UHGV virus genome: UHGV-0106586
DNA length: 61,990 nt
Reading direction: 5' to 3' (one strand)
From: a virus
Part shown: positions 1-61,990 of the stretch, one piece after another
Numbering within the stretch: position 1 is the stretch's first letter
Layout of the letters: the number at the start of each line of letters is the position of its first letter
Translations under genes and position numbers: made by a program
The notes under the pieces: generated by a model
The model's database searches: none
Seen by the model: only the letters and a program-made list of their open reading frames with translations
Told to the model about the DNA's origin: nothing

Positions 1-45
1 TTTTTGAATCTCCAATTTAGGATTTAGTGGTAAAGCTCTTTATCT

Positions 46-74
46 GGGGCTTACTTTATCGAACTATAAGCCCC
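46..74. terminator. GC-rich hairpin (ggggctta / taagcccc) just beyond the 3' end of minus-strand gene 87..470
   Basis: 8-bp inverted repeat seen in sequence; no clean U-run, so weak as an intrinsic terminator. Confidence 0.3.
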
Positions 75-86
75 TTGTAAAGTACT

Positions 87-470
87 TTATTTGTTAATTT
101 TGAAGATAGTTACATAACCATCGCTGCCGATGATTTGTGATGCTCCAGCTTTTTCTACTTGATAGCCCATATTTTCAAGATGGTAAACAGCATCATCATA
201 ACCATATGCGCCGCCCTGATAACGTCTCTTATCACATCTTACTAATACCTTTCCACGTCCTGCCAGTGCATTTAGTACGGCTTTTTCACTTGAAAGTGTA
301 CCATCTAACATGGTTGCCGTGTAATGGTTGATTCTATTCCCGTTTACATCATACTTAAAATTGAATGCGTGAACAACAATCAATTTGCCGTTAAATTTTT
401 CATCAAGTGACTTCTCCAGTGCGTTGCGAAAGTTGTCTTTATTGATGAATTTAGGTGCACGATAAGCCAT
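87..470 (-). CDS. hypothetical protein (127 aa)
   Basis: ORF with ATG start preceded by AGGAGA RBS (471-483 on minus strand); no motif recognised. Confidence 0.5.
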   Translation of the reverse strand: MAYRAPKFINKDNFRNALEKSLDEKFNGKLIVVHAFNFKYDVNGNRINHYTATMLDGTLSSEKAVLNALAGRGKVLVRCDKRRYQGGAYGYDDAVYHLENMGYQVEKAGASQIIGSDGYVTIFKINK

Positions 471-535
471 TTTTGAATCTCCTAGTTTAAGGACTTTACT
501 TAGTGGGGAAGGCCATTCCCTCCCTGTTGATGCAA

Positions 536-564
536 ATATTAGATAACCCTAGCCAGAGAGTCAA
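536..564 (-). promoter_or_regulatory. sigma70-like promoter for gene 87..470 (-35 TTGACT, 17-bp spacer, -10 TAATAT, read on minus strand)
   Basis: Hexamers and spacing read directly from the reverse complement of 536-564. Confidence 0.4.
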
Positions 565-740
565 GAAAAATTTTAAAAATATTTTTGCAAAAACTGTAAT
601 GAAACGGGCGCACGCGAATACCACAAAACAGAACTATAATCAAGAATTATTTTTCAATCCGCTACAAATTTTTCTGTTGACTTTTATTTCCAGATGTGGT
701 AGCCTTGTGAGAAATGGCGACATCCCCACCTGCACCCACC

Positions 741-919
741 TACCTGCACAATTCTAAAATGATTTTTCTTGCCCGACCTGAGCGGGGTCTGCACGTTTTG
801 AAAATGAAAAAGCTCTTTGGAGATTACCTGCACAGTTTGAAAATGAATTTTCTCTTTGGAGTTCAAAATTTTCTCTACAGATTTCTCTACAGAACTCTAC
901 CTGCACAATCCTGAAATGA
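741..919. repeat. Three copies of a 22-bp direct repeat (tacctgcaca-N-aaatga) at 741-762, 825-846, 898-919, plus tandem ttctctacag at 871-892
   Basis: Repeats seen directly in the intergenic sequence. Confidence 0.6.
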
Positions 920-992
920 AAAAGCCCCCCTTACCTGAAAAATTTACCAGATAAGAAAGGCTTAGTCTATTGTGAATATTCTACAGAGTTTC

Positions 993-1778
993 TTAGTTCT
1001 TTGCGTCTAAGAAGGTAACTTCCGGTGAAGAGAAGACCGTCTCGATATCCTCATCAGTTCTTGCATAGATATATGTATCTGCATCACTGCCAAATGTTAC
1101 TGCAATTCTGTGATTGCTCTTTGACAGGTGGGTAACTAGAGCGTTACTTAGAGACATCTTCTCAACCGGAGGGTTACTTTGATGTATCTTACCTTTTCTT
1201 CGTCTGAAGAGGGTAACTGTATCATCTGTGAACATTACTACACCTGCAAAGTATTCTGGTTCACAGTAGTTATTCCAACCTGAGCGTAACTTGTGGTACA
1301 TCTCTCCTTCGTAGACATACAGATAAACATCTACACTCTTCATCACCTGATTAATGATAACTGTGACGGCTTGAGGGTCTAGTCCACCGATACCTGCGCC
1401 AATCATAGGTAACCCGACTTTCTTCAACTGATTGACTTCACAGTATCTGTTAAGCTGTTTCAAAGATGACTCTAAAGCACTGTATCGGGCATCTTTACCA
1501 GTCTTAAGCTGAGTGTAAAGGTTAGCTATACGGCCTTGTTCTAAACGTGCTACAGAGAAATTGCCTAGTAAATTTTCACAGGGTTTGTGACCTATACCAC
1601 CTGCATACAGATAGACTTCTGTATCAGTCTCATATGCTTTTGGGTAAAGTTTAGAAATCTTGTCAGCGATACCTGCACCCATTAAATTCATACAGTTGCA
1701 ACCGTGACCAATAATATCAAACTTACCTTTATCAAATGCTGAGAAGATATCCCCATTGATGATTTTTACAATACCCAT
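993..1778 (-). CDS. macro-domain (ADP-ribose binding/processing-like) protein with ~130-aa C-terminal extension of unknown function
   Basis: N-terminal IIGHGCNCMNLMGAGIA and later LPMIGAGIGG resemble macro-domain glycine-rich ADP-ribose pocket motifs; recalled by eye, not searched. Confidence 0.5.
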   Translation of the reverse strand: MGIVKIINGDIFSAFDKGKFDIIGHGCNCMNLMGAGIADKISKLYPKAYETDTEVYLYAGGIGHKPCENLLGNFSVARLEQGRIANLYTQLKTGKDARYSALESSLKQLNRYCEVNQLKKVGLPMIGAGIGGLDPQAVTVIINQVMKSVDVYLYVYEGEMYHKLRSGWNNYCEPEYFAGVVMFTDDTVTLFRRRKGKIHQSNPPVEKMSLSNALVTHLSKSNHRIAVTFGSDADTYIYARTDEDIETVFSSPEVTFLDAKN

Positions 1779-1979
1779 TTAGCATCTCTCCCAAGATTCT
1801 TTATCTTCTGAAGGTTTTACACGTTGTCCTTCGTGGTCTACCCAGATACATCCACAACCTTCACAGATTACTGGCATTGCATAACCAGCTTTAAAGTCAT
1901 CTTCAGTGATAAGACCTTTTAAGTCACCTGTATCACGTCCAAACATTTCGATAGCACAATCTTTGCAGAAATCAGCCAT
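1779..1979 (-). CDS. small Cys-rich hypothetical protein (start taken at ATG 1979; track start 2015 is a non-ATG codon)
   Basis: ORF in track; CxxC...CEGCGC pattern; start uncertain. Confidence 0.35.
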   Translation of the reverse strand: MADFCKDCAIEMFGRDTGDLKGLITEDDFKAGYAMPVICEGCGCIWVDHEGQRVKPSEDKESWERC

Positions 1980-2205
1980 GAATAATTGCCTCTTGAATGA
2001 TGATGCCTTCGCCACAGCGACTTTTGAAATCTTCTAATGGTTCAGAGATGAAGCCACGTAAACGGTCACTGAATTTACGTTTTAAACCCTTCTTATAAGT
2101 TAGCACATCTTCCCCTGCAAACGGGACGACTTCATCTCTCCCTATGAATACTGCTGAACGTACAATCTTACGGGTCTTTTTATCTCTGGCTAGTATTACT
2201 CTCAT
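1972..2205 (-). CDS. hypothetical protein (77 aa)
   Basis: ORF with ATG start, same strand as neighbours. Confidence 0.35.
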   Translation of the reverse strand: MRVILARDKKTRKIVRSAVFIGRDEVVPFAGEDVLTYKKGLKRKFSDRLRGFISEPLEDFKSRCGEGIIIQEAIIHG

Positions 2206-2506
2206 AGTTTACCTTCTCAGTTAGTTCATATAAATCAACATGCTCAATACTATCAATGTTGATACCAATCTTTTTGAAGCGTTCTATCACTTCGTTGTCA
2301 GTCATCCATATCAGACACCAATGATTGTGTATGGATTCTTCAAGAAGGTCAACACAATCTTTAAAAGTTTTTGTATCACTTCTTGTCCCGACTACTGCAA
2401 TTGTTCCATATAACCACTTACCATTGCCGTAAGTTACTTGTGCTACACCAACTTCTTTATCGTTCTCATAGTAAACGGCTACAAAGTCTCTTCCATTAAT
2501 CTGCAT
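2180..2506 (-). CDS. hypothetical protein (108 aa)
   Basis: ORF in track, tight packing with neighbours. Confidence 0.4.
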   Translation of the reverse strand: MQINGRDFVAVYYENDKEVGVAQVTYGNGKWLYGTIAVVGTRSDTKTFKDCVDLLEESIHNHWCLIWMTDNEVIERFKKIGINIDSIEHVDLYELTEKVNYESNTSQR

Positions 2507-2508
2507 AG

Positions 2509-2778
2509 TTACTTCCTCGTTTTAAGAACTGCTAAGATTTCTTTAGAGTCTGGTAAGAACCATGTGTAGTGATTCTCTTTGATTTCTGGATGAGTGTCAA
2601 CCTTTATTTTGCAATCTTTACCAACATGCTTAAGCTGTGCTGTGACACCTTGCATAAAGATATGACACATCACGTTATCCATAATGGTTGGTATGAAGTC
2701 AATTCGCATATAAGTTTCTTTTGGTCGTGGTAACAGTAAGTACCCTTCTACGTAAAAAGTATCTTCATTCTCTGTCAT
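2509..2778 (-). CDS. hypothetical protein (89 aa)
   Basis: ORF in track; stop overlaps next start. Confidence 0.4.
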   Translation of the reverse strand: MTENEDTFYVEGYLLLPRPKETYMRIDFIPTIMDNVMCHIFMQGVTAQLKHVGKDCKIKVDTHPEIKENHYTWFLPDSKEILAVLKTRK

Positions 2779-3044
2779 TGCTGTTTATTTCCTAATAAAA
2801 TCATATCAATAAGGTTATTAGCTTTGATTGTACATTGGTAGAATCCATCACGATAAAACTCAAGGGCTGCTGCCACATCACTACCAGTATTACCTTTGAC
2901 AGTGAATCTTGACTCTTCTTGAGTGTACTTGTCACCCTCACTTACTTGGGAGTTTTTGAATGTACTGTTCACTTTGTTCGTTGAACACCCTGACATAATT
3001 ATCAGTAACACAAACATTATAAAACTCTGGCTTAGTCTTTTCAT
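2775..3044 (-). CDS. putative o-spanin (outer-membrane lipoprotein, Rz1-like), out of frame and overlapping the 3' end of the i-spanin gene
   Basis: N-terminal signal with lipobox IIMSGC; ATG with GAGG RBS; overlaps 2938-3044 of the i-spanin ORF in another frame. Confidence 0.5.
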   Translation of the reverse strand: MKRLSQSFIMFVLLIIMSGCSTNKVNSTFKNSQVSEGDKYTQEESRFTVKGNTGSDVAAALEFYRDGFYQCTIKANNLIDMILLGNKQQ

Positions 3045-3285
3045 ATGTTATTACCTCTTTTGTGTGCTTATTCTTAGCAAGCACATCTTTCAAATCATTT
3101 TTGTAATTGGTGCTGAGTGTGGCTAAACCCTCCTGATAAGCATCTTTAGCAACACTTATTAGTTTCTCATTATTTAGCTCAGTTTCAGCAACTTGGTAGT
3201 CTCTGTAAGAGTATCCTCCCCAGACACCTGCTCCAACTAAGAAAACAATTATGAAAGTAGCTTGGCAGAACTCTTTAAATGTCAT
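2938..3285 (-). CDS. putative i-spanin (Rz-like: N-terminal TM helix plus coiled-coil periplasmic domain)
   Basis: Hydrophobic FIIVFLVGAGVWGG segment followed by charged helical region; AGGAGA RBS; classic overlapped Rz/Rz1 arrangement. Confidence 0.5.
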   Translation of the reverse strand: MTFKEFCQATFIIVFLVGAGVWGGYSYRDYQVAETELNNEKLISVAKDAYQEGLATLSTNYKNDLKDVLAKNKHTKEVITYEKTKPEFYNVCVTDNYVRVFNEQSEQYIQKLPSK

Positions 3286-3304
3286 TTAACAATCTCCTGA
3301 AATG

Positions 3305-3330
3305 AAAAAGGCTCCCGAAGGAGCCTGTAT
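3305..3330 (-). terminator. rho-independent terminator (ggctcc-cgaa-ggagcc hairpin followed by U-run on minus strand)
   Basis: Perfect 6-bp stem with tetraloop at 3310-3325, A-run on plus strand at 3305-3309. Confidence 0.55.
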
Positions 3331-3337
3331 CTTAACC

Positions 3338-3802
3338 TTAACTGAGGACTTTAGCAAGGATATTCGCAGCCATCGAAGAAGCTTTTGCAGCAGCAACTAC
3401 GCCAGCTTTGACAGTGCCATCCTTAATAGCAGATACCGTTGCAGCATCAGTAAAGAGGTAAGTGATTGTTTTAGAACCACTTGTAAAGGAAAGCATAAGA
3501 GTAGTTTCCAGATTGAAAGAGCGATACGGAGCACCTTCTTTAACGATACCTTCAGCACCTAACTCTGAAGCCTTACCCATATCATAAATAGTCATCAGGT
3601 TTTCTTTGTGTGCAGTCGTTGAACCAGCACCTTTTACGTGCTTTTTAACATTCAACAATGCACGATATTCACGAATGCTGCCATCAGCTTTTACATTAAC
3701 AGCACGAAAAATTTTACCTTCAAAGTTACCTTGAATCAATTTACGAACTACTACAGATTTGTTTGTCGTATCGTCCAGTGCTACCGTAATGATATTGTTC
3801 AT
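3338..3802 (-). CDS. hypothetical protein (154 aa)
   Basis: ORF in track; no motif recognised. Confidence 0.45.
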   Translation of the reverse strand: MNNIITVALDDTTNKSVVVRKLIQGNFEGKIFRAVNVKADGSIREYRALLNVKKHVKGAGSTTAHKENLMTIYDMGKASELGAEGIVKEGAPYRSFNLETTLMLSFTSGSKTITYLFTDAATVSAIKDGTVKAGVVAAAKASSMAANILAKVLS

Positions 3803-3812
3803 AAGTTTTCTC

Positions 3813-4508
3813 TCAATGTTTAACTAACATGGTTTTAATGTGTGGAAGGATTCTATTTACCTTCTGAACATTCTTCTCTGTATCTTCTATAAAGCATACT
3901 ATATTAAAGTAAGGAAGAATGCAAGACTGAATCATCCTAACTTTTAAACTTTCTGCACTTATAGAGTTAGTTCCAAAACCACGCATAAAAAGCAAGTAAC
4001 CATGCTCTATATTGTGCCTTAAAAACATCTCAGTAGGTATTCTCTGAGATTCACCTCTTGCTGTCAAGAGTCCAACTGCTGCATGATTTGCAATTGCATC
4101 AATAATGTTGAAAACATATGTTGGCTTTGCTCTTACAGAATCAAGAAGATTAGTGTACTGTGAGAATGACCCATCAGTCAATTCCGTTGAACAATCTTCG
4201 TGATTAAAATTTGTGAGAACCCCATCAATATCTGCTAAGATGAGATTCCCTTTTTCTACAAGGTCTTTATTGACTATGACTAAGCTATCACGACTTACGC
4301 CTATAGATTGTCCAGTCTCTTTGTCCACAACGTTCACAATTGGTTCTGATGTGTGGAACTCTTCAAGTGAACATACAACTTCTCTTGCAGTGTCTTCAAA
4401 ATCCCTGCACTGTTCTGGAGTCCATACACAGGAATCAAGACCTAACTCATGAGGATGCGAGTCATAAGCATGGCACAGTACTTCATCAGACTTTCTTAAT
4501 TTTTTCAT
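3813..4508 (-). CDS. HAD-superfamily phosphatase, possible 5'(3')-deoxyribonucleotidase
   Basis: LILADIDGVLTNF matches HAD motif I (DxDGx); phage nucleotidase context. Confidence 0.5.
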   Translation of the reverse strand: MKKLRKSDEVLCHAYDSHPHELGLDSCVWTPEQCRDFEDTAREVVCSLEEFHTSEPIVNVVDKETGQSIGVSRDSLVIVNKDLVEKGNLILADIDGVLTNFNHEDCSTELTDGSFSQYTNLLDSVRAKPTYVFNIIDAIANHAAVGLLTARGESQRIPTEMFLRHNIEHGYLLFMRGFGTNSISAESLKVRMIQSCILPYFNIVCFIEDTEKNVQKVNRILPHIKTMLVKH

Positions 4509-5034
4509 GATTTACCTTAGAAATGTTTGTTGCAAATTCACATTGAGCGATAACTTTCATATTGTTATAGACATCTTGAGAGTATTTCTTAGCTTTAGGG
4601 ATTTTGTACGAATACCCAGCATTATATGATGCTAAAACTTTTTGTAAAGTCTTCTTTGATTTTGGCTGACCATGTACCTTTGTCCAAAACTCAAGCTCTT
4701 TATGTGTTTCTTTTGCGGCATAATCAAAATCCTTTAAGAGTTTCTTTTTAGCCACATTAGGACTGATTTTGTTACGCTTTACAACAGTCTTCAAGTGATT
4801 CTGGAAAATACCATAGTCATGGGTCTTTTTATTCTCTACCTTCAGACCTAACTCTGACTCTTGTAAGGCTATAGCTGCTAGAGTGATACCCCAACCTTTG
4901 CCCATATTATCCTCACCATACTGGTAAGCTTTTAACATGTTTACTTTTTGGCTAATTGATAGCTCTGGGCAGTCAACTGCATAAGATAAGTGTGCTGTAA
5001 ACATTAAGCACAAACCTAGAATCAACTTCTTCAT
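4486..5034 (-). CDS. secreted lytic transglycosylase-like protein (SLT family) with N-terminal signal peptide
   Basis: Signal MKKLILGLCLMFTAHLSYA; ALQESELG...YGIFQ and YNAG motifs resemble the SLT catalytic region. Confidence 0.5.
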   Translation of the reverse strand: MKKLILGLCLMFTAHLSYAVDCPELSISQKVNMLKAYQYGEDNMGKGWGITLAAIALQESELGLKVENKKTHDYGIFQNHLKTVVKRNKISPNVAKKKLLKDFDYAAKETHKELEFWTKVHGQPKSKKTLQKVLASYNAGYSYKIPKAKKYSQDVYNNMKVIAQCEFATNISKVNHEKIKKV

Positions 5035-5097
5035 TGGTTCTCCTGTTTAGTTTATCGTGACAACAATTATACAGCACTCTGCACAAAATACAAATAA

Positions 5098-5122
5098 AAA
5101 AGGCCGCCGAAGCAGCCTTTTA
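5098..5122 (-). terminator. hairpin terminator downstream of rIIB
   Basis: aggccgc-cgaa-gcagcct stem-loop with flanking A/T runs. Confidence 0.45.
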
Positions 5123-5134
5123 AGAAATTACTTA

Positions 5135-6244
5135 TTAGATTTCACGTTTACGCTGAGAGATGAGTTCCCCAGCAGTGCCAACGATGACATGCAAAGCTTC
5201 AGTCTTGCCATCCCATGCTTTCAGCACTTTACGTTGATTGTCAACGATTGCTGCAACTTCATAACGTGATGAACGCATCTTCATATCGTTGTAATCAGTT
5301 GGAACAGATACAACATCTCGTGGATGGACACGAACCTTCAGAATTGTATCACCTGAGAAGCAACGAACATAATCCCAAGCACCAACGTGAAGACCTTGAG
5401 AGCAAGTCACGTTACGGTTATTATCAACCATCCAACGTGGCATTTCTACAATGTTACCCAAATCATTAGGTACTCTGTAGGTACGGGAATCAACTAGCTT
5501 GCCTTCATGAGTAGAGACTTTCTTCCATCCAATGATGTAACCTTCTTCATCAATTTCAACATCAAGGTGTGATACGAATCCCCAAAGTTGTTCTACAGAG
5601 TCTTTAGATGGGTTTTCCATCAGTTTTTCGAAGAACATTACAAGTCGTTCAAAACCTTTATCACCAGTCTTCATCATGTGAAGAATACGGTCAACCAGAG
5701 TAGAACGCATCTCAACAGCACCGTAGAATAACTTGTCACCTTTGATTGTGATAGCACCCTGAGTGAAGTTTTCGATAGACTTACGAATATTCATCAGTTC
5801 AAAGGCTTTCTTAAACTCACCTTTCACAACATGAACTACAATCTCTTGATAGTTCGGATGAGTAGACTCAACAATTTCAGATTCTGAACCGTAAGTCATA
5901 ATTACAGAGTCGCCAGTAATCATGTACTCAATCTTGTCATCTTTCTGCATAGCTTCATGCAGTTTATTTACCGGAGCTTTCTGTACAGACTCTTTAACGA
6001 CCTTTTCAACTGGTTTGTCAGCTTTCTTTTTAAAGGTCTTAGCAACTTGCTTCAAAGTCTTCTTAGCTGGTGTAGAAGTCGCCTTCTTATTTCCTTTTAA
6101 GGTTGCTTCATGACGCTCTACAGCACGACCAACTGAACGGGTTGAAGTATTAAATTTCTGTGCAATAGCTGTTTTAGTCAGCTTGCCCTCTTTAACCAGT
6201 TTGTAAATTTCTGCGTCAATCTGTGCTTTAGTTTTAGTAGTCAT
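5135..6244 (-). CDS. rIIB: rIIB-like protein
   Basis: C-terminal region ...VHPRDVVSVPTDYNDMKMRSSRYEV and GAITIKGDKLFYGAVEMRSTLVDRIL align with T4 rIIB as recalled. Confidence 0.8.
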   Translation of the reverse strand: MTTKTKAQIDAEIYKLVKEGKLTKTAIAQKFNTSTRSVGRAVERHEATLKGNKKATSTPAKKTLKQVAKTFKKKADKPVEKVVKESVQKAPVNKLHEAMQKDDKIEYMITGDSVIMTYGSESEIVESTHPNYQEIVVHVVKGEFKKAFELMNIRKSIENFTQGAITIKGDKLFYGAVEMRSTLVDRILHMMKTGDKGFERLVMFFEKLMENPSKDSVEQLWGFVSHLDVEIDEEGYIIGWKKVSTHEGKLVDSRTYRVPNDLGNIVEMPRWMVDNNRNVTCSQGLHVGAWDYVRCFSGDTILKVRVHPRDVVSVPTDYNDMKMRSSRYEVAAIVDNQRKVLKAWDGKTEALHVIVGTAGELISQRKREI

Positions 6245-6292
6245 CTTATTACTCTCTCTTGTTAGTTAATAAATCATTTTGTGAGTCTATTC

Positions 6293-6313
6293 TAAGGGGC
6301 TTCAAAGCCCCTT
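6293..6313 (-). terminator. small hairpin between rIIA and rIIB
   Basis: agggg-loop-cccct seen in sequence. Confidence 0.3.
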
Positions 6314-6323
6314 GTCAAACACT

Positions 6324-8690
6324 TTAATCGTAAATTGTAGTCCCTTCTGGAACACACTTCACATCAAAGCCCAAGAACTTACTCACTTCGATGGGTGACA
6401 CTTTATTCCAATCTAAATGAGAAAGCAAGAAGTTTTCTTGTTTTCTTTTTGAGAAGTAGTTTGTCACCTTAATAAACATACGGTCACCAGCTTTCTTAAT
6501 TTTCTTGTAAAGCTTTGTATCCTTACCAAGACACCTTTTCAAATCTTGCAATACACTAATAGTGTAAGTGTATGCAAATTGTGCAGCAACGTATTGGATT
6601 TTACCGAACATTGCCTCAACAGCATCTTCATTACCTTCTAGGAAGATAGTTTTGTTTGTGTCCCGTGAATAGCAATAACCATCAGAAATCTTCCTGTTAT
6701 TGAACGTAAAGTTTCTGGTAATAATCCAACAGCTTGTAAGGTTAAGGACACCACGCATACAGATGCGTGTCATATACCTGTTATGATTAATCCAATGAAC
6801 ATCAGTTAAGCTGTCGTTCAAGAGCTTCTCATCTACTTCAATCCAGTCTTCTGGTATCTTTTTCCAATTTGCTTTTCGGAAAACATAGACTGTCTTCCCT
6901 ATAACATTAGCAACTGACTTAGCTACATCTTCTGGAGATGAGCAAAAACATTTGCCATCAACTGTGTCACCAACTGCCTTAATGTAAAGCTGAGGTTCTT
7001 CAATTGTGTCTAAGTCTTCTGATACCTCTTTGTAGGAGGCTACACCTTCTGCTGGAACAGCTTTCCAGAGTTTTACAACACCTCTTACAGCTTCTTTACG
7101 CTGATAGTGATGTTCCTTATCAGACATCTTCACAATCTTTAACAAGCTTTTATCAAGTTTGTGTAGGTTGATTAAGTCATCTAGCTCTTTTTCAGTCGAG
7201 AATACAAACACAATACCATTATATCTGTGAAACAGACTTGACTCGTTGGCGTAGTCTCGACATGCACCACGCAAGATTTGATTGCGTCCTACAGTCTTTT
7301 CAGTTCCATTTTTATTGCGACGGTCATTAATCACGAACAAAAACTGTTCAATTTGGCTTTTACGCATTGCACCAAAGATATTGAACATACTTGCCTCTTG
7401 AGTGTAGGAAAGTGCTGTTGCACGAATCTTACTCTCTAAAGAGTTGAACTTGACATAAGCAACTGGATTATAAAGATAATCCACTTTAGGGATATTGTTC
7501 CCGTTCCTATCAACCTTGATATTACCTTTACCGTCACGTTCATAAATGACTGAGCCGTCTTCTGCGTAGATAATCCCACGACGGATGTTTAGTAATTCTA
7601 CTTCCAGAGAATCAAGCTTAACGCCTCCCCACTCTAGCTTTGGACACACAACATTAAACATCTCTCGTGAGTTCAAACGTAACTCAGCATAAGCCTGTGC
7701 AGCATCCATGAGTGTAGGTTGACTATTAACTTTCTTGATAACATCCTTTGTAATTGCTTCAGTTATCTTTTTAGTAGCCTCAATGATAACATTTTTTGTC
7801 GTGTCATTCATCTGCAATGCTTCACGAGAAGCTGCAATAGCAACTGAACCAATAGGCATGTAGATGTTTACAAGGTCTACGCTCCTACGGAAAAACTCTG
7901 GCAAGACTTTGAAGAAATCATCACCAAGTAATGCTTCCATGTTAACTGGATAGGCGATATTACCCATCACCACATTAAACTCTGTCCTGTTACCACTAGA
8001 ACGCCAGCTTTGCTTATGAATCATGGCATCATAAACACCCTCTTCACGGGCAATGACGTTCATATCTGCTAATACATCGTCATACTCGATATTACTTTCT
8101 GGTTTTACAGCAAAGTATGAATATACATTACCAGCCTCTTCAAAGAACTTTGAGATACGATGGTCAGCAACTGCTACACGTACAGCTAAACCATTAGGTT
8201 CTTTTGTTGGGTTAGTGGTTAGCTTAGTTACTTGAGGGATACCATTCTCAAGATAAACAGAGTACTTATTAACAACACCGTCAACATAGCTAGACACTGT
8301 GAATGACTGAGCAATTGCAAATGGTGATTTTGAGCCGATACCCATTGCACCAATGTAGTCATTAGAGTCATTCTTCGTAGAAGCCCCATAGTTTAGGTAC
8401 AAACTCATAACTTTATCATGAGTTAATCCAGTTCCAAAATCACGAACTTCAAAGTAAGGCTCAAAACGAGTAGGTAAATGCACATGGAACGGGATGTTCT
8501 CTTTTCCAGCCTCTTTCTGAGCATCTACTGCGTTACATGACAGTTCACGAATCACTGCCCTTTCTTTAAAGGTATATACACCAGAACTCAAAAGGCTGAA
8601 CATTTCAGGTGTCATTGTAATCTGTGCTTGAGACGTCTCTAAAGAAGTTGAACTCTTAATCACTTCTGCGTGGTCGTTTACCATGCGCAT
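6324..8690 (-). CDS. rIIA: rIIA-like protein (GHKL ATPase-like N-terminus)
   Basis: KERAVIRELSCNAVDAQ, RDFGTGL and NDYIGAMGIGSKSPF match T4 rIIA N-terminal motifs as recalled. Confidence 0.85.
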   Translation of the reverse strand: MRMVNDHAEVIKSSTSLETSQAQITMTPEMFSLLSSGVYTFKERAVIRELSCNAVDAQKEAGKENIPFHVHLPTRFEPYFEVRDFGTGLTHDKVMSLYLNYGASTKNDSNDYIGAMGIGSKSPFAIAQSFTVSSYVDGVVNKYSVYLENGIPQVTKLTTNPTKEPNGLAVRVAVADHRISKFFEEAGNVYSYFAVKPESNIEYDDVLADMNVIAREEGVYDAMIHKQSWRSSGNRTEFNVVMGNIAYPVNMEALLGDDFFKVLPEFFRRSVDLVNIYMPIGSVAIAASREALQMNDTTKNVIIEATKKITEAITKDVIKKVNSQPTLMDAAQAYAELRLNSREMFNVVCPKLEWGGVKLDSLEVELLNIRRGIIYAEDGSVIYERDGKGNIKVDRNGNNIPKVDYLYNPVAYVKFNSLESKIRATALSYTQEASMFNIFGAMRKSQIEQFLFVINDRRNKNGTEKTVGRNQILRGACRDYANESSLFHRYNGIVFVFSTEKELDDLINLHKLDKSLLKIVKMSDKEHHYQRKEAVRGVVKLWKAVPAEGVASYKEVSEDLDTIEEPQLYIKAVGDTVDGKCFCSSPEDVAKSVANVIGKTVYVFRKANWKKIPEDWIEVDEKLLNDSLTDVHWINHNRYMTRICMRGVLNLTSCWIITRNFTFNNRKISDGYCYSRDTNKTIFLEGNEDAVEAMFGKIQYVAAQFAYTYTISVLQDLKRCLGKDTKLYKKIKKAGDRMFIKVTNYFSKRKQENFLLSHLDWNKVSPIEVSKFLGFDVKCVPEGTTIYD

Positions 8691-8718
8691 AATACTTTCC
8701 TCTTAGTTTACTGTTAAA

Positions 8719-8895
8719 TTACTTATTAAACATTTTACCAGAACCACCACACATAGGGCAACAACCTGCTCTTGTATAGCCTTCTCCATTACAGTAGTCA
8801 CATTTTTTGTGTTCTGCAAAGTACTTACAAAGAAGATAAACAAGGACTGCTACACTACCAAGTGACAGCAAAATTTCTATCCAATATGCTTGCAT
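8719..8895 (-). CDS. small TM plus Cys-rich (CxxC...CxxC) protein, 58 aa, below the ORF-track length cutoff
   Basis: Translated by hand: MQAYWIEILLSLGSVAVLVYLLCKYFAEHKKCDYCNGEGYTRAGCCPMCGGSGKMFNK. Confidence 0.25.
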   Translation of the reverse strand: MQAYWIEILLSLGSVAVLVYLLCKYFAEHKKCDYCNGEGYTRAGCCPMCGGSGKMFNK

Positions 8896-9212
8896 GACTC
8901 ACCTCTCATATTCTTGTAAAGGATAAAGCTTCTGTCATGGACGATACTTGTAGATACTGCAAAGTTACTTTCAAGCATCTGTTTGTTTGGATTGTAGAAG
9001 CTTTCTTTAAACTCGTCAAGTGCAAATTGGTGATTGTCTGGAAGACCTTTTACACAGACCTTTATTGTGATTGCTGCTGCAATCTTACCAGTCAGTTCTT
9101 CTTTAGCTGCTACTAAAATTTTGTTAAGGAACTTACGACCATTTTCAGGTTTCTTGATGTTCTCCCAACGTTCTTCTAAGACGATGTTGATGTTCATCTC
9201 TTTGATTTTCAT
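8877..9212 (-). CDS. hypothetical protein (111 aa)
   Basis: ORF in track. Confidence 0.4.
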   Translation of the reverse strand: MKIKEMNINIVLEERWENIKKPENGRKFLNKILVAAKEELTGKIAAAITIKVCVKGLPDNHQFALDEFKESFYNPNKQMLESNFAVSTSIVHDRSFILYKNMRGESCKHIG

Positions 9213-9229
9213 AATCTTCTCCAGAAATT

Positions 9230-9252
9230 AAAAAGGCTCCCGTAGGAGCCTC
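9230..9252 (-). terminator. rho-independent terminator (ggctcc-cgta-ggagcc)
   Basis: Hairpin 9235-9250 with A-run upstream on plus strand. Confidence 0.5.
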
Positions 9253-9265
9253 TTATCATATACTT

Positions 9266-11047
9266 TTAAAGCTGCTTGTCAATATTATTTCGAATATCAC
9301 CAAGAGTTGTGTAGCCGAACTGCTCAGAGTCGCTAAAGACTAGACGTAAAGCACAAGCTGGATGTTCAAGTGCATCTGCAAAGCTCTGGAACCCATAGCC
9401 ATCTACAGCTTTCAGGTTTTCACCATCCCACATAGGTGCTACACCACCAAAAGCAGACTTCTTAACACCACTATCTGTTTTAGGGTCTTTTGCAAGCATA
9501 ATCTCTTTACCACCAATGCTTGCAAGAGTTGCTTTGACAGCAAATGCAAAGGTGTCACGAGTCATGTACTGGTAAGTGTAAGAACCTACACCAAACACTA
9601 CGTTAGAGCTTGCAAAACCCATTTCATACAAACGCTTCAGTATTTCGTTTGCACGTTCCAACGTGATAGAATCACCATAGATAAGGCCAATGTGCTCATC
9701 CAGTACCTTAAAACCTTTAGAGTTGATAGTCCCTCCAAAGATGTTATACAGGGTCTTAATAGCCCCATCAATCTCTGCTACAGGACGTGTTACAACGTTT
9801 GCAGAACCAACCATATAAGCATTTTTCAACATCACTGTATCAGCAACTTCAAAGTCTTCTCTGTCAACAACCATCTCGTAGCCTTCTGACAGTAGCCATC
9901 CAGCAATACCATAATTGATGTTTTCAAGCTTCATGTTCAGAACAGCATTCAACATTGTGTCGCTGGCTTCCAGCTTGCTTAAGTGTTCGTAATAAGCCTT
10001 TTTAGCACACTCTAAATGGATTGCTTTGTATCCTGTGACAATATGTACAGGGTCTCCAGAATCAGGACGAATTACCAGTTTGCCATCACGTCCCATAATC
10101 TCTTTACGGAGTTCTGGCAATATGACTGATACAGTTCTCCAGAAGTTATAAGTATCTGAAACAACACTTGCAATACCAGTTGGGTAAGTTTCTGTTAAGA
10201 AGCGACGGAAGGTTTGTAACTCACCTTTAAAACGTCTTTCATCTTCAATCAATTCATTACCACCTTCCCAAGCAATGTTTGCACACATTACAGAGTGTTC
10301 AGTGGCTGGTACAGAACTACCAATATCAGAGATTGGGTAGGACTGTCCATAGATGCGTTTAGCTGTATATACAGCAGGGAAGCTATCAGTCCCTTTAAAG
10401 CTGGTTAAGTGACCTACAGCATTAAATGCGTCATCAGTAAAGCCAGACATACCACGCATAGCAAAGTCATGGCACTGATAAGGTAAATGTAAGTCGTTGT
10501 CACAAGTAAGGTCAGCCCATTTCTTACAGATACGTTTGTAGTGCAATGCGATAGTTGCAATGGTACAAGCCTTCCAAATCTCAGCAGAGAAAGCATCTTC
10601 CAGATACCCCGCTACCCAATGGAAACCTGAAACAGTGTTCTGGAAGACAATCATTGGTACACGCATAGGGACAACTGTGCCTTCTTCTACAGCGTATACT
10701 TCAACTGGCAGATAACCTAAGTCGTGAAGTGCTTCCCAATGCTCTCGACCAATAGCATCTTTACCCAGAACACCGTTCATGACTTCTAAGATTTCATCAA
10801 TTGCTTCTTTTTTGTCACGTTCGAAGAAGGTGGCGTTCCAGTGGTCTATCAGGTAATCTTTAACAAAACGTTGAATACCAAAAGCCACTACACCGTCAAT
10901 TGCTAAGGGGCTGTTAAACCATTTGTCACTACGTGGTGTTAGGTTGAACATCAAGTACTCTGTTGCGCTAGGATACTGGTAGATGTGACCAGATTTGTAA
11001 GCATCTGCATTTAAACCTGCTGGTACTGCATAAAGTGATTTAGTCAT
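9266..11047 (-). CDS. nadV: nicotinamide phosphoribosyltransferase (NAMPT)-like enzyme, 593 aa, longer than typical ~470-500 aa NAMPT
   Basis: Full-length NAMPT-type fold judged from translation; adjacent to a PRPP-synthetase-like gene; exact substrate (PRPP vs ADPR-PP) not decidable by eye. Confidence 0.8.
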   Translation of the reverse strand: MTKSLYAVPAGLNADAYKSGHIYQYPSATEYLMFNLTPRSDKWFNSPLAIDGVVAFGIQRFVKDYLIDHWNATFFERDKKEAIDEILEVMNGVLGKDAIGREHWEALHDLGYLPVEVYAVEEGTVVPMRVPMIVFQNTVSGFHWVAGYLEDAFSAEIWKACTIATIALHYKRICKKWADLTCDNDLHLPYQCHDFAMRGMSGFTDDAFNAVGHLTSFKGTDSFPAVYTAKRIYGQSYPISDIGSSVPATEHSVMCANIAWEGGNELIEDERRFKGELQTFRRFLTETYPTGIASVVSDTYNFWRTVSVILPELRKEIMGRDGKLVIRPDSGDPVHIVTGYKAIHLECAKKAYYEHLSKLEASDTMLNAVLNMKLENINYGIAGWLLSEGYEMVVDREDFEVADTVMLKNAYMVGSANVVTRPVAEIDGAIKTLYNIFGGTINSKGFKVLDEHIGLIYGDSITLERANEILKRLYEMGFASSNVVFGVGSYTYQYMTRDTFAFAVKATLASIGGKEIMLAKDPKTDSGVKKSAFGGVAPMWDGENLKAVDGYGFQSFADALEHPACALRLVFSDSEQFGYTTLGDIRNNIDKQL

Positions 11048-11065
11048 CTTTTAATCTCTCTCGAA

Positions 11066-11085
11066 ATGGGGCTTGTAAGCCCCTA
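11066..11085 (-). terminator. hairpin between NAMPT-like and PRPP-synthetase-like genes
   Basis: ggggctt-gt-aagcccc inverted repeat. Confidence 0.3.
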
Positions 11086-11092
11086 TAAAGTT

Positions 11093-11974
11093 TTAATCAA
11101 GGTTTGCTACAGTAACTTGACCATAATGTGTTAAACCACGTTCTTTAGCTTCCCCTAAAGAGTTTGTAGTGTAGATGTGGTCAATGCCATTGTCAAGAAG
11201 GTTTTCAACACCTTTGGAAAAGATACCATGTGTTACATAGAGTTCTACACGTTTTGCACCTGCTTCACGAAGATGTTTAGCTGCTTCTATGAAGGTTCGA
11301 CCACCATCACAGATATCATCAAGAATCATAACAGTTTTATCTGTCAAATCAACATCATCAAGGATTCGCATACCAGTAATTTCACCAGTCTTAAGGTTAC
11401 GTACTTTAGACATTGTGATGTATGGCTTATCCACCTCTTTAGCAGTCTCTGCAATCTTCTTAGCAGCACCTGCATCTGGGGCTACTAAGTAATCAATCAG
11501 TGGGTCATTTGCATAGTGGACTGCAATTTCCTTTTGAGGAATACTCTGGAAGCAGTTAAACAGGTTATCTGGTACATAGCTGTGAGGGTCAACTGCACAG
11601 ACTGCATCAAAACCCATTGCATTAACCTGTTGTGCAAACACTTTCAAAGCTGCTGCATCACCTTTAAACATGTGACGGTCATAACGTGCATTTGGCAAAT
11701 AGTAAAAGATAATGGTCTTCATAGCAAACTTATGAGGTACTAAATCATCAATTGCCTCTTTAGCAAGTGCCACAGCAAACAATGTGTCTTTATCATAACC
11801 TTTTACAATCATAATCACATTGTTGATGGATGATGCTGCATAAGCAGTAAAATCAACAAACTCTGGCGAAAAGTGCCCACCAATCTCACCAGAAGGAAAT
11901 TGGATGATGTTAAACTCTTCTTCATGAGTTCCTTTAGTCGGTGAATGAACTGTAACACGGATAGATGTTTTCAT
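11093..11974 (-). CDS. ribose-phosphate pyrophosphokinase (PRPP synthetase)-like enzyme; start taken at ATG 11974
   Basis: YLPNARYDR (cf ARQDR), DPH (cf DLH), VAPDAGAAKK and VMILDDICDGGRT (PRPP/phosphoribosyl-binding loop) match the Prs family as recalled. Confidence 0.75.
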   Translation of the reverse strand: MKTSIRVTVHSPTKGTHEEEFNIIQFPSGEIGGHFSPEFVDFTAYAASSINNVIMIVKGYDKDTLFAVALAKEAIDDLVPHKFAMKTIIFYYLPNARYDRHMFKGDAAALKVFAQQVNAMGFDAVCAVDPHSYVPDNLFNCFQSIPQKEIAVHYANDPLIDYLVAPDAGAAKKIAETAKEVDKPYITMSKVRNLKTGEITGMRILDDVDLTDKTVMILDDICDGGRTFIEAAKHLREAGAKRVELYVTHGIFSKGVENLLDNGIDHIYTTNSLGEAKERGLTHYGQVTVANLD

Positions 11975-11984
11975 AGTTTCTCTC

Positions 11985-12290
11985 TTAGTCAAAAGTTACG
12001 TTTGTTACTGCCATTGCAGATTTGCATTTTGCAGGGTCTACAACGTGATAAAGTACACTACAGTTACCTGTGCTGTCTGGTACAGGCTTTACCCATTGAT
12101 GCTCTATAGTTGGCTCTCCTAAGTCTTTGTAAGAACCATCTGTAAAGTTGTTTACCATCTCAAGTGCAATTGGTTCTGGAACATGACCACGTATCATGTA
12201 CATCTCACAACCATTACCACCTTCACTGACTAAGGGTAAAATCTCCCACTTTTCTTTAGCCATTGTAAGTTGCCCTATAAACTGTCTCAA
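11985..12290 (-). CDS. hypothetical protein (101 aa)
   Basis: ORF in track. Confidence 0.4.
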   Translation of the reverse strand: MRQFIGQLTMAKEKWEILPLVSEGGNGCEMYMIRGHVPEPIALEMVNNFTDGSYKDLGEPTIEHQWVKPVPDSTGNCSVLYHVVDPAKCKSAMAVTNVTFD

Positions 12291-12771
12291 ACTTCAACAG
12301 GAGAGATATTGCCAAATCTGTATAGTTGTTATCAAGCACATCTGGCATATTATTTTTGATATATTTCTCTTGCTCTTCATAGGTCATCTTAGGGGTGCTT
12401 AAAAGATTATCCCTTTGCTTCTGGTTATCAAGTTTAGTCTGGATAAACCAGTTTGTGCAGTGGTGCTCACCACCCTTTGTAACAGGTTTGTGGTGACCTA
12501 ATGTGAAGGATTGACTACCTGTGTATCTGCAAAGTTTATTGAGAACTGTAATGGTGTTCTTCACAACAAAACATTCATACAAGTTATCTATAGTGTAGTG
12601 TGGGTAATAGCGGAATAGTGCTCTTTCACGAGTACTCTCACGATTCCAGAGAATCATGTGGTTTGAGTTAGAAGGGTCGTATTGGTGGGAGTCAATGAAC
12701 TCTTGACGTTCCTCAAAGCTGAGCCTTAACACTGACATTGCAGCCGAACGTTTCAGGTTTGACAGGTACAT
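12256..12771 (-). CDS. hypothetical protein (171 aa)
   Basis: ORF in track. Confidence 0.4.
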   Translation of the reverse strand: MYLSNLKRSAAMSVLRLSFEERQEFIDSHQYDPSNSNHMILWNRESTRERALFRYYPHYTIDNLYECFVVKNTITVLNKLCRYTGSQSFTLGHHKPVTKGGEHHCTNWFIQTKLDNQKQRDNLLSTPKMTYEEQEKYIKNNMPDVLDNNYTDLAISLLLKFETVYRATYNG

Positions 12772-12787
12772 ATTATCTCCAAAATAA

Positions 12788-12812
12788 AAAAGGGAACCTT
12801 TACAGTTCCCTA
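12788..12812 (-). terminator. hairpin terminator (gggaac...gttccc)
   Basis: Inverted repeat flanked by A/T runs. Confidence 0.4.
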
Positions 12813-12823
12813 ATCATATAGTC

Positions 12824-13135
12824 TTACTGTGAGATTTTCAACACTTTGAGGAAGCCTTCTTCACCAATGTTGCTTATAATGTAATTTGTAGGTTTAATAG
12901 AATGGTTTAGACATACAATCTTCTTGTCTTTCTTGTTGTAAGTTAGTTTAAGCTGTTCTAGCTCTTTACTACCATCAAGAGATTCATTGTACATCTTCAC
13001 AGCTTTCTTAAATGGGATGTGTTCACCACCAAAGGTTAGAAATCCCGTACCACAATAATGTGCGTTATGTTGCTCAACCATAAACTGACACAGAACTGCA
13101 ATCTGAATCTTACGAGTGTTATAAATCTTTTTCAT
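12824..13135 (-). CDS. hypothetical protein (103 aa)
   Basis: ORF in track. Confidence 0.4.
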   Translation of the reverse strand: MKKIYNTRKIQIAVLCQFMVEQHNAHYCGTGFLTFGGEHIPFKKAVKMYNESLDGSKELEQLKLTYNKKDKKIVCLNHSIKPTNYIISNIGEEGFLKVLKISQ

Positions 13136-13146
13136 GTTAACTACCC

Positions 13147-13404
13147 TTATTTGTTACGTTTACGGTTACGAGCTTTCTTAGCTGCACGTTTAATTGCTGC
13201 TGCACCAGTTGGTCGATGTGCTTGTTTTTTACCACCTTTTCCACGTCCGACGTGGATGTAAGGCTGCTTTTCAATTTGGCTTGCAAGAACTTGTGCAACT
13301 GCTGAAGCATCTACACCAACCTGCTTTCCAGTCATAGAAATGATTGCTGCTGCTTTTGCCAGTGCCTTCAAGAAGCCAGCCTTCATATTACCTAAAATTC
13401 CCAT
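13147..13404 (-). CDS. hypothetical protein with highly basic C-terminal tail
   Basis: ORF in track; C-terminus ...IKRAAKKARNRKRNK. Confidence 0.4.
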   Translation of the reverse strand: MGILGNMKAGFLKALAKAAAIISMTGKQVGVDASAVAQVLASQIEKQPYIHVGRGKGGKKQAHRPTGAAAIKRAAKKARNRKRNK

Positions 13405-13419
13405 TTTTATTCTCTCTTA

Positions 13420-13776
13420 TTAAAGTTTAATACAGAACTTATGAAGTTCTTCTTCAGTGATTCCTATTGGAGTTACACCTTCTCTGATGTTTTGAATCCT
13501 GTAGAAGTCTCCAAATTTGTCTGATTCATGGATGACAAATGTAACGTTCTTCACCATCGTTGCAAGGGCACATAATGAACGTTCGCCAAACTTTTCTCTT
13601 GTGTAAATCATCCAAGCATCTAACTTGTTAATGTCGTAAGTCCACTTACCAGAATAATCATTCTGCTCGCCATTGACAATCACCTTGCCATCCATACTCT
13701 TTTCTCCAGATGTTTTGGTTATCAGAACCACGATATGGTTTAACTGTTGGTTTAGAAGAATCATACTTACCATCAA
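13420..13776 (-). CDS. hypothetical protein; start uncertain (track start overlaps nrdG by 119 nt; internal starts at ~13695 or ~13611 possible)
   Basis: ORF in track; overlap with nrdG noted. Confidence 0.3.
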   Translation of the reverse strand: MMVSMILLNQQLNHIVVLITKTSGEKSMDGKVIVNGEQNDYSGKWTYDINKLDAWMIYTREKFGERSLCALATMVKNVTFVIHESDKFGDFYRIQNIREGVTPIGITEEELHKFCIKL

Positions 13777-14143
13777 TCACCACGTCAACATATTTCATCA
13801 CATCTAAGTGGATTTTTTCGTGCAGTTGAAAACCTGTCCAAAGCCATATAGACTTTTCTGGATAAACAGTTTTAATACGCTTGCATATGTTGGTGACCTC
13901 TCGAATGTTTCTGTCATCCAGAGGCTCCCCACCAAGTATTGACAGCCCACTGATAGCCTTATCATTCATTAACTTAATGATGCCGTAGAGGTTTGCATAA
14001 GTAAACTCTTTACCAGCATTAAACTTCCAAGACTCCCTGTTAAAGCAACCTTCACAGTGATGTTTACAGCCAGCTACGAAGAGGCTTACACGAACCCCTT
14101 CACCATTAGCTGTGTCAAATGGTCTAATCTCCATGTAATTCAT
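13658..14143 (-). CDS. nrdG: anaerobic ribonucleotide reductase activating protein (radical SAM)
   Basis: FVAGCKHHCEGCFN is the CxxxCxxC radical-SAM cluster motif; size ~160 aa typical of NrdG. Confidence 0.8.
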   Translation of the reverse strand: MNYMEIRPFDTANGEGVRVSLFVAGCKHHCEGCFNRESWKFNAGKEFTYANLYGIIKLMNDKAISGLSILGGEPLDDRNIREVTNICKRIKTVYPEKSIWLWTGFQLHEKIHLDVMKYVDVVIDGKYDSSKPTVKPYRGSDNQNIWRKEYGWQGDCQWRAE

Positions 14144-14178
14144 CTAGTTACCTCACCAATATTATTTAAGCCTTTTAC

Positions 14179-14574
14179 TCATTCAAATACCACCTGACAA
14201 GGAACTTGTTTAGTAATAAATTCTTCACAGTGTTCTTTAATGAAGTTTTGTAATGGCACACAGTCTTGTGCACACGTCATTAGCATAATGTACTCTGGAT
14301 TCATAATATTTTCAATGGTGTAGAAGACAACATTGTCAAATAATTCATGACCGTCTTCTTCAGACCAAGTTCCAGTGACTATAGCTAATTTGTCAAGCAA
14401 TTCATTAGGCAACGCTACACCATCTTCTGCGGAATCACTTAGAACGTTGTCACCTATGTACAATGTGAAGACCGTATGAAATGTTGAGTATCTTACGTGA
14501 TTCTTTTCGCAAGAGCCACACTCTGAGGCGTAATCTTTAATCCACTCTAACTGTTTTTTGTTTAACTTAATCAT
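14179..14574 (-). CDS. hypothetical protein (131 aa)
   Basis: ORF in track. Confidence 0.4.
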   Translation of the reverse strand: MIKLNKKQLEWIKDYASECGSCEKNHVRYSTFHTVFTLYIGDNVLSDSAEDGVALPNELLDKLAIVTGTWSEEDGHELFDNVVFYTIENIMNPEYIMLMTCAQDCVPLQNFIKEHCEEFITKQVPCQVVFE

Positions 14575-14771
14575 AATTTCACCTTAGCTGGCAATGCACT
14601 GAATGCTATAGCTAACCCTAAAAATGGTTTGAAGCATGACCATAAATCCATCTGACCATGATATGTGAAACTCCATTGTGGGTCTGAAAAACCCCATACC
14701 ATAACGCTAACTCCAAAGAAGAAGATTAGAATGTGAAGTATGTATATCAACGTTTTTGATATTTTAAACAT
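14571..14771 (-). CDS. small hydrophobic protein (66 aa)
   Basis: ORF in track; hydrophobic ILHILIFFFGVSVMVWGF segment. Confidence 0.3.
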   Translation of the reverse strand: MFKISKTLIYILHILIFFFGVSVMVWGFSDPQWSFTYHGQMDLWSCFKPFLGLAIAFSALPAKVKL

Positions 14772-14924
14772 TTTAACTTATCTCTCAACTCACAATAAGA
14801 GAGTCCTAAAAAGAACCCCAGTAAGACAGAACCTATGAACAGGCCAATGATGCTCTCTGCCATATCTAACATCCAATAAAAAGGTGATGTAAGCCTATCA
14901 AGACTCACACCACCTTGTCAAGTT

Positions 14925-15872
14925 TTACATAGAAATCCTGTCACGAATCTCAGCAATTTTTGCATCATTCATTCGGGATTCACCTTTAATCTTAGTCCAC
15001 CCAAGATACCCACACACTCTGTTAATCACAGAGATGTCATGTGAATGGCAAACCTCACATTCTTCAACATCAGCCTTTGGTCTGTTGCCACAATGTTCGC
15101 AGATTGCTAAGTCAAAGTTAAGTCCCTGATAGAAACCTTTCAACATCCCTCTTGTAATACAACTTTTAAGTGCTGTTAAGTTTTCTGGGTTAGCTACCCT
15201 TACATACTGGATTCTGCCGCCTCTACAGATATGGAAGAATGGTTCTTCTAAGTCCTGCTTCTCAAATGGTGAAATATCTGCTGCAACATTCATATGGAAA
15301 CTGTTTGTAAAGTATTCCTTATCAGAAACACCTTTGATAACGCCAAACATATCTCTGAACTGTTTTAGTTGAGTCCCACAAAGTGATTCTGCTGGAGTAC
15401 CATAGACGGCATATAAGAAGCCATCTTCATTCTTAAACTCTTCAGTTTTCATGTTAATGTATGCCAGAACATCGTATGCAAAACTATAGCTTCCAACTTC
15501 ATGAAGTCGTTTACCCTCAGCAAGAACAGACAACTCATCAAGAGCAGTAACCCCAAAAGAAGCTGTGAAGGACTTCACGATATCCCAACCAACCTTGTCA
15601 GTAGGTTTCTTAGTCCCTTTGTACAGACCACCTTGTGTGAATGCAAGAGGGTTAGAACTTGCTGGCATATTAGCAATCATTTCGTAGCGTTTCTTGTGGA
15701 AGCTGCGAATCATCTCTAGGTACTTATCAAGCTCTTTCCAGAAATCTAAACCATTCTCTTTAGAATACTGGTAAATCATTGGCAAGTTCAAAGATACAGC
15801 ACCAATGTTAGCACGACCTACATAAAACTCTTCACCATCTTCGTTATGATATGGTGATAAAAACGCTCTACA
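14925..15872 (-). CDS. nrdD: anaerobic ribonucleoside-triphosphate reductase, C-terminal exon (inferred exon 2)
   Basis: RVCGYLG glycyl-radical motif and CEHCG...C zinc-ribbon near C-terminus; open frame extends upstream of any start codon to 15893. Confidence 0.7.
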   Translation of the reverse strand, partial: CRAFLSPYHNEDGEEFYVGRANIGAVSLNLPMIYQYSKENGLDFWKELDKYLEMIRSFHKKRYEMIANMPASSNPLAFTQGGLYKGTKKPTDKVGWDIVKSFTASFGVTALDELSVLAEGKRLHEVGSYSFAYDVLAYINMKTEEFKNEDGFLYAVYGTPAESLCGTQLKQFRDMFGVIKGVSDKEYFTNSFHMNVAADISPFEKQDLEEPFFHICRGGRIQYVRVANPENLTALKSCITRGMLKGFYQGLNFDLAICEHCGNRPKADVEECEVCHSHDISVINRVCGYLGWTKIKGESRMNDAKIAEIRDRISM

Positions 15873-16614
15873 CTTATTGTTCAGGTAAGTTCGCTACGCT
15901 TACCCCGCTTTATTCAAGCTGCTTACTGTCACCAGTAAGTCCAGACTATATCTTCTACTTATTTCTAAGTAGCGTACCATTTCGAGTCGCTTGACCCTAC
16001 ACCGCTACATTCATCACGGTTAGTCGTTCGGCATTTAAATGTACTCAAAATCATGTTCAAAGTTATTATACTCTTTTACACCCTTCAATATTGAAGAGAT
16101 AGTCTTGCGATTATACCCAAGTACATTAGATAACTCTCGTATTGACTTAGCAACAATAACTTCTTTTGTCACTTTATGTGTAGCCTTCACAGCATATGAA
16201 CGCTTACAAAACTTGTAGCAACCATTTTCATAACCCTCTTTAACATTCTCAGAATGAGTTCCCCATTCTAAGTTAGAAGCATGGTTGTTCAGTTTGTTAT
16301 CATCTTTGTGTTTTACAATTGGAAGATTGTTAGGGTTAGGTACATACTTTTCAGCAACTAACCTATGGACATACATGTCACGATTCTTCCTTCCATAAAA
16401 CCTTACTTTCATATAACCAGTGTTGGATTTCCACTGCGTAAGTTCTACACCATTTTTCCTAAAGACTCTTCCGTCCTCAGTAACATGATAATTTGGCATG
16501 TAATACTCCTATTTTATATAGTTTCTTACATCGTACATCATTTAGCACAGGATTGTCTACACCTGTAGAGTTTCCCTGTTTAGGCACGTTTTAGATGAGC
16601 TATAGAGCTTGTTA
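15873..16614 (-). mobile_element. probable group I intron interrupting nrdD (boundaries inferred), carrying an HNH homing endonuclease ORF
   Basis: nrdD frame broken by stop right after ...ISPMG and resumes at CRAFLSP...; inferred intron ends in G; possible P1 guide GCUCAU near its 5' end; 7-bp stem with GTGA tetraloop in 3' part. Confidence 0.5.
16035..16499 (-). CDS. HNH homing endonuclease (intron-encoded)
   Basis: VHRLVAEKY...VKHKDDNKLNNHASNLEWGTHSEN is a classic HNH motif. Confidence 0.75.
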   Translation of the reverse strand: MPNYHVTEDGRVFRKNGVELTQWKSNTGYMKVRFYGRKNRDMYVHRLVAEKYVPNPNNLPIVKHKDDNKLNNHASNLEWGTHSENVKEGYENGCYKFCKRSYAVKATHKVTKEVIVAKSIRELSNVLGYNRKTISSILKGVKEYNNFEHDFEYI

Positions 16615-17811
16615 ACCCATCGGTGAAATTACCTTGCCAGAACGCTCAAAAGCTTCTGCTACAGCACCATGACCAGATACACTTAAGAAATCTGGATACA
16701 TTGCTTTAGAGCAACACTCAATAGCTTTACTGTACAGGTGTCCTTGACAGATATTTTCATCATGTCTCTTCTGGTCATAAATATAAACCAGTTTAGGAAA
16801 TACAACAGGTTTTTTGCTCTTACCTTGTCCATTCATACGAACATCTAGGAGAGTGCTTGCAATCATGTACTGTAGTCGGTTATCTTCATTAGACATGTCT
16901 GAGTCAAGTAAACCAAATGTTAAAGTTGTGAATGCAAAATCACCACGGCTACAGGGTACTGTATTTAGTTTCATCTCTAGTGACTGGAAGCCTTGAGTTA
17001 ATTCAATCTGTAGCTGCTCCATGACATAATTATGGTAATGTTCTTTAGGAATACCGTAAGATGCTGCTTTCTCAGCATGATAGCGTAGAGACTTCTTAGC
17101 ATACGGTACAAGCACCTTATCAATCTCCGCTAAAGTAAATCCACCAAATTGCTGTGCAGTTGCTGAAAGAACTACATCACCGATAACTTGTAAGGCTGAC
17201 AGTACAGACTTCGGTTCACAGTATTCGATGCCAGACATTTCAAAGCCACCTTTCAGTACTTTACCAATGTCAAACAGGCAACAGTTGATACCACCAAAAA
17301 TTAGGTCTCTTAAGTCATGGATGTAGATAAACCCTTTTTCAATGGCTTCGAGTTCCTCTGGTGTTAAATGGTACTGCTTAAAGATTTCTTTAGTCAGATA
17401 ACCACGAATAATTGAACCTTTTGTAGAAATTAAACTGCTGTCAAAGTTAGCGTTTTCACGGTCGCCTAAGAAGAGTGTATCTTTGGTCTTCTGGTATAGT
17501 TCATCCCAATTTTGAGCAACTTCTTTACGGTAATTTCTATATGTTGAGTAAGACTCATAAATCTCGTGATTGACTTCTGCCAAAGCACCCTCAACAATAC
17601 TGTGAATATCGTTTACAGAAATTAGCAAATTATTCTGCTTAGTGGACTTTACCAGAATCCTCATAAATGCTGACTCAAGAGCTTGAGTAACATCTGGTGG
17701 AAGCTCTTTATAACCAACTCTGTTAGCTGACTTTGTGACGGCTGCTAAAACTTTTTTGATATCGGGTTCTTCAAGTGAGCCGTTCTTTTTAATAATCTGT
17801 ACTTTGTTCAT
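16615..17811 (-). CDS. nrdD: anaerobic ribonucleoside-triphosphate reductase, N-terminal exon (inferred exon 1)
   Basis: N-terminal ATP-cone-like region (IIKKNGSLEEPDIKKV), class III RNR-like body; frame ends ...KVISPMG then stop. Confidence 0.75.
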
Positions 17812-17830
17812 TATTGCCCCTTTACATACT

Positions 17831-17856
17831 AAAAAGGTCTCCGAAGAGACCCTTTC
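17831..17856 (-). terminator. rho-independent terminator (ggtctc-cgaa-gagacc)
   Basis: Hairpin 17836-17851 with flanking A-run. Confidence 0.5.
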
Positions 17857-17859
17857 ATT

Positions 17860-18066
17860 TTAAATCTTTTTAGAAAACTTCGCAAAGAGTTCTCTTAGTT
17901 TTTCAGTTATACCTAACTGTATCTCTAATATTTCGAAGATAACCCATAGTAACATGGCTCCAAACAATGAACCTTGCTCAAAGTCAGTAAATAGGTTAAC
18001 AATAAGCATACCAATCACAATAGCTGGTGCATCAACAACCAAACCTTCCCAAATGCGTTTAAGCAT
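17860..18066 (-). CDS. small membrane protein (68 aa)
   Basis: ORF in track; hydrophobic VVDAPAIVIGMLIVNLF segment. Confidence 0.35.
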   Translation of the reverse strand: MLKRIWEGLVVDAPAIVIGMLIVNLFTDFEQGSLFGAMLLWVIFEILEIQLGITEKLRELFAKFSKKI

Positions 18067-18301
18067 TATTCACCTCTGCCATAAAATTCTGTAGCGTCCC
18101 AACAGGTTTTAGGTTTTGTCCATCAGTTTTCATGATGAACGGCATCTGACGAACTGGCATCTGTGCAATATCCGTCAGGTCTGATAGTTCATAGTCCTGC
18201 CCTAACATTCTCACAATATGGTCAATACCACGAGCTTTTGCAAAATTCTTTGCAGTCTCACATTGAGGGCATCCAGTTTTGGAGTAAATTACATAAGTCA
18301 T
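18059..18301 (-). CDS. glutaredoxin/NrdH-like redoxin
   Basis: CPQC active-site motif near N-terminus; ~80 aa; sits beside nrdB. Confidence 0.6.
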   Translation of the reverse strand: MTYVIYSKTGCPQCETAKNFAKARGIDHIVRMLGQDYELSDLTDIAQMPVRQMPFIMKTDGQNLKPVGTLQNFMAEVNNA

Positions 18302-19374
18302 TAAGGAACCTCTAAAAATCCACTATTCAAATCATCTACAACAGTATTCAACAGGTACGCACCGTTCTGTTGCTCCTGATTAGCATTCTGCTCTTTATCA
18401 ATTTCCATCTTCTTAATCATGTACTTCAAAGGTGGTTCTTTAGGAGCTACAAAATCTCTGGGAATGCCAAACATATCATACAGTGGGGCAGCATTATAGT
18501 AAACCCACTCATGAAGAAGCTTTGTATTTAATCCAACTACAGCACGTCCTTCGGAGAAGATATAATACGACCATTTCTCTTCACTTTCAACTACTTCATC
18601 TAAGATTACTTTAATCTCTGGAAGAATTTGTTGAAAAGCTTTCTGCCACTCATCATCTCTTAAAGTTTCTTTTAAAACTTCAATATCAATTTTAGTGTGA
18701 AGGATTTCGTCAAGCATAATTTTCTGTACCGCTTGAGCAATACCCTGAAATTTATCTTGAGCATCAAGTGCAAAAGTACATGCAAAGGATGCCATAAAAG
18801 ATATACCTTCAAGTGCAGTCACTGCAAACAGCCCTTTCAGAATCACTTTATGGAAGTGTAAAGGGTCTTTGTCCAGAAGTGAGTCGCGCACATAACTCAG
18901 GCGATAGTTTATACCTTCATCCAGTAATTCTTCAAGAACACGATTCACAGTTTTTAATCGGTCTTGTACAGCAACATTCTGGTTAATCTCATCTAAGATT
19001 GTTTCAGGGTTTTTAATACATTGCCTTACAATCTCTGAGTAAGTAAGAGCATGTAGGTTTTCAATCTCAGACTGCTTCATAATTGCAGTTGCATAGATGT
19101 CATCAGAGATAAATGGTGCAAAGGCAAATGCCAAACTCTTAGCAACTTGAGTATCTGCTTCCCACTGCCACTTAAGAATCTCAAGCATTACACCTGACAT
19201 TGATGCTGGAACACTCTCAAAATCAAGACGTGATTGTTCAAAAGGGAACTCATCTTCTGACCAATCTTGTGCTTTTTGTTGTTTATAAAGCTCAAAGATT
19301 TTTGGGTAGTGTTTATTAAGTGAGTCAAAAGTTTTTCTCTCACCACCTAAAAAGATTGGGTGCTGGTTAATCAT
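18301..19374 (-). CDS. nrdB: ribonucleotide reductase class Ia small subunit; start taken at ATG 19374, which overlaps the upstream stop (ATGA)
   Basis: N-terminus aligns with E. coli NrdB as recalled; size ~357 aa; adjacent to nrdA. Confidence 0.8.
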   Translation of the reverse strand: MINQHPIFLGGERKTFDSLNKHYPKIFELYKQQKAQDWSEDEFPFEQSRLDFESVPASMSGVMLEILKWQWEADTQVAKSLAFAFAPFISDDIYATAIMKQSEIENLHALTYSEIVRQCIKNPETILDEINQNVAVQDRLKTVNRVLEELLDEGINYRLSYVRDSLLDKDPLHFHKVILKGLFAVTALEGISFMASFACTFALDAQDKFQGIAQAVQKIMLDEILHTKIDIEVLKETLRDDEWQKAFQQILPEIKVILDEVVESEEKWSYYIFSEGRAVVGLNTKLLHEWVYYNAAPLYDMFGIPRDFVAPKEPPLKYMIKKMEIDKEQNANQEQQNGAYLLNTVVDDLNSGFLEVP

Positions 19375-19628
19375 AGCGTGATTTCTCCTTTCTTTATCAT
19401 TTCTAAGGCTTGTTTTCTGTCTAAAACTTCCCAATTTTCTTTGTTGAACATCTCATAAGGTCTTGCGTAGATTTTACCATCTGCTGTAGAGATGTAAGAG
19501 ATACCAGCAACCCATGAGTCATCCTTTTGTTTTATCATCATATCTGTGCTACTCACATAGTACATCGTTTTCCGAGGCTTGTGGAGCAAGTATATAGGTC
19601 GCTCATGTTTTTCTATTAAATCTTTCAT
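19371..19628 (-). CDS. hypothetical protein (86 aa from ATG 19628) between nrdA and nrdB
   Basis: ATG with GGAGAGA RBS; stop overlaps nrdB start. Confidence 0.4.
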   Translation of the reverse strand: MKDLIEKHERPIYLLHKPRKTMYYVSSTDMMIKQKDDSWVAGISYISTADGKIYARPYEMFNKENWEVLDRKQALEMIKKGEITL

Positions 19629-19650
19629 GGTCTCTCCAAAGTTAATTTTA

Positions 19651-19670
19651 GAGGGTCTTTTACGACCCTC
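19651..19670 (-). terminator. hairpin (gagggtc-tttta-cgaccctc)
   Basis: Inverted repeat seen directly. Confidence 0.4.
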
Positions 19671-19683
19671 ATAGTTATTAAAA

Positions 19684-21918
19684 CTAAACACCACAACCCT
19701 CGCAATAAGCATCTTGCAGTGCAGATTTACCTACACCAATGCGACTGTTAAGGTAGTACATGGTTTTCATACCTACTGAGTTGGCATAAATCATGTACTT
19801 CAAAGCTTGAGACAATGATACCTTCTTAGCTTTTGCATAGTCAACATAGAAATCTGAAGAGATAGCTTGACCAGTGAACTTTTGAACAATTGCATAACAA
19901 TCAATCAGGTCAAAGGTGTCAATATCCCAAGCAATTTCGTATACATACTTCAACTCTTCATAATCTGGAACAATAAACAGTACGTTACCAGTTGCAGACT
20001 TTTTAGTTAAAATAAAGTCACGAATTGGATACAAGCCATTTGTCGTATTAGTTGCCAGTGAAGAACTCTCATTAGGCATGTAAGCTTCTAATACAGAGTT
20101 ACGGATTCCACCATTTTCTTTAATACGTTGTGCTAAGTCATCCCAATCATATCTTAGTTTTGCATCATGCTTCTCATCAATCTTCTTGTTAGCTGTCTTC
20201 GGAGGAACCCAACCTTCAGGATACTTAGTGAACTTCATGTATTCAGGTACACCGCGCTCTTTAGCAAGTCTTAGAGAAGCTTCATGCAGATAGTAAGAGT
20301 GCATCTCTGCAAGTTCGTGAAGCTTTGTCTTGCCTGCTCTTGAAGAGTAGTTCACGTAGTTTTTCGCAAGGTAATGAGCCACATTTGTAAGGCCAATCCC
20401 AACAGAACGACGCTTCTGAACATGGTTGCGCATCGACGGATACGGATAATCCATAAGGTCAATAACGGAGTCAACCATTGCAAGAGCATAATAAGCAACG
20501 TCAGCGTATTCATCTTCTGAAATTCTCCCTGCAACCAAACTAGCTAGGAAGCAAAGAGCTACCTCACCATCCTCTTTCACAGCATCATCTCTGTAAAGGT
20601 CTGTCTCTTTCTCAAAGCCGTACACTGGCAACACAATTTCCATACAAAGATTTGACATCTTCAAAGGCTCTTTAAATGGCGTATGTGTGTTTGCATTATT
20701 TGTGAAGAATGGATACACACGGCCTGTTGCATAACGCTGCTGGATAAACAGTTTAGCAATTTCACGAGCCTTTACTCGTCTGTGCTTAACACCTGAATGT
20801 ACTGCATGACCAACTGCCATAGCAAACTCATCAGCAGATGCTGTGTAGAACATGTCATAGAGCTTTGGTGCATCCTTGTAAGAGAATAGCAACCAATCTG
20901 TATCATACTGAACACACTGCCAGAAATAATCATTTGTACCAAATGAGTAGTCCATCTCGTTAATACGTTTAGAAGGAACCGTTGTAGGGTGCTTCAAACG
21001 TAGTAAATCTTCAATCTGCGGGTCTAGAGCAGTGTAGAAGTTGTTAGCTGAACCACCACGACTCTTCTGTTTATTTGCCTCTACAGATGAACGTACAAGC
21101 TTGTAATAAGGTAGTTTACCCATGTGCTCAATAGTATTTTGACGGATACCATCACCAATAGTACGAGTCTCCATCAGCATCCCAATACCAGCTTGCTTTG
21201 TGGTCATGTCATAGGCAACCTTTGCAGCAATACCTAGAGATTCAGCAGTATCATTCGCCTTAATCAAACAGCATGACGCATAACCTGATTTAGTAGCTCT
21301 TAAACCATTCAGATAAGGCGTAGGGGCGTTAATCTTCAGGTCAGATAAGTAAGTGTACAGCTTGATAACATCTTGCAGTCTACGGTGCTTTGGTTGCTTC
21401 TCAAAGGCTTTCATAGCCATACCCATAAACATAAACTGTGGTGACTCAAAAAGTCTTCCCGTTTTAATATCACGGATACCATACTTGTCTCTGAACTGTT
21501 TCAGGACTGCATAACCATAAGAGATATCTTTTGAGTGCACAATGTACCCTTGCAGGTATTCAAGCTCTTCCTGAGAATAGTCCATCTTCTCCCAAAGTCC
21601 TGCTCTCTCCATATTTTTAACGAAGGTAACTAGCGTAGGAACCTTAGTAAAGCCTCCAAAAGCTTCTTTGTAGATAATTCCTAGAAGTAGCCGTCCAGCC
21701 ATATCTGAGTACTCTTGAGTTTGTTTATCAACACAAACATCAATCATGGCTTGGTGCATCTCTTTTGTAGTGCAACCCTCATAGACACGCTTCATGGCTT
21801 CCATAGTGACTTCTGACCAGATAATTCCACGCTTATCTGCCCATGATGCCCACTTATTCAGTCTTTCTGGGTCAAAGCTTACTACTGTACCGTTTGATTT
21901 TTTAATTGTCTTAATCAT
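19684..21918 (-). CDS. nrdA: ribonucleotide reductase class Ia large subunit
   Basis: 744 aa with N-terminal ATP cone; ends ...CEGCGV, typical of the NrdA C-terminal Cys pair. Confidence 0.85.
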   Translation of the reverse strand: MIKTIKKSNGTVVSFDPERLNKWASWADKRGIIWSEVTMEAMKRVYEGCTTKEMHQAMIDVCVDKQTQEYSDMAGRLLLGIIYKEAFGGFTKVPTLVTFVKNMERAGLWEKMDYSQEELEYLQGYIVHSKDISYGYAVLKQFRDKYGIRDIKTGRLFESPQFMFMGMAMKAFEKQPKHRRLQDVIKLYTYLSDLKINAPTPYLNGLRATKSGYASCCLIKANDTAESLGIAAKVAYDMTTKQAGIGMLMETRTIGDGIRQNTIEHMGKLPYYKLVRSSVEANKQKSRGGSANNFYTALDPQIEDLLRLKHPTTVPSKRINEMDYSFGTNDYFWQCVQYDTDWLLFSYKDAPKLYDMFYTASADEFAMAVGHAVHSGVKHRRVKAREIAKLFIQQRYATGRVYPFFTNNANTHTPFKEPLKMSNLCMEIVLPVYGFEKETDLYRDDAVKEDGEVALCFLASLVAGRISEDEYADVAYYALAMVDSVIDLMDYPYPSMRNHVQKRRSVGIGLTNVAHYLAKNYVNYSSRAGKTKLHELAEMHSYYLHEASLRLAKERGVPEYMKFTKYPEGWVPPKTANKKIDEKHDAKLRYDWDDLAQRIKENGGIRNSVLEAYMPNESSSLATNTTNGLYPIRDFILTKKSATGNVLFIVPDYEELKYVYEIAWDIDTFDLIDCYAIVQKFTGQAISSDFYVDYAKAKKVSLSQALKYMIYANSVGMKTMYYLNSRIGVGKSALQDAYCEGCGV

Positions 21919-21933
21919 TTTGAATCCTACAGA

Positions 21934-21960
21934 TGAAAAGAGCCTCCGAAGAGGCTCCCT
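21934..21960 (-). terminator. rho-independent terminator (gagcctc-cgaa-gaggctc)
   Basis: Hairpin 21940-21957 with A-run. Confidence 0.5.
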
Positions 21961-21963
21961 AGT

Positions 21964-22305
21964 TTAAATCTTGAAAATTTGCTCATTCTGCCACATATCG
22001 TAAAACTTATCACTTACTTTTGTGACTGAAGAAGTGTGCATACAATTCAGGAAGAACCATGATGATGGTGTATTATCATCCATAAGTGTTTCAAGTTTTT
22101 GTGTAACGTTCACATCCATGTCTGCAACAACGTAATTACCTCGCATCTTGCAAACAACTCTTCCAAACAAGATTGCACTTCTGCCTCTTCGGTCGTCACA
22201 GTACATAACTGTGTCCCCGTGCTTAACATCTTGTCCGATACTATCAACACCTAATTTAGCACCTGAGATAATGTCATCATAAGACAGCTTTTTTGCTTTA
22301 GACAC
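21964..22305 (-). CDS. hypothetical protein (113 aa)
   Basis: ORF in track. Confidence 0.4.
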   Translation of the reverse strand: MSKAKKLSYDDIISGAKLGVDSIGQDVKHGDTVMYCDDRRGRSAILFGRVVCKMRGNYVVADMDVNVTQKLETLMDDNTPSSWFFLNCMHTSSVTKVSDKFYDMWQNEQIFKI

Positions 22306-22630
22306 GGTATTTCTCCAAGTTTCTTTTTAGATATAACCAACCATAGTCAGTTCTTTCTACACCCATGAAGAGTGGAGCCATTACAACTTTACCAAAAGTA
22401 TTCCTGTGTTGACAGATTTCAAAAGAATACTCTTTCTCAATATCAATCCCATATTTGTACAGGACTGCTTTTAAAACTTGTTCATTATCCAGAAGTGTAT
22501 CTGGAGTCTCACCATACTTCTCAAGTAACGGGTCATTCATAAACACCGTCATAGAGATATTGTAGTTTGAGAAGTGGCTCTTCTGAGCCACACCTTCTTT
22601 ATTAATGTTCTGTGAATCCATTATAACCAA
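22298..22630 (-). CDS. hypothetical protein (110 aa)
   Basis: ORF in track. Confidence 0.4.
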   Translation of the reverse strand: MVIMDSQNINKEGVAQKSHFSNYNISMTVFMNDPLLEKYGETPDTLLDNEQVLKAVLYKYGIDIEKEYSFEICQHRNTFGKVVMAPLFMGVERTDYGWLYLKRNLEKYRV

Positions 22631-23357
22631 CCCCTTTTAACCAGCACTTCAGGTTATTAGCATCATAATTCAGTTTCGGGTATGAGGTTACATGGAACTG
22701 CTCACCATCGTAGTAGACAATATCTGCAATCCATAGTCCATTCTCTTTACAGAAATCTTTATCTGCTTTAGAGGTAATTGGATTAACTTCTACAAAACCA
22801 TCTACACCCAAATCCTTTAAGCTACCTACAATACCTTTGCAGATAACGCATGTCTCAGATACTACCACAAAAAGTTCTTGGCTTTCAAGTTCTACAATGT
22901 ATTCACCAAGTTGTACTTTAGGGAGATTTGATTGCTTCATAATCTTCCCATCGGCTGCACGGACAATCGCATACCACTCTTTACCATCAACCACTGACAT
23001 TCTGATGATACACTCTTGACCAGTACGCTTCTCAATATCTGCAAGACGTTTTAAAGCTTCTTCATAGTCATCTGTGTACTTCAGGTCATTATTATGGCAA
23101 ACAGCTTTCATAGCACCGTTATGGTCATGTTGTGACAGATAAATCAGACCATCAAGAACATATTGCAAATCTGCCTGAGCATCCAGTGTCTCAATGGGGT
23201 CTTTTTCTTCAATTGCTTTTACAAGCTCTTTTGCTTCTTCAAGCATACACAGAGACTGGGATTTTAAAGATTCCCAATACTCATCACTGTAAGGTTGCTT
23301 TTGAGTGTTTCCACAACGAAGATTCCAGTTTTTTACTGCTTCTCTTGAGTTAAACAT
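22602..23357 (-). CDS. MazG-like nucleoside triphosphate pyrophosphohydrolase N-terminal domain fused to unknown C-terminal domain
   Basis: LEEAKELVKAIEEKD...DAQADLQYVL resembles the MazG EExxE metal-binding motif. Confidence 0.45.
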   Translation of the reverse strand: MFNSREAVKNWNLRCGNTQKQPYSDEYWESLKSQSLCMLEEAKELVKAIEEKDPIETLDAQADLQYVLDGLIYLSQHDHNGAMKAVCHNNDLKYTDDYEEALKRLADIEKRTGQECIIRMSVVDGKEWYAIVRAADGKIMKQSNLPKVQLGEYIVELESQELFVVVSETCVICKGIVGSLKDLGVDGFVEVNPITSKADKDFCKENGLWIADIVYYDGEQFHVTSYPKLNYDANNLKCWLKGVGYNGFTEH

Positions 23358-23595
23358 TTGGACTCCTTAAAAATCTGTTAACCTTTAGCTCTCGTGTTTC
23401 AATATATTCCAGATGCTCACGTAGCTTTTGACGTTTAAGCATTAGGTGCTGCATTTGAGGCTCAACAGCTCCAACTTCTTTAATTATTGACTCTCTGGCA
23501 TTTGCAAGAATGCGCTCAAGTTCTTCAATCTTGCTGTCAACCCTTGCTACGTGACTCACAGCTTTACTTTTGTTAAACATTTTATTCTCTCTCAA
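23350..23595 (-). CDS. hypothetical coiled-coil protein (81 aa)
   Basis: ORF in track; charged heptad-like composition. Confidence 0.4.
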   Translation of the reverse strand: MRENKMFNKSKAVSHVARVDSKIEELERILANARESIIKEVGAVEPQMQHLMLKRQKLREHLEYIETRELKVNRFLRSPNV

Positions 23596-23601
23596 TAGTT
23601 A

Positions 23602-24102
23602 TCAAGCACAGTTTGCTTTCATTACCTTATGGATTCTTTTTTCAGCATCTTCATAAGTTTCTTTAGTGATAAACTTAATTGCTGCAATATTGGCATTGTA
23701 GAAGAGTCTGAGTTTAGAGTCAATCCTTTTTGTCATTACATCGAACTTATGTTGAAGGTTTGCTTCACCATAAACTAGACCACCTTTCGTGTAGTAGGTT
23801 TGGATAATGTAAAAGTCAAAAAATTCTTTTCCAAAGCTCTCGATATCTTTTTTAATATACTCAGAAGAAGTCTCATAAGTCATCCAATCACTCTCCTTAG
23901 TAACTACCTTCTTCCGAGTCTTACCAGCAACTTTTCTTTTGGTCACACTATTAAGCTGTTTTTTACCCAAATAGTACTGTCCAGTCTTTTTACAGTACAC
24001 TAGGTAGACAAAACCAAAGTGCTTTGCTGGGTCAACTTCACCACATAGTGAAATCCAGTGACCATAAGTGGGGCAACTCCCAAAACCTTTAACTTTAATC
24101 AT
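23602..24102 (-). CDS. hypothetical protein, possibly GIY-YIG-like nuclease
   Basis: FGFVYLVYCKKTGQYYLGKK loosely resembles GIY-YIG; weak. Confidence 0.3.
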   Translation of the reverse strand: MIKVKGFGSCPTYGHWISLCGEVDPAKHFGFVYLVYCKKTGQYYLGKKQLNSVTKRKVAGKTRKKVVTKESDWMTYETSSEYIKKDIESFGKEFFDFYIIQTYYTKGGLVYGEANLQHKFDVMTKRIDSKLRLFYNANIAAIKFITKETYEDAEKRIHKVMKANCA

Positions 24103-24614
24103 TCATAAGCTTCTCCGTGATTTGTAAACTCTCTATGGAGTTCTTCTCTTTTCTTTTTGACAACTGCTTCAGCCTCAGCAACAGAGTCAAATAGACCTAG
24201 ATGGTAGCAAACTTTATTATGCTTAATTTGTGCAGCCCATCTACCTCTTTGCTTGTGGTAATATACACCCTTCACGCCAGACTTATTATCTCTTCTTTTG
24301 ACTGCATTACAGTTGTTGTCTGACCTGCTGCACTCTCTCAAATTGTCGAACCAGTTATCGCATCTGATACAATTCTTATGGTCAACAAATTTTGGGAGGT
24401 ATCCTTTCATATACAAGAATGCCAGCCTGTGTGCTGCATATCTTTTTCCGAAAAGTTTTATATAGATATAACCGCTATGGTGTTTCAAACCTGCTACTGA
24501 GCCAGCTTTGGCCTTACCTTTTCTATCAACTAACCAAGTAAAGACCCCTGTTTCGGGGTCATAGTGTAGGTATTCTTTAAGAGTTTGTTGAGTTAACATT
24601 TGGTGTCCACCCAT
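24099..24614 (-). CDS. HNH endonuclease with C-terminal AP2 DNA-binding domain (free-standing homing endonuclease)
   Basis: HNH region ...AHRLAFLYMKGYLP...VDHKNCIRCDNWFDNLRE plus AP2-like SGVKGVYYHKQRGRWAAQI...GLFDSVAEAEA; start ATG 24614 or 24599. Confidence 0.75.
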   Translation of the reverse strand: MGGHQMLTQQTLKEYLHYDPETGVFTWLVDRKGKAKAGSVAGLKHHSGYIYIKLFGKRYAAHRLAFLYMKGYLPKFVDHKNCIRCDNWFDNLRECSRSDNNCNAVKRRDNKSGVKGVYYHKQRGRWAAQIKHNKVCYHLGLFDSVAEAEAVVKKKREELHREFTNHGEAYE

Positions 24615-25623
24615 ACTTATCAAAAGTAAAATCGTCTTTCTTATTTCTTTCCTGGTAAGCTAAGAAAAAGTGTTGCTGCATTAACTCTAAGGGTGTTCTG
24701 GTAATTGTTTGACCATCCCACGAGACATAAGTGTATGACTCTTTCTTAGCATAAAGCTCATAAATTGCATCAAGACACTCTTTGTAAGTAGTTTTACCTT
24801 CAAGGGCTTTCATTACAGCAACCTTACCAACGCCCTTTAAACCAAAATAGTTATCTGCATTATCACCAGCCACAGCTTGGTAACAAAGAAATTTAAAACC
24901 TACCCCAACTGTCTTCTTAGCTTTTGGTGTCGATTTTATTGGACAATCCCAAATTTCACCAACGTTGTTATCAGCAATGAAAATCAAAGGTGACTTCTCA
25001 TAGGTCATATCAATGCAGTAAGTCCCTTCAGCTTGGCGAAGGTCTTTATCAATACTCATTAAGGCAGCCTTTTTTCCCATCTTTTCAGCTTTAGCAATAA
25101 CGATAGAGTCAGCTTCAAATCCATCAAGAATCAATTTGAACTCTGGTCTGGATAAAAGATATTCACGACAAGCAACTAAGTGTGTTGGTGTGACAGCATC
25201 TTTACGGTTACCTTGATATTGGTGCTCAAGACCTTTAATGTCTTTATGCTTATGCACACCTTTCTCTGTTAAATAACCTACCCAAGTTCTTTCTTTACCA
25301 ACAACTTTAAGCCATTCCTGAAGAACCTGCTGAGTAGCCATGATAGCTTCTTTTTCACTCTTAGCTTCTTTCCAAGTCTGTCTTTCCCATTCATCTTCAT
25401 CAAATGTTAGTCCAAGCTCTTCTACAAGGATTCTCTGGTCTGCTAACCATCTTGCAGCGTCTTTTGCATTATCAAATGGTTCAGACTCTTCTGCTGTGAG
25501 TTTATTGACATACTTATATTTTGCTTTCTCAACTACACAAGCACCTTTATAGGCAATACTGTCAGAGTCAATAAAGACATGTGTAACTGAATCGGGAAGT
25601 TTTTTTAATGTGTACTTCTCCAT
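24577..25623 (-). CDS. 5'-3' exonuclease / flap endonuclease (T4 RNase H / T5 D15-like)
   Basis: N-terminal VFIDSDSIAY and H3TH-type GDNADNYFGLKGVGKVAV motif. Confidence 0.7.
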   Translation of the reverse strand: MEKYTLKKLPDSVTHVFIDSDSIAYKGACVVEKAKYKYVNKLTAEESEPFDNAKDAARWLADQRILVEELGLTFDEDEWERQTWKEAKSEKEAIMATQQVLQEWLKVVGKERTWVGYLTEKGVHKHKDIKGLEHQYQGNRKDAVTPTHLVACREYLLSRPEFKLILDGFEADSIVIAKAEKMGKKAALMSIDKDLRQAEGTYCIDMTYEKSPLIFIADNNVGEIWDCPIKSTPKAKKTVGVGFKFLCYQAVAGDNADNYFGLKGVGKVAVMKALEGKTTYKECLDAIYELYAKKESYTYVSWDGQTITRTPLELMQQHFFLAYQERNKKDDFTFDKYGWTPNVNSTNS

Positions 25624-25685
25624 TGTGACTCTCCATATGAAAAAGCCCCATACTAAGTACAGGGCTTTAAAGTAGCTTTTAGAGA

Positions 25686-26543
25686 TTAGTCTTCTGTATC
25701 GAAGTCTTCATCTTCTTCGTCATCTGGGTCTGGCAAGTCTTCATCGTCACCATCATCAGAAGCATTCGAAGGTTTGTGGTCTGTTGCATCTTCTTCAGTG
25801 ATTTCACCGTTATCTTCAACACCATCAAGACCAAGCATAGCCAGTTCATCTTCATCCAGTTCAGGTTCGCCGTTAGCACCGTTACCACCAGTGTAAGGTA
25901 CAAGAGTATCAATGATAAACTGTTCCTGAATAGGTTTTGTCAGAACATTGTTCTCAAAAGTGTAGAAGTGAGTAGAAAGAATCACACTACCAAAAGAACC
26001 GTTACCAACTGCAATATCTGGATGAATTACATCATAGTTCTTGTCATCTTCATGTTTGTCAGATGCTTGAGCTTTGATTTTCTTCATCGGCTGTTTAACA
26101 GCTACACGCTTACCATTTACTTCTTCAATCAGCATTACAGGGAATGACTGTTTAGCTGTCCACACAGCACCATCTTTATAAGCTGCTGCACGACTTACTT
26201 TCAAGATGTAGTAAGTGTCTGCTTCAAATGGTGGTTTGCAACCAAACTTCTCTTCGAAGTCATCTGCATCAACTGCTTCAGTAGTAACTTTATCCCAACC
26301 TTCTGGATTTTTCTTAGACTTAGTAAACTCTTTAAACAGCTTGTTACCATCTTCTGCCAGAATTGAAACACTGTAGTTACAGTCTTTGCCTGGGAATTTC
26401 TTATCAATGGATTTACCTTTTCCCGGACGTGGTGAAGTGTTCAGGTAATAAAACCAGACATCTTTCAGAAGGTAACGCAGAGTTTGACGTTCAGTACCAT
26501 TATACTTCTCTACCGGAGCTTTCATTTTAACAACTTTAGACAT
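25686..26543 (-). CDS. single-stranded DNA-binding protein with acidic C-terminal tail (T7 gp2.5-like)
   Basis: Highly acidic C-terminus ...DDEDLPDPDDEEDEDFDTED; position within the replication module. Confidence 0.55.
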   Translation of the reverse strand: MSKVVKMKAPVEKYNGTERQTLRYLLKDVWFYYLNTSPRPGKGKSIDKKFPGKDCNYSVSILAEDGNKLFKEFTKSKKNPEGWDKVTTEAVDADDFEEKFGCKPPFEADTYYILKVSRAAAYKDGAVWTAKQSFPVMLIEEVNGKRVAVKQPMKKIKAQASDKHEDDKNYDVIHPDIAVGNGSFGSVILSTHFYTFENNVLTKPIQEQFIIDTLVPYTGGNGANGEPELDEDELAMLGLDGVEDNGEITEEDATDHKPSNASDDGDDEDLPDPDDEEDEDFDTED

Positions 26544-26616
26544 TATTTAAACCTCTATCTCAATTTATGAAGAGTACCAATTCTAATTTGTTGATACTCT
26601 ATTGTCAAACATTAAT

Positions 26617-26766
26617 TACTGGAAGTTGTGCTTATCTTTAGAAGCTGCTTTACGTGCAGTTTTTCCAGTTCTTACACGCTTCTCTTCATAGTATTTTGCT
26701 GGTTTTCCAGCAGTGGCTTTTAAGGAATCCCCAAAAACTTGTTCAAATGCTTTAGAGTGTTTCATG
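26617..26766 (-). CDS. small basic protein (49 aa), below the ORF-track cutoff
   Basis: Hand-translated MKHSKAFEQVFGDSLKATAGKPAKYYEEKRVRTGKTARKAASKDKHNFQ. Confidence 0.25.
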
Positions 26767-27055
26767 ATATTCTCCGATATACTTGATATTCAAACACATC
26801 TTCTTTAATTATAAACAGCCAACCAATATTATGTCGAGGTATAGTAATAGTGACTGTTATCATACTGTGATGGAACTTTTCTTCTACCTCAACGCCTCCA
26901 TCACATTTCATGTAGAGCATTCTATAGAACCTATCAACCTTTGTCAAACACTCTTCCTGAAATTCATTTAAACTTTTTTCTTCAAAGAAGGGTATGAACC
27001 CATCTCTTTTATAACTATCACTCAGTTTCAAACGGGCAGTCATCTGCATCCTCAC
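26762..27055 (-). CDS. hypothetical protein (97 aa)
   Basis: ORF in track. Confidence 0.4.
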   Translation of the reverse strand: MRMQMTARLKLSDSYKRDGFIPFFEEKSLNEFQEECLTKVDRFYRMLYMKCDGGVEVEEKFHHSMITVTITIPRHNIGWLFIIKEDVFEYQVYRRIS

Positions 27056-29003
27056 TTAATACAGGTGGAATCGTTGAGCTTTGACGCTGTTCTTCAGTAT
27101 AGACTTCACCAGTCTCACGGTCAAACACTTCATCTTCATAATGAGGTAAAGAGTCGTCATAATGGTCTTCAGCTTCACCAATACCAAACTGTTGACGAAT
27201 ATTTTCTGCTGCACCATCAATATCAACACCACATCCAGAAGCTTTGATAAGACGTCCTGTATCTGGATTGTACCAAGTATGACCAGCAATACCTGTTGAC
27301 TTACCATGACGACGACACTTGGTTAACTTGATTTTTGTCAAGTTTTTCTTAACAGGGTCTGGGTCAACCTTGTTACGCATTAACAGAATGTTATTCATAG
27401 AAATCTGGAAATATGCACCAGAACCCTTAATGTCCTCTTCAGAGATATCTCCACCTTCAGAGTTAGCTTTCTGACCACCTGCACTCTTACGAACGTGACA
27501 TACGTTTACCTGCGCATACTGGTAGCGTTTGCAACGACGCAATAGCTCAGACAAAACTTCTTCTTCATCCGTATCAGAACGTGACAGGGCTAACGTGATA
27601 GGGTCAAGAATGATAATCTTACAGTCTAAACTGTTAACAAGATAGTCAACAAACTCTAGCAGGTTATCTTGGTCAATTGCCCCTTGATGGTCAACGATAT
27701 GGATACGACGGCCTTTAGATAGTTCTGCGTGTGCTCCTTTTAACTCATCCCAATCCCGTTCATCATAAGGAATCTCAGAAATCTGCTTGCTCAGGTGAAT
27801 TGCACAGAGCATCTCCATCAACTCTTCATAGGTATCTTCTACAGGAATTACACCGATATTATAATCAGTTTCTTTCCAAGCTGAATAAATCATCTCGCGA
27901 GTGTAAGCTGACTTACCTACTGAAGATGGTGCTGCAATAGTTGTAATCTCACCTAAACCATAACCACCATAAGTCAACCTGTTCAAATCTCCGAAAGACT
28001 CTGGGAAAGGAATCAATGGAATCTGACCACGATTCTTCATTGCCTCAAAACCATCTGCGAAGTTCTTGATACCAGCAGGGCAGTAACGAGGTGCGTTGTA
28101 GATACGCTGCTTAAATCCTTCCAGAACTGTATCTTTCTCTTTATAGAACTTTGTCCACCACTCGTTAAGGTCTTTTACACCTTCTGGATACTGGAATAAA
28201 CGAACCTTCTCAATAGGGAGGATACCAGCAGCCTCTTTAGTGGCTTTAGCGCCTGCTTCATCGTTATCAAAGCACAAGTAAATCTCATCAAATGATGTGA
28301 TGTACTGATAGTTGTCTTTGATAGACTTAATGTTTGCACCTGATGGAACAGATACGTGACAGTAATTCTTACGACGAGACTTATCTTTAATCGCCAAAGA
28401 AGTCATGTAGATTGCTGTAGCGCATTCCATCTCACCTTCCCAGATGAATAAACGGTTACCACCTTCTGGAGCAATCCATGAACCAAACATCGCCAGTTCA
28501 CCTTTAATGTCTCCAACACCACCTGAGAAGTCTTTTAGCTTACCACGTAGGTGTTCTTTTGGGTGGTCTTCTGGGTAACGGTGACGAACACGGTAGCCAA
28601 CATGCTCTAGCTTGCCATCTTCATTGCGTTTGTAAGTTGGGTAGAAATGCGCATCAATTTCACCATCACTGTCAATATCAACCTTAATACCCAAACGCTC
28701 AAGAACTTTTGCAGGAATCTTCCTGTCTTTCAAGTCCATTGCTTCAAGGTTTTCTTTCACATCGTCTAAATCCATTCCACGGAAAGTACGGTTTTTATTG
28801 TCTGAACCAGTAGAATAAGTGCTCACGATTTGTCCTTTATCAAAATCCCACTCTGGGAAACCTTTGTTACAACTAAAGCAAGTCATTGAATAAGAATCAT
28901 CGTCATGATGATAGATTGAACCAGCATCTGATGAACCACAACGTGGACATGCACAATGACCAACAAACTGACCAGCCTCTTTCAATTTACGACCTTTAGA
29001 CAT
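27018..29003 (-). CDS. bifunctional DNA primase/helicase (T7 gp4-like: zinc ribbon, TOPRIM primase, DnaB-family helicase); start taken at ATG 29003
   Basis: N-terminal CxxC...CxxC zinc ribbon; Walker A AAPSSVGKSAYT in C-terminal half; size ~660 aa. Confidence 0.85.
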   Translation of the reverse strand: MSKGRKLKEAGQFVGHCACPRCGSSDAGSIYHHDDDSYSMTCFSCNKGFPEWDFDKGQIVSTYSTGSDNKNRTFRGMDLDDVKENLEAMDLKDRKIPAKVLERLGIKVDIDSDGEIDAHFYPTYKRNEDGKLEHVGYRVRHRYPEDHPKEHLRGKLKDFSGGVGDIKGELAMFGSWIAPEGGNRLFIWEGEMECATAIYMTSLAIKDKSRRKNYCHVSVPSGANIKSIKDNYQYITSFDEIYLCFDNDEAGAKATKEAAGILPIEKVRLFQYPEGVKDLNEWWTKFYKEKDTVLEGFKQRIYNAPRYCPAGIKNFADGFEAMKNRGQIPLIPFPESFGDLNRLTYGGYGLGEITTIAAPSSVGKSAYTREMIYSAWKETDYNIGVIPVEDTYEELMEMLCAIHLSKQISEIPYDERDWDELKGAHAELSKGRRIHIVDHQGAIDQDNLLEFVDYLVNSLDCKIIILDPITLALSRSDTDEEEVLSELLRRCKRYQYAQVNVCHVRKSAGGQKANSEGGDISEEDIKGSGAYFQISMNNILLMRNKVDPDPVKKNLTKIKLTKCRRHGKSTGIAGHTWYNPDTGRLIKASGCGVDIDGAAENIRQQFGIGEAEDHYDDSLPHYEDEVFDRETGEVYTEEQRQSSTIPPVLSEDADDCPFETE

Positions 29004-29196
29004 TAGCACCTCTTCGTTGTAGTTCTGCCTTCAATCCATTTTCAATCTTGTCCAGTTCATGAATTTCATCTGCAATCTCTTTCCTTCGTGATTCAACTCT
29101 CTTAAGACGTTCAATCATTACCTCATTGGAAAGAGATGAGAGTTCCACTAAGCGGTGGTCAATAACTTTAAAATTGTCTTTTACTCTCATCTTCAT
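28996..29196 (-). CDS. hypothetical coiled-coil protein (66 aa)
   Basis: ORF in track. Confidence 0.35.
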   Translation of the reverse strand: MKMRVKDNFKVIDHRLVELSSLSNEVMIERLKRVESRRKEIADEIHELDKIENGLKAELQRRGANV

Positions 29197-29204
29197 TCTC
29201 TCTT

Positions 29205-29948
29205 TTAAACTTTAATGATGGCTCTTAGCTTGTTCTCAAGGTCTGCAAGAGTACCATTATTATGAATAATGTCACGCTCATATTTTGTAGAAATCCCATT
29301 TTCTGAAACATGTGATGAAACTTTGTCCACATTGTCTCTTTTTACTTCAATAGTTTGGTGTGCAAATCTACTCAGCCATTCAGCTTCAGAGTCAAATCTT
29401 AAATCACTGATTAAGACAAAACCATATTGATTTCTAAGTGAGCACATTTCATGGAATCTAACCATTCTTTTTTCAAGGTCTTTAGACCAGAACTTGTCGC
29501 CCATTACCTTACGGACAACTTCAGTACCCCAAATTTGTTGAATTTGTCTTGATGAGAATTTATACTTTTTACTAAATCCCAGACGTGTTAGTATGGTAGG
29601 TTTAGCAACCTTCTTAAGCTCCATGATTAATCGTCCGGTTAACTCTGACATAAGCTTGAAGTCCATATGATAACGTTCATCTCTGAAGGTGAACTCCATA
29701 GCTTCCGTAACTTTAAACATCAGTTCATGATATGATAAGTCAAATACCTGTGGAGTCTCTTTAGTTTCACCATACAGGTCATTCCAAGTCAGGTCAAATA
29801 TCTTTGATGCAGACATTTTAAGGTTGTCTGCAAAGGCCATTACAGCAACATTGTAGCCGTACTCATCCTCTAAGATGTTCTTCACAATAGAACATGAGGT
29901 GTCTTTTCCAGAGCGTGCCTTTCCAGTAAATGCGATAATATTACTCAT
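29205..29948 (-). CDS. deoxynucleoside monophosphate kinase (T4 gp1-like)
   Basis: P-loop IIAFTGKARSGKDT closely resembles the T4 dNMP kinase N-terminus as recalled. Confidence 0.65.
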   Translation of the reverse strand: MSNIIAFTGKARSGKDTSCSIVKNILEDEYGYNVAVMAFADNLKMSASKIFDLTWNDLYGETKETPQVFDLSYHELMFKVTEAMEFTFRDERYHMDFKLMSELTGRLIMELKKVAKPTILTRLGFSKKYKFSSRQIQQIWGTEVVRKVMGDKFWSKDLEKRMVRFHEMCSLRNQYGFVLISDLRFDSEAEWLSRFAHQTIEVKRDNVDKVSSHVSENGISTKYERDIIHNNGTLADLENKLRAIIKV

Positions 29949-29999
29949 TTTATCTCCCTTAATTACTAAAAAGCCCCCAACTAAGGAGGCTTGTAAGAT

Positions 30000-30821
30000 T
30001 TATAAAGACTTAGTGCAGTTGGTCACTGGTAATCTGTGAGTGCTCTTTTCAGCCATAGCTGAGACTTGCTTCACAAAATCATCACCGAAGTTAATACGCA
30101 GCTTCTCTTCAATGATTGAAGCCCCAATGTTTACCAAAACATCATTGATTGCTTGCATACTGACACCACCAGTCATCTCCTCAACGAACTCAATGGTTAC
30201 CCCCAACATCTGAGAAAGTTGGATTAGTGCAAAGATATTCATCATTGTAGAGATAGCTGGAATCATCAGAGCAACCTTCACCTGTAGTGGCTCTACATCA
30301 GCTACAGAGTCATCTTTCACAGCTTCTGCTAAAGAGTCTTTAGTTTGCTGGATAATCTCTTTGATTCGTGGGTTTAATTCTTCTACGCCCCAATCAAGTT
30401 TTTCATATCGTGAAAGTTTCTCTTCCATACGCTTCTCAAGAACAGCCATAACAGCACTCGTTGATGAGATAAGCGTATCAATAATGAAATCAGTGTCCTT
30501 AGTCAGCAACAGTTCCTTATCTTCGTCTGACATTCTGATATAGTCATTCTTTTGTATTTCATAAAAAATGAACTCTGCAAGAGCATCAACACCTACAACA
30601 ATAGATGCTAAGGCAAGCTTTTTGTCACACAGCATCATGTTAACCTGTTCTGCAAAAGCACCGTTATCAGACTTGTCTTCAGGCAAGTTATAGCTTGCAG
30701 GCATAAACTGTTCTGTGTAGTTGTTACCACGAAGAATCATAGCCATGCTTTCTACGGCATTGATTAAGAATGCTTCATCAACACCTTTCTCTTCAAGCAT
30801 CTTTTCTACATCGATATTCAT
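30000..30821 (-). CDS. hypothetical protein (273 aa)
   Basis: ORF in track. Confidence 0.45.
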   Translation of the reverse strand: MNIDVEKMLEEKGVDEAFLINAVESMAMILRGNNYTEQFMPASYNLPEDKSDNGAFAEQVNMMLCDKKLALASIVVGVDALAEFIFYEIQKNDYIRMSDEDKELLLTKDTDFIIDTLISSTSAVMAVLEKRMEEKLSRYEKLDWGVEELNPRIKEIIQQTKDSLAEAVKDDSVADVEPLQVKVALMIPAISTMMNIFALIQLSQMLGVTIEFVEEMTGGVSMQAINDVLVNIGASIIEEKLRINFGDDFVKQVSAMAEKSTHRLPVTNCTKSL

Positions 30822-30822
30822 A

Positions 30823-31245
30823 TTATTTCTCTCTCAGTTGGTTAAGTTTCTTTCTAGAACATTTTAAGTTTTCAGATGAAGAAAAGTCAAGTGTCTTTTC
30901 AGAACGTGGATAGTAATGCCTATCCCAAGAAGTTTCAACATCGTTAATCAGTGACGCTAGATTACACAGGTCTGTACCACTTTGCAACCTCTTTTTAAGA
31001 GAATCAAGTAAAGCAACTGTGTCTTTAGCTTTACGTCTCGCTGTAGCAACATCTTTCATATGCTCAAATACAGAGCATTTTAAGTCATCTTCATAGTTTT
31101 CAGACAACTCTATTTCATGTTGTATATCAACCATTCTCCTGTGATGGTGAGCATATTCCCGTTGAGCAGCAATGTCAAGTTCTTCCAACTTCTGCAAAGC
31201 TCTAACAAAGTCAGCTATGTCTGGGTGAACAAACATTTTCTGCAT
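30823..31245 (-). CDS. hypothetical protein (140 aa)
   Basis: ORF in track. Confidence 0.45.
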   Translation of the reverse strand: MQKMFVHPDIADFVRALQKLEELDIAAQREYAHHHRRMVDIQHEIELSENYEDDLKCSVFEHMKDVATARRKAKDTVALLDSLKKRLQSGTDLCNLASLINDVETSWDRHYYPRSEKTLDFSSSENLKCSRKKLNQLREK

Positions 31246-31502
31246 GTAAGCCTCTTTTAAGTAACTATTAAGTTTTAATCTTTTATCTTAACGTATTCTA
31301 TACGTTATACTTTAAAGCTTTTTAAAAGCTATTAAATAATCTTTTAAGAGTTTTAAAGTATCTGTATAGTTAAACTGTTAAGTAACCTTTTAAGTAAAAA
31401 CCCACTTCGCAAAGATTAACACCTTGTCAAGTGCATTGTCAACTTGCTTTTTATAATTTTTTGCAGTAATGTATGAGGTTAATGATTTTAGAGGGAGTAA
31501 AA
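31246..31502. promoter_or_regulatory. AT-rich divergent control region between minus-strand and plus-strand gene blocks; palindromes (ctttaaag, gctttttaaaagc); candidate promoters and/or replication origin
   Basis: Strand switch at this point; TTGTCA and TATAAT hexamers present but spacing imperfect; palindromes seen directly. Confidence 0.4.
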
Positions 31503-34202
31503 ATGGAAAACGTAGATTTTAAAAACTTACATTTAGTTGGTGATACAGAAACTGATGGTTTACTCCTTGAGTTTACTAAAGTGCACGTAATGGCTTTCGC
31601 AGACTATAAATCTGACGATGAAGAGCCACCTGTATGGGTCTTTACAGATGAACCTATCCTCGGTCACAAGTATACCAAGTACATTAAGGGTGGTTTACGT
31701 GAAGGTGTTGAATTTGCGTTAAAGGCAAAACGTCTTTGCATCCATAACGGTCTCGGTTATGACTGGTGGGTTTTCAATCACATTGCACCCGATTTGTGGA
31801 ACTTTGATAATCCAAAGTGTAAGCCGTGGAGTAATTTCTTTCAGGATTCTCTTATCCAGTCTCGTGTTCAGTGGATGGATAGACCAACTCCAAAGGGCTA
31901 TAAAGGTGCTCATGGCTTGGCAGCATGGGGTGCTCGTGTGGGTGTCCGTAAACCAGAGATTGAACATTGGGGTGTGTGGAATGCAGAAATCTTCACTCGT
32001 GTTGTGGAAGATATCCGTATTAACGCCAAAACTAAACGTGCATTGGATAATGAATATCTGAAGCTTAAGAAGTGTGGTATAGACACTTATGAAACCTACA
32101 TGCGAGCTAAAGAGACATCTTTCTGGATGAGTCAACAGGCTATCAATGGTTGGAAAGCTGATAAAGAGCTTATGGAGTTCCATGTAAAGGAACTTGACAA
32201 GTTGACTAATGAGCTTGCTTCAGAAGTTGAACCACATCTTCCTCCAACTATTAAAACCAAAGGTAAAGTCACTGGAGAAGAATTTGCAAAAGCTTGGAAT
32301 GAGTATGTTGAAGCGTTTGGTCATGCAGATGGTCTGAAGAGAATTACCAAGTACCCTAAGACAAAGTATCGTCAACAGGTACGCAACGGTGAGATGCAGA
32401 CATATGAAATCAAGCCATTTGGTAAGCCAACTACAAAGATTTTTAACATTGAAAAGCGGAATTGCTATACACCAACCAACTCTGTAACTGGCGAAGAGTA
32501 CAAGGAAGGCTTTGTAGCAATGAAGGATGCTCGTGCAATTTGCAATGAGTTGAATGCAAAGATTGGTAAGAAGTGCAAAGACTGGAAGCCAGTAAAAACA
32601 GTTAAAACTGTGAAGTACTATAACAGCCATGTTGTTAACCACTTTAAGCTTGAGTCAAGTCGCTACACAGGTTTGATTGATGCACCATATACACCAATTG
32701 AGTTCGAAGTTTCTCGTATGACTCAGGTAGCAGTTGTTAAAGACTACTTGAAATCAGTTGGTTGGATTCCAGATGACTGGAACTATAAGAAAGACTCTGA
32801 TGGTCGTCCTGTTAAGGTTTGTCGCTTCAAAGACAACAAAAAGATGATTACAAAACATCCTAAGTGGGATGAGATGGTGGAACGGTGTGGTTTGAGTTAT
32901 GTTGAACATGAAGGTGTCCAGTACATTGAACATAACTGGTCTGTGAAGAAGTACACAGATTTGCTTGAGCCTTGCTTAATCCGTACTTCACCAAAACTTA
33001 CTGAATCATCTTATGATACGATTGAAGGTGAGCTTGGACAGAAGATTGCTAAGTACTATACTTTGATGCACCGACGCAGAACTATTGAGAACTCAAAGGA
33101 TGATGAAAAAGGTTGGTTGAACCAGATTCGTCCAGATGGTCGCCTTAGTGCTGGTGCAATGGTATTTGGTACTTCAACTGGACGTATGACACAATATGGT
33201 ATTGTAAACGTACCGTCTGGTGCTGCTGTCTATGGAGCACCTATGCGGGAAGTTTGGACTTGTGAAGAAGGTACAGATATCATCTCTGTAGACCAAAACT
33301 CAGCACAGCTAGTTCTTCTTTGTAACTTTATGGGTGATGAAGAGTTCACTAAAGCGGTAACTGAAGGTAAAGAGTCAGTAGAATTTACCAAGCAAGAGGA
33401 TGGGAGATACTATTGCAAGCATCTTGATAAGTACCTCAATCCAGAAACTGATAAGTATCTTCGTTATGATGCTGAGAATGACCTCTACGAAGTCTACACA
33501 GGTACTGATGCACATACACTGAATAGTATTTACTTTGGTCTGAACAAGGAAGAAGATATTGTTCGTTGTAGGGAAACACAGGATGAGGAACTTCTCCACG
33601 AGATTACAAAAGGTCGTAAGAAGGCCAAGAATGGCATCTACGCCCTGTTATTTGGAGCCGGAGACGAGAAGTTTGCAAAAACTATCAAGGCATCATCTAC
33701 GGAAGAAGGTGCATTGACTAAACAAACTTACTTTGTGCGTCTACCTAAGATTAAAAAGCTGCTTGACAGGTTAGAGGAAGACTTCAAAGCAACTAAGAAG
33801 GCACTTGAAGAGGTTTTTGGAAAAACTTCTGCAATTGCCAAAGGTGGTTATATCAAAGTCGCTGGAGCGTGGTTATGGTGTAAATCTCCACATAAGTTAT
33901 TGAATTTCACACTCATGGGTAGTGAGGCGCAGGTACAGAATGAGGGGATTAACTTGGCTAATAGAGAGTTAACAGAGCGAAAACTTACAGTTCTAAATGG
34001 TAGGAAACCAGCTATTGGTGCTAGATGGGTCTGTAGTTACCACGACGAAGTTTCTTTAGAGGTTCCAACAAAAGCTGTACCAGATGTTAAGGAGATTATT
34101 GATAGAATGTATGGTCAAGCATCAAAAAATCTTGGATTAAAGAGTAAGACGCTTGTTACAGGCACTGGTAAGGTAGGTAAGACATGGTACGCCGTACACT
34201 AA
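31503..34202 (+). CDS. DNA polymerase, family A (T7 gp5-like) with 3'-5' exonuclease domain
   Basis: N-terminal LVGDTETDG exo I motif; C-terminus ...YAVH as in Pol I family; ATG 31503 preferred (GAGGGAG RBS) over track start 31473. Confidence 0.85.
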   Translation: MENVDFKNLHLVGDTETDGLLLEFTKVHVMAFADYKSDDEEPPVWVFTDEPILGHKYTKYIKGGLREGVEFALKAKRLCIHNGLGYDWWVFNHIAPDLWNFDNPKCKPWSNFFQDSLIQSRVQWMDRPTPKGYKGAHGLAAWGARVGVRKPEIEHWGVWNAEIFTRVVEDIRINAKTKRALDNEYLKLKKCGIDTYETYMRAKETSFWMSQQAINGWKADKELMEFHVKELDKLTNELASEVEPHLPPTIKTKGKVTGEEFAKAWNEYVEAFGHADGLKRITKYPKTKYRQQVRNGEMQTYEIKPFGKPTTKIFNIEKRNCYTPTNSVTGEEYKEGFVAMKDARAICNELNAKIGKKCKDWKPVKTVKTVKYYNSHVVNHFKLESSRYTGLIDAPYTPIEFEVSRMTQVAVVKDYLKSVGWIPDDWNYKKDSDGRPVKVCRFKDNKKMITKHPKWDEMVERCGLSYVEHEGVQYIEHNWSVKKYTDLLEPCLIRTSPKLTESSYDTIEGELGQKIAKYYTLMHRRRTIENSKDDEKGWLNQIRPDGRLSAGAMVFGTSTGRMTQYGIVNVPSGAAVYGAPMREVWTCEEGTDIISVDQNSAQLVLLCNFMGDEEFTKAVTEGKESVEFTKQEDGRYYCKHLDKYLNPETDKYLRYDAENDLYEVYTGTDAHTLNSIYFGLNKEEDIVRCRETQDEELLHEITKGRKKAKNGIYALLFGAGDEKFAKTIKASSTEEGALTKQTYFVRLPKIKKLLDRLEEDFKATKKALEEVFGKTSAIAKGGYIKVAGAWLWCKSPHKLLNFTLMGSEAQVQNEGINLANRELTERKLTVLNGRKPAIGARWVCSYHDEVSLEVPTKAVPDVKEIIDRMYGQASKNLGLKSKTLVTGTGKVGKTWYAVH

Positions 34203-34687
34203 CACTTCAAGACTACAAGGATAATTTTATTTATGACCCCGACAAAGGGGTCTTCTACAACAAGTATGACAGGAATAGGCAAGCTAAAGCTGGGCAGATT
34301 GCAGGAGGAAGTGATGCTTATGGTTACAAAGTACTTAAATTCAAAGATGTCGTAATAAAAGTTCATCACCTCGTTTGGTGGTTCGAGCATGGTTACAAGC
34401 CCACTAAGATGATAGACCACATTGATGGTAACAGAAGTAATAATCATATCTCTAATCTTAGGGAGACTGATAAGTATGGAAACGCCCAAAACAGAGTTAA
34501 GCAGACAGCTAACAAGTCAGGTTACAAGGGTGTGCATTATTTTAAAGACTGCAATAAATGGAGGGCTGCTATAACATGCAGAGGTAAAAGGACATCACTT
34601 GGCTTATTTGACACACCAGAAGAAGCCCATAAAGCTTACTGTGAAGCTGCTATTAAACTCCACGGAGAGTTTGCAAAACTAAGTTGA
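34184..34687 (+). CDS. HNH endonuclease with AP2 domain (free-standing, overlapping the 3' end of the polymerase gene)
   Basis: KVHHLVWWFEHGYKP...IDHIDGNRSNNHISNLRE plus AP2-like SGYKGVHYFKDCNKWRAAI...GLFDTPEEAHKAY. Confidence 0.75.
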   Translation: MVRRTLTLQDYKDNFIYDPDKGVFYNKYDRNRQAKAGQIAGGSDAYGYKVLKFKDVVIKVHHLVWWFEHGYKPTKMIDHIDGNRSNNHISNLRETDKYGNAQNRVKQTANKSGYKGVHYFKDCNKWRAAITCRGKRTSLGLFDTPEEAHKAYCEAAIKLHGEFAKLS

Positions 34688-34738
34688 CAAGGTGCTCAGG
34701 GAAGAGTACCTTATACAATATCTTATATAGGAGGGCTT

Positions 34739-34948
34739 ATGAGCCACCGTGGAAGAACCCATGCAGCGATGATGAAAGGTGCTTCAAAGGAGACTATCAA
34801 AAATCGTAAGCAGAAGTTGTTTGAGAGAATGAACAGGTTAATTGACAATTCATCTCTTTCAGGTTCTGAGAAGGTTTTCTTGAAAGGTAATCTGAAAAGC
34901 GTTGCACAAGAACTTATTGACATTGAGTATTGGAGACATCAAAAATGA
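34739..34948 (+). CDS. hypothetical protein (69 aa)
   Basis: ATG with AGGAGGG RBS. Confidence 0.4.
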   Translation: MSHRGRTHAAMMKGASKETIKNRKQKLFERMNRLIDNSSLSGSEKVFLKGNLKSVAQELIDIEYWRHQK

Positions 34949-35157
34949 CACTTGCAGACGTTATTCAGCAACTTCACGACAATTGCTATACTCCAGAGTT
35001 GATTCAGGAGATGTCTATTGTGGTAATGCCTTGTAAGTTCGTAAAAGCTTTTAATGGCGAATCTTTAAGGTCTGCACATATCCTTATTGTTGACGGTAAG
35101 ATTGCAAGGGACCGTACAGGAGTCCTTAAGGGTGAACGTATTAGCATTGACATCTGA
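34945..35157 (+). CDS. hypothetical protein (70 aa from ATG 34945)
   Basis: ATG with GGAGA RBS; track start is a TTG. Confidence 0.4.
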   Translation: MTLADVIQQLHDNCYTPELIQEMSIVVMPCKFVKAFNGESLRSAHILIVDGKIARDRTGVLKGERISIDI

Positions 35158-35174
35158 GTATTGGAGATACCAAA

Positions 35175-35330
35175 ATGAAACGCAAAGTAAAATTCTTTAG
35201 TTTGTATGGAAGAGTCGGTAAAGGTTTTGATTGGCAACTTCTACGTTCAGATGTTAAAAGCAACGAGTTAGCACAGCTTATTATAAACTATCGACGAACG
35301 TACAGAGAAGTAGAACATCGTGAACAGTAA
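35175..35330 (+). CDS. small hypothetical protein (51 aa), below track cutoff
   Basis: Hand-translated MKRKVKFFSLYGRVGKGFDWQLLRSDVKSNELAQLIINYRRTYREVEHREQ; GGAGA RBS. Confidence 0.3.
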   Translation: MKRKVKFFSLYGRVGKGFDWQLLRSDVKSNELAQLIINYRRTYREVEHREQ

Positions 35331-35343
35331 TAGGAGAAGTATT

Positions 35344-35580
35344 ATGTGGAAAGCAGTAATTGTGCTTAGTGTTATCCTTCTATCTGGCTGTAATCCCTCT
35401 TACGAGGACAAAAATGCTTCTTATAGCCTCCCACCAGAGATGCAAGATTGCAAAGTCTATAAGTTACATGGTGATGCCATAAGCAGAGATATTGTTGTTG
35501 TCAGATGTCCAAACTCTCAAACAACAACATCTTATAGCTATGGAAAAAATGGTCAATCACACACTACTGTTATTGAGTGA
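35344..35580 (+). CDS. small lipoprotein (78 aa), early region
   Basis: Signal MWKAVIVLSVILLSGC with lipobox LSGC; ATG with AGGAGA RBS. Confidence 0.5.
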   Translation: MWKAVIVLSVILLSGCNPSYEDKNASYSLPPEMQDCKVYKLHGDAISRDIVVVRCPNSQTTTSYSYGKNGQSHTTVIE

Positions 35581-35590
35581 GGTGTTCAAG

Positions 35591-35797
35591 ATGGAAGTCC
35601 TAGTAAACTATATCTACTGTTATGATGTTGTTCACTCCACTACAACCGTAGCTCAACGTAACCCAATCGTCCCACGAGAAGGTGAGTTGGTTCGAATCGA
35701 GGGTTGGACTTACACTGTGGAAAGCATCATTCATAAGTTTGATGTTGCTGGTGATGTTCAAGTTATTGATGTAGAGATTGGTGGTAAGAGAAAATGA
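35591..35797 (+). CDS. hypothetical protein (68 aa from ATG 35591)
   Basis: ATG with GAGG RBS. Confidence 0.4.
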   Translation: MEVLVNYIYCYDVVHSTTTVAQRNPIVPREGELVRIEGWTYTVESIIHKFDVAGDVQVIDVEIGGKRK

Positions 35798-35979
35798 AAA
35801 CAGAACCTGTAAAAACTGAAGACGGAAACATTGAGACATTCTCAATCACAGTCGCTGGTGATGAGTTCTCTTGCAAATGTGGGTGTAACTGCTTTCATAA
35901 ACCAGATAAAACAAAACTTGGTCTTTATGAATGTAATAGCTGTGGGTTGAGGTTCTTAGACAAAAGCAAGGATATGTGA
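35794..35979 (+). CDS. small zinc-ribbon protein, paralog A
   Basis: FSCKCGCNCFHKPDK...YECNSCG; paralogous to ORF 36307..36498. Confidence 0.45.
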   Translation: MKTEPVKTEDGNIETFSITVAGDEFSCKCGCNCFHKPDKTKLGLYECNSCGLRFLDKSKDM

Positions 35980-36227
35980 TGAAGATAACTCAAGAAATGA
36001 AGAAGTTGTATGAGAGAAGTGTGAAGATTCCACCAAGAACTGATGCAAAGAAATTACTATTCAACTCTTGGATGAATGATTGCACGTATGAGCAATACTA
36101 CTTTAAAGTAATAGCATCAGGCGAAAGACCAGAATCACCTGAATTTTATGATATTTACATAAAGGAGCAAGATGAAAAATGTTTAGATTTCTACGAAAAA
36201 TACATGGAAGTTATAAATTCAATTTAA
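35976..36227 (+). CDS. hypothetical protein (83 aa)
   Basis: ORF in track. Confidence 0.4.
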   Translation: MMKITQEMKKLYERSVKIPPRTDAKKLLFNSWMNDCTYEQYYFKVIASGERPESPEFYDIYIKEQDEKCLDFYEKYMEVINSI

Positions 36228-36306
36228 TTATCAAAGAAGACTTTGGTGGACATGCTTGGCACTCCTTCTACTCAAAAGGCTCCATAGATTGTGAGGCAAG
36301 AGATAA

Positions 36307-36498
36307 ATGAACAAAGAAGATAAGCATAAAAATGCTGTACGTACTCCTGATGGAAAGGTTCAATCCTTCATCCTGACAGTTGGTGGAAAGACGTTTCGTT
36401 GCCACTGCGGAGCAAACTGTTTTCATAAACCAGATAAAAATGACCTAGAGCTTTACGCATGTAATGCTTGCAATACTTGGTATCACTCAGAGGAATAA
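36307..36498 (+). CDS. small zinc-ribbon protein, paralog B
   Basis: FRCHCGANCFHKPDK...YACNACN; paralogous to ORF 35794..35979. Confidence 0.45.
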   Translation: MNKEDKHKNAVRTPDGKVQSFILTVGGKTFRCHCGANCFHKPDKNDLELYACNACNTWYHSEE

Positions 36499-36499
36499 A

Positions 36500-37600
36500 A
36501 TGACAATTCTATACAAACAAAATAAAGATGGCTCTTTTAACGTCTGGTCATGCGTTGCTGTAGGCGACAAAGTTATTACAACCTACGGTAAAGAAAATGG
36601 CAAGATGATGTTTGAAGAGTATACAGCAGAACCTAAAAACATCGGTAAAAAGAATGAGCGTAACGCTGAACAGCAAGCTCTCTTTGAAGTTGCTGCTAAG
36701 TATAAAAAGCAAGTTGACCGTAAAGGTTATGCTTACACAAAAGAGTCTGCACAGAATACTGAGAAGGTAGGTGTACAACTTGCTCATGATGCTGCAAAGG
36801 TTAGTCATGCAAAGTATTTGATATTCCCTGCTGATGCTCAACCAAAACTTGATGGTGTTCGTTGTAGAATTTCAAGAGATGCTGATTCAGTTAGCTTCAC
36901 GGCCTATTCTCGTGAGAATACTGTTTACAACGTCCCAGCAGAACTAATCCCAGATTTACTTTTGTTGCTTAAATTGCATCCACAAGTCGAAGACTTTGAT
37001 GGTGAGATTTATGCTCACGGTTGGGACTTAGAAGATATTGTGTCTATGATTAAGAATGCTGACAATCCAGAACGCCACCTTCTTAAATTCTACTGGTATG
37101 ATATCTGTGACAATTCAAAAACTTGGCCTGAGCGTCGTGAAGTTATTGATAACTCACCCATTATTGAGCTTGGTGATACCTGTAGAGTTGTTCCTGTACA
37201 GACTATCCGTGTTAACTCTTGGGAAGAGTTTGATGAAGCTCATGATAAGTGGGTTGAAGCTAAGTTTGAAGGTGCAATGTACCGTTCAATCTCTGAAGAC
37301 TCCTTCTATGAGTGTTGTCACCGTTCATACTTCTTGATTAAGCACAAGAAGATGCACACTGAAGAGTTTAAAGTGACTGGTGTAAAGACTGATAAGCGTG
37401 GTCATGGCAAGTTCGTTGTAGAGACTCTTCCTAACGTCTTTGTAGATGTCTCATGGAAGACTACTCATGAGAAGAAACAGTATCTTGCTGAGCATCCTGA
37501 AGAGTTTATCGGGAAACCTTTAACGGTTCAGTTCCAGAAGATGACTCGTAAGGGGTCTTTACAGTTTCCTGTTGGTTTAGTTATTCGAGATTACGAATAA
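36500..37600 (+). CDS. ATP-dependent DNA ligase
   Basis: KLDGVRC adenylation motif I (KxDG); size ~366 aa; ATG 36500 with AGGA RBS. Confidence 0.75.
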   Translation: MTILYKQNKDGSFNVWSCVAVGDKVITTYGKENGKMMFEEYTAEPKNIGKKNERNAEQQALFEVAAKYKKQVDRKGYAYTKESAQNTEKVGVQLAHDAAKVSHAKYLIFPADAQPKLDGVRCRISRDADSVSFTAYSRENTVYNVPAELIPDLLLLLKLHPQVEDFDGEIYAHGWDLEDIVSMIKNADNPERHLLKFYWYDICDNSKTWPERREVIDNSPIIELGDTCRVVPVQTIRVNSWEEFDEAHDKWVEAKFEGAMYRSISEDSFYECCHRSYFLIKHKKMHTEEFKVTGVKTDKRGHGKFVVETLPNVFVDVSWKTTHEKKQYLAEHPEEFIGKPLTVQFQKMTRKGSLQFPVGLVIRDYE

Positions 37601-37606
37601 AAGTTG

Positions 37607-37634
37607 TTGACATAGATAATTTGGTGAGTATACT
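37607..37634 (+). promoter_or_regulatory. sigma70-like promoter (-35 TTGACA 37607-37612, 16-bp spacer, -10 TATACT 37629-37634) overlapped by an 8-bp inverted repeat (37623-37630 / 37655-37662)
   Basis: Hexamers and dyad read directly. Confidence 0.5.
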
Positions 37635-37804
37635 GAGCATCATAAACCGACGGGTACTCACCAGCATCACTTAAGAGTCTTCTAAGAGGGTTTTTAAGTA
37701 ATGTTCGGTCGGGTTTGGTAGGGTAAGGTCGGGTAAGGTAAGGTAATGTATGGAAGGATGGCAGTAACCTTATAAAAAATCTGCCAAATAAGCTATAAAG
37801 TCTG

Positions 37805-37839
37805 TTGACAAGTCAGGTGTTATAGCTTATTTTTATACT
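37805..37839 (+). promoter_or_regulatory. second promoter-like element (TTGACA 37805-37810; -10 either TATTTT or TATACT) embedded in the inverted repeat agctataa / ttatagct
   Basis: Seen directly; -10 assignment ambiguous. Confidence 0.3.
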
Positions 37840-37877
37840 CAACGTAATACAAAATTTAATATAACTTTGAGGTCATT

Positions 37878-38261
37878 ATGAAAAAGATTTTATTAGCTGC
37901 TGCAATGGTTATGGCAATGAATTTACCAGTCAATGCAACAGAACTCCCCAATGTGGACTTATCAGGTGTTCCAGAAGACACTTGTCAGATTGTTAAAGGT
38001 GTTGCTTTGGCTAATGGTGAGTTACTTAAACCAATCTCTGAAGAGTCTTTAACAGAGATGACTGATAAGGTGACTGACTATCAGTATCGTGTTCTTGCAG
38101 AGTATTTCCTGCAATCTGCAAACATTAAAGAGAAGCACCATGAAGATATTGATGTACAGGCTATGCTCAATCATCGTATTCAGTTTAAAGAAGACTTGAT
38201 GCAAAAAGCTATGTATGGTGTTGAGTATTTCTTAGAAAACAGAAGCTGCACAGGTATTTGA
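37878..38261 (+). CDS. secreted/periplasmic hypothetical protein with signal peptide
   Basis: N-terminal MKKILLAAAMVMAMNLPVNA signal-like sequence. Confidence 0.5.
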   Translation: MKKILLAAAMVMAMNLPVNATELPNVDLSGVPEDTCQIVKGVALANGELLKPISEESLTEMTDKVTDYQYRVLAEYFLQSANIKEKHHEDIDVQAMLNHRIQFKEDLMQKAMYGVEYFLENRSCTGI

Positions 38262-38262
38262 T

Positions 38263-38475
38263 ATGGCTCTTAAAAAGTTACATCCCAGAAGCGGTTATGG
38301 TAAGATAATTGACGATACAGACGGCTTTACAGTCTTTACAGTTATCTGTCAAGATGATTCACAGATTGAAAAGGCTCTTGATGATTATCTTAACGATGAA
38401 CGTGAAAAGGTTAGGGCTACAAACATAGATTCATTGATTGACACTTCACGCAAACGGAAGAAGAAAGATGAATGA
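38263..38475 (+). CDS. hypothetical protein (70 aa)
   Basis: ORF in track. Confidence 0.35.
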   Translation: MALKKLHPRSGYGKIIDDTDGFTVFTVICQDDSQIEKALDDYLNDEREKVRATNIDSLIDTSRKRKKKDE

Positions 38476-38767
38476 GATTTTTGACCCTTATGCTCCACAA
38501 GATGATTGGGAGGCTGACAGAGAGGCTGAAATGGAGAGTTATATTTGTCCAATGGATGTAGACGAAATGAGAGACTTCGTTGCACATCGTTTTAAGAGAG
38601 AGATTAAATCCAGAGGTCTTTCTCAAGAGCAAGTTGCTAAAATTTGTGGTATCTCTCAGGCTCGTGTATCCAACATAATCAATCTCACTGGTAATGTCTC
38701 CCTTGAGTTTATGTTGGAAGTATGTGAAAAATTTGGTGTTAACTTTAATTTAAGGCTGGCAGATTAA
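38468..38767 (+). CDS. helix-turn-helix DNA-binding protein (XRE-like), probable transcriptional regulator
   Basis: LSQEQVAKICGISQARVSNI resembles an HTH; ATG 38468. Confidence 0.5.
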   Translation: MNEIFDPYAPQDDWEADREAEMESYICPMDVDEMRDFVAHRFKREIKSRGLSQEQVAKICGISQARVSNIINLTGNVSLEFMLEVCEKFGVNFNLRLAD

Positions 38768-38768
38768 T

Positions 38769-39128
38769 ATGAAACGTGAAAACATTATCCACTCTGAAAA
38801 CTTCGCATTAGGCTTTTATGGTGTGCCTACTCACCTTGAAAAGTATTATGGTGTAAAGATTCTCTCCAATCTCATTATGGCTTACAAAGATGGTAAGATT
38901 AAACATACTGAGAAGAAACGTGTCATGGGTTATATGGCTGTAGGTTCAGCAATCTCAAACATTAAGCTGGAAACAACTAGTAGCCAGATTGTGAAAGACC
39001 ACTTCATCAAAGAGCTTTACCACAATCTTGATGGTGTAGATGTTCAGGCTGTTTGGCTGGATGTTGATGGTCACAACTACACAAGTTTCGTTTTCAAAAA
39101 TGATGACATCAAGTGTCTGTTCCCATAA
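38769..39128 (+). CDS. hypothetical protein (119 aa)
   Basis: ORF in track. Confidence 0.45.
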   Translation: MKRENIIHSENFALGFYGVPTHLEKYYGVKILSNLIMAYKDGKIKHTEKKRVMGYMAVGSAISNIKLETTSSQIVKDHFIKELYHNLDGVDVQAVWLDVDGHNYTSFVFKNDDIKCLFP

Positions 39129-39141
39129 TAGGTGATTAACT

Positions 39142-39657
39142 ATGATTGATATCTACTTACAAGATGCTCATGCAGATTTCCTTAAGGAAATGCTTAAAAA
39201 GTTTATGGCTTCACAGTATGAGAATGAAGCATCTTTTAAAATAGTCACATGTGGCGACGAAGCTGGTTTTGTTGAGATTGAGCATGAAGGTACTGGAAAG
39301 ACTGTTTGTAAGTTACCTGATAGCATGTTCTCTAGCACATTCTTAGCAAAGACTATCATAAATGTTAAGCTTGTACCTCAGATTGAAACATACTCTGGTA
39401 CAGATTACCCTAAAGGTTTTAAGTCACTGATGAAGTACTTCTTAGATGACTTTGTGAGCAATCTTCTGCGAGAGGTAAAAGAAAGTCGTACAGTGTTGAC
39501 TGTAGAGAATATGGGAGGCACTATTAGGGTTACTTCTGACTGCTTTGTTATGAACCTCTTCGACTTCGTTCCTAAGAACTTTGATGGTATTCTGGATGAA
39601 GAGGATGACTGTGTAGACTTTATATTGGTTCTTGAACCAGTTTTTGAGGTTAAATAA
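39142..39657 (+). CDS. hypothetical protein (171 aa)
   Basis: ORF in track. Confidence 0.45.
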   Translation: MIDIYLQDAHADFLKEMLKKFMASQYENEASFKIVTCGDEAGFVEIEHEGTGKTVCKLPDSMFSSTFLAKTIINVKLVPQIETYSGTDYPKGFKSLMKYFLDDFVSNLLREVKESRTVLTVENMGGTIRVTSDCFVMNLFDFVPKNFDGILDEEDDCVDFILVLEPVFEVK

Positions 39658-39921
39658 ATGAAAATTGAACACTGCTATGAGTCTGATGGAACACCTATCC
39701 GATGTCCACATTGTGGGTGTACAGACTTACAAGGCGAGGTAAGTGAAATAGTCAACGGTCATATTGCTGAAGAGAGTACAAGGTGTACAGGATGTAATGA
39801 AATCATTGCTTTCTGGGCTTATGGTTTATACCAGCCTACACCACACTTAATCTACCATAGCAATAAAGCTGTGAAGAATGTTATTAACTGGTTCATTAAG
39901 AAAGGATTTACAAATGATTAA
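39658..39921 (+). CDS. small zinc-ribbon-like protein (CPHCGC...CTGCN)
   Basis: Two CxxC pairs. Confidence 0.4.
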   Translation: MKIEHCYESDGTPIRCPHCGCTDLQGEVSEIVNGHIAEESTRCTGCNEIIAFWAYGLYQPTPHLIYHSNKAVKNVINWFIKKGFTND

Positions 39922-40459
39922 ATTAATCTTTGCAAGTGGTGAAAATGGGGAGTTTGGTACTCCAACTGGTATGCCGTGGCCTCGACATAAACAGGACATG
40001 CAAGAGTTTAAGAGACTCACTAAAAATAACTTAGTAGTGATGGGTAATGAAACTTTCAAGACTCTGGGAAGTAAACCTTTACCAGAACGTGCAAACCTCA
40101 TCTTAACAAACTCTGTACCATATTTAGGCATAGATTTTGGCAAAGATGATGTAATGTATGCTAAGGCCAGCAAAGAATCCTTTGGAGCATTTTTGAACTA
40201 TCTTGATAGCTCTATTGATGAAGATGTATTTGTAATTGGTGGTGCAGGTGTCCTTGTCAATGCTTTACCGTATGCTGGTGTAGTTTTCCATACAGTTTTC
40301 CATAAAGTTACTGAAGAGGCCACTGTGCATTTACCTTTTGAAAACTTCTTTGAGAAGCTGTATGATAACCGTGTATTTACAAAGGTACAGTCAAAACCAT
40401 CAGAGGATGGTAAAGCAACCTTTGAAATTTATGTTCCACAAGTAAAAGGACACTTTTGA
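39914..40459 (+). CDS. folA: dihydrofolate reductase
   Basis: MIKLIFASGENGEFG...MPW...VVMGNETFKTLG...PLPERANLILT follows the DHFR N-terminal pattern; directly upstream of thymidylate synthase. Confidence 0.75.
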   Translation: MIKLIFASGENGEFGTPTGMPWPRHKQDMQEFKRLTKNNLVVMGNETFKTLGSKPLPERANLILTNSVPYLGIDFGKDDVMYAKASKESFGAFLNYLDSSIDEDVFVIGGAGVLVNALPYAGVVFHTVFHKVTEEATVHLPFENFFEKLYDNRVFTKVQSKPSEDGKATFEIYVPQVKGHF

Positions 40460-40460
40460 T

Positions 40461-41360
40461 ATGTCACAAGCAGATACAAGTTACAAAAATATCCTGAACC
40501 ATGTTTTATCAGTCGGTGAACTGCGTACTACACGAACTGGAGATGTTATCTCTGCATTTGCTCCACCACAATTTCGTTTTGATATGAGAACTGGTTTCCC
40601 ACTATTAACATCTAAACAGGTGTTTACACGGCAAGTTATTGGGGAAGCTTTATGGTTCCTGAACGGTGAGAATAAACTGGGTGAACTCCGTTACCGTACT
40701 TGGGGTGAAAATGACGGAGAACGTTGGACAATCTGGTCAGATGATTTCAAACGCTGGTTAAGCTCTAATTATTCTTCTGAACAAGATTGGTTAGAAGATG
40801 CAGGTGGGAGAATCTACGGAGTTCAGTGGAGAAACTTTGAAGGTCATAATGGTTGTGTTGTAGACCAGTTAGATACCTTAGTAACGAAGATGAAGGGTGA
40901 TATCACAGACCGTTACATGCTTGTTAATGCTTGGAATGCAGCAGATATTGCAGCTAACTCAATGGCTTTAGCACCTTGTCATGTTCTGTTTCAGATTTAT
41001 ATCACTAACGAGGGTGAAGTTGACTTACAATGGTATCAGCGTTCTGTAGACACCTTTTTAGGACTTCCCTTTAACATTGCATCTTATGGCTTTATTCTGG
41101 AAGTTCTTTGTAAGATGACTGGATACACTCCACGGTACTTGATAGGTGTTTTTGGAGATACCCAGATTTATCAGAACCATATGAAGCAGGTTTATGAACT
41201 GATGAACAATGAAGAGTTCCATGCACCAACTTTTGAGATTGGTATCCCACTTAACACTTTAAGTGACTTAAAACATCTCACTGCAAGTGACTTTATTGGT
41301 GGTATTAACAATTACCAACATGCAGGAAAGATTGAAGCACCTTTGTCAGTAGGTAAATAA
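40461..41360 (+). CDS. thyA: thymidylate synthase (ThyA family; a dUMP-modifying hydroxymethylase variant cannot be excluded by eye)
   Basis: MALAPCH (catalytic Cys), QRSVDTFLGLPFNIASY, GDTQIYQNH and C-terminal ...APLSVGK align with E. coli ThyA as recalled. Confidence 0.8.
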   Translation: MSQADTSYKNILNHVLSVGELRTTRTGDVISAFAPPQFRFDMRTGFPLLTSKQVFTRQVIGEALWFLNGENKLGELRYRTWGENDGERWTIWSDDFKRWLSSNYSSEQDWLEDAGGRIYGVQWRNFEGHNGCVVDQLDTLVTKMKGDITDRYMLVNAWNAADIAANSMALAPCHVLFQIYITNEGEVDLQWYQRSVDTFLGLPFNIASYGFILEVLCKMTGYTPRYLIGVFGDTQIYQNHMKQVYELMNNEEFHAPTFEIGIPLNTLSDLKHLTASDFIGGINNYQHAGKIEAPLSVGK

Positions 41361-41364
41361 AACA

Positions 41365-41392
41365 AAAAAGGCTCCCGTAAAAAGGAGCCTTA
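41365..41392. terminator. bidirectional hairpin terminator between convergent genes (ggctcc-cgtaaaaa-ggagcc)
   Basis: Stem 41370-41375 / 41384-41389 with A/T runs on both sides. Confidence 0.55.
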
Positions 41393-41396
41393 AACT

Positions 41397-41768
41397 TCAC
41401 TTTTCAGTATTCTTTGTGTTCTTTTCAGTAATAGCTTGGAGGGCTGATACTGATTGAGCCAGATTATTCACACTATCAGAGAATTTATCAAGAGTCTTAG
41501 TAAGTTTTGCGTTCTCACCCTTAACATTCTCTAACTGGACTTTCTGGTTCTCCATCCCTAGCTGAAGCAACCTCATATCAGACTGTAAATCACGGATAGC
41601 TGAATAATTACTTTTGGAATAATTATCCAACTGCTGTAACTTTGTTGTGATAGACACTTCTTGTTTACCATCCGAAACTTGCATGGTGGTATACATCCCA
41701 ATAACACTAAAAATACCAACTACAATTGCACCAATATTATTTTTAAAAGCTTCATCTAGCCACTTCAT
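41397..41768 (-). CDS. membrane-anchored coiled-coil protein (123 aa)
   Basis: N-terminal hydrophobic IGAIVVGIFSVIGMY followed by Q/L-rich helical region. Confidence 0.4.
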   Translation of the reverse strand: MKWLDEAFKNNIGAIVVGIFSVIGMYTTMQVSDGKQEVSITTKLQQLDNYSKSNYSAIRDLQSDMRLLQLGMENQKVQLENVKGENAKLTKTLDKFSDSVNNLAQSVSALQAITEKNTKNTEK

Positions 41769-41962
41769 TTATTCTCCCCCTTAAAAGCTTTTTCTAAGTT
41801 ATCTACGAACTCATCATCAATAGGTGTGTCTGTTTTACTCGCAAGGTATCTTGCAAGCTTAAAGAACACTTTCTCAATCATGTATTCACTTAGAAGGGAT
41901 AAAATGAGTTTCCAGAAGAAGCTACCTAGATTTTTTAGAAGAATTGCTAGGATTGTAGGCAT
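41765..41962 (-). CDS. small hydrophobic protein (65 aa)
   Basis: ORF in track; hydrophobic N-terminal region. Confidence 0.35.
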   Translation of the reverse strand: MPTILAILLKNLGSFFWKLILSLLSEYMIEKVFFKLARYLASKTDTPIDDEFVDNLEKAFKGENK

Positions 41963-42041
41963 TTAATCACCTCATCAGCCAAGATGGTGAGAATACCCAT
42001 AAAGAATATTAACACCATCTTAACAATCAGTCAACAAGGGA

Positions 42042-44387
42042 TTAAGCAGTTCTTACCCAAGCCATTAACTTGTAGAACTGGTTAGTAACACTAAATGCTG
42101 AACCAGAACCTGTACCACCAGTGTTACCGCTAACTGTGTGGCTATGAGCACCAATACCTACTGAGTGAGCATGTCCCCCAGCAGATGCAGCAGAACCACT
42201 TACAGAGTGAGTGTGAACACCATCACTTTCTGTACAACCAACGTGCGTTTGAGCAGAGTTTGATGAAGCAACACGACCAGATGGTACGTTAGCGTTATCA
42301 CCTTGTGAGATTCTATGTGCGTGCCCACCACCAGAGTTAGCAGTACCACTTACAGAGTGGGTGTGAGCACCAGTGTTGTTAGTGTTCTTTGTACCATAAT
42401 CAAAAGATGAAGTGGTAGCAGAGAAACTATGGGTATGTGATGGTAAGTTACCAACAGCTAACGTCACAGAATCTGAACCACCAGTTGTAGCAACATCTGA
42501 ACCGTTTGCTGCTGCGATTCTGATAGTTCTACCAATACCATTGTTCAGGTACGTCCAAGTTAACCCAGGAAGTGCTGTATTAGGGTCAACATTACTATTA
42601 AACCACGTTACAATACCTACTGGGTAGATTTTATTCAGGTCTGTAGAGTCACTAATTGCTGTTGCAATCTTCTGGTCAGTCTCTGCTTTAGTATATGCAC
42701 CAATATCTGAAGGAGATGGTTTAAATGCCGTTGAATACAACTGCGCCTCTCCAACATATGCTCCATCTGCTCCATAAGCATATGTGAAGACATCAAGACC
42801 TTTGGACCCGTATGTAAAACCAATACCTCTGGCATGAGCAATACCAGCAGCATGTGCTACATGGATGGCTAAATCTTTCAGACCCTGCTCAATACCGTTA
42901 TTTCTTACAAACCCTGAATAATCTTTGTTGAATGATGCTGAGTCATCCAATCTATTAGTTGTCCTTGTCATTAAAGATTGGTTTAACAGTTTTGTTTTTA
43001 AGAAATATCTAGCATCCAAGTTAGACCAATCAGAAGGTTGAACTTGACCAGTGATTCTTACTGTTTTGTTCAGTAAGAAGTCATCCTTCATGTAAATGGT
43101 AGTAGCAGTCCTGTCATTGTGGATAGTGAACCTTTCTGGGTTGCTTGGTTCCCCATTACCAATATACCACCTTCTAACACCATCAGCATTAAAACCAGCA
43201 AAGTATAACCCATTGTCTTGTGCAGTATTCCTTAGTTGTAACAATAAGCCATTTTGATTAATAATCTGTGCAGACCTGAAATTGTTTACATCACTCAGTT
43301 TAGCAAGATTACTCAAAGTTCCTGCTGGAATATATCTAGAGTCAATGTTAGTCCAATCAGAAGGTTGTACTTGACCATCAATTTGAACTGTTTTGTTCAT
43401 GGCAATAGTGTTACCTAGTGAGACTTGTGTTTTTGTTAGGTAGTTATAGATTTTTAAAATGTTCTCATCACCGTCATTACCAATGTACCACTTATAATTC
43501 CCATCTGACTTTCTTGCTCGAATATATAAAGAGGGAGCAGTGTCCACATTTTGCAGAGTGATGGCTTCAGCATTCTTCTTAGCGATAAAATTAGCGAAAA
43601 TGTTAGTACCAGTAAAAGTATTATTAGCGGTTAACTGTGCAAATCTCTGATTAGCCACTGTCTGAGTGAAGTATCTAGCATCTAAGTTAGCCCAATCAGA
43701 AGGCTGAACTTGACCAGTAATCTGGATAGATTTGTTCACAGAAATTAGGTTATCCAGAAGAGCTAAATACGCACCGGATTTGACATTTTTGATAACAAGA
43801 TTATCTGCACCTCTATTATCATTACCTAGATACCACCTGTTAGTGCCATCTACATCTTGACCACGAATATATAGCGGCATTCCTTGTGTAATGTTCTTAA
43901 CAATAAGAGCTTCATTATCAGAGAGGATAGCTTGAGTACCTCTAAATGTGTTATTTACAGCTAATCTTGCATATCTTGCATCATTCTCTTCATTAGTTCT
44001 CATCCCAAGTTCATTAGGGCTTGGCTTATTCAGAGTATGATAAACAGTTGCCGACCTTGAAGCATCTGCAATAGTTAGTTTAAGGCCATTTGCGTTAATT
44101 TTAAAAGTCTTTAAAACATCCCCAATATTAATCTCAGAAGAGCCTGTTGGGTCAAACACTACCTTACCACCATAAAGTAACTTAACAATCCCTAAGTCAC
44201 CTGTCATAGTACTACCAGCAATCTGAACAAATCTTTCAAGTTTAAAAGATGCTAAGAAATCTCGATAGGTCATTCGACGGTCTTCATCACCCAGCATTTC
44301 AGGTCTCTTTTTAACTCTGACATGAAGAAGGTCGTCTGAACGGATTGTGTCGATTGAGTTTAATTCACTCAACTTGTAATCTGCCAT
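42042..44387 (-). CDS. tail fibre protein with tandem ~100-aa internal repeats and His-x-His-rich C-terminal region
   Basis: Repeated WY(I/L)GN and GQVQPSDW-N-D-RYF modules; C-terminal HTHS/HAHR/HSHT motifs; ends ...AWVRTA. Confidence 0.7.
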   Translation of the reverse strand: MADYKLSELNSIDTIRSDDLLHVRVKKRPEMLGDEDRRMTYRDFLASFKLERFVQIAGSTMTGDLGIVKLLYGGKVVFDPTGSSEINIGDVLKTFKINANGLKLTIADASRSATVYHTLNKPSPNELGMRTNEENDARYARLAVNNTFRGTQAILSDNEALIVKNITQGMPLYIRGQDVDGTNRWYLGNDNRGADNLVIKNVKSGAYLALLDNLISVNKSIQITGQVQPSDWANLDARYFTQTVANQRFAQLTANNTFTGTNIFANFIAKKNAEAITLQNVDTAPSLYIRARKSDGNYKWYIGNDGDENILKIYNYLTKTQVSLGNTIAMNKTVQIDGQVQPSDWTNIDSRYIPAGTLSNLAKLSDVNNFRSAQIINQNGLLLQLRNTAQDNGLYFAGFNADGVRRWYIGNGEPSNPERFTIHNDRTATTIYMKDDFLLNKTVRITGQVQPSDWSNLDARYFLKTKLLNQSLMTRTTNRLDDSASFNKDYSGFVRNNGIEQGLKDLAIHVAHAAGIAHARGIGFTYGSKGLDVFTYAYGADGAYVGEAQLYSTAFKPSPSDIGAYTKAETDQKIATAISDSTDLNKIYPVGIVTWFNSNVDPNTALPGLTWTYLNNGIGRTIRIAAANGSDVATTGGSDSVTLAVGNLPSHTHSFSATTSSFDYGTKNTNNTGAHTHSVSGTANSGGGHAHRISQGDNANVPSGRVASSNSAQTHVGCTESDGVHTHSVSGSAASAGGHAHSVGIGAHSHTVSGNTGGTGSGSAFSVTNQFYKLMAWVRTA

Positions 44388-44433
44388 TATAAATTTTCCT
44401 CTTAAAAGGGGCTATAAAGCCCCTGTAAAGAAA

Positions 44434-45621
44434 TTAAGCTGTTCTCTGCCATACATACAGCACGAAGGATGGCTGTTCAATGTTGAAAGCTTGCCCACCA
44501 CCAACACTGTTCGTGTTTCCACTATGCGTATGCTCAGAAGAAGAAACTGTCACAGTACCATTGTGCGTATGTGAACCAATACCAACTGTGTGACTGTGAG
44601 CACCAATACCCACCGTATGGTTGTGGTCACCAGTTGTGTTAGTGGTAACACTGAAAGAGTGGGTGTGCTCACCAGCGACTTCACAGACAGCATCTGCTGA
44701 GTACCATGATTGGTCATTCCTTGTAGACCAAACCATTGCAGGTCTTTCCGATAGACCACCACCTGCTTCATAGGTCAATCTGTGGTTGTGAGCACCAGCA
44801 GCACTTGTTGACCCACTGCCAACGTGATTATGGTTACCAGTTGTGTTGGTGGTCTTTGTCCCATAGTCAAAAGAGTTGGTAGTCTTAGTCCCATAATCAA
44901 AAGCTGAAATTGACACAGTTGCATTATGAGTGTGACCACCACCACTAAGAGACACAGAGTGAGAGTGTTGAGGCATGTTATTAACTGACAAAGTGACAGT
45001 CGAAGCACCAAATACAGAACCTGCTGGCCTTGTATCAGAGTCATAACCAACCAATGCCCTACCTTTTGAAACCAACTCCCAAGTACCTCCACAAATTAAG
45101 TATGTAGAAGGGTTTGCAGAGTTCATAGAAAGATGGATAGTACCTACTGGATAAGAAGCCTGAACAGCCTTGTACAAGTTATTTACTGCTCTTGCTGTAG
45201 CATACTTATCTGCATCTTCATTATACAGGTTAGATGTTGTCCAGTTCTGAACATTACTTAAACCAACCTGTGCCTTAGTTGTATTGTGTGGGTTACTCTT
45301 GTCCTTGATATGTTGTTGGACAAGATTATTAACCTCTTCTGAAGACATAATCTGTAGATTTGCTCTTGCCTCAGCTACATTAACAATATCTGATAAGTTA
45401 TTTGCAGCAACTAACTGAAGAGCATTAATAACATTATCTAAACCAATCTGTGTCTTAGTAACACCATGAGGGTTATTTCTTAGGCTTGAGTGTGGAGCAA
45501 GTAATTGCTCAAGAGTACACCTCTTATCCTCAATACCCTGCTTAAGATGGAAGATATCACTAAGGTCAATTGGTAAGGCTGCTTGAGGCAAGGCACTAAT
45601 TTGAATTTCACCTACTGCCAT
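44434..45621 (-). CDS. second tail fibre / receptor-binding protein with fibre repeats and His-x-His-rich C-terminus
   Basis: NPHGVTKTQIGLDNV and NPHNTTKAQVGLSNV fibre-repeat motifs; YPVGTIHL... collar-like region; HxH motifs; ends ...VWQRTA. Confidence 0.7.
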   Translation of the reverse strand: MAVGEIQISALPQAALPIDLSDIFHLKQGIEDKRCTLEQLLAPHSSLRNNPHGVTKTQIGLDNVINALQLVAANNLSDIVNVAEARANLQIMSSEEVNNLVQQHIKDKSNPHNTTKAQVGLSNVQNWTTSNLYNEDADKYATARAVNNLYKAVQASYPVGTIHLSMNSANPSTYLICGGTWELVSKGRALVGYDSDTRPAGSVFGASTVTLSVNNMPQHSHSVSLSGGGHTHNATVSISAFDYGTKTTNSFDYGTKTTNTTGNHNHVGSGSTSAAGAHNHRLTYEAGGGLSERPAMVWSTRNDQSWYSADAVCEVAGEHTHSFSVTTNTTGDHNHTVGIGAHSHTVGIGSHTHNGTVTVSSSEHTHSGNTNSVGGGQAFNIEQPSFVLYVWQRTA

Positions 45622-45623
45622 TA

Positions 45624-51445
<5,822 letters not shown>

Positions 51446-51486
51446 TCATTTTTAACCAAGCCTTTGATATATAAGTATTTTCTCTG

Positions 51487-51556
51487 TTAAGCGTGAGCTA
51501 CGTAAAAAATAATTTTTGGTGGGTATATCTGTTCAGAAGATTTCACGTAGCATTCG
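51487..51556 (-). promoter_or_regulatory. conserved ~70-bp element upstream of gene 50615..51406 (copy 1 of 2)
   Basis: Shares blocks ttaagcgtg, tacgtaaa, gtgggtat, atttcacgtagca with 53631-53700. Confidence 0.4.
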
Positions 51557-51563
51557 ACTATTA

Positions 51564-53612
51564 TCAATCATCTTCTGGGAATGATGAACTTAATAGCGTA
51601 GCTTCTGCGTATTGGTCGTAGATATTACTGCTAAAGGTCATAAAGCTGGTTTCATCTGGTTTAATGGCAACTTCACCACCAAGTGAAACTTTCACAGGCT
51701 CCTGAATACGTTTGCTCAAAGCACTAATTTCATCTCTCAGGCTTTGGATATCCGTATTCGTTAATGCCGCATCTTGTCTCATGGTGATTAATTCTGGATG
51801 CTGGAAGTTAGCAAGATTCATAGCTGCACTATTAAACCAACCTTTCACATCGTCCATTGTAAATACTGGCTTAAGTCCAGACTCTTTAGCCAGCTCTGGT
51901 AATTTAGCTTGTGCTTCCATTCGTTCAGGTGTAGAGGCTAATCTTTCATAACCTGCATAGATAGCACTACCAGCTAATAGCATATTCCCAAGATTAAACC
52001 TTGATGGTTTCCCGTTCTTTCTATTCACGTTATCCGCTGTAGTATCAGCGACCTGACCTAATCTTGTGATAGCAGTCATAAGCCCGTAAATACTTCTGGT
52101 TACACCAACAACTTTATTTACAGCAATAACACCAGCCAAGACTTTTAAACTATTAATCAAGCCAGAACCTAAAGCATCAACAACTTTCTTTTGTTCATCG
52201 GTTAAACCACGATAAGCCAATGTCACCTCATCAAAGAACGCCCTTACCCTGTAACTAATATCAGTCAGGTTATCGACACCGTGTGACATAGAAGTCATGA
52301 GATTACCAAGACTTTCACCTAATGTTTTACCACTCCCACCAAGACTATTTAAAAGCGTTGTTAAGCTTCTTGTGAAATCTTGAAGACCATTTTCAGAACC
52401 TCTGAAGATATCCGTTAGTGAGTTGTTCCAAGTATTCTTTAAGTTCCCTAACATCGTCTGCGTAGAGTCCTGAATAGCTTTCCAGCCACCTCTGGAATTA
52501 ATCTGTGAACCAAGTTCTTTAGCAAACTTAGGGAGTGCATCAGAGGCTTTAACATCACCATTTTTCATCTTATCGAAAAGCTGTTTTTCAGTCAGACCTA
52601 AAGCCTTTGCAAATGCCTGAGTAGCACCCGGTAAAGCTTCAGATAGTTGCCCCTTAAGCTCTTCAGCCATCACCTGACCCTTAGAAGCCATCTGCGATAC
52701 TGCGGTTAATGCTCTTTGAATCTGCTCATCTGAACGACCCATTAAACGGGCATATCCAGTTAAGTTTTTAAATAATTCCTCTGAGCCTTCAAGACCCATC
52801 GTATTTTTTGCAGATGCACCAAATGAAGCAAACTGTGCTTGTGTTTCGGTTGTGTCCATACCAGTAATTTGAGTTAAATCTTGAATGAACTTTTTGACCT
52901 GTGTACTTTGGTCACCGAATACGAAATCAATACTTCTTTCCGATGATGCACGTTGAAGGCCAACTTCCATAATCTTCTGATAAGCGGATAGTACAGCCTG
53001 AAAGCTGATAAATGCACCTGCTGTTTTAACTGCTGCTGAACTCAAACTATCAAGACTATTAGCTGCTCTGTCACCGTTAATGCTGGTGGATGTATGACCT
53101 TTAGCTTTAGCAATTGCTTCTCTGACTGAAGCATTTAACTGAGCCAGCTTCTCATTGAATTTTGAATTATCCATCTGACCAGCTTTAGCAGATAGCCCGT
53201 AAAACTGAGATTTGATGTATTTCTGCAAAACAGGGTCAAAGCCCTTTAACTTGCTCATATTCGCTGAGTAAGCTGCTGTGATTGCTCTGTTTCCGCTAAT
53301 TCGTGGCTGTCTTGGTTGTTTTGGAGGATTAATAGCGTCATTAACCTGACTTGTGAAACGGAAAGCTTTTGTGCTTCTTGCTCTCTGTTCAATCTTGTCA
53401 AAAGCCTTATTAAACTTCCTTTCAAGTTGCCCTAAAGAACTTGTCAAATTACTATCAAGCTGTTTTGTATTAATCCTGAAACCTTTATTTAGGTTCTTTT
53501 CAATTCTTTGTGCTGACTGCAAAGCTGCCTTTTCAACTCTTTGCAAGCCTTTAACAACGTTTTCACTGAAGCCTAATTCAACGATAAAACTATCAACTGT
53601 AAATTTGCTCAT
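51564..53612 (-). CDS. tail tape measure protein
   Basis: 682 aa, alpha-helical low-complexity composition, TMP-like core QVMAEELKGQLSEALPGA, position upstream of baseplate genes. Confidence 0.7.
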   Translation of the reverse strand: MSKFTVDSFIVELGFSENVVKGLQRVEKAALQSAQRIEKNLNKGFRINTKQLDSNLTSSLGQLERKFNKAFDKIEQRARSTKAFRFTSQVNDAINPPKQPRQPRISGNRAITAAYSANMSKLKGFDPVLQKYIKSQFYGLSAKAGQMDNSKFNEKLAQLNASVREAIAKAKGHTSTSINGDRAANSLDSLSSAAVKTAGAFISFQAVLSAYQKIMEVGLQRASSERSIDFVFGDQSTQVKKFIQDLTQITGMDTTETQAQFASFGASAKNTMGLEGSEELFKNLTGYARLMGRSDEQIQRALTAVSQMASKGQVMAEELKGQLSEALPGATQAFAKALGLTEKQLFDKMKNGDVKASDALPKFAKELGSQINSRGGWKAIQDSTQTMLGNLKNTWNNSLTDIFRGSENGLQDFTRSLTTLLNSLGGSGKTLGESLGNLMTSMSHGVDNLTDISYRVRAFFDEVTLAYRGLTDEQKKVVDALGSGLINSLKVLAGVIAVNKVVGVTRSIYGLMTAITRLGQVADTTADNVNRKNGKPSRFNLGNMLLAGSAIYAGYERLASTPERMEAQAKLPELAKESGLKPVFTMDDVKGWFNSAAMNLANFQHPELITMRQDAALTNTDIQSLRDEISALSKRIQEPVKVSLGGEVAIKPDETSFMTFSSNIYDQYAEATLLSSSFPEDD

Positions 53613-53630
53613 TGTTCATATTTCACCTCT

Positions 53631-53700
53631 TTAAGCGTGTTGTACGTAAATTCTATTTTTCAGTGTGGGTATTAGCTTTACAGATTTCACGTAGCACACA
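53631..53700 (-). promoter_or_regulatory. conserved ~70-bp element upstream of the tape measure gene (copy 2 of 2)
   Basis: Same conserved blocks as 51487-51556 in the same order and spacing. Confidence 0.4.
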
Positions 53701-53770
53701 TACAAAAAAGGGAGAAACTACCGATGTCACTCGATAATCTCTCCCGTAGATTTTTACCCAACCAATCTTT

Positions 53771-53974
53771 TTACCCAACCAGATAATAATTGCCATCTTC
53801 ACCAACAATCTGACAATCACTTGGTAATTTATCAAGACACCATTTAGCGATTCTTCTGATTCTGTTATTTTGCTTAGAGGTGGATGATTTGATTCGTTTT
53901 GGTTTGTTGGGTTGTTCTTTCAGTCGTTCACTAATTGCCTTGATGAGTTCATAGCGTTCTGTTAAATCAATCAT
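53771..53974 (-). CDS. hypothetical protein (67 aa), N-terminus paralogous to the next ORF
   Basis: MIDLTERYELIK vs MNDLTERDKRIK. Confidence 0.3.
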   Translation of the reverse strand: MIDLTERYELIKAISERLKEQPNKPKRIKSSTSKQNNRIRRIAKWCLDKLPSDCQIVGEDGNYYLVG

Positions 53975-53999
53975 TCACCACCTCCTTTTTAATTCGATT

Positions 54000-54308
54000 T
54001 TAATCTAAGTAGTGTATACACTCGACACCGCGTTCATTCTTTTGAATTTCATAACGTAGTGAAAGACCAGTTTGATAATACACAGTATCAAGCTTATTTA
54101 TCTTATCCTTGAGTTCGATAAGAAGTCGCGTTAAATCATCCCGACCATCACACTTTAGTTCGGCAAGAGGCTTTTCGTCCATACGACCAATAAGATATTC
54201 AGTGACCTCCTGAATATCACCAAGAGTCGTTTTAATTTCATTGAACCTATCTTCAAAAGGTTCCATCACCCCTTTAATTCTTTTATCACGTTCTGTTAAA
54301 TCATTCAT
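54000..54308 (-). CDS. hypothetical protein (102 aa)
   Basis: ORF in track. Confidence 0.4.
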   Translation of the reverse strand: MNDLTERDKRIKGVMEPFEDRFNEIKTTLGDIQEVTEYLIGRMDEKPLAELKCDGRDDLTRLLIELKDKINKLDTVYYQTGLSLRYEIQKNERGVECIHYLD

Positions 54309-54316
54309 TAATCACC

Positions 54317-55027
54317 TCAAATAGCCTTTGCATATTTCTGAGAAATCTTCATTAACTGCTCAATATCGGCTTGCATAGCAATCTTCTTCTGTGATTCATA
54401 TTCACTAACAAGTTCTTTCATAGCCTGAAGCTCTCTTGAGAGATACAACTTAACATTTTCAAGTTGCTTGTTACGTGATGCCAAGATGTTCTGTCTAGCA
54501 AGTTCACAGAGTTCTTCATCGCTCTTATTAGTCATATAAATAAATTGACCAGCACCCCTTGAAGCTTTAACCATCTTCACAATTCGATATCCGTCAGGAA
54601 GATTATTAATCACGTCTGGGATATTCTCAGGAAAAGTACCAAAACCATCATTATCTTCGTATTGGTAATAGACAAATGGTTTCTGTGACAATTCATCCTG
54701 AATCTCAAATTCTGACGGCTCAATAGCTGATTGCATCAGGGTAACTTTGCTGTAAGCGTCATCAAGTTTAATACGCTGTGCTTTTAACTGTGGGTAATAT
54801 TCACGCTCAAGATTAAATAGTGCTTCACTTTTGCAGATATCTGGCATTTCTTGAGGCTCAGGAGACACAAAGGTAATTTCCTTTGGTGACATCTTTAACG
54901 ATTGCTCAAGCTTAATTCTTTCATCGTGTTCTTTACGCTGAATAGTGATAGCTGGATGTTCAGTCTGTGGCGACCAGTCACCGAAGCTATCAACCTTTCT
55001 GCCATTAATGTAAATATCATTTGTCAT
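54317..55027 (-). CDS. hypothetical protein (236 aa)
   Basis: ORF with ATG and GAGGAAAT RBS. Confidence 0.45.
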   Translation of the reverse strand: MTNDIYINGRKVDSFGDWSPQTEHPAITIQRKEHDERIKLEQSLKMSPKEITFVSPEPQEMPDICKSEALFNLEREYYPQLKAQRIKLDDAYSKVTLMQSAIEPSEFEIQDELSQKPFVYYQYEDNDGFGTFPENIPDVINNLPDGYRIVKMVKASRGAGQFIYMTNKSDEELCELARQNILASRNKQLENVKLYLSRELQAMKELVSEYESQKKIAMQADIEQLMKISQKYAKAI

Positions 55028-55553
55028 TATAATTTCCTCTAAGTGTGATTATTTCTTAATAGAGCACCTTCAACGCCAATACACTTAGAAGATGACTTAA
55101 CGATTTATTAAAGATGCTCTATAAAGAAAAGCCCTAAACATAGGTTCATCCTCATCTGTGAAGGGCTTTGGAGGTTTGCTTTAACGTTAACGAAGTTTCA
55201 GGAAAAAGTTCTGTTTGAAAACTCTTAAAGAAACGCCCTAACTCATGATTAGGGCAAAGCTGTAAAGGGTTCAATGAATGAATGATTAAGCACTTTTTGA
55301 GATAGCCTATCTAGTGTGGGCTAAATAGGCCATGACGAAAAGCATTGCACCTTTCCAACTCAGAATATAGTTATCATCGATGTAGAGACGATTAATATTT
55401 TAATTCAAGGAGAATTGCTCTCCCTATATATACAATTATGTCATGCTCAAGGTTATTTGTCAACAGCTTTTTAACAGATTGGTAACATTTATACTTTAAT
55501 AGATGCACCTGCAATCATACCAATCAATACAAAACAGATAATCACCAATTCCA

Positions 55554-55877
55554 TTAATGCACCACCTTCGAATCCGTCACCAAAATATTGTCAGCGTACA
55601 AAATTGCTATAGCTGCCTTGAGATATCTTTCAGGGCTAATACTGTATTTGTTCGTTTGCTCGATAACCAATCTTTTCATGTTGCTGTCTATAATTGGTAG
55701 CATCATTCGAGGCTCGTTAAACTCCACCGACTGAATAAAGTCTTCAATTACTTCTGAGTTATCAGCCATTAGCCTTAACAGCCTGTCAAAGTCAATGCTA
55801 ACACCTACATCAGTGAAAGCCTGAATCATCATAGCGGTGTCGTTATCAACGAAAATCTGTAATGGGTAATTGTTCAT
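55554..55877 (-). CDS. hypothetical protein (107 aa from ATG 55877)
   Basis: ATG with AAAGGAGA RBS. Confidence 0.45.
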   Translation of the reverse strand: MNNYPLQIFVDNDTAMMIQAFTDVGVSIDFDRLLRLMADNSEVIEDFIQSVEFNEPRMMLPIIDSNMKRLVIEQTNKYSISPERYLKAAIAILYADNILVTDSKVVH

Positions 55878-56032
55878 TTTTAAAATCTCCTTTTTACCAG
55901 ACCTCCTCAATCGCTCTGTAACGAGCTAAACAGTCTTTTTCAGGGGTAGCCTGTACAGTGGTATTACCCACCCTAAAATAAGATAGTTTTTTGCGTTAGA
56001 ATGCGATTGAGAGCGCCTGAGAAGCTATTTTT

Positions 56033-56320
56033 CTAATTTCTCTTAAAGTCTCGGACTTGCATAAGATTTTTTGGTCTGGTATCGGCTCTGTTACCATTTC
56101 GATGGATAATTTGCTTGTTGGATTGATAGCCATGATAAAGGAACCAGACAACATATTTCACGTAGAAAGTATATCGGCCTATATTAAATGTTTTGTTGCC
56201 GTAGTCGTCGGTATTTATCGTGACTGACTCTCCATCAGACCAGCACAGGGAATCACTGGATTCATCATAGATAAGGTGTTCTGTAAAATATCGTCTAACA
56301 TCTTCATGCCAAGGTTTCAT
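56033..56320 (-). CDS. truncated/degenerate HNH-like protein (N-terminal HNH region only, no AP2 domain)
   Basis: LIYDESSDSLCW...FYVKYVVWFLYHGYQ...IIHRNGNRADTRPKNL parallels the N-terminal halves of the intact HNH-AP2 proteins but with substituted catalytic positions. Confidence 0.4.
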   Translation of the reverse strand: MKPWHEDVRRYFTEHLIYDESSDSLCWSDGESVTINTDDYGNKTFNIGRYTFYVKYVVWFLYHGYQSNKQIIHRNGNRADTRPKNLMQVRDFKRN

Positions 56321-56532
56321 AAAACCTCCTCACCCCAATAACCTAATTCAATCTTGTGACGCTCAAACCATTCCGGTTTAACTGCTGTTTTCAGTACTTC
56401 ATTTGGGCCAATGGCTTTAATGAAAATATCTTTTGAGTTATGGATGTCACCGAATCCGTTTCCCTTAATCAGGAGGTCGGAGATGTGGCGAATCATTTTA
56501 TCCGTGTGGTATTCAAAGGTAACGCATAGCAT
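56317..56532 (-). CDS. hypothetical protein (71 aa)
   Basis: ORF in track. Confidence 0.35.
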   Translation of the reverse strand: MLCVTFEYHTDKMIRHISDLLIKGNGFGDIHNSKDIFIKAIGPNEVLKTAVKPEWFERHKIELGYWGEEVL

Positions 56533-56810
56533 TAAACCTCCATCGCTAACTTGTGAATCTTAAGACTCAATAGACGGGCAATATCAATCTTAAAGCCGTT
56601 AAGTGCCTTCAAAGTATCTAAAGCGTCCTGAGTAATTCGGATGTGCTTACGACCTTTAGAGACTGGATATTTAAGTAAATCCGACTCAGTGACCTCTTTA
56701 GCAATTGCAAGCTGCATTACAGTTTGATGAGGCAAGTTAGTAGCTCGTTTAATTCTGGTAAGCTCGTTAAAAGCTTCCTCTGAAATACGGGTTAATGTGT
56801 GTTTATTCAT
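56532..56810 (-). CDS. hypothetical protein (92 aa)
   Basis: ORF in track. Confidence 0.4.
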   Translation of the reverse strand: MNKHTLTRISEEAFNELTRIKRATNLPHQTVMQLAIAKEVTESDLLKYPVSKGRKHIRITQDALDTLKALNGFKIDIARLLSLKIHKLAMEV

Positions 56811-57368
56811 TTAAAATTCCTCTGTAACTAAATACGGGTCAAACTCGAAATCTGGTTGCTCGTTTTCCATTGGCTCAATATTCCCAACGGCAATATGATG
56901 TTCAACAATACCAATTAGCTTTGCACACATTACAGCAAGCAAAGCGCAATATTTATCGCTTGGTAATTCATGGCTAAGTCTGGTTGCTTGTCTTTGAAGA
57001 TAATTTGTCACGCTGGCTGCGTTAATTTCGTCAAGATTCTTTAGAAGATAAAATAGTTTTTTGTTGTATTTCGGGTGGCCTTCACTTCTACAGAATCCAA
57101 TGAAAATATCATCAAGCTTACTTGGTAGTTGCTCGTAAGAATCAAAGTTAGCCAGATAATTTTTAATAGTGTTCTGGGTGCTCTTTCTGGTTGGCATAAA
57201 TCTGTCTCGTGGCGTAATGCTACGAATTACTTCGTCAATGCCTTTGCGTTCTTTCTTGGTGAGCTTGGGTAGTTCGTAGCTGGTTGGGTTGTTTGTGTAA
57301 GCGTAGGAGTTGTGCTTGTTACGTTGTCTCGATGCCTGAAGCATCGCTCTAAATTCTGCGTCTCTCAT
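56811..57368 (-). CDS. hypothetical protein (185 aa)
   Basis: ORF in track; first gene of a minus-strand operon. Confidence 0.45.
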   Translation of the reverse strand: MRDAEFRAMLQASRQRNKHNSYAYTNNPTSYELPKLTKKERKGIDEVIRSITPRDRFMPTRKSTQNTIKNYLANFDSYEQLPSKLDDIFIGFCRSEGHPKYNKKLFYLLKNLDEINAASVTNYLQRQATRLSHELPSDKYCALLAVMCAKLIGIVEHHIAVGNIEPMENEQPDFEFDPYLVTEEF

Positions 57369-57419
57369 TCATGTTCCGACCCTCATAAGATGTTATTATT
57401 CTGTTAACTTATATATACA

Positions 57420-57448
57420 ATACTAGCATTTTCAAAGACTAATGTCAA
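57420..57448 (-). promoter_or_regulatory. sigma70-like promoter for minus-strand operon 57368..55554 (-35 TTGACA, 17-bp spacer, -10 TAGTAT)
   Basis: Read from reverse complement of 57420-57448. Confidence 0.35.
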
Positions 57449-57473
57449 GTATTTTTTAACATTTTATTAACAT

Positions 57474-57486
57474 CTGTGGTATAATG
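57474..57486 (+). promoter_or_regulatory. extended -10 promoter-like element (TGGTATAAT), plus strand
   Basis: TGnTATAAT seen at 57478-57486; no good -35. Confidence 0.35.
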
Positions 57487-57612
57487 GTTCTATGGGGAGA
57501 GTAAAATATAAAGGCGTGGCTATGAGGTTTATTCGATAGGGGTTGGTACAAGCCCAACTAACCGAATCAACTATGTATGTCACATGGTATTGCATTGCAC
57601 ACAGGAAATTTA

Positions 57613-57789
57613 ATGGTAAATCTCCCTCCTGAACTGGGGTCACCTGATGTATGGGCTGGTGGAGGTATCGGGCTGATTGCAGGTCTGTTACTCCGCTACG
57701 TCCTCGTCAGAGTGCTTGTTGTCTTTAAACTGTTCGGTCGTACATGGACGCTTGACCTTAAGGATAATGACCACACGGACCCCCGTTAA
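57613..57789 (+). CDS. small single-pass membrane protein candidate (58 aa), more GC-rich than surroundings
   Basis: AGGAAA RBS then ATG; GGGIGLIAGLLLRYVLVRVLVVF hydrophobic helix. Confidence 0.3.
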   Translation: MVNLPPELGSPDVWAGGGIGLIAGLLLRYVLVRVLVVFKLFGRTWTLDLKDNDHTDPR

Positions 57790-58840
57790 ACCCCCTTCAA
57801 AACCCCTATACCATCTCGTACAGGGGTATCTTTAGCATTTTGTGCTATCTATTAAAAAATAGCTTGACAGAACCAGAAAGCTGTATCTATCAAGTATTCA
57901 CCTCTCTGACAGTGATTTCTAAAAGTTCTTATTTTTCAATAAGTTGTAATTAGCCATATATAGTAGCTGTTCAGCACCTTCACAGATGACTTCAAGCCTT
58001 CTTAGCTATCCACTAAGCGGGAGAAGAGCGATAACCCCAGAGAGGGAAGCTCCCTTCTAATTGGTATTGTTATGAGGATGCTTCATCCGAATCATCTACC
58101 AATCCCTAAACCGACTTTCTTAACCAGCCCTTTACGTTATTCGTTCACAGTGTTGATAAGTGGTTTTGCCCTCTGTTTCTGTTATCATCGGGCTTACCTT
58201 ATCAGGGCTTTGAAATGCCCTGTAACTCCCCTCTTAACGGGAGAGAAAGAACATAGTGACCCCAAGCGAAGCGCCCCTCTAAAAAGATTTTTTAGCTACT
58301 TTGTTTAAAAGCACATCAAACGATACATTTTATTGATTTAGGTCAAAGACAAAAGCATTGACAAAATGGTAAGATTGTTCACATGACCTTACTTAACAGA
58401 TTCTTAAGAGCTTTGAAACAGCCTGTCTAACAAGGTCACTACCTCTGGTCTTATCGTTCCCTCTCTTCTTGGTAGTTCTGTTAAGTATTTTTCAGTTTTA
58501 TTCTTAAGATAATTGTTAAGATAGAACCTACCTTCGGTTTCATGGTTCTCTTCCTCCCGTTAAACAATTCTTCCTAACTATCTACATAATCACTACCAAG
58601 AATCTTACAAGGTAATATCCAGACCTCTTATAGTTGACCTGATACAGAAACATTACAGACATGCTCTCTAGGTTCTGTGTAGTTCCCTTGTTGGGAATAG
58701 ATGCTCCTACAATAAGAGCATCATTAATCTATATACTCCTCTTCCGAGAACTTAATGTTTTTTTAATGTATATCAATCATTATCCAAAATATGATATGAA
58801 GTTTCTTGGTAGTATTACATCAACAAGTTAATTGAAATAA

Positions 58841-59284
58841 GGAATATTATTTAGAAATGGTGTAAAAATCGAGGGTTCACTTGTAAATCCTAAACCAAGA
58901 CAATACCTGGCTTTTGGTTGTCGGATTAATGGTAAGTTCAGAATACTTAAGGTGCATCAGGTTATTTTCTATCTATATCATGGTAAACAAGCTAAACTAT
59001 AGATTGACCATATAGATGGTGACCCGCTAAATAATGCTATTAGCAATCTTCGCGAGGTTACCAAAGAGCAGAATCAGGCAAACATGATACCCAGAAAGAA
59101 AACAAAATCAGGTTACAAGGGGGTACACCCAAGAGTGGATAACAAGGGGTTCTGGGCTACAATACGCTGTAATGGAAAATCTCATTATCTGGGTCAGTTT
59201 AATACAGCAGAAGAAGCTGCAAAAGCCTATGATGCTGCATCACTGGAATTGCATGGTGAATATGGACACAGGAATTTTAGCTGA
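58841..59284 (+). pseudogene. HNH-AP2 homing endonuclease pseudogene: no start codon for the N-terminal part, in-frame TAG at 59000-59002, AP2-domain remnant retained as ORF 59084..59284
   Basis: Hand translation ...VHQVIFYLYHGKQAKL*IDHIDGDPLNNAISNLRE...SGYKGVHPRVDNKGFWATIRCNGKSHYLGQFNTAEEAAKAY parallels the intact copy at 34184..34687. Confidence 0.6.
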
Positions 59285-60237
59285 TAGTTAATAAAGACCT
59301 GACATAAACTTGTCGATAGGTCTGATTAAAGTTTATACAGTGATTTTTCATCTTCTAATTTTTTTATAAAAATCGTAGTAGCCTCTCTACATTCCCCTTC
59401 ACCGATAATCTTCAAAAATATCTACACAGTTGATTCGGTAGAATCTACCTCATGATTGATGGCTGTTAAGTACCCCAGATTCACGATATAGCACCCCCTT
59501 TGCAAAAGCAGTTAAAATATCTATAACCAATTATTGACTTTCTTTATAGCATCTGTTAACTCCACATCAAGAAACCTTTATCACACTTCAAAGCATCTAT
59601 CAAGAAGATTTCACCTATCAATAGATGTAACATTTTATAGTTCTGTGAAGTCCTATCCAGTTTTCTCTGTAACAGACACAAACTTCTGTGACCTTATGTA
59701 TCAATGACTTACAAGACATGCTCTCAAGGTGCTGTATAGCCTCTTATCTTCAAATACACAAAACCCTTATAAATCAGTACTGATACGTATACAGTTCGTT
59801 TTTAACATAATAGCTGTTTTACGCACTAATCGTGTTCTACATGAAATCTGTATAGATATTAAGGTGTCTGTAAGTGATTTTTTAAGAGGAGCTACGAAGA
59901 ACTATAACCATCACCTCCTAACTTTCACATGGGAAACTGTTAAGCAGCTTGATAGTCACTTTGAGGGAATATTGATAGTGACCAACTGCATAGATAGCGT
60001 TATATAGTCCTGTATATAGCACTTTTCTAGGAGTCGAGAGAGGGACGACTAACACGATACAGTTTACCCTGAAAAGAGACTTCACAGATTCTTTATATAT
60101 TTCAATAAGTTATGCTAAAAAGGGACTATATCAATACTGCATAGAATCTGTGTAAAACTGCTTAGATAGTGCATAAATACACCGTTGAATTGCATAATCA
60201 TTCACTGATATTGTCCTGTTATTAACAGGTATGTTCT

Positions 60238-60316
60238 CATAGTTGATTCGGATGTTCTAGGAATCATCCTCATAGTTGATTCGGATGTTCTAGGAATCAT
60301 CCTCATAGTTGATTTA
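60238..60316. repeat. 33-bp tandem direct repeat (catagttgattcggatgttctaggaatcatcct), 2.4 copies, with internal dyad symmetry; ~85 bp upstream of the recombinase-like gene
   Basis: Copies at 60238-60270, 60271-60303 and a partial copy at 60304-60316; related sequence at 59429-59464. Confidence 0.7.
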
Positions 60317-60399
60317 GACCTTGATGATTTTTATTAGACACGTTTAAATACACTACCTAAAGCGATACAATCTAGGTATCAGTTTTGAGGTGGTAAACA

Positions 60400-61659
60400 A
60401 TGAAACGTGTCATTTCATACATTCGTTTCTCATCAGAGAAGCAAGCTAAAGGCGACTCACTCCGCAGACAATCTAAGATGGTCACTGATTGGCTTAAGGC
60501 TCATCCTGAGTACTACCTTGACCAAGATTTATCTTTTCGTGATTTAGGTGTGAGTGGATTCACTGGTAAGCACTTGAAAGGTGGCTTAGGTGACTTCTTA
60601 ACCGCTATCGAGAAAGGGCTTGTTAAAGCTGGTATCAAAGTTTCTAAACGTTGTCCTGCATGGCTTAAGCTTAATGATGACCGTAAAAGCTTCTCTGTGA
60701 TACCTGAGAAAGTGGAGACTGTGAAGAGGTGCTTTCAGCTACGGTTAGAGGGTAAGTCTATCTGGGAGATTGTCAGAACTCTTAATGCTGAAGGTCACCA
60801 GACGCTTAACCAGTACAAAGCAGGTAAGTTTGGTCAAACATCTGTTCAAGACCTTTTGAAGAATCGCTCTGTAATTGGTTACTTCACACCTAAAGGCTGT
60901 GAGGAGATTGCAGGTTATTACCCGTCTGTAATTGATGAAACAACATTCTACAAAGTTCAACAACTATCACATTCTCGTTACGGTAGAAAACCTGCTTCAG
61001 ATAAACCATTGAGTGTGAATCTCTTTAAAGGTGTTATCCGTTGTTCTGAATGTGGTCATGCTTTGATTATCACAGGCTTTAGCGATACAAGAAACGGGAT
61101 TTATCGTTGTCCTCTTCGTAATGAAAACCGTTGTAGTGCTAAAGGACTTTCACGTAAGCAAACCGATGGTACATTGCTTGCCCTGCTATCTCGTCTTGAC
61201 CGATTTGATAGCGATATGACGAATACCATAGACACACTGAAGCTACACCGTGAACACATCTCAAGCAATATTGAAAAGCTGGTACAGCTATCACTTGAAA
61301 TTGAAGACTTGTCCGCTATTACCAGCAAACTAAGACAACTAAAGAATGAGCTATCACAAGTTGATGCGGATATCGAGAAGGAGACACAACGCCTTAAATC
61401 TATTGATGTGGGTTGTTTGTCTGATTGTGACTTGACTACAAAGGCGGGAAGGATTGAAGCACAACTGATAATCAAAAGTGCTGTTAAAGAGGTCGTTTTA
61501 AATACTGCTAAACGTCGCTGTAAAGTAACTTTTCACAACGGTAAAGCAATCACCTTACCAATAACAGAAAACCCCTCAGACAACGTTACAGAGGCTATAC
61601 AGTCGCTTTCTGAAGTCACTGAGAGGGGTTTAATAGATGTTGATGAGGTTATCATATAG
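60400..61659 (+). CDS. serine-recombinase-like protein (resolvase-type N-terminal motifs, recombinase domain, zinc ribbon) with apparently truncated catalytic domain
   Basis: YIRFSSEKQ and DLGVSG motifs; recombinase-domain-like middle; CSECGH...YRCPLRNENRC zinc ribbon; no DRLxR-type motif found by eye. Confidence 0.6.
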   Translation: MKRVISYIRFSSEKQAKGDSLRRQSKMVTDWLKAHPEYYLDQDLSFRDLGVSGFTGKHLKGGLGDFLTAIEKGLVKAGIKVSKRCPAWLKLNDDRKSFSVIPEKVETVKRCFQLRLEGKSIWEIVRTLNAEGHQTLNQYKAGKFGQTSVQDLLKNRSVIGYFTPKGCEEIAGYYPSVIDETTFYKVQQLSHSRYGRKPASDKPLSVNLFKGVIRCSECGHALIITGFSDTRNGIYRCPLRNENRCSAKGLSRKQTDGTLLALLSRLDRFDSDMTNTIDTLKLHREHISSNIEKLVQLSLEIEDLSAITSKLRQLKNELSQVDADIEKETQRLKSIDVGCLSDCDLTTKAGRIEAQLIIKSAVKEVVLNTAKRRCKVTFHNGKAITLPITENPSDNVTEAIQSLSEVTERGLIDVDEVII

Positions 61660-61673
61660 TTGAGATTCTATCG

Positions 61674-61990
61674 TCAGTAGCGCTTGTTAGGATTCACAGA
61701 AAGCTTCTTCAAAGTACTACCTGTACCAGCATTATTAAGCACCTTTGAAGCTTGCTCATTAGCGGCATCTGAGAAGGTGCTTTTTCCGTTCTCAACTTTG
61801 ACACTTCTACCACAATTGATACGGGCTTGAAGTTGCTCATTAGTAAGTTCACTCGTAGAGCGATTATATAGCTCCTGACACATCAACATACCGTTACCTA
61901 AGCTTGTTGTAGTGTTCCCTGTATTCTTCTTAGAAGTAGCACCACCGTCATTTGTAGTAGAAGTCTTTCCAGTGGCTGCTGAAATATCAG
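61674..61990 (-). CDS. partial CDS (3' portion; 5' end lies beyond the window) paralogous to tail gene 50615..51406
   Basis: Open frame runs to the window edge; 61891-61990 is ~88% identical to 50850-50949 (last ~60 nt identical); C-terminus ...LSVNPNKRY vs ...[11 protein letters not shown]. Confidence 0.5.

Follow-up and report, generated by a model that had tools for sequence, protein, structure and literature searches.

The 61,990-nt window analyzed here is one whole metagenome contig (NODE_478 of ERZ1304109) that holds two genetic entities, a phage part and a circular island, and the five HNH endonuclease-type sequences in it are distributed over both. Taken as a whole, we are fairly confident of an account in which a Felixounavirus, carrying three conventional homing endonuclease genes (H1 to H3), is joined to an island with one recently inactivated copy (H5) and one probably domesticated copy (H4).

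Positions 1-50894 evidently represent a portion of a virulent Felix O1-like phage, with nucleotide identities of about 94% to Felix O1, pinkbiff and more than 200 Felixounavirus records (14000-36000 and 36000-51383). The island part spans 50895-61990 and is 97-99% identical at the nucleotide level to islands integrated in Escherichia coli chromosomes, but circularly permuted; its terminal overlap of exactly 55 bp gives a circle of 11,041 bp. The features on which this division turns are:

50895..50949, no strand: exact 55-bp repeat at the phage/island meeting point, identical to 61936-61990
50615..51427, minus strand: hybrid Dit-like tail gene (Pfam Dit_like, E 4.8e-20)
50895..61935, no strand: circular excised E. 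coli chromosomal island, one full turn of 11,041 bp, permuted relative to the chromosomal copies
60325..60331, no strand: attP-like junction core TGATTTT of the excised island, joining ends that elsewhere lie apart as attL and attR
60400..61659, plus strand: large serine recombinase, shortened from 507 aa to 419 aa by an internal deletion of 88 aa that keeps the frame
51564..53612, minus strand: 682-aa tape measure protein of the island (matches to Pfam TMP_3 and to PHROG tape measure families)
61674..61990, minus strand: the island's own Dit-like gene, truncated by the end of the contig so that its C-terminal part is left (PHROG 3721, positions 190-262)

Phage and island are joined at the exact 55-mer within a Dit-like tail gene common to both, and the join is most likely an artefact of the assembly graph. 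The exact identity of the repeat runs to the contig end, and the flanks diverge directly before it. The hybrid gene has an island-type N-terminal part and a phage-type C-terminal part, with sliding identity placing the switch from island to phage at about 50895-50950. Felix-like flanks were not found around the island in five IMG/VR contigs carrying it. Were the contig instead a true molecule, the circular island would have recombined into the phage via the homologous Dit-like gene, a reading that we hold to be unlikely, as is its corollary of a phage with the island lodged between two Dit copies. The assembler did produce a continuous path; moreover, the N-terminal 480 bp of the island Dit are 92-97% identical to Felix-like phages, which shows past phage-island exchange, and this island variant, with its broken recombinase and its occurrence in metagenomes only, may therefore need another vehicle. 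Yet the junction consists of exactly one 55-mer, the very one that closes the contig, and in a separate assembly the identical phage ends at this point (IMG/VR contig 3300029816_000002 is 100% identical to 47318-50970 and stops at 50970). The called 263-aa hybrid Dit protein (50615-51406) occurs on this contig alone among 153 billion gene positions, island DNA is in no sequenced phage, and a stand-alone 11-kb island contig (L010) exists. The approximately 480 bp at 92-97% identity common to phage and island are, in their own right, a possible stretch for in vivo recombination.

At the nucleotide level, the island has no match beyond short blocks among 50,697 phage records, with 51384-61868 having no phage-database match, while partial matches occur in 550 of 5426 complete E. 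coli genomes and are chromosomal in every case. The element normally resides in E. coli chromosomes, with the large serine recombinase integrating it into yecE or other sites. A chromosomal island is integrated in yecE and encodes an intact 507-aa recombinase; the junction at 60325-60331 unites the ends that chromosomal locus L004 keeps apart in yecE as attL and attR, and contigs L010, L011 and L012 run unbroken across it. In the window, the recombinase retains the Pfam Resolvase (profile positions 1-63 of 145 only), Recombinase and Zn_ribbon_recom domains; relative to the chromosomal form, its residues 1-78 correspond to 1-78 and its residues 71-419 to 159-507, and the exact 419-aa protein is present in 10 contigs, all from metagenomes. 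The tape measure protein has 31% amino acid identity to the 742-aa tape measure of the Felix-like phage CRP22, and the C-terminal Dit part is 92% identical at the amino acid level to the Dit of L004 as against 59% to the phage Dit.

The island has the look of a candidate satellite of Felix O1-like phages, one not described so far. A comparable system is PLE of Vibrio cholerae, a satellite of the lytic phage ICP1 with a domesticated endonuclease-derived protein, CapR (PMC10055350). Both are small chromosomal islands with a large serine recombinase and an excised circular form, both are associated with a virulent myovirus, and both have endonuclease-derived genes on the satellite side (PMC10055350). 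No sequence relationship between the two was found, and the tape measure and Dit-like tail genes of the present island go unmentioned in the cited text on PLE (PMC10055350). Barth et al. 2023 list 224 putative E. coli satellites, islands of about 13 kb in which most tail genes are missing but a tape measure protein and a single baseplate component are encoded (PMC10055350). The present island shares a serine recombinase with a subset of these (PMC10055350). The Barth satellites have a RepA_N initiator, a major capsid protein and a decoration protein, and mostly tyrosine integrases next to tRNA genes (PMC10055350); the initiator, capsid and decoration proteins were not detected in the present island, which, unlike them, is linked to Felix O1-like phages.

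Against this background, the HNH-type sequences of the window are:

16035..16499, minus strand: H1, intron-encoded I-HmuI-like HNH endonuclease, 154 aa (Pfam HNH_3, E 2.7e-10)
24099..24614, minus strand: H2, free-standing HNH-AP2 endonuclease gene, 171 aa (HNH_3, E 1.5e-12; AP2, 30.9 bits)
34184..34687, plus strand: H3, free-standing HNH-AP2 endonuclease gene, 167 aa (HNH_3, E 3.7e-12; AP2, E 1.9e-10)
56033..56320, minus strand: H4, conserved 95-aa HNH-only island protein (Pfam HNH_3, E 1.8e-8)
58841..59284, plus strand: H5, HNH-AP2 pseudogene of the island (HNH_3, E 1.5e-14, read through the stop)

The initial annotation had listed these five as HNH-type genes, and all of them indeed exceed the gathering score of Pfam HNH_3, the match of H5 being computed by reading through its stop; tblastn with the five as queries found no sixth HNH_3-like stretch in the window. 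The AP2 domain is above the Pfam threshold in H3 only (41.3 bits against a cutoff of 33.3) and recognizable yet sub-threshold in H2 (30.9 bits) and H5 (28.3 bits). Amino acid identities are 38.5% between H2 and H3, 47% between H3 and H5, about 31% between H3 and H4, and 24-35%, with non-significant E-values, between the intron ORF and the other four. Judged by their sequences, the five are distant relatives split over two replicons. The annotation had instead taken them for paralogous genes of a single phage, homing endonucleases that had each reached a different point on the way from invasion to decay, with the 95-aa copy as a decaying N-terminal remnant. The shared HNH_3 match, the alignment of the 95-aa protein to the first 95 residues of HNH-AP2 proteins, without the AP2 domain, and the presence of one true pseudogene all suit that scheme. 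However, the fourth and fifth copies sit on the 11,041-bp circular E. coli island, outside the phage DNA, pairwise identities of 24-47% argue that the copies are not recent paralogues, and the 95-aa gene is intact and constrained in E. coli genomes (below). We consequently regard both the single decaying family and the remnant status of its 95-aa member as barely credible.

H4, which is homologous to residues 1-95 of the HNH-AP2 type, was annotated as a degenerate N-terminal-only copy. In a DNA search, 226 of 5426 complete E. coli genomes proved to carry the full-length CDS, at nucleotide identities of 95.5-100%, and its dN/dS values are 0.03-0.12, which contradicts that label. The initial loci had been picked by exact protein match, a selection bias on this conservation that is partly removed by two independently chosen loci (for dN/dS) and by the DNA search. 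The ATG of H4 overlaps the stop of the upstream ORF 56317-56532. These data indicate that H4 is not decaying but is a gene under purifying selection in a tightly packed island operon. In a 5.8-billion-protein database, it forms only about six clusters at 90% identity, the neighboring 236-aa ORF (g236, 54317-55027) forming 3118. A search for structural neighbors of its AlphaFold model (pLDDT 72) returned no significant match.

Most likely, H4 descends from an HNH-AP2 endonuclease that was domesticated and has come to serve the island, and we would guess at a role in DNA binding or nicking in the dealings of the island with a helper phage. Enzymatic activity is doubtful: the IDH motif of its relatives is IIH in H4, with Ile replacing the Asp beside the catalytic His in every family member, and the C-terminus coincides with the position of the metal-binding Asn of I-HmuI, so that the helix of the beta-beta-alpha-metal fold is shortened. 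These two features, and the lack of an attached DNA-binding module (AP2, NUMOD), speak against H4 being an active stand-alone HNH nuclease or nickase rather than a catalytically dead domesticated domain. On the other hand, the catalytic His is retained, as is the Asn in the NL motif, purifying selection on it is strong, and some satellites turn nucleases on their helper, as with the nicking effector of PLE. An active H4 is thus a possibility that we take seriously while judging it the less probable, as we do its potential deployment in, for instance, cutting helper-phage DNA or assisting packaging.

H5 is a free-standing HNH-AP2 cassette in the variable non-coding region of the island. This cassette is missing from one island (L003) and 98-100% conserved between divergent ones. 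Compared to the intact 174-aa allele WP_000258747.1 (E. coli MS10495, O157:H7 Rafaela_II), the copy in the window has an 89-bp deletion at an ATTAT microhomology (58846-58850), by which the start codon and about 27 codons are gone, a TGG>TAG change at 59000-59002 and one missense change, K>E; stops lie upstream at 58829-58840. It was accordingly correctly described as a pseudogene with an in-frame TAG and a lost N-terminus. The TAG is not a sequencing error, as the same lesions recur in contigs from other assemblies. Over its full length, H5 has 99.4% identity to the intact allele, with only one substitution besides the two disabling lesions; the 89-bp deletion and nonsense mutation inactivated it very recently in this island lineage. 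One reading frame within it was already known to be open:

59084..59284, plus strand: 66-aa AP2-only ORF inside H5, open and starting with ATG

This ORF differs from the intact allele at a single position, and was called as a gene with a weak AP2 match in a JGI contig. The suggestion that selection kept it as an independent DNA-binding protein once the nuclease half had gone could appeal to its ATG start, to the ability of AP2 domains to bind DNA alone in plants (PMC4237383) and to several contigs being in the same state. Nevertheless, at 99.4% identity and with one extra substitution, an open AP2 frame is expected by default, and decay this recent makes the intact ORF uninformative on retention. 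In addition, the contigs in this state constitute one near-clonal lineage (99.1-100% identical), and the inspected E. coli islands have at this site the full 174-aa gene or other cargo, with no annotated AP2-only gene. Selective retention is hence unsupported and, in our estimate, very improbable.

The phage copies present a different picture, starting with H1, which lies within an interrupted nrdD gene:

16615..17811, minus strand: nrdD exon 1 (anaerobic ribonucleotide reductase large subunit), which as far as the insertion point has 95% nucleotide identity to the Felix O1 gene
15873..16614, minus strand: predicted group I intron of 742 nt, an exact insert relative to Felix O1 nrdD
14925..15872, minus strand: nrdD exon 2, which has 93% nucleotide identity to the Felix O1 gene and continues the frame of exon 1 once spliced

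The Felix O1 gene is uninterrupted and without the intron, and joining the exons yields a 714-aa NrdD that is 98.6% identical to the Felix O1 protein. U is the last base of the 5' exon and G that of the insert. The Rfam Intron_gpI model matches the insert with 38.6 bits (E 4.9e-8), below its gathering score of 50, and a second piece of the model scores 17.7 bits upstream of the ORF. The insert is therefore best described as a putative self-splicing group I intron, which bears out the annotation of H1 as intron-borne. Relatives have at this site no intron, an ORF-less intron or an intron with the ORF; phage EC6 has kept the intron with 423 bp of the H1 ORF (16068-16490) deleted. H1 matches I-HmuI (PDB 1U3E) over 113 residues (E 8.4e-10), displays a weak Pfam NUMOD1 match and has a dN/dS of 0.05 relative to phage pinkbiff. 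Like I-HmuI of Bacillus phage SPO1, it lies in a group I intron, here of a nucleotide-metabolism gene, but the host gene and the phage lineage are not the same. The nrdD of T4 is likewise intron-bearing (PMC3185647).

Two further elements accompany the free-standing genes H2 and H3:

23602..24102, minus strand: SegE-like GIY-YIG gene, 166 aa, adjoining H2 (Pfam SegE_GIY-YIG, E 9.1e-27)
33960..34140, plus strand: hyper-divergent patch at the polymerase 3' end beside H3, a candidate target or co-conversion tract

H2, the ortholog of Felix O1 ORF106, overlaps the 3' end of the 5'-3' exonuclease gene and is wedged between this gene and the GIY-YIG gene. Phage warpig has 12 bp in place of 24106-24612; the H2 allele occurs in 43 phage records, others having a divergent allele (pinkbiff, 58% amino acid identity) or none, and its dN/dS is 0.18-0.28. 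The GIY-YIG gene, also found in Felix O1, pinkbiff and warpig, had been missed by the initial annotation. H3, the ortholog of Felix O1 ORF95, matches I-HmuI and plant AP2/ERF structures and is wedged between the polymerase gene and the one that follows; the ORF of the polymerase runs to 34202, which confirms the reported overlap and sets it at 19 bp, and both free-standing genes are intact as had been noted. Phage AYO145A has 27 bp in place of 34181-34682, just 16 of 210 matching records carry the H3 allele, its dN/dS is 0.04-0.05, and its dS equals that of the polymerase gene. Compared to the endonuclease-less AYO145A, the patch has 48-60% nucleotide identity, polymerase sequence further upstream 65-93% (mostly 73-85%) and the first approximately 300 bp downstream of H3 95-100%; compared to the endonuclease-bearing Felix O1, the patch is 90-98% identical.

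Each of H1, H2 and H3 is present or precisely absent at its own site across sequenced relatives, and with dN/dS values of 0.04-0.28 we interpret them as intact, selectively constrained phage homing endonucleases with predicted cleavage activity. In a mixed infection, each enzyme would cut the endonuclease-less allele near its own insertion site, at presumptive targets, and recombinational repair would then copy the endonuclease gene or intron with flanking sequence into the cut allele. The proposed snapshot of homing-endonuclease invasion and decay survives in part: invasion, loss and decay are all visible, but across genomes and not among the five copies of the window.

That Felix O1 carries multiple HNH and HNH-AP2 genes is known from the literature, with six HNH copies reported in that phage (PMC3185647), and Felix 01 and RB49 among the carriers of HNH-AP2 endonucleases (PMC4237383). 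H3 and H2 are 97-98% identical at the amino acid level to ORF95 and ORF106 of Felix O1, occupy the same sites beside the polymerase and exonuclease genes, and do not differ from them in substance. What is new are the exact empty sites in two relatives, warpig and AYO145A, together with the divergent patch at the 3' end of the polymerase gene.

The window corresponds to the complete contig NODE_478_length_61990 of the ENA assembly ERZ1304109. Over 200 further Felixounavirus genomes, as well as Felix O1 and pinkbiff, show about 94% identity to it in 14000-36000 and 36000-51383. The segment 51384-61868 is 97-99% identical to an E. coli chromosomal island of roughly 11-13 kb and, save for blocks of about 45-60 bases, has no nucleotide match among 50,697 phage records. 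We recovered parts of this island in 550 of the 5426 complete E. coli genomes, every time in the chromosome. In the window the order of the island is a circular permutation of the chromosomal one, with the attL and attR sequences that flank it in the gene yecE meeting at 60325-60331 around the core TGATTTT; this circular junction was seen in four contigs. Further, the last 55 bases of the contig (61936-61990) exactly repeat 50895-50949, and the sequences preceding the two copies differ at once. This overlap indicates that the island part represents a closed circle of 11,041 bp, traversed a single time with its ends overlapping by 55 bases, the output expected of a de Bruijn assembler at k = 55.

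The phage part attaches at that same 55-mer (50895-50949), which lies inside a Dit-like tail gene possessed by phage and island alike. The N-terminal part of the island Dit is 92-97% identical in DNA to that of the Felix-like phage CRP22, and its C-terminal part shows 59% protein identity to the CRP22 type. The join between phage and island is probably an artefact of assembly. First, the IMG/VR contig 3300029816_000002 (62,131 bp), which is 100% identical to window 47318-50970, ends at 50970, so that a second assembly of the identical phage stops at the 55-mer repeat. Second, the hybrid Dit protein (50615-51406) is unique to this contig across 153 billion gene positions. Third, none of the five IMG/VR contigs that carry the small HNH gene of the island (H4 below) shows Felix-like flanks around the island, and all of these are integrated islands. 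The alternative, that the contig reflects a true recombinant molecule, takes the assembled continuity at face value and has to account for the same contig end, the unique hybrid protein and the unflanked islands; we regard it as rather unlikely. With an artefactual join, the 62-kb "phage" contig becomes a phage fragment plus a circular bacterial island, and comparisons of gene copies within it are misleading.

This has direct consequences for the five HNH-type genes that the initial annotation had described as a single family caught in different states of preservation. All five sequences do match the Pfam HNH_3 domain (PF13392), at 34.3-53.8 bits against a cutoff of 24.8, and a tblastn search with them against the whole window uncovered no further HNH_3-like copy or remnant.

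Genes discussed in the text, with coordinates in the window, strand and description
16035-16499, minus strand: H1, HNH_3 gene of 154 aa in an intron of the phage part
23602-24102, minus strand: SegE-like GIY-YIG gene of 166 aa (Pfam E 9.1e-27), adjoining H2
24099-24614, minus strand: H2, free-standing phage gene of 171 aa, HNH_3 with AP2 after the HNH part
34184-34687, plus strand: H3, free-standing phage gene of 167 aa, HNH_3 with AP2 after the HNH part
56033-56320, minus strand: H4, island gene of 95 aa, HNH_3
58841-59284, plus strand: H5, island pseudogene, read through its stop codon, HNH_3 with AP2 after the HNH part
60400-61659, plus strand: window copy of the island recombinase, 419 aa against 507 aa, with an in-frame 88-aa deletion in the catalytic domain

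The AP2 domain (PF00847) exceeds its cutoff of 33.3 bits only in H3 (41.3 bits); its scores in H2 (30.9) and H5 (28.3) fall under the cutoff, and both align with H3 across the domain, while no AP2 was detected in H1 or H4. For comparison, the catalytic residues of the beta-beta-alpha-metal motif in I-HmuI are D74, H75 and N96. The catalytic His and the downstream NL and Asn are kept in H1, H2, H3 and H5, with the conserved position before the His occupied by K in H1 and by D in the other three. Pairwise amino acid identities, as obtained by tblastn within the window, are 38.5% for H2/H3, 47% for H3/H5, 32% for H2/H5 and about 31% for H3/H4, and H1 shows 24-35% identity to the other four with non-significant E-values. 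Given these low values, the five copies are, as judged from their sequences, a family in the Pfam sense and not recent paralogues. Mobility, taken as presence or precise absence at one site in close relatives, is seen for H1 with its intron, for H2, for H3 and for the cassette containing H5, whereas H4 is present in every island inspected. The interpretation of the phage HNH genes as homing endonucleases holds up: they are ordinary, known genes of this type, with cleavage being predicted from their sequences. That of two decayed copies residing in the same genome does not, as H4 and H5 sit on another replicon.

The two free-standing HNH-AP2 genes had been described as intact, and both their domains and the signature of purifying selection agree with this. 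H2 is the orthologue of Felix O1 ORF106, with a dN/dS of 0.18-0.28, which is indicative of purifying selection; the allele of the window is found in 43 records, and elsewhere the same site holds a divergent allele (pinkbiff, 58% amino acid identity) or none. H3 is the orthologue of Felix O1 ORF95, and its allele is present in only 16 of 210 matching records. It has a dN/dS of 0.04-0.05 and a synonymous divergence equal to that of the polymerase gene, and it matches the structures of I-HmuI and of plant AP2/ERF domains. Comparison with relatives that lack the endonucleases, a check suggested at the outset, revealed precise empty sites for both: phage warpig has 12 bp in place of window 24106-24612 (H2), and AYO145A has 27 bp in place of 34181-34682 (H3). 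Just upstream of H3, the last ~80 codons of the polymerase gene (33960-34140) share 48-60% DNA identity with the endonuclease-less AYO145A as against 90-98% with the endonuclease-bearing Felix O1. This divergent patch is a candidate target or co-conversion tract, of the kind expected beside a free-standing homing endonuclease; H3 might cleave the endonuclease-less allele near the polymerase 3' end. A weaker dip in identity, to 78%, is seen at 24000-24105 beside H2. The adjoining GIY-YIG gene constitutes a sixth gene of the homing-endonuclease type, which is missing from the initial annotation; Felix O1, pinkbiff and warpig all possess it, in contrast to H2, and some records name it NAD synthetase.

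The nrdD gene, which is uninterrupted in Felix O1, contains in the window an exact insert of 742 nt running from 16614 to 15873 on the minus strand, and this bears out the intron-borne nature of H1. The insert is preceded by U and has G as its final base, and its excision restores the frame to give an NrdD protein of 714 aa that is 98.6% identical to its Felix O1 counterpart. The Rfam group I intron model (RF00028) is split by the ORF and matches on both sides of it, at 38.6 bits (E 4.9e-8) and 17.7 bits; both pieces lie under the gathering score of 50, and at that threshold Rfam has no match in the whole window. We take the insert for a group I intron, for which self-splicing is predicted. 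H1 itself is similar to the endonuclease I-HmuI from an intron of phage SPO1 (PDB 1U3E, E 8.4e-10), and its dN/dS of 0.05 points to purifying selection. Among relatives, about 60 records have the intron together with the ORF at this site, EC6 has the intron without the ORF (16068-16490 being deleted), some further records are likewise ORF-less, and most Felix-like records matching the whole nrdD region have no intron. We also observed that intron pieces in 15874-15954 and 15994-16037 are 83% identical to phiKZ-like Pseudomonas phages, and that others are 95-98% identical to records of T4-like, Vibrio and Campylobacter phages; these are presumably conserved intron core segments common to unrelated phages.

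Six HNH copies have been reported in the Felix O1 genome paper (PMC3185647), and the HNH-AP2 endonucleases of Felix 01 and RB49 have been cited as relatives of plant AP2 domains (PMC4237383). In GenBank, the records of many relatives already show nrdD as split and accompanied by a homing endonuclease. As the copies, the HNH-AP2 class and the split gene have all been published or annotated, the three phage HNH genes are nothing new in kind, and the finding as originally stated changes little. The useful results are corrective, and chiefly concern the two copies on the island.

H5 had been described as a pseudogene with an in-frame TAG and a lost N-terminus, and both lesions are evident against an intact HNH-AP2 gene of 174 aa (WP_000258747.1) at the same position in the islands of E. 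coli MS10495 and O157:H7 Rafaela_II. Relative to this allele, H5 displays an 89-bp deletion between two ATTAT repeats that removed the start codon and about 27 codons, a change of TGG to TAG at 59000-59002, and one Lys-to-Glu change, with all other aligned positions being the same (99.4% over 505 bases). The H5 stretch is 100% identical in contigs from ERR1190806, JGI 3300029816 and ERZ1303766, which excludes a sequencing error as the source of the TAG; the contigs belong to a single, near-clonal lineage of the island, and the JGI sample, which also holds the identical phage, may not be independent. Readthrough of the TAG was considered and rejected, as the codon is TGG in the intact allele and H5 additionally lacks a start; ARAGORN detects no tRNA in the whole window, and so no suppressor tRNA for TAG is visible within it. 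The intact allele allows H5 to be dated as very recent, and by this comparison it is a very young pseudogene. The further suggestion that its AP2-only ORF (59084-59284, 66 aa) was kept as a DNA-binding protein finds no support, and no signal of selection was seen: with lesions so recent, an open ORF of 66 aa is expected by default and offers no evidence for retention.

Across the islands, the cassette containing H5 behaves as a mobile endonuclease gene would. One related island (L003) lacks it, with 245 bp in place of 714 bp, and other islands have Dam methylase or resolvase cargo in its stead. Moreover, the cassette is 98-100% identical between islands whose backbones are only 82-88% identical. 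With the intact H5 protein as query, tblastn gave 1220 matches in phages, none of which reached 60% amino acid identity, and thus no recent donor phage was found.

H4 had been regarded as an N-terminal-only degenerate copy. The first part of this description stands, for it aligns with residues 1-95 of H2 and H3, a stretch that takes in the N-terminal FIYD-type motif, and it lacks AP2, with tblastn within the window finding no AP2 trace downstream; the second does not, for the gene is conserved. H4 ends where the metal-binding Asn of I-HmuI stands, and it has IIH for IDH, the Asp before the catalytic His being Ile in every member. It is found at full length in 226 of the 5426 complete E. coli genomes, with 95.5-100% nucleotide identity; in all genomes among the matches listed, the annotation gives an intact CDS. 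In the assembly collection, 11,010 indexed blocks contain the identical protein. A database of 5.8 billion proteins holds only about six H4 clusters at 90% identity, of which the three well-populated ones are 95 aa long and the three minor matches are 89, 107 and 53 aa, with the 107-aa variant apparently frameshifted. Comparison of H4 with its counterparts in two islands, picked by DNA search and not by protein match, gave 8.5-9 synonymous as against 1-4.5 non-synonymous differences (dN/dS 0.03-0.12), and the genes next to it in those islands have 44-91% protein identity. The ORFs around it abut one another, and the H4 ATG overlaps with the stop of the gene lying upstream. A Foldseek search of its AlphaFold model (pLDDT 72) against the PDB gave no match with E below 0.8. 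By these sequence-level measures H4 is a conserved functional gene, and the apparent remnant is among the best-conserved genes of its element. On the best reading, H4 descends from an HNH-AP2 endonuclease and has been domesticated to serve a function in the island. A neighbouring 236-aa island protein (54317-55027, minus strand) has no Pfam domain and bears the NCBI name 'transposase'; it forms 3118 clusters at 90% identity, nearly all from Escherichia, and is thus very fast-evolving in comparison with H4.

The HNH finding is low in novelty, and the island, a by-product of more interest, merits a separate look. It belongs to an E. coli island family of ~11-13 kb found in roughly 4-10% of complete genomes, with serine recombinases, several integration sites and, as its only tail genes, tape-measure and Dit-like ones related to those of Felix O1-like phages, next to one of which it is seen excised. 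In MS10495 and Rafaela_II the island splits yecE and contains genes for a 507-aa large serine recombinase, a Dit-like "baseplate" protein and a tape measure, and eight small genes including H4, along with the 174-aa HNH-AP2 gene; further copies lie near tonB/yciI or between rutG and wrbA. As expected of a satellite, it combines a serine recombinase, attL and attR in yecE and a closed circle. The tape measure and Dit-like genes are its only recognizable virion genes, and seven small proteins have no match in Pfam, PHROGs, PADLOC or NCBIfam; this content weakly suggests an element without a full set of virion and replication genes. A tblastn search of the island proteins against the phage part recovered distant relatives only for the tape measure and H4. 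The tape measure is 31% identical in amino acids to the Felix-like one, with 682 aa against 742 aa. We also noted that this protein (51564-53612, minus strand, and loci L003-L016) ranges from 682 to about 725 aa, with 44-57% identity between island variants; if its length sets tail length, tails directed by the island would be shorter.

The chromosomal 507-aa recombinases have complete domains, whereas owing to its 88-aa in-frame deletion the window copy has just profile positions 1-63 of 145 of the Resolvase domain left. The exact 419-aa protein occurs on ten metagenome contigs only (six of them of 10-20 kb) and in no isolate genome, and the lineage with it may be unable to integrate any longer. 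About 3 kb of the island (57400-60400) has no ORF other than the HNH-AP2 pseudogene. This region holds five copies of CATAGTTGATTCGG, with 0.35 expected in the whole window, and a perfect tandem repeat of 33 bp x 2.4 (60236-60314) adjoining attP, the junction of the circle. Two blocks in it (59412-59456 and 58428-58462) match non-coding DNA close to the left end of the Felix-like phage JLBYU28 at 93-94% identity. These features may constitute a shared regulatory, origin or packaging signal.

Thus, the island is a candidate satellite of Felix O1-like phages, with helper dependence predicted from circumstantial signs, namely its co-assembly with a Felix-like phage, the 92-97% identical Dit N-terminus and the two phage-like non-coding blocks. 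No description of a Felix O1 satellite, or of an island in yecE, emerged from the literature searched. SpLE2 and prophage Sp13 of E. coli O157:H7 Sakai were considered as possible identities and rejected, both being unrelated elements. Among the nearest published elements is the PLE of Vibrio cholerae. Putative E. coli satellites with a tape measure and a baseplate gene have been described, which also possess RepA_N, capsid genes and mostly tyrosine integrases (PMC10055350); despite the two shared genes, they are a different set from the island. One may go further and propose that the circle, captured by gut metagenomes in its excised state alongside its helper, is a satellite of virulent Felix O1-like phages that has yet to be described, equipped with tape-measure and Dit-like tail genes of its own and with short non-coding signals of a phage-like kind; that the universally conserved H4 derives from a homing endonuclease, was domesticated, and is turned against the helper or employed together with it, like CapR in PLE; and that the lineage with the broken recombinase and the broken HNH-AP2 cassette no longer integrates and persists only by travelling with the phage. 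As a joint proposal, we hold this to be quite improbable. Were the island a satellite, it would make satellites of virulent phages tractable in E. coli, and would add a second case of endonuclease-derived genes in satellite-helper conflict.

Two minor features of the phage part may also be recorded. A self-comparison of the window revealed direct repeats of 54-68 bp (79-91% identical) at 43002-43738, within a 781-aa ORF of the tail-fibre region (42042-44387), and a 261-aa phage protein encoded at 993-1778 on the minus strand contains a Macro domain (Pfam E 1.2e-7).

What the first reader, a model, noticed from the sequence alone, without database searches (positions are those of the whole stretch)
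31246..31502. AT-rich palindromic divergence region between the helicase-side and polymerase-side operons
Transcription switches strand here. The sequence has short perfect or near-perfect palindromes (ctttaaag, gctttttaaaagc) and repeated ttaa-containing motifs between a hypothetical gene and the DNA polymerase gene. It is a plausible site for divergent early promoters and/or a replication origin near the replisome genes.
Basis: seen in the sequence. Interest (0 to 1): 0.4.

Follow-up and report, generated by a model that had tools for sequence, protein, structure and literature searches.

The report
Felix O1-type replication-gene control region
This is the conserved control region between the DNA polymerase operon and the helicase-side operon of a Felix O1-like phage: two back-to-back host-type promoters plus an AT-rich array of short repeated boxes. 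There is no real evidence yet that it is a replication origin.

Summary
Window 31246-31502 is exactly the gap between a leftward 140-aa gene and the DNA polymerase gene of a Felixounavirus. It has the lowest GC (26%) and the least stable duplex in the window. It carries the quoted palindromes and six same-strand copies of an 8-bp box, CTnTWAAG (no shuffle reaches this count).

Comparison of 11 lineages (polymerase identity down to 48%) supports two back-to-back sigma70-type promoters. They lie in the right third (31413-31472), not in the palindromic part:
- P_L: TTGACA-N18-TAATCT, minus strand.
- P_R: TTGCTT-N17-TAATGT, plus strand.

The AT-rich box array (31254-31395) lies downstream of the predicted P_L start in every lineage. 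It is as conserved as the polymerase coding sequence. I read it as a protein-binding operator array; the binder is unknown.

The origin idea is untested. The GC-skew flip here comes from codon positions 1 and 2, so it follows coding strand, not replication. No DnaA or IHF consensus sites or initiator gene were found.

Divergent promoters at this spot were already assumed in the 2010 Felix O1 genome paper. The box array appears to be undescribed. Interest is modest.

The parts
31246..31502 (.). Whole intergenic control region between the 140-aa gene (minus) and the DNA polymerase gene (plus)
   Evidence: It is 100% identical to Felix O1 AF320576.1 63454-63774. It holds no ORF of 20 aa or more and no Rfam match.
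31437..31442 (-). P_L -35 hexamer, TTGACA
   Evidence: PWM scan score 10.9; 34 of about 620,000 scored positions are as good or better. Invariant in 7 alignable lineages. It is the top leftward hit in all 11 lineages. It is annotated as a promoter in the AYO145A record.
31413..31418 (-). P_L -10 hexamer, TAATCT, preceded by TGn (extended -10), with an 18-bp spacer. Predicted start near 31405-31407, giving a 5' leader of about 160 nt.
   Evidence: (5/6 invariant; TAGTCT in Mooglevirus keeps T1, A2 and T6).
31425..31430 (-). Second TTGACA, 12 bp from the first, lying in the P_L spacer. No usable -10 follows it. It is conserved more than a spacer needs to be.
   Evidence: A doublet is also present in Zyzzx.
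31444..31449 (+). P_R -35 hexamer, TTGCTT, 1 bp from the P_L -35
   Evidence: Invariant in 7 lineages. Positional equivalents are found in Moogle, SE5, Tian, Zyzzx, L041 and Wc4-1.
31467..31472 (+). P_R -10 hexamer, TAATGT (pattern TAnnGT), with a 17-bp spacer. Predicted start near 31476-31480.
   Evidence: T1, A2, G5 and T6 are invariant, while only 5/17 spacer positions and 4/17 downstream positions are invariant. The PWM score alone is only 4.7.
31490..31505 (+). Polymerase ribosome-binding site AGAGGGAG and start codon ATG 31503
   Evidence: Invariant across genera. The upstream in-frame ATG at 31473 is not conserved.
31254..31272 (+). Box pair 1: CTTTTAAG (31254-31261) and CTATTAAG (31265-31272), 11 bp apart. 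The first box overlaps the Shine-Dalgarno sequence of the 140-aa gene on the other strand (AAGAGG = complement of 31251-31256).
31289..31307 (.). Perfect inverted repeat TAACGTAT-TCT-ATACGTTA
   Evidence: Mooglevirus has ATGTAT/ATACAT, a change on both arms that keeps the symmetry.
31307..31361 (.). Central imperfect palindrome (27-nt arms). It contains box CTTTAAAG (31310-31317), GCTTTT-T-AAAAGC (31317-31329), box CTTTTAAG (31341-31348) and the relaxed box GTTTTAAAG (31350-31358).
   Evidence: The perfect 13-mer is broken in AYO145A and Suspvirus (T to C) and shifted in L034 and L036.
31362..31373 (+). Block CTGTATAGTTAA, conserved in most alignable lineages (L036 departs at one position)
31375..31394 (+). 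Box pair 2: CTGTTAAG (31375-31382) and CTTTTAAG (31387-31394), 12 bp apart, at about +12 to +31 of the predicted P_L transcript
   Evidence: A box or box pair lies within about the first 40 nt of the predicted P_L transcript in the other lineages too (start offsets about +3 to +22).
31396..31409 (.). Nearly invariant block AAAACCCACTTCG, covering the P_L discriminator and start. It reads GTGGGTTTT at the 5' end of the predicted leftward RNA.
   Evidence: 13/17 positions invariant over 31396-31412.

Best explanation
The region is the transcriptional control region of the replication-gene module of a Felix O1-like phage (Ounavirinae).

A compact core of about 60 bp (31413-31472) holds two back-to-back promoters read by host sigma70 RNA polymerase. 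Their -35 hexamers are 1 bp apart.
- P_L fires leftward into the operon that runs 140-aa gene ... dNMP kinase ... primase/helicase.
- P_R fires rightward into the operon that runs polymerase ... ligase.

The AT-rich remainder (31246-31405) is the DNA that encodes the roughly 160-nt leader of P_L, and it also lies upstream of P_R. It carries 6 strict and 3-4 relaxed same-orientation copies of an 8-bp box, CTnTWAAG, mostly in pairs about one helical turn apart.

I infer that these boxes are binding sites for a sequence-specific DNA-binding factor, phage-encoded or host, not identified. Bound just downstream of the P_L start and upstream of P_R, it would set the timing or level of replisome gene expression by roadblock or repression of P_L, and possibly by modulating P_R.

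Shown: the anatomy, the statistics and the conservation pattern. Inferred: promoter activity, the start sites, protein binding and its regulatory sign.
For: Promoters:
- P_L scores 10.9 in a sigma70 PWM scan; 34 of about 620,000 scored positions are as good or better.
- P_L coincides with a promoter annotated in the AYO145A record.
- It is the best leftward hit in all 11 lineages examined, scores 10.9-13.4.
- In SE5 and Tian the hexamers TTGACA and TACATT are kept while the 17-bp spacer differs.
- P_R shows the classic promoter signature: -35 invariant at 6/6 positions, -10 at 4/6 (TAnnGT), spacer at only 5/17, with spacer length fixed at 17.
- Its positional equivalents, about 30-45 nt before the downstream start codon (76 nt in Wc4-1), score 7.5-10.4 in SE5, Zyzzx, L041 and Wc4-1.
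- The other divergent junction of the window (57420-57485) uses the same back-to-back layout with strong hexamers.
- RT-PCR in Felix O1 found the polymerase ORF transcribed within 5 min. The authors assumed divergent promoters between genes 96 and 97 (PMC3185647, section 2.5).

Box array:
- Six strict boxes lie in 160 nt, where 0.07-0.2 are expected.
- The boxes are enriched in every lineage, P <= 0.006 each, including five lineages that can no longer be aligned to each other.
- In seven of the eight regions tested, every non-palindromic copy is in the polymerase-sense orientation; Suspvirus has one antisense copy.
- Neighbouring boxes are 9-14 bp apart.
- Box core positions are invariant at 32/36, against 6/12 at the two degenerate positions and 63/94 in the rest of the array.
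- Across genera the non-coding region is 81-88% identical. That equals the polymerase coding sequence and far exceeds the left-hand genes, at 45-75%.
- In Kolesnikvirus a box pair brackets the -35 of a second leftward promoter.
- The array is unique in the window.
Against: - No transcript 5' ends have been mapped in any Felix O1-like phage that I could find.
- P_R alone is a poor match, PWM 4.7, with 1380 equally good sites in the window.
- No binder is identified. The adjacent 140-aa protein models as a helical hairpin with no DNA-binding fold and no significant PDB match. No homologue was found in the roughly 2 kb held upstream of the Zyzzx polymerase gene, although the array is kept there.
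- Box length varies from 8 to 10 bp within and between phages, which is unusual for a rigid recognition site.
- The strand bias would also fit an RNA-level element.
- Nothing excludes an additional origin function.
Confidence: 0.6

Rival explanations
1. The region is, or also is, a replication origin of the transcription-primed type, as in the T7 primary origin and T4 oriF/oriG. Host RNA polymerase starting at P_L would transcribe into the easily melted AT-rich stretch. The RNA would stay hybridised as an R-loop and prime leftward leading-strand synthesis by the T7-like polymerase. The displaced strand would load the gp4-like primase-helicase.
For: - The predicted P_L points straight into the least stable 160 bp of the window.
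- The site sits between the polymerase and primase/helicase genes.
- The phage has a T7-type replisome and no RNA polymerase of its own (PMC3185647).
- An invariant G-cluster (GTGGGTTTT) lies at the 5' end of the predicted transcript.
- Conservation is far higher than two promoters would need.
Against: - There is no direct evidence of any kind.
- The GC-skew minimum at 31.3 kb comes from codon positions 1+2 and vanishes or reverses at 4-fold sites, so it reflects coding strand only.
- An unwinding element needs AT-richness, not the position-specific box conservation seen here.
- Relatives carry a second candidate region, an ORF-free repeat field that contains the terminal repeat.
Confidence: 0.2
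2. The array works at the RNA level, as the roughly 160-nt AU-rich 5' untranslated leader of the leftward operon. It would control mRNA stability or translation of the 140-aa gene, either by structure or by a protein that binds the repeated CUUwAnAG motif.
For: - The array lies inside the predicted P_L transcript in all lineages.
- The boxes are strand-biased.
- The leftmost box overlaps the Shine-Dalgarno sequence of the 140-aa gene.
- The leader folds somewhat better than shuffles, z = -2.1.
- 2 of 26 predicted pairs show double changes.
Against: - There is no Rfam match.
- The covariation term is about zero, -0.06 kcal/mol.
- The predicted long hairpin is not kept. Moogle and L041 fold locally, and SE5 and Tian have z of -0.3 and -0.7.
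- The apparent pairs arise because the box is nearly self-complementary.
- The perfect 13-nt palindrome is broken in AYO145A and Suspvirus.
Confidence: 0.15
3. The AT-rich part is a target or decoy for host nucleoid-associated proteins that read DNA shape, such as H-NS, Fis, IHF, or response regulators that bind direct repeats 11 bp apart. It would not be a site for a dedicated phage factor.
For: - The region has extreme AT-richness and many TpA steps at T-tract/A-tract junctions.
- All known hosts are Enterobacterales, so a shared host factor is possible.
- Variable box length fits shape readout.
Against: - There are no matches to the IHF consensus.
- The C and G boundary bases of the box are the best conserved positions, which points to base readout.
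- Other AT-rich gaps of the window lack the boxes.
- From memory only, the Fis and Lrp consensus spacings do not fit. This was not tested with a tool.
Confidence: 0.1

Closest known systems
Back-to-back divergent sigma70 promoter regions with operator sites (a general bacterial and phage arrangement). For this very locus: the 'divergent promoters between genes 96 and 97' assumed for Felix O1 (Whichard et al. 2010, PMC3185647).
   Same: Two outward-facing promoters have adjacent -35 hexamers. Repeated short boxes lie next to or downstream of a start site. The junction controls early replication genes. The sequence is 100% identical to the Felix O1 locus.
   Different: The 2010 paper reported no sigma70-like sequence here. 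The promoters proposed now rest on comparison, not on mapping. No regulator gene is identified. The array is long (about 140 bp, 6-10 boxes) and lies in the transcribed leader.
T7 primary origin (promoters phi1.1A/B plus a 61-bp AT-rich region) and T4 oriF/oriG (a middle promoter plus a downstream DNA unwinding element). This comparison is from my own knowledge of the literature.
   Same: A promoter reads into an AT-rich, easily unwound stretch. The phage has a T7-like polymerase and a primase-helicase. The site lies in the replication gene cluster.
   Different: Host RNA polymerase would have to do the priming. The AT-rich part is conserved base by base with repeated boxes, which those origins do not require. 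No replication data exist.
Iteron-type origins (lambda ori, P1 oriR/incA, plasmid oriV). This comparison is from my own knowledge.
   Same: Same-orientation repeats phased by about one helical turn lie in an AT-rich setting, and a second cluster of related repeats lies elsewhere in the genome of relatives.
   Different: The boxes are 8 bp, not 17-22 bp. There are no DnaA boxes and no adjacent initiator gene. The second cluster sits in the terminal-repeat field.

Membership tests
Divergent sigma70 promoter pair | -35 and -10 hexamers with a 16-18 bp spacer on each strand, upstream of the first gene of each operon | tested here: met
   P_L is TTGACA-N18-(TGt)TAATCT, score 10.9. P_R is TTGCTT-N17-TAATGT, a weak match at score 4.7. 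Both sit correctly relative to the genes.
Divergent sigma70 promoter pair | Hexamers conserved while spacer sequence drifts and spacer length is kept; same layout in distant relatives | tested here: met
   One search gives hexamers at 6/6, 5/6, 6/6 and 4/6 invariant, against a P_R spacer at 5/17. One search finds the same layout in 11 lineages, with the two -35 hexamers 1-5 bp apart.
Divergent sigma70 promoter pair | Mapped transcription start sites | not testable with these tools
   No 5'-end data for Ounavirinae were found. RT-PCR shows only that the polymerase ORF is transcribed early.
Operator array of a transcription regulator | Repeated sequence-specific boxes overlapping or next to the promoter or start site | tested here: met
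   Six strict boxes are present, with P < 0.001 against shuffles. A box or box pair lies within about the first 40 nt of the predicted P_L transcript in all lineages, and boxes bracket a second -35 in Kolesnikvirus.
Operator array of a transcription regulator | An identifiable cognate DNA-binding regulator | tested here: not met
   The neighbouring proteins have no DNA-binding domain in Pfam, PHROGs or NCBIfam. The model of the 140-aa protein is a helical hairpin with no significant PDB match. Only the neighbours were examined, not the whole proteome.
Transcription-primed origin (T7 primary origin, T4 oriF/oriG) | A promoter directed into an AT-rich unwinding element | tested here: met
   The predicted P_L reads into the least stable 160 bp of the window.
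Transcription-primed origin (T7 primary origin, T4 oriF/oriG) | Replication actually initiates there (RNA-DNA transition, R-loop, marker frequency) | not testable with these tools
   No experimental data were found. GC skew cannot substitute.
Any replication origin | Strand-compositional switch that is independent of gene orientation | tested here: not met
   Coding-strand GC skew at 4-fold sites is +0.03, -0.17 and -0.03 in the three blocks. The skew resides in codon positions 1+2.
Iteron-type origin | Several 17-22 bp iterons, DnaA boxes, and an adjacent initiator gene | tested here: not met
   The repeats are 8-10 bp. No DnaA-box match within one mismatch lies in the region. No initiator-like neighbour was found.
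Structured cis-regulatory RNA or small RNA | A conserved secondary structure with covariation, or an Rfam family match | tested here: not met
   There is no Rfam match; the best E-value is 0.78, far below the gathering score. The covariation term is -0.06 and 2/26 pairs covary. The folds differ between lineages.

The most novel reading that the evidence does not exclude
The CTnTWAAG boxes are recognition sites of one unidentified factor that binds two places in Ounavirinae genomes. One is the replisome control region. The other is the ORF-free field that contains the direct terminal repeat, where related boxes recur at 11-bp phasing (seen in relatives, outside this window).

That would couple genome-end recognition or replication initiation to replisome gene expression. 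The P_L leader would then serve as a host-RNA-polymerase-primed origin for a T7-type replisome in a phage that lacks its own RNA polymerase.
Probability: 0.15. Interest if true: 0.6.

Novelty: new member of a known kind. Interest (0 to 1): 0.3.

Why it matters
Felix O1-like phages are widely used for Salmonella and E. coli typing, biocontrol and therapy. Yet their transcription programme and replication origin are unmapped.

The 2010 genome paper could not find promoters at this junction. The comparative analysis here gives concrete, testable promoter positions and start sites. It also shows that the rest of the gap is a strongly constrained array of short boxes conserved across the subfamily.

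If the boxes are operators, they mark an unknown regulator of replisome gene timing. If they mark an origin, this would be a host-polymerase-primed variant of the T7/T4 origin logic. Either result would help engineering of these phages. As it stands, the feature is an ordinary kind of element.

Tried and rejected
- **Small gene.** No ORF of 20 aa or more lies in the gap, and the boxes close all frames.
- **Known RNA family.** Nothing near any Rfam threshold. There are no tRNAs in the window.
- **Conserved RNA or ssDNA hairpin.** The window folds better than shuffles. However, the fold is not kept between lineages and covariation is negligible.
- **TATAAT at 31452-31457 as a -10.** Rejected, because it is not conserved in Suspvirus or Mooglevirus and is wrongly spaced from either TTGTCA.
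- **TTTAAA-N18-AATAAT (31311-31340), found by the consensus scan.** It is a weak match with no support of its own.
- **DnaA boxes and IHF consensus.** None in the region.
- **GC skew as origin evidence.** It is explained by coding strand.
- **The 140-aa neighbour as the box binder.** No family, no DNA-binding fold and no PDB match. No homologue was found in the DNA held beside the Zyzzx array.
- **Experimental data.** PhageMaP on Bas63 reports genes only and nothing for this gap. No transcript-start or origin mapping was found.
- **More distant polymerase relatives.** Alteromonas V22 and Aeromonas 4L372D have co-oriented helicase and polymerase genes and no such junction. Among the phages examined, the module was found only in Ounavirinae and one Ounavirinae-like metagenomic contig.

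Full report
**Identity of the window.** The window is a Felix O1-like myovirus (genus Felixounavirus). A 3-kb piece around the finding matches 259 phage records, the best at 96.9% identity. The 321 nt spanning the finding are 100% identical to Salmonella phage Felix O1, AF320576.1 63454-63774.

All long ORFs from 1 to 31245 are on the minus strand. From 31503 to 41360 they are on the plus strand, and from 41397 to about 57400 they are minus again. In annotated relatives the left neighbours are two hypothetical genes, dNMP kinase and primase/helicase. The right neighbours are DNA polymerase, small ORFs and DNA ligase.

**Check of the observation.** The coordinates are exactly the gap between the 140-aa ORF (30823..31245, minus) and the polymerase gene. 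The polymerase start is best placed at ATG 31503, behind the invariant RBS AGAGGGAG. The upstream in-frame ATG at 31473 is not conserved.

The gap has 26% GC against 38.7% for the window, the lowest of any 257-nt stretch. It is the least stable duplex at 50, 100 and 160 bp scales.

Both quoted palindromes are present. GCTTTT-T-AAAAGC is unique in the window. There is also a perfect 8+8 inverted repeat at 31289-31307 and a 27-nt imperfect palindrome centred on 31334.

The 'TTAA motifs' are copies of an 8-bp box, CTnTWAAG, at 31254, 31265, 31310, 31341, 31375 and 31387, all on the plus strand. No other 200-nt stretch has more than three. No shuffle reaches six: 0 of 2000 mononucleotide and 0 of 1000 dinucleotide shuffles.

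**Conservation.** Within the genus the gap is at least 99% identical in 193 of 259 records, while the 3-kb surroundings are 95-97% identical at best. Across genera (Suspvirus, Mooglevirus) the gap keeps 81-88% identity. That equals the polymerase coding sequence and far exceeds the left-hand genes at 45-75%. The gap holds no ORF of 20 aa or more and no Rfam match. Nearly the whole 257 nt is therefore constrained as non-coding DNA or RNA.

**Where the promoters are.** The Felix O1 genome paper assumed divergent promoters between genes 96 and 97 but found no sigma70-like sequence there. It also showed by RT-PCR that the polymerase ORF is transcribed within 5 min (PMC3185647, section 2.5).

A PWM scan finds one good leftward promoter, P_L, on the minus strand:
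- -35 TTGACA at 31442-31437
- an 18-bp spacer
- TGt then TAATCT at 31418-31413
- score 10.9, with 34 of about 620,000 scored positions as good or better

This is the promoter annotated in the AYO145A record.

The rightward candidate, P_R, is TTGCTT (31444-31449), N17, TAATGT (31467-31472). Alone it is weak, score 4.7, with 1380 equally good sites. Its support is comparative. In seven alignable lineages:
- the -35 is invariant at 6/6 positions
- the -10 keeps TAnnGT
- only 5 of 17 spacer positions and 4 of 17 downstream positions are invariant
- the spacer length stays 17

The TATAAT at 31452-31457 that catches the eye is not conserved and is mis-spaced.

In lineages too distant to align, the same layout recurs. 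These are Pectobacterium phage Wc4-1, Hafnia phage Zyzzx, the Kolesnikviruses SE5 and Tian, and a metagenomic contig, L041, with only 48% polymerase identity. In each, a strong leftward TTGAC(A/T) promoter (scores 11.7-13.4) has its -35 just 1-5 bp from the -35 of a rightward promoter (scores 5.6-10.4). The rightward promoter ends about 30-76 nt before the downstream start codon. In SE5 and Tian the leftward hexamers are identical while the spacer differs.

The window's other divergent junction (57420-57485) uses the same back-to-back design. I therefore place the divergent promoters at 31413-31472. The predicted starts are near 31405-31407 (minus) and 31476-31480 (plus). These are predictions; no 5'-end mapping exists.

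**The AT-rich part.** It is in the DNA that encodes a leader of about 160 nt for the leftward operon, which is also the upstream region of P_R. Its organising element is the box.
- The boxes are significantly enriched in every lineage, P <= 0.006 each.
- In seven of the eight regions tested, every non-palindromic copy is in the polymerase-sense orientation; Suspvirus has one antisense copy.
- Neighbouring boxes are 9-14 bp apart, and L041 has five in a row at 12-14 bp.
- TTTAAA is the only hexamer present at least twice in all five mutually unalignable lineages.
- In the alignable set, box core positions are invariant at 32/36. The two degenerate positions are invariant at 6/12 and the rest of the array at 63/94.
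- A box or box pair lies within about the first 40 nt of the predicted P_L transcript in each lineage; start offsets run from about +3 to +22.
- In Kolesnikvirus a second pair brackets the -35 of a second leftward promoter.

This is the pattern expected of sequence-specific binding sites placed to control a promoter.

A conserved hairpin is a poorer explanation.
- The window folds better than shuffles.
- The fold differs between lineages; SE5 and Tian have z of -0.3 and -0.7.
- The covariation term is negligible and 2 of 26 pairs covary.
- The 'perfect' 13-mer is broken in AYO145A and Suspvirus.
- The apparent long-range pairing arises because the box is nearly self-complementary.

**Who binds.** This is unknown. 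The flanking proteins have no informative family matches. The 140-aa protein is conserved and syntenic in most lineages. Its model (mean pLDDT 72.5) is a helical hairpin with no significant PDB match. No homologue was found in the roughly 2 kb of Zyzzx DNA held beside the array. Host factors cannot be excluded, but no IHF or DnaA consensus is present.

**Origin hypothesis.** The cumulative GC skew has its minimum here, but this is uninformative. The coding-strand skew lies in codon positions 1+2 (0.11-0.17). At 4-fold degenerate sites it is +0.03, -0.17 and -0.03 in the three transcription blocks. The flip therefore reflects the coding strand, not fork direction.

What remains in favour is architectural. 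A promoter reads into the most easily melted stretch, between the genes of a T7-like replisome, in a phage without its own RNA polymerase. That layout resembles the T7 primary origin and T4 oriF/oriG (from my own knowledge). I give it about 0.2. It could coexist with the regulatory role.

The iteron-origin model fails its defining features. The boxes are 8 bp, there are no DnaA boxes, and there is no initiator gene.

**Related observation outside the window.** In a complete relative (AYO145A), strict boxes cluster in only one other place, an ORF-free 1.56-kb field at 14,880-16,430. That field holds 26 TGTTA[AG] on one strand against 4 on the other, with a modal spacing of 11 bp.

The field contains the 581-bp direct terminal repeat of phage vB_EcoM_D4. 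A homologous TGTTAAG(A)-rich field exists in Erwinia phage SunLIRen. Whether one factor reads both loci is open. It is the basis of the most novel reading.

**Verdict.** The divergent-promoter interpretation is supported but relocated to 31413-31472. The origin interpretation is untested and its proposed skew test is void.

The element is a conserved control region of a familiar kind, at a locus already discussed in 2010. It has a previously undescribed box array, as far as my searches show. Interest is 0.3.

Noticed in passing
Locus L058 (AYO145A NC_028825.1) 14,880-16,430; L059/L060 (PP886228.1); L061 (SunLIRen) 306-1722. Not in the window.: An ORF-free field of about 1.5 kb lies between convergent terminators. 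It is packed with CTGTTAAG, CTTGTTAG and TTGTTAAG repeats on one strand (26 against 4) at 11-bp phasing. It contains the 581-bp direct terminal repeat of phage vB_EcoM_D4. A homologous field in an Erwinia Kolesnikvirus also carries a second repeat, CTTCTAA. It shares the box family with the finding region. It may be a packaging or terminus-recognition array, or an alternative origin candidate.
   Followed up: partly
window 57369-57576: This is a second divergent junction, with a strong back-to-back sigma70-like pair. The minus-strand promoter is TTGACA-17-TAGTAT (57448-57420, score 13.6). The plus-strand promoter is TTAACA-18-TATAAT (57456-57485, score 11.3). There is no box array here.
   Followed up: partly
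window 57600-60400: This is an ORF-poor stretch with gaps of 250-390 nt between small plus-strand ORFs. It has no tRNAs. By eye it contains what looks like an interrupted HNH-AP2 homing-endonuclease gene. Megablast found no match to the first 36 kb of AYO145A, so its place in the genome map is unclear.
   Followed up: no
window 31150-31178 (minus strand), inside the 140-aa ORF: A strong internal promoter-like site, TTGACA-17-TATGCT (score 12.4). Its -35 region (GCAATGTCAAGTT, 31169-31181) is an 85% direct repeat of the P_L -35 region (GCATTGTCAACTT, 31433-31445).
   Followed up: no
window 31503-34202 and 34184-34687: The polymerase gene is intact here. In many relatives it matches in two pieces, often with an HNH or other endonuclease gene annotated there. 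An HNH-AP2 endonuclease gene overlaps the polymerase stop codon in the window. In Kolesnikvirus another HNH gene sits between the promoter region and the polymerase gene.
   Followed up: partly
window 30000-30821 (minus strand): This 273-aa protein is labelled 'minor tail protein' in PHROGs and in many records. It sits inside the early replication operon and has no supporting domain hit, so the label looks doubtful.
   Followed up: no
window 58358-58410: A TTGACA is followed about 30 nt later by an inverted box pair (CTTAACAG ATT CTTAAGAG). The local order resembles P_L and its first box pair, including TTGTCAA...TGCTTTT on the opposite strand. No convincing -10 was found.
   Followed up: partly

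What the first reader, a model, noticed from the sequence alone, without database searches (positions are those of the whole stretch)
35344..38261. Envelope-targeted early proteins: a small lipoprotein and a signal-peptide protein
ORF 35344-35580 has a clear lipobox (LLSGC) and ORF 37878-38261 a cleavable signal peptide. Both lie in the plus-strand early-type region among small unknown genes. Small phage lipoproteins are known to act in superinfection exclusion by masking receptors (T5 Llp is the precedent), so these are candidates for receptor blocking or envelope remodelling.
Basis: inference. Interest (0 to 1): 0.45.

Follow-up and report, generated by a model that had tools for sequence, protein, structure and literature searches.

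The report
Two exported phage proteins, function unknown

Summary
The window is a Felixounavirus (Felix O1-like) genome piece.

**ORF A (35344-35580, 78 aa)**
- It has a strong ribosome-binding site and a lipobox (LLSG|C16).
- It matches phrog_902 and the precomputed Pfam family PF16225 (DUF4884), which holds at least 674 clusters at 50% identity.
- The lipid cysteine and two further cysteines are invariant, next to an RCPNSxTTT motif.
- The family sits mostly in large virulent phages of enterobacteria, Vibrio, Aeromonas and Acinetobacter. It is almost absent from bacterial genomes.
- The mature part is under strong purifying selection (dN/dS 0.01-0.08 in most comparisons).

**ORF B (37878-38261, 127 aa)**
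- It has a cleavable Sec signal (…VNA|TE) and an acidic, probably helical mature part with two invariant cysteines.
- It is restricted to Ounavirinae and follows the best sigma-70-like promoter of the block.

**The Llp-style receptor-masking reading is not supported.**
- There is no homology to the mature parts of Llp or Cor.
- Neither gene lies next to the tail-fibre genes.
- Felixounaviruses use the LPS core as receptor.
- The family spans phages with different hosts.

The most likely reading is that ORF A binds a conserved periplasm-facing envelope component, and that ORF B is a lineage-specific periplasmic factor with a Spackle-like build. The function of both remains inferred. Both are new members of known but uncharacterised families, of moderate interest.

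The parts
35332..35336 (+). Shine-Dalgarno AGGAG of ORF A, 7 nt before the ATG
   Evidence: Read directly from the sequence.
35344..35580 (+). ORF A: 78-aa prolipoprotein, member of phrog_902 and precomputed PF16225 (DUF4884)
   Evidence: (phrog_902 E=3.3e-17). dN/dS for the whole ORF is 0.03-0.35.
35344..35388 (+). Type II (lipoprotein) signal peptide, residues 1-15: MWKAVIVLSVILLSG
   Evidence: Rule-based match. The residues change quickly among relatives but stay hydrophobic.
35377..35391 (+). Lipobox L-L-S-G-C. The Cys16 codon (35389-35391) is the predicted lipidated first residue of the mature protein. Asn at +2 predicts outer-membrane sorting by the E. coli rule.
   Evidence: Cys16 is invariant in alignments of 146 and 108 sequences. 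Family lipobox and +2 residue statistics are.
35389..35577 (+). Mature lipoprotein: 63 aa, 7.0 kDa, pI 6.1. It has a tether of about 12-15 residues and then a small beta domain.
   Evidence: AlphaFold2 model with a 108-sequence alignment, mean pLDDT 62. dN/dS is 0.01-0.08 against most relatives, highest 0.24.
35449..35508 (+). Cys36 to Cys55 segment. The two invariant cysteines flank the predicted hairpin 37-42/49-54, so a disulfide is likely.
   Evidence: The spacing from the lipid Cys to the second Cys is constant in the family (median 20, range 17-26).
35503..35529 (+). Most conserved motif, R-C-P-N-S-Q-T-T-T (residues 54-62); candidate binding loop
   Evidence: C55, P56, N57 and S58 are invariant; R54 and T60 are at least 90% conserved.
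37607..37634 (+). Best sigma-70-like promoter match of the 31-41.8 kb block (TTGACA-16-TATACT, 11 of 12), in the gap between the ligase gene and ORF B
   Evidence: This is a consensus match only.
37805..37833 (+). Second sigma-70-like site (TTGACA-17-TATTTT), 45 nt upstream of ORF B
37869..37872 (+). Shine-Dalgarno GAGG of ORF B
37878..38261 (+). ORF B: 127-aa secreted protein precursor, phrog_4332, found only in Ounavirinae
   Evidence: (E=5e-67). dN/dS is 0.01-0.25.
37878..37937 (+). Type I signal peptide, residues 1-20: MKKILLAAAMVMAMNLPVNA. Predicted cleavage is after Ala20.
   Evidence: The signal character is conserved in homologues that are 30-34% identical.
37938..38258 (+). Mature periplasmic protein: 107 aa, 12.2 kDa, pI 4.65, predicted helical. 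Invariant Cys36 (37983-37985) and Cys124 (38247-38249) make a disulfide tying the N- and C-terminal ends likely.
   Evidence: The helical prediction comes from a low-confidence model (pLDDT 41).

Best explanation
Both genes encode genuine exported proteins made from the replication-gene block of a Felix O1-like virulent myovirus.

ORF A (inferred route): export by Sec, lipidation on Cys16 and cleavage by signal peptidase II. [quoted passage not shown] There a tether of about 12-15 residues holds a roughly 45-residue beta domain stapled by a disulfide, which presents the invariant RCPNSxTTT loop.

The family is shared by many unrelated virulent phage lineages, has no partner gene and is under strong purifying selection. 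Its most likely target is therefore a conserved periplasm-facing envelope component of the host: an outer-membrane biogenesis or tethering machine, or a peptidoglycan-associated factor. A phage-specific receptor is unlikely. The most probable net effect is protection or sealing of the infected cell envelope, meaning exclusion of secondary genome entry or of damage from outside. I put that last step at roughly 0.3.

ORF B is cleaved by signal peptidase I and released as an acidic, probably helical periplasmic protein closed by one disulfide. It is built like T4 Spackle but is unrelated in sequence. Because it is specific to Ounavirinae, it more plausibly acts on a lineage-specific partner, such as the ejection proteins of an incoming related phage or the phage's own secreted cell-wall enzyme.

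Shown here: the genes, the signals, family membership, distribution and selection. Inferred: localisation, the disulfides, the targets and the phenotype.
For: - Genes and signals.
- The lipobox is kept in 144 of 149 representatives and the Cys columns are invariant.
- Family size is 674 clusters at 50% identity with E up to 1e-3.
- Members occur in Felixounavirus, Mooglevirus, Vequintavirinae, Asteriusvirus, Erwinia jumbo phages, T5-like Vibrio phages, and T4-like Acinetobacter and Aeromonas phages.
- The same motif scan gave 54 loci in viral contigs but only 3 across one genome for each of 185,579 species.
- No neighbouring gene is conserved across divergent loci.
- dN/dS of the mature part of ORF A is 0.01-0.08 against most relatives.
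- The tether length is constant.
- The phage's own spanin pair lies elsewhere, at 2775-3285 on the - strand.
- ORF B keeps its signal peptide and both cysteines at 30-34% identity, has pI 4.65, and follows the best promoter-like site of the block.
- Known exclusion proteins of contractile-tailed phages act on incoming phage parts in the envelope: Spackle on the gp5 lysozyme (PMC7677548) and Imm on the tape measure protein (bioRxiv 10.64898/2026.03.06.709160).
Against: - No experiment or characterised homologue exists for either family. PHROG lists both as unknown function, and Pfam (DUF4884), NCBIfam and PADLOC give nothing informative.
- The ORF B model failed (pLDDT 41).
- About 13% of family members have Asp at +2, so outer-membrane localisation may not be universal.
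- No tail lysozyme was found in the window for a Spackle-like target. The central spike ORF 48674-49297 matches only a spike N-terminal domain, and the ORF beside the tape measure gene is Dit-like.
- The window covers only about 62 of roughly 87 kb.
- Expression timing is inferred from gene position only.
Confidence: 0.45

Rival explanations
1. One reading: ORF A is an Llp/Cor-type superinfection-exclusion lipoprotein. It would bind the phage's own outer-membrane receptor from the periplasmic side and make it unusable.
For: - Size and layout are like T5 Llp: 78 vs 77 aa, a 15-residue signal peptide, LLSGC vs LLSAC, and two further cysteines.
- One Asteriusvirus homologue (fEgEco12 g526) is annotated 'lytic conversion lipoprotein'.
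Against: - The mature domains are unrelated (hhalign probability 0.6%). The cysteine spacing differs: C36-C55 here against C26-C73 in Llp.
- The Cor PHROG matches only the signal peptide.
- ORF A is not next to the tail-fibre genes, whereas llp abuts oad in T5.
- The Felixounavirus receptor is the LPS core (PMC13196588).
- The family is conserved across phages with different hosts and is under strong purifying selection.
- The fEgEco12 label is also given to an unrelated neighbouring lipoprotein, g528, and neither shows BLAST similarity to Llp.
Confidence: 0.08
2. ORF A and/or ORF B control cell-wall hydrolysis or lysis timing. They might inhibit or regulate a peptidoglycan hydrolase, such as the phage's secreted SLT-like protein, host lytic transglycosylases or an incoming tail enzyme. 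Or they might act as antiholin-like sensors, as T4 Spackle and RI do.
For: - The phage encodes a secreted SLT-like protein (4486-5034, - strand) and rIIA/rIIB homologues.
- ORF B is acidic, helical and closed by a disulfide, like Spackle (PMC7677548).
- Bacterial lysozyme inhibitors of the MliC/PliC type are small lipoproteins or periplasmic proteins (established knowledge).
Against: - Neither protein shows sequence similarity to anything in the PDB, which should include the deposited Spackle structure (6X6O, per PMC7677548).
- The SLT-like protein occurs in more than 2000 phage records, including T4-like phages where the ORF A searches found no member, so the two do not co-occur strictly.
- Neither gene is near the lysis genes at 2.7-3.3 kb.
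- No tail lysozyme domain was found in the window.
Confidence: 0.15
3. ORF A is the phage's outer-membrane spanin subunit (Rz1-like), or another lysis lipoprotein.
For: It is a small outer-membrane-type lipoprotein. A weak hit to an Rz-like spanin PHROG (E=0.003) covers residues 3-21 only.
Against: - A proper spanin pair exists elsewhere. 2938-3285 (- strand) matches Rz-like spanin phrog_1152 at E=1e-41, and it overlaps a lipobox ORF at 2775-3044 (- strand).
- ORF A has no adjacent inner-membrane partner, either here or in any divergent locus.
Confidence: 0.02
4. ORF A and/or ORF B neutralise an envelope-located host or prophage defence, or manipulate envelope stress signalling (for example Rcs), rather than excluding other phages.
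For: - Both lie among small accessory genes.
- ORF A is almost confined to virulent phages.
- Some genomes carry two copies of ORF A (L037, L063).
Against: - Counter-defence proteins usually evolve quickly, but the mature part of ORF A has dN/dS of 0.01-0.08 against most relatives.
- Neither protein matches a PADLOC model at a meaningful E-value.
- No such mechanism is known for any lipoprotein of this kind.
Confidence: 0.1

Closest known systems
DUF4884 (Pfam PF16225) / PHROG phrog_902: uncharacterised small lipoproteins
   Same: ORF A is a member. It matches phrog_902 at E=3.3e-17. Precomputed PF16225 hits exist for every full-length homologue. It shares the lipobox Cys, two further invariant cysteines and the RCPNSxT motif.
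   Different: Nothing distinguishes ORF A from the family, except that it lacks the C-terminal V-[VI]-D-G-x-x-Y extension many members carry. The family has no known function. The local Pfam-A scan does not report PF16225.
T5 Llp (lytic conversion lipoprotein) and the Cor lipoproteins of T1/phi80-like phages
   Same: All are small phage lipoproteins of about 77-78 aa, with a 15-residue type II signal peptide and two additional cysteines, made during lytic infection.
   Different: - The mature domains share no detectable homology.
- The cysteine spacing differs.
- ORF A is not adjacent to the receptor-binding protein gene.
- The host receptor is the LPS core, not FhuA or another outer-membrane protein.
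- ORF A's family spans many phage lineages rather than tracking one receptor.
T4 Spackle (Sp, gp61.3)
   Same: Like ORF B, it is a periplasmic protein with a cleaved signal, a small acidic helical fold and one disulfide linking the N-terminal helix to the C-terminal region. It is made by a virulent contractile-tailed phage (PMC7677548).
   Different: - There is no sequence similarity.
- ORF B is larger (107 vs 75 aa mature).
- No gp5-type tail lysozyme was found in this window.
- The ORF B fold is not reliably predicted.
Rz1-type outer-membrane spanin subunits
   Same: ORF A is a small lipoprotein with an outer-membrane-type +2 residue.
   Different: The phage has its own overlapping spanin pair at 2775-3285 on the - strand. 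ORF A has no inner-membrane partner gene and lies in the replication block.

Membership tests
Bacterial-type lipoprotein precursor (type II signal peptide, PROSITE PS51257-style rule) | K/R in the first 7 residues, an uncharged hydrophobic stretch, [LVI][ASTVI][GAS]C with Cys at position 15-35 | tested here: met
   MWKAVIVLSVILLSG|C16 passes the rule. The Cys column is invariant and 144 of 149 representatives keep a lipobox.
Bacterial-type lipoprotein precursor (type II signal peptide, PROSITE PS51257-style rule) | Actual lipidation and signal peptidase II cleavage (globomycin sensitivity, palmitate labelling) | not testable with these tools
   Needs experiment.
DUF4884 (PF16225) / phrog_902 | Significant profile match over the mature domain | tested here: met
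   phrog_902 matches at E=3.3e-17 over residues 1-76. Precomputed PF16225 is present for full-length homologues but absent for frameshifted variants that keep only the N-terminal 47 residues. The local Pfam-A scan did not return PF16225, and that discrepancy is unexplained.
DUF4884 (PF16225) / phrog_902 | Family signature: lipid Cys, then about 20 residues to the second Cys (DCK.Y), then the R-C-P-N-S-x-T motif | tested here: met
   C16, C36, C55, P56, N57 and S58 are invariant.
T5 Llp / Cor superinfection-exclusion lipoproteins | Homology of the mature domain to Llp or Cor | tested here: not met
   hhalign of the mature-only family profile against mature Llp gives probability 0.6%. A PDB-wide profile search returns only signal-peptide matches. 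Cor phrog_1119 matches at E=0.087 over residues 1-21 only.
T5 Llp / Cor superinfection-exclusion lipoproteins | Gene directly adjacent to the receptor-binding protein or tail-tip gene | tested here: not met
   In T5, llp abuts oad (PMC9586334). Here the tail-fibre genes are at 42042-45621 on the - strand, 6.5 kb away across the replication genes. In other phages the homologue also sits among small early or replication genes.
T5 Llp / Cor superinfection-exclusion lipoproteins | The phage uses an outer-membrane protein receptor that the lipoprotein inactivates | not testable with these tools
   The literature names the LPS core as receptor for four Felixounavirus isolates (PMC13196588), which argues against this feature. 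Not tested for this phage.
T5 Llp / Cor superinfection-exclusion lipoproteins | Expression blocks adsorption or infection by the same phage | not testable with these tools
   Needs plating and adsorption assays.
Rz1-type o-spanin | Gene embedded in, overlapping or adjacent to an i-spanin gene in the lysis region | tested here: not met
   The spanin pair is at 2938-3285 and 2775-3044 on the - strand. ORF A has no such neighbour.
Sec-type (type I) secreted protein (ORF B) | Positively charged n-region, 7-15 residue hydrophobic core, small residues at -3 and -1, no downstream membrane anchor | tested here: met
   MKK, then ILLAAAMVMAM, then NLPVNA|TE. Conserved in character at 30-34% identity. 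Checked by rules only, without SignalP.
T4 Spackle | Sequence or profile similarity to Spackle | tested here: not met
   Neither the single sequence nor the 5-sequence profile matched anything relevant among PDB chains. That collection should include the deposited Spackle structure (6X6O, per PMC7677548).
T4 Spackle | A tail-associated lysozyme in the same phage lineage as the target | tested here: inconclusive
   No lysozyme domain was found in the baseplate or tail ORFs of the window. However, about 25 kb of the genome lies outside the window.
phrog_4332 (ORF B family) | Full-length profile match | tested here: met
   E=5e-67 over residues 1-127. Function unknown.

The most novel reading that the evidence does not exclude
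DUF4884 lipoproteins could be a pan-phage 'envelope takeover' factor. A minimal beta-hairpin domain tethered to the outer membrane would bind and inhibit an essential, conserved outer-membrane machine (BAM, LptDE, Lol or Tol-Pal). Many unrelated virulent phages of Gram-negative bacteria would use it to freeze envelope biogenesis, or to seal the infected cell. That would be a new class of natural inhibitor pointing at an antibiotic target.
Probability: 0.12. Interest if true: 0.8.

Novelty: new member of a known kind. Interest (0 to 1): 0.4.

Why it matters
The gene itself is ordinary: it sits, annotated as hypothetical, in hundreds of sequenced Felix O1-like phages.

What is worth knowing is that ORF A belongs to one of the larger uncharacterised phage lipoprotein families. 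The family has at least 674 clusters at 50% identity. It is almost confined to phage and viral contigs, spreads across unrelated virulent lineages, is strongly constrained and has no partner gene. That pattern points to a conserved host envelope target that nobody has identified.

Finding that target would show how large lytic phages handle the Gram-negative envelope during infection, and could reveal a vulnerable site in outer-membrane biology. Felix O1-like phages are widely used for Salmonella and E. coli typing and biocontrol. Exclusion or envelope-modifying genes therefore also matter for how such phages behave in cocktails.

Tried and rejected
- **Structure of ORF B:** the only available homologues were at least 92% identical, so it was folded as a single sequence. 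The model had pLDDT 41 and was unusable.
- **Family libraries:** the local Pfam-A scan gave no family for either protein or for 146 family members, beyond generic lipid-attachment hits. NCBIfam gave only signal-peptide-level hits. PADLOC gave nothing meaningful.
- **PDB sequence and profile searches:** nothing beyond signal peptides.
- **Conserved neighbour:** none was found across 36 divergent loci.
- **Coexistence with Cor:** the T1-like phage Henu8 lists both a 'DUF4884' ORF and a Cor gene (PMC12210894). I could not verify that its DUF4884 protein is related to ORF A. The related phage pSf-1 has no member by my HMM.
- **Coexistence with an Llp analogue:** Vibrio phage 234P1 (T5-like) has the family member plus several other lipobox ORFs, but none lies beside its pb5-like gene. 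This was inconclusive.
- **Bacterial copy:** PHROG gave nothing for the neighbours of the Hylemonella copy.
- **Rfam:** nothing in 35000-38600.
- **Literature:** no paper on the function of either family was found. A search for Felixounavirus transcriptomes returned only unrelated papers.
- **Spanin hypothesis for ORF A:** rejected.
- **'Lytic conversion lipoprotein' label in fEgEco12:** rejected as evidence.


Full report
**Identity of the window.** The 3.9 kb around the finding matches 260 phage records at 80-99% identity, nearly all Felixounavirus (Felix O1-like myoviruses of Escherichia, Salmonella, Shigella and Citrobacter). An IMG/VR contig of 62,131 bp encodes an ORF A and an ORF B identical to the window's.

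The window has three blocks:
- A minus-strand block from 0 to 31 kb: spanins, polynucleotide kinase, rIIA/rIIB, NAMPT, ribonucleotide reductases, primase-helicase.
- A plus-strand block at 31.5-41.4 kb: DNA polymerase, an HNH ORF, small ORFs, DNA ligase, an HTH regulator, DHFR, thymidylate synthase.
- A minus-strand tail block from 42 kb: two tail-fibre genes at 42042-45621, baseplate genes, tape measure gene.

Both ORFs of the finding lie in the plus-strand replication block. 'Early' is an inference from this position.

**ORF A: the observation.** ORF A (35344-35580) starts at ATG, 7 nt after AGGAG. It encodes MWKAVIVLSVILLSG|CNPSYEDK…, which satisfies a PROSITE-style lipoprotein rule. Counting every start in all six frames, shuffled windows give about four such matches. 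The real window gives three loci: ORF A, a 29-aa ORF with no support, and 2775-3044 on the minus strand. So the pattern alone proves little.

The conservation is decisive:
- In a profile search of 1.84 billion representative proteins the family has 674 clusters with E up to 1e-3.
- 144 of the 149 best keep a lipobox.
- The lipid cysteine is one of only three invariant columns in a 146-sequence alignment. The other two are Cys36 and Cys55.
- Among Felixounaviruses the 15 signal-peptide codons collect up to 13 non-synonymous changes yet stay hydrophobic. The mature part has dN/dS of 0.01-0.08 against most relatives, at dS of about 0.4-0.6.

This is a real lipoprotein gene under strong constraint.

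**ORF A: what it is.**
- It matches phrog_902 (unknown function, E=3.3e-17).
- All full-length homologues carry a precomputed PF16225 hit, which the contig tool names DUF4884.
- Frameshifted variants that keep only the N-terminal 47 residues lack that hit. The match therefore depends on the C-terminal part of the protein, not on the signal peptide alone.
- My own Pfam-A scans did not return PF16225. I cannot explain this.
- The family signature is: lipid Cys, a tether with constant spacing to the second Cys (median 20 residues, range 17-26), L-P-x-E-L-x-D-C-K-x-Y, then V-V-R-C-P-N-S-x-T-T-T and G-K.
- AlphaFold2 with 108 sequences gives a modest model (pLDDT 62). It shows a signal helix followed by short strands, with Cys36 and Cys55 at the base of hairpin 37-42/49-54. 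That geometry is consistent with a disulfide staple.
- No solved structure resembles it. The viral structure library returns only family members from Yersinia, Aeromonas, Vibrio and Acinetobacter phages.

**ORF A: distribution and context.**
- tblastn finds members in Felixounavirus, Mooglevirus, Erwinia jumbo phages, Vequintavirinae (4MG, W70, CR3, phiTE), Asteriusvirus (PBECO4-like), T5-like Vibrio phages, and T4-like Acinetobacter and Aeromonas phages.
- Where I looked at divergent phages (Vibrio 234P1, W70, 4MG), the gene sits among small hypothetical genes. In the Vibrio phage these lie between an origin-binding protein gene and the DNA ligase gene.
- Clustering the flanking ORFs of 36 divergent loci found no conserved partner.
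- The same motif scan gave 54 loci in 2.9 million viral contigs, but only 3 across one genome for each of 185,579 bacterial and archaeal species. The scan is limited to one motif, but the enrichment in phages is clear.
- The phage's own spanin pair lies elsewhere. 2938-3285 (minus strand) matches an Rz-like spanin at E=1e-41 and overlaps the lipobox ORF 2775-3044. ORF A is therefore not the outer-membrane spanin.

**ORF A against the Llp model.** I fetched T5 and read Llp, which lies directly beside the receptor-binding gene oad.
- Llp and ORF A look alike as precursors: 77 vs 78 aa, and LLSAC vs LLSGC.
- The full-length profile comparison gave 83% probability, but the aligned part was essentially the signal peptide.
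- With signal peptides removed the probability is 0.6%.
- Llp has its extra cysteines at positions 26 and 73; ORF A has them at 36 and 55.
- The Cor PHROG touches only residues 1-21.
- ORF A is 6.5 kb from the tail fibres, on the other strand.
- Four Felixounavirus isolates were shown to need the LPS core, not an outer-membrane protein, for adsorption (PMC13196588).
- A receptor-specific blocker should track receptors and evolve with them. This family is shared across phages of different host genera and is strongly constrained.

I therefore reject membership of the Llp/Cor group and give the receptor-masking mechanism a low probability.

One Asteriusvirus homologue is labelled 'lytic conversion lipoprotein'. 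So is an unrelated neighbouring lipoprotein, and neither resembles Llp, so the label carries no weight.

**ORF B.** ORF B (37878-38261) follows GAGG and encodes MKKILLAAAMVMAMNLPVNA|TE….
- It matches phrog_4332 (unknown function, E=5e-67).
- It occurs in about 259 records: at least 90% identical in Felixounavirus, and 30-36% identical in Mooglevirus and Suspvirus. Nothing matches outside Ounavirinae.
- The distant homologues keep an MKK/hydrophobic/A-x-A signal and both cysteines, Cys36 and Cys124.
- dN/dS is 0.01-0.25.
- The mature protein is 107 aa with pI 4.65. It is predicted helical, but from a failed model (pLDDT 41).
- It is the first gene after a 278-bp gap holding the best sigma-70-like site of the block (37607-37634, 11 of 12) and a second site at 37805-37833.
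- In build it resembles T4 Spackle, a 75-aa periplasmic helical bundle with one disulfide that inhibits the tail lysozyme (PMC7677548).
- There is no sequence similarity to any PDB chain.
- I found no tail lysozyme in the window. The spike ORF matches only a spike N-terminal domain, and the ORF next to the tape measure gene is Dit-like.

**Mechanism.**
- *Shown:* two conserved genes with export signals, their family membership, distribution and selection.
- *Inferred for ORF A:* Sec export, lipidation and signal peptidase II cleavage. [quoted passage not shown] In the family as a whole, 13% have Asp at +2. A short tether keeps a disulfide-stapled beta domain close to the membrane.
- *Target of ORF A:* breadth, constraint and the lack of a partner gene point to a conserved host envelope component.
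- *ORF B:* it is a soluble periplasmic factor. Its restriction to one phage subfamily fits a target that is itself lineage-specific. In contractile-tailed phages the known envelope exclusion proteins act on incoming phage parts: Spackle on gp5, and Imm on the tape measure protein (bioRxiv 10.64898/2026.03.06.709160).
- *Committed reading:* an envelope-protection or exclusion role that does not work by receptor masking. Overall confidence is about 0.45, and about 0.3 for the exclusion phenotype itself.
- *Rivals:* control of cell-wall hydrolases or lysis timing (0.15), counter-defence or stress-signal manipulation (0.10), Llp-type masking (0.08), spanin (0.02).

**Novelty and verdict.** Both proteins are new members of families that are already catalogued but uncharacterised, and the genes are present in hundreds of deposited genomes. 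The finding is real, but its proposed mechanism is largely unsupported. The useful result is that ORF A belongs to a large, phage-restricted, strongly constrained lipoprotein family with no known function, which is a reasonable experimental target. Interest 0.4.

Noticed in passing
window 37601-37877: The gap between the ligase gene and ORF B holds two sigma-70-like promoters. It folds unusually well as RNA (z=-3.15) and contains GGT-rich repeats around 37700-37750. Relatives have two extra ORFs inserted here (L002 4592-5622, L011 1052-2082). It may be a small RNA or a regulatory leader; Rfam finds nothing.
   Followed up: partly
window 35794-35979 and 36307-36498: Two paralogous zinc-ribbon mini-proteins (both phrog_5768; shared CxC…CFHKPDK…CNxC pattern) flank an 83-aa ORF. 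Many relatives cover only 87-88% of the 3.9-kb query, so part of this stretch may be absent from them; I did not map which part. Related records label the corresponding small ORF just upstream of the ligase gene as 'DNA ligase'.
   Followed up: partly
window 34184-34687: A 167-aa ORF with an HNH-like motif overlaps the last codons of the DNA polymerase gene. The two close relatives I inspected have a 72-aa ORF there instead, which suggests a mobile endonuclease insertion.
   Followed up: no
window 2775-3285 (- strand): An overlapping spanin pair: 2938-3285 matches Rz-like spanin phrog_1152 (E=1e-41), and the overlapping 89-aa ORF 2775-3044 has a lipobox (…IIMSG|C).
   Followed up: partly
window 4486-5034 (- strand): A 182-aa protein with a cleavable-looking signal peptide (MKKLILGLCLMFTAHLSYA) and a weak SLT transglycosylase match, so a secreted cell-wall enzyme. 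Homologues occur in more than 2000 phage records, including T4-like phages.
   Followed up: partly
L006 8001-8255 (JGI contig Ga0495683_0000001, 2.23 Mb): A DUF4884 lipoprotein gene lies on a 2.23-Mb metagenomic contig among ankyrin-repeat, cysteinyl-tRNA synthetase and dUTPase genes and many genes without any Pfam hit. The contig could be a giant virus or an unusual bacterium. An identical protein with the same neighbouring genes is on a 160-kb Logan contig (L007).
   Followed up: no
phage records MG065668.1 and GU169904.1: Records named 'Campylobacter phage A126' and 'Staphylococcus phage SA1' carry ORF B at 97-98% identity. They therefore contain Felixounavirus sequence, which suggests contamination or mislabelling.
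   Followed up: no
family alignment A2 / representatives P0018-P0166: Many DUF4884 members have C-terminal extensions that ORF A lacks. These are one or more V-[VI]-D-G-x-x-Y strands (sometimes repeated), a KLTxEExKALGL helix, or an extra two-cysteine module. Some phage contigs carry two copies of the gene (L037, L063).
   Followed up: no
tool behaviour, vs 10/31/53: The local Pfam-A scan never reports PF16225, although the precomputed tables list it for every full-length family member.
   Followed up: partly

Follow-up and report, generated by a model that had tools for sequence, protein, structure and literature searches.

The window analysed here, i.e., the whole 61,990-nucleotide stretch of UHGV virus genome UHGV-0106586, comes from a Felixounavirus (Felix O1-like myovirus, Ounavirinae) and carries two small, related genes, here called ZR1 and ZR2, on either side of a third ORF (Table 1). 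The initial annotation regarded them as duplicated zinc-ribbon genes of an early region, of the kind that serves host takeover or anti-defence. The locus raises the question of whether the two genes arose from one another in place or came to lie together by recombination, and of what proteins of this size may do there. The 2.7-kb region around the pair is matched by 260 phage records at 80–99% identity.

The homology of the two genes is well supported. Both ORFs are found on the plus strand where the initial annotation had placed them, and the core that it quoted, F-x-C-x-C-G-x-N-C-F-H-K-P-D-K...Y-x-C-N-x-C, is exact in both, reading F25-S-C-K-C-G-C-N-C-F-H-K-P-D-K39...Y45-E-C-N-S-C50 in ZR1 and F30-R-C-H-C-G-A-N-C-F-H-K-P-D-K44...Y50-A-C-N-A-C55 in ZR2. 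The proposed relationship is confirmed by alignment statistics, as 26 of 49 amino acids are identical without gaps (53%; BLASTP E=6e-21) and the ungapped BLOSUM62 score is 163 compared to 24.3 +/- 4.6 (maximum 48) in 2000 shuffles. It is also confirmed by a common family, PHROG 5768, which both proteins match over their full length (HMM E=2.8e-29 for residues 2–60 of ZR1, E=3.1e-40 for residues 1–63 of ZR2) and which has no functional annotation. The ORF between them was correctly described as unrelated; it belongs to another family, phrog_32421, and its product is acidic. Neither the two ZR proteins nor the middle ORF matched anything in Pfam (E<=1), NCBIfam, or PADLOC, a PADLOC scan of five longer ZR homologues gave no match, and a PDB sequence-profile search with the ZR proteins returned nothing but C2H2 knuckles of the YxCxxCG type, which are spurious matches. 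Nothing relevant was found in the literature on Felixounavirus, zinc ribbons, and anti-defence.

Table 1. Features of the window in and around the polymerase-to-ligase block.
Feature	Position	Strand	Size	Remarks
Family-A DNA polymerase	31473–34202	+		Opens the co-directional block
HNH-AP2 homing endonuclease	34184–34687	+		Overlaps the 3' end of the DNA polymerase gene
Predicted lipoprotein	35320–35580			Probable start ~35344 (MWKAVIV...LSGC)
phrog_4427 gene	35591–35797	+	68 aa	phrog_4427, E=4.8e-46; conserved; borders the variable slot on the left
ZR1	35794–35979	+	61 aa	phrog_5768; predicted Cys4 zinc ribbon; allele c-y
ZR1 core, codons G30–K39 (GCNCFHKPDK)	35881–35910	+	30 nt	Likely crossover point between N-half and C-half
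Middle ORF	35979–36227	+	82 aa from ATG 35979 or 83 aa from GTG 35976	phrog_32421, E=1.3e-44
43-aa ORF	36179–36310		43 aa	Overlaps the end of the middle ORF and the spacer
Spacer	36228–36306	+	79 nt	3' end is the second conserved junction, GAGGCAAGAGATAAATGA
ZR2	36307–36498	+	63 aa	phrog_5768; predicted Cys4 zinc ribbon; allele a-x
ATP-dependent DNA ligase	36500–37600	+	366 aa from ATG 36500	Conserved; borders the variable slot on the right
Sigma-70-like site	37607–37634			TTGACA-16-TATACT, 11/12

As the ORFs are very short and the gene is missing from many relatives, one or both of them might be non-functional, non-expressed remnants, which is extremely unlikely. Both genes are under purifying selection, with a dN/dS of 0.13 for ZR1 against its phiSUSP1 orthologue and of 0.03–0.13 for ZR2 against seven orthologues (one low-divergence pair, with L018, gives 0.36); the frames are intact in dozens of genomes, and hundreds of clusters show no variation in the key residues. 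The ZR genes are moreover tightly coupled to their neighbours, the stop codon of the phrog_4427 gene overlapping the ZR1 start as ATGA and the ZR1 stop overlapping the start of the middle ORF as TGATG, and they are preceded by a Shine-Dalgarno-like AAGAGA. A ZR2 that is 100% identical to that of the window is encoded on IMG/VR contig IMGVR_UViG_3300029816_000002 (L011).

The early host-takeover region in which the initial annotation had placed the pair could not be recognised. Both genes lie in a plus-strand block in the order polymerase, HNH-AP2 endonuclease, six small ORFs, ZR1, the middle (83-aa) ORF, ZR2, and ligase, i.e., in a replication module, and no promoter- or terminator-like site above shuffle background was found from polymerase to ligase, including between ZR1 and ZR2. 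The ligase matches Pfam DNA_ligase_A_M above the curated cut-off (E=9.1e-8) and DNA_ligase_OB_2 below it (E=2.4e-4). ZR2 ends 1 nt before the ATG start codon of the ligase gene, whose Shine-Dalgarno sequence, GAGGA, is located inside the 3' end of ZR2. The sigma-70-like site directly after the ligase stop codon probably starts the next transcription unit.

Several smaller observations were made in this block. The 79-nt spacer was considered as a possible RNA element or attenuator and this was ruled out, as the spacer has no stable fold (z=+0.98) and matches no Rfam family; the one chance match, to mir-122 (E=0.64), lay elsewhere. The 43-aa ORF, whose end overlaps ZR2 as ATGA, occurs intact and in similar form in phage L27 but lacks a start codon in DE17; its conservation may be at the nucleotide level only, i.e., that of the junction and the ribosome-binding site. 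The endonuclease gene encodes HNH_3 and AP2 domains and overlaps the 3' end of the polymerase gene. It has a counterpart in phiSUSP1, EC106, and L27 and none at that position in DE17 and EF202P1, and this pattern of presence and absence among relatives identifies it as a variable mobile insertion. The small predicted lipoprotein carries an LSGC lipobox in its signal peptide, matches phrog_902 and, weakly, Rz-like spanins, and might act in superinfection exclusion or in the envelope.

How did two homologous genes come to lie in one slot? The initial annotation suggested diversification by duplication, i.e., local tandem duplication of a putative host-takeover or anti-defence gene followed by an arms race. 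In agreement with this, the ZR gene is accessory and present in about 70% of relatives, the family occurs in early and accessory regions of other phages and prophages, single members are fused to Lar and Tad2-like domains, and two diverged copies are kept under purifying selection. On the other hand, the copies are only 60% identical at the DNA level with a pS of 0.62, i.e., the synonymous sites are saturated, and they do not behave as recent tandem duplicates, the closest relative of each being a single-copy gene in other phages. ZR1 is 90% identical in amino acids to the single-copy gene of phiSUSP1, EC106, and PC79-13, which lies directly before the ligase in all three phages; for phiSUSP1 and EC106, where the gene occupies the same slot, the nucleotide identity is 88%. 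ZR2 is 98% identical to its homologues in EF202P1, DE17, EC6, and others and is the counterpart of the single ZR gene in EF202P1 and most Felixounaviruses. In addition, ZR1 is closer to proteins of Klebsiella and Aeromonas phages (~60–64% identity in global alignments, 69–73% by tblastn) than to ZR2 (53%), and a neighbour-joining tree, built from a short alignment and without bootstrap, groups it with phiSUSP1, Klebsiella phage FKP3 (Justusliebigvirus), and Aeromonas phage phiA050, and ZR2 with the Felix O1 type. With dN/dS values of 0.03–0.13 there is no sign of diversifying selection, neither PADLOC nor any known anti-defence family is matched, and the gene block is a replication module. Taken together, local duplication with an ensuing arms race is an unlikely explanation. 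For a putative takeover or anti-defence role as such there are indirect hints, namely the patchy occurrence of the gene, its place in the PL-type early operon of Pseudomonas prophages, and the single fusions to Lar, Tad2-like, Nudix, and MazG-like domains.

As each copy has its own single-copy counterpart and the synonymous sites are saturated, the pair is best regarded as old alleles stacked by recombination and not as the product of a local duplication. The explanation that we favour, with some reserve, is therefore that ZR1 and ZR2 are anciently diverged phrog_5768 alleles that were brought together by cassette exchange among related phages. Ordinary mosaic recombination would thus have produced a new combination of members of a catalogued phage family: a phiSUSP1-type ZR1 together with a Felix-type ZR2, as in the window, was not found among 50,697 phage records, and the ZR1 of other two-copy phages is only 63–67% identical to that of the window.

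The exchange would have taken place in a hypervariable slot of Felix O1-like phages, bordered by the phrog_4427 gene, which is found in 211 phage records at >=90% nucleotide identity, and the DNA ligase gene, which is present in 260. The Escherichia phages phiSUSP1 (ZR protein ALH47071.1) and EC106 (ZR protein URO83523.1) and the phages of EF202P1/Felix O1 type carry their ZR gene in this same slot as one copy, whereas the window has both, parted by the phrog_32421 ORF, which is present in only 12 phage records. The slot exists in at least four layouts of cassettes. Layout A, in EF202P1, consists of a 55-aa ORF and a ZR2-type gene; in layout B, in phiSUSP1 and EC106, a ZR1-type gene stands alone, directly 5' of the ligase; layout C, with the 83-aa ORF between two ZR genes, is that of the window, DE17, KEP2, EC6, BPS17W1, BPS17S6, BPS15S6, and pSJ21; and layout D, in phage L27, has the 83-aa ORF alone without ZR. 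Two ZR places, i.e., layout C, occur in about 10 of 241 records.

Compared to EF202P1 the window is 99.5% identical in nucleotides up to position 35799 and 94% identical from 36305 onwards, with an unrelated stretch (35800–36304) in between, and compared to phiSUSP1 and EC106 it matches over 35591–35982 and then again from 36499. The left junction, GGTGGTAAGAGAAAATGA, which in the window is the boundary between the phrog_4427 gene and ZR1, is identical in five architectures. The second junction is located 5' of ZR2 in the window and in DE17, and 5' of the ligase start in L27. As these junction sequences are common to the layouts, it follows that cassettes are exchanged at the start/stop (ATGA) overlaps of the genes.

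A second level of exchange is seen within the gene. The 30-nt core is the only stretch of ZR1 with about 80% nucleotide identity to ZR2, the sliding identity between the two genes peaking at 0.83 in the core and being about 0.55 elsewhere. Three types of N-half (a, b, and c) and two types of C-half (x and y) are found in the combinations a-x, b-x, b-y, c-y, and c-x. A metagenomic protein of 58 aa (P0003) is a chimera of a ZR1 N-half and a ZR2 C-half, and the ZR1 genes of DE17 (L001 2297–2500) and KEP2 (L010 1296–1499) likewise combine halves of different alleles; in all these natural chimeras the joint lies exactly at NCFHKPD, which demonstrates recombination between alleles inside the gene. 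The combinations, including that of P0003, show that N- and C-halves are shuffled and point to crossover at the conserved core.

The position of ZR2 immediately before the ligase suggests another role, namely that of a ligase accessory factor (e.g., a nick- or DNA-end-sensing zinc finger) translationally coupled to the downstream gene. A ZR gene is located directly 5' of the ligase in both Felixounavirus and Suspvirus with its stop codon 0–1 nt from the ligase start, the ligase Shine-Dalgarno sequence is within ZR2, a ligase gene is found 2–4 genes from ZR in two unrelated metagenomic phages (L047, one of 26 other viral loci inspected, and L053, found separately by contig look-up), and several GenBank records name the small protein "DNA ligase." However, that name has been transferred between entries (e.g., "DNA ligase [Salmonella phage BPS17W1]") and the proteins so named have no ligase domain; judged by the features of an ATP-dependent ligase, i.e., a KxDG nucleotidyltransferase and an OB domain, neither ZR1 nor ZR2 matches a ligase domain of Pfam at E<=1. 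A fusion to a ligase is present in none of the top 150 family members, and ZR is apart from the ligase in Kolesnikvirus, Justusliebigvirus, phiA050, Pseudomonas prophages, and 24 of the 26 other loci. Phage L27 lacks ZR although its ligase is closely similar, and about 80 of 260 ligase-carrying relatives (~30%) are likewise without it. A function as ligase cofactor is very unlikely, and the idea was rejected on the basis of L27, the ZR-less relatives, and the non-syntenic homologues.

The same comparison shows that the ZR gene is dispensable. Any form of it is found in only about 179 records with enterobacterial names compared to the 260 with the ligase, and when records are sorted by name the numbers go from 120 with ligase to 88 with ZR for Escherichia, 23 to 3 for Shigella, and 11 to 0 for Citrobacter. 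As relatives with this ligase can do without ZR, the gene is accessory and not an obligate partner of the ligase.

The family to which the two proteins belong, in its stand-alone form a predicted Cys4 zinc ribbon of about 55 aa, is large. An initial word-indexed homologue search found only 5 proteins, and an exhaustive profile search was needed, which at 50% identity gave 495 clusters with a threshold of E<=1e-3 and 109 with one of E<=1e-10; a word-indexed profile search gave 677 clusters at 90% identity. Members are found in phages of Enterobacteria, Pseudomonas, Aeromonas, and actinobacteria as well as in prophages. The extension to actinobacteriophages is seen from Microbacterium phage Tempo gp57 (L005 1537–3444), in which the ribbon is part of a protein of 635 aa whose N-terminal region is Cas4/exonuclease-like, and Gordonia phage Boopy gp31 (L006 2842–3153), in which it forms the C-terminus of a 103-aa protein. 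The N-terminus of Boopy gp31 has a CxxC pair (KCGDCG) that may belong to another zinc site. The genomic settings are diverse: the ZR gene is found between NrdA.1-like and RegB-like/PseT genes in Kolesnikvirus, after a DNA methyltransferase gene in Klebsiella phage FKP3, and in the cI-proximal (PL-type) early operon upstream of ERF/RecT-YqaJ-SSB in Pseudomonas prophages, and its neighbours at the 26 other viral loci include SSB (3), YqaJ (2), ERF (2), HNH (2), and dCMP deaminase (2).

The family consensus is PVxxxDGxLENFxLKVxGKxFRCxCGCNVFHKPDxxDLxLYECNxCGxxYEGE. In ZR2 numbering, C32, C34, N37, C52, and C55 are invariant and F39, H40, P42, and N53 near-invariant, and the four cysteines C32, C34, C52, and C55 are present in 151–153 of 154 domains. 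The actinophage homologues are without Cys38 and His40 (same numbering), and it follows from this loss of the third Cys and the His that the ligand set is CxC...CxxC. Going by these two conserved Cys-pair knuckles, CxC and CxxC, the ZR domain probably belongs to the Cys4 zinc ribbon class. Its nearest structural neighbours, which are weak, are the ribbons of TFS4, TFIIS, and Rpb9. These neighbours, together with a conserved basic patch, GK-x-FRC...HK, beside the first knuckle and the location of the ZR genes inside an operon, would agree with a TFIIS/TFS4-like regulator that binds nucleic acid or RNA polymerase and tunes transcription or translation of the replication block, a role comparable to that of Com and Ogr, which are small zinc-finger regulators of phages. 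Such a function is improbable. The domains are mostly acidic to neutral, with a median pI of 6.3 and 70% below pI 7, which favours protein binding over nonspecific binding to nucleic acid.

Longer homologues exist as well, and all 88 that were tested match phrog_5768. An N-terminal extension of at least 35 aa is present in 71 of the 154 best family matches, and these extensions are nearly all mutually unrelated. No recurrent N-terminal partner domain was found among the longer homologues, the identified partners all being singletons: a MazG-like dATP/dGTP pyrophosphohydrolase, NUDIX, Lar, Tad2-like, RyR, and DUF2934. Both the Lar and the MazG-like fusion were found again, on IMG/VR contigs of 331 kb and 178 kb. 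Lar (PF14354) is likewise a small phage Cys4 ribbon of early and accessory regions, but it does not match ZR1 or ZR2 at E<=1, and in the fusions it forms a separate N-terminal domain, followed C-terminally by the phrog_5768 ribbon in one branch of the family (P0013, L026).

Taken as a whole, the comparisons show a small conserved domain, probably clamped by zinc, which phages can do without, pass on horizontally, exchange as a cassette, and attach time and again to unrelated accessory or enzymatic domains. It is conceivable, as a tentative proposal from these comparisons, that the ZR domain is stabilised by zinc and serves to dock onto a conserved macromolecule of DNA metabolism or of the early phase of infection. 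A protein would be a likelier target than bare nucleic acid. At this target the free ZR proteins of 60 aa would act as small modulators or competitors, and two diverged copies, as in the window, might widen or duplicate the docking specificity. It is tempting to go further and regard the phrog_5768 ribbon as a widespread phage docking domain without a Pfam model that brings diverse effectors, which would include the MazG-like and Nudix hydrolases, Lar, Tad2-like and RyR domains, and the Cas4-like nuclease, to one conserved host or replisome target. This broader idea is speculative and unlikely to hold as it stands. If it were true, a lone ribbon would block or modulate the target, and the family would be a new type of module for host takeover or counter-defence, with ZR1 and ZR2 as two specificities.

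The ZR pair itself is of little import and reflects ordinary phage mosaicism. It is, on the other hand, a clean example of tiny accessory genes that are shuffled as cassettes, both at the junctions between genes and at a conserved core inside the gene. The family, with about 500 clusters at 50% identity and no Pfam model, also serves as C-terminal module of unrelated accessory proteins, and since it is large and recurrent, a single binding-partner result could annotate hundreds of phage genes.

The survey also brought to light a propagating misannotation of 60-aa proteins. Many GenBank records carry the label "DNA ligase" on ZR homologues of 60–70 aa without a ligase domain, e.g., in DE17 (WAX24963.1; L001 2297–2500), Erwinia phage Rouille (WJN64857.1; L003 2998–3201), and Salmonella phage GSP193 (P0232), and the error appears to have spread from the entry of Salmonella phage BPS17W1. 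Finally, two entries named Campylobacter phage A126 and A132 (MG065668.1 and MG065664.1) contain Felixounavirus-like sequence with a homologue of the 83-aa ORF and the ligase, which suggests that they are mislabelled or contaminated.
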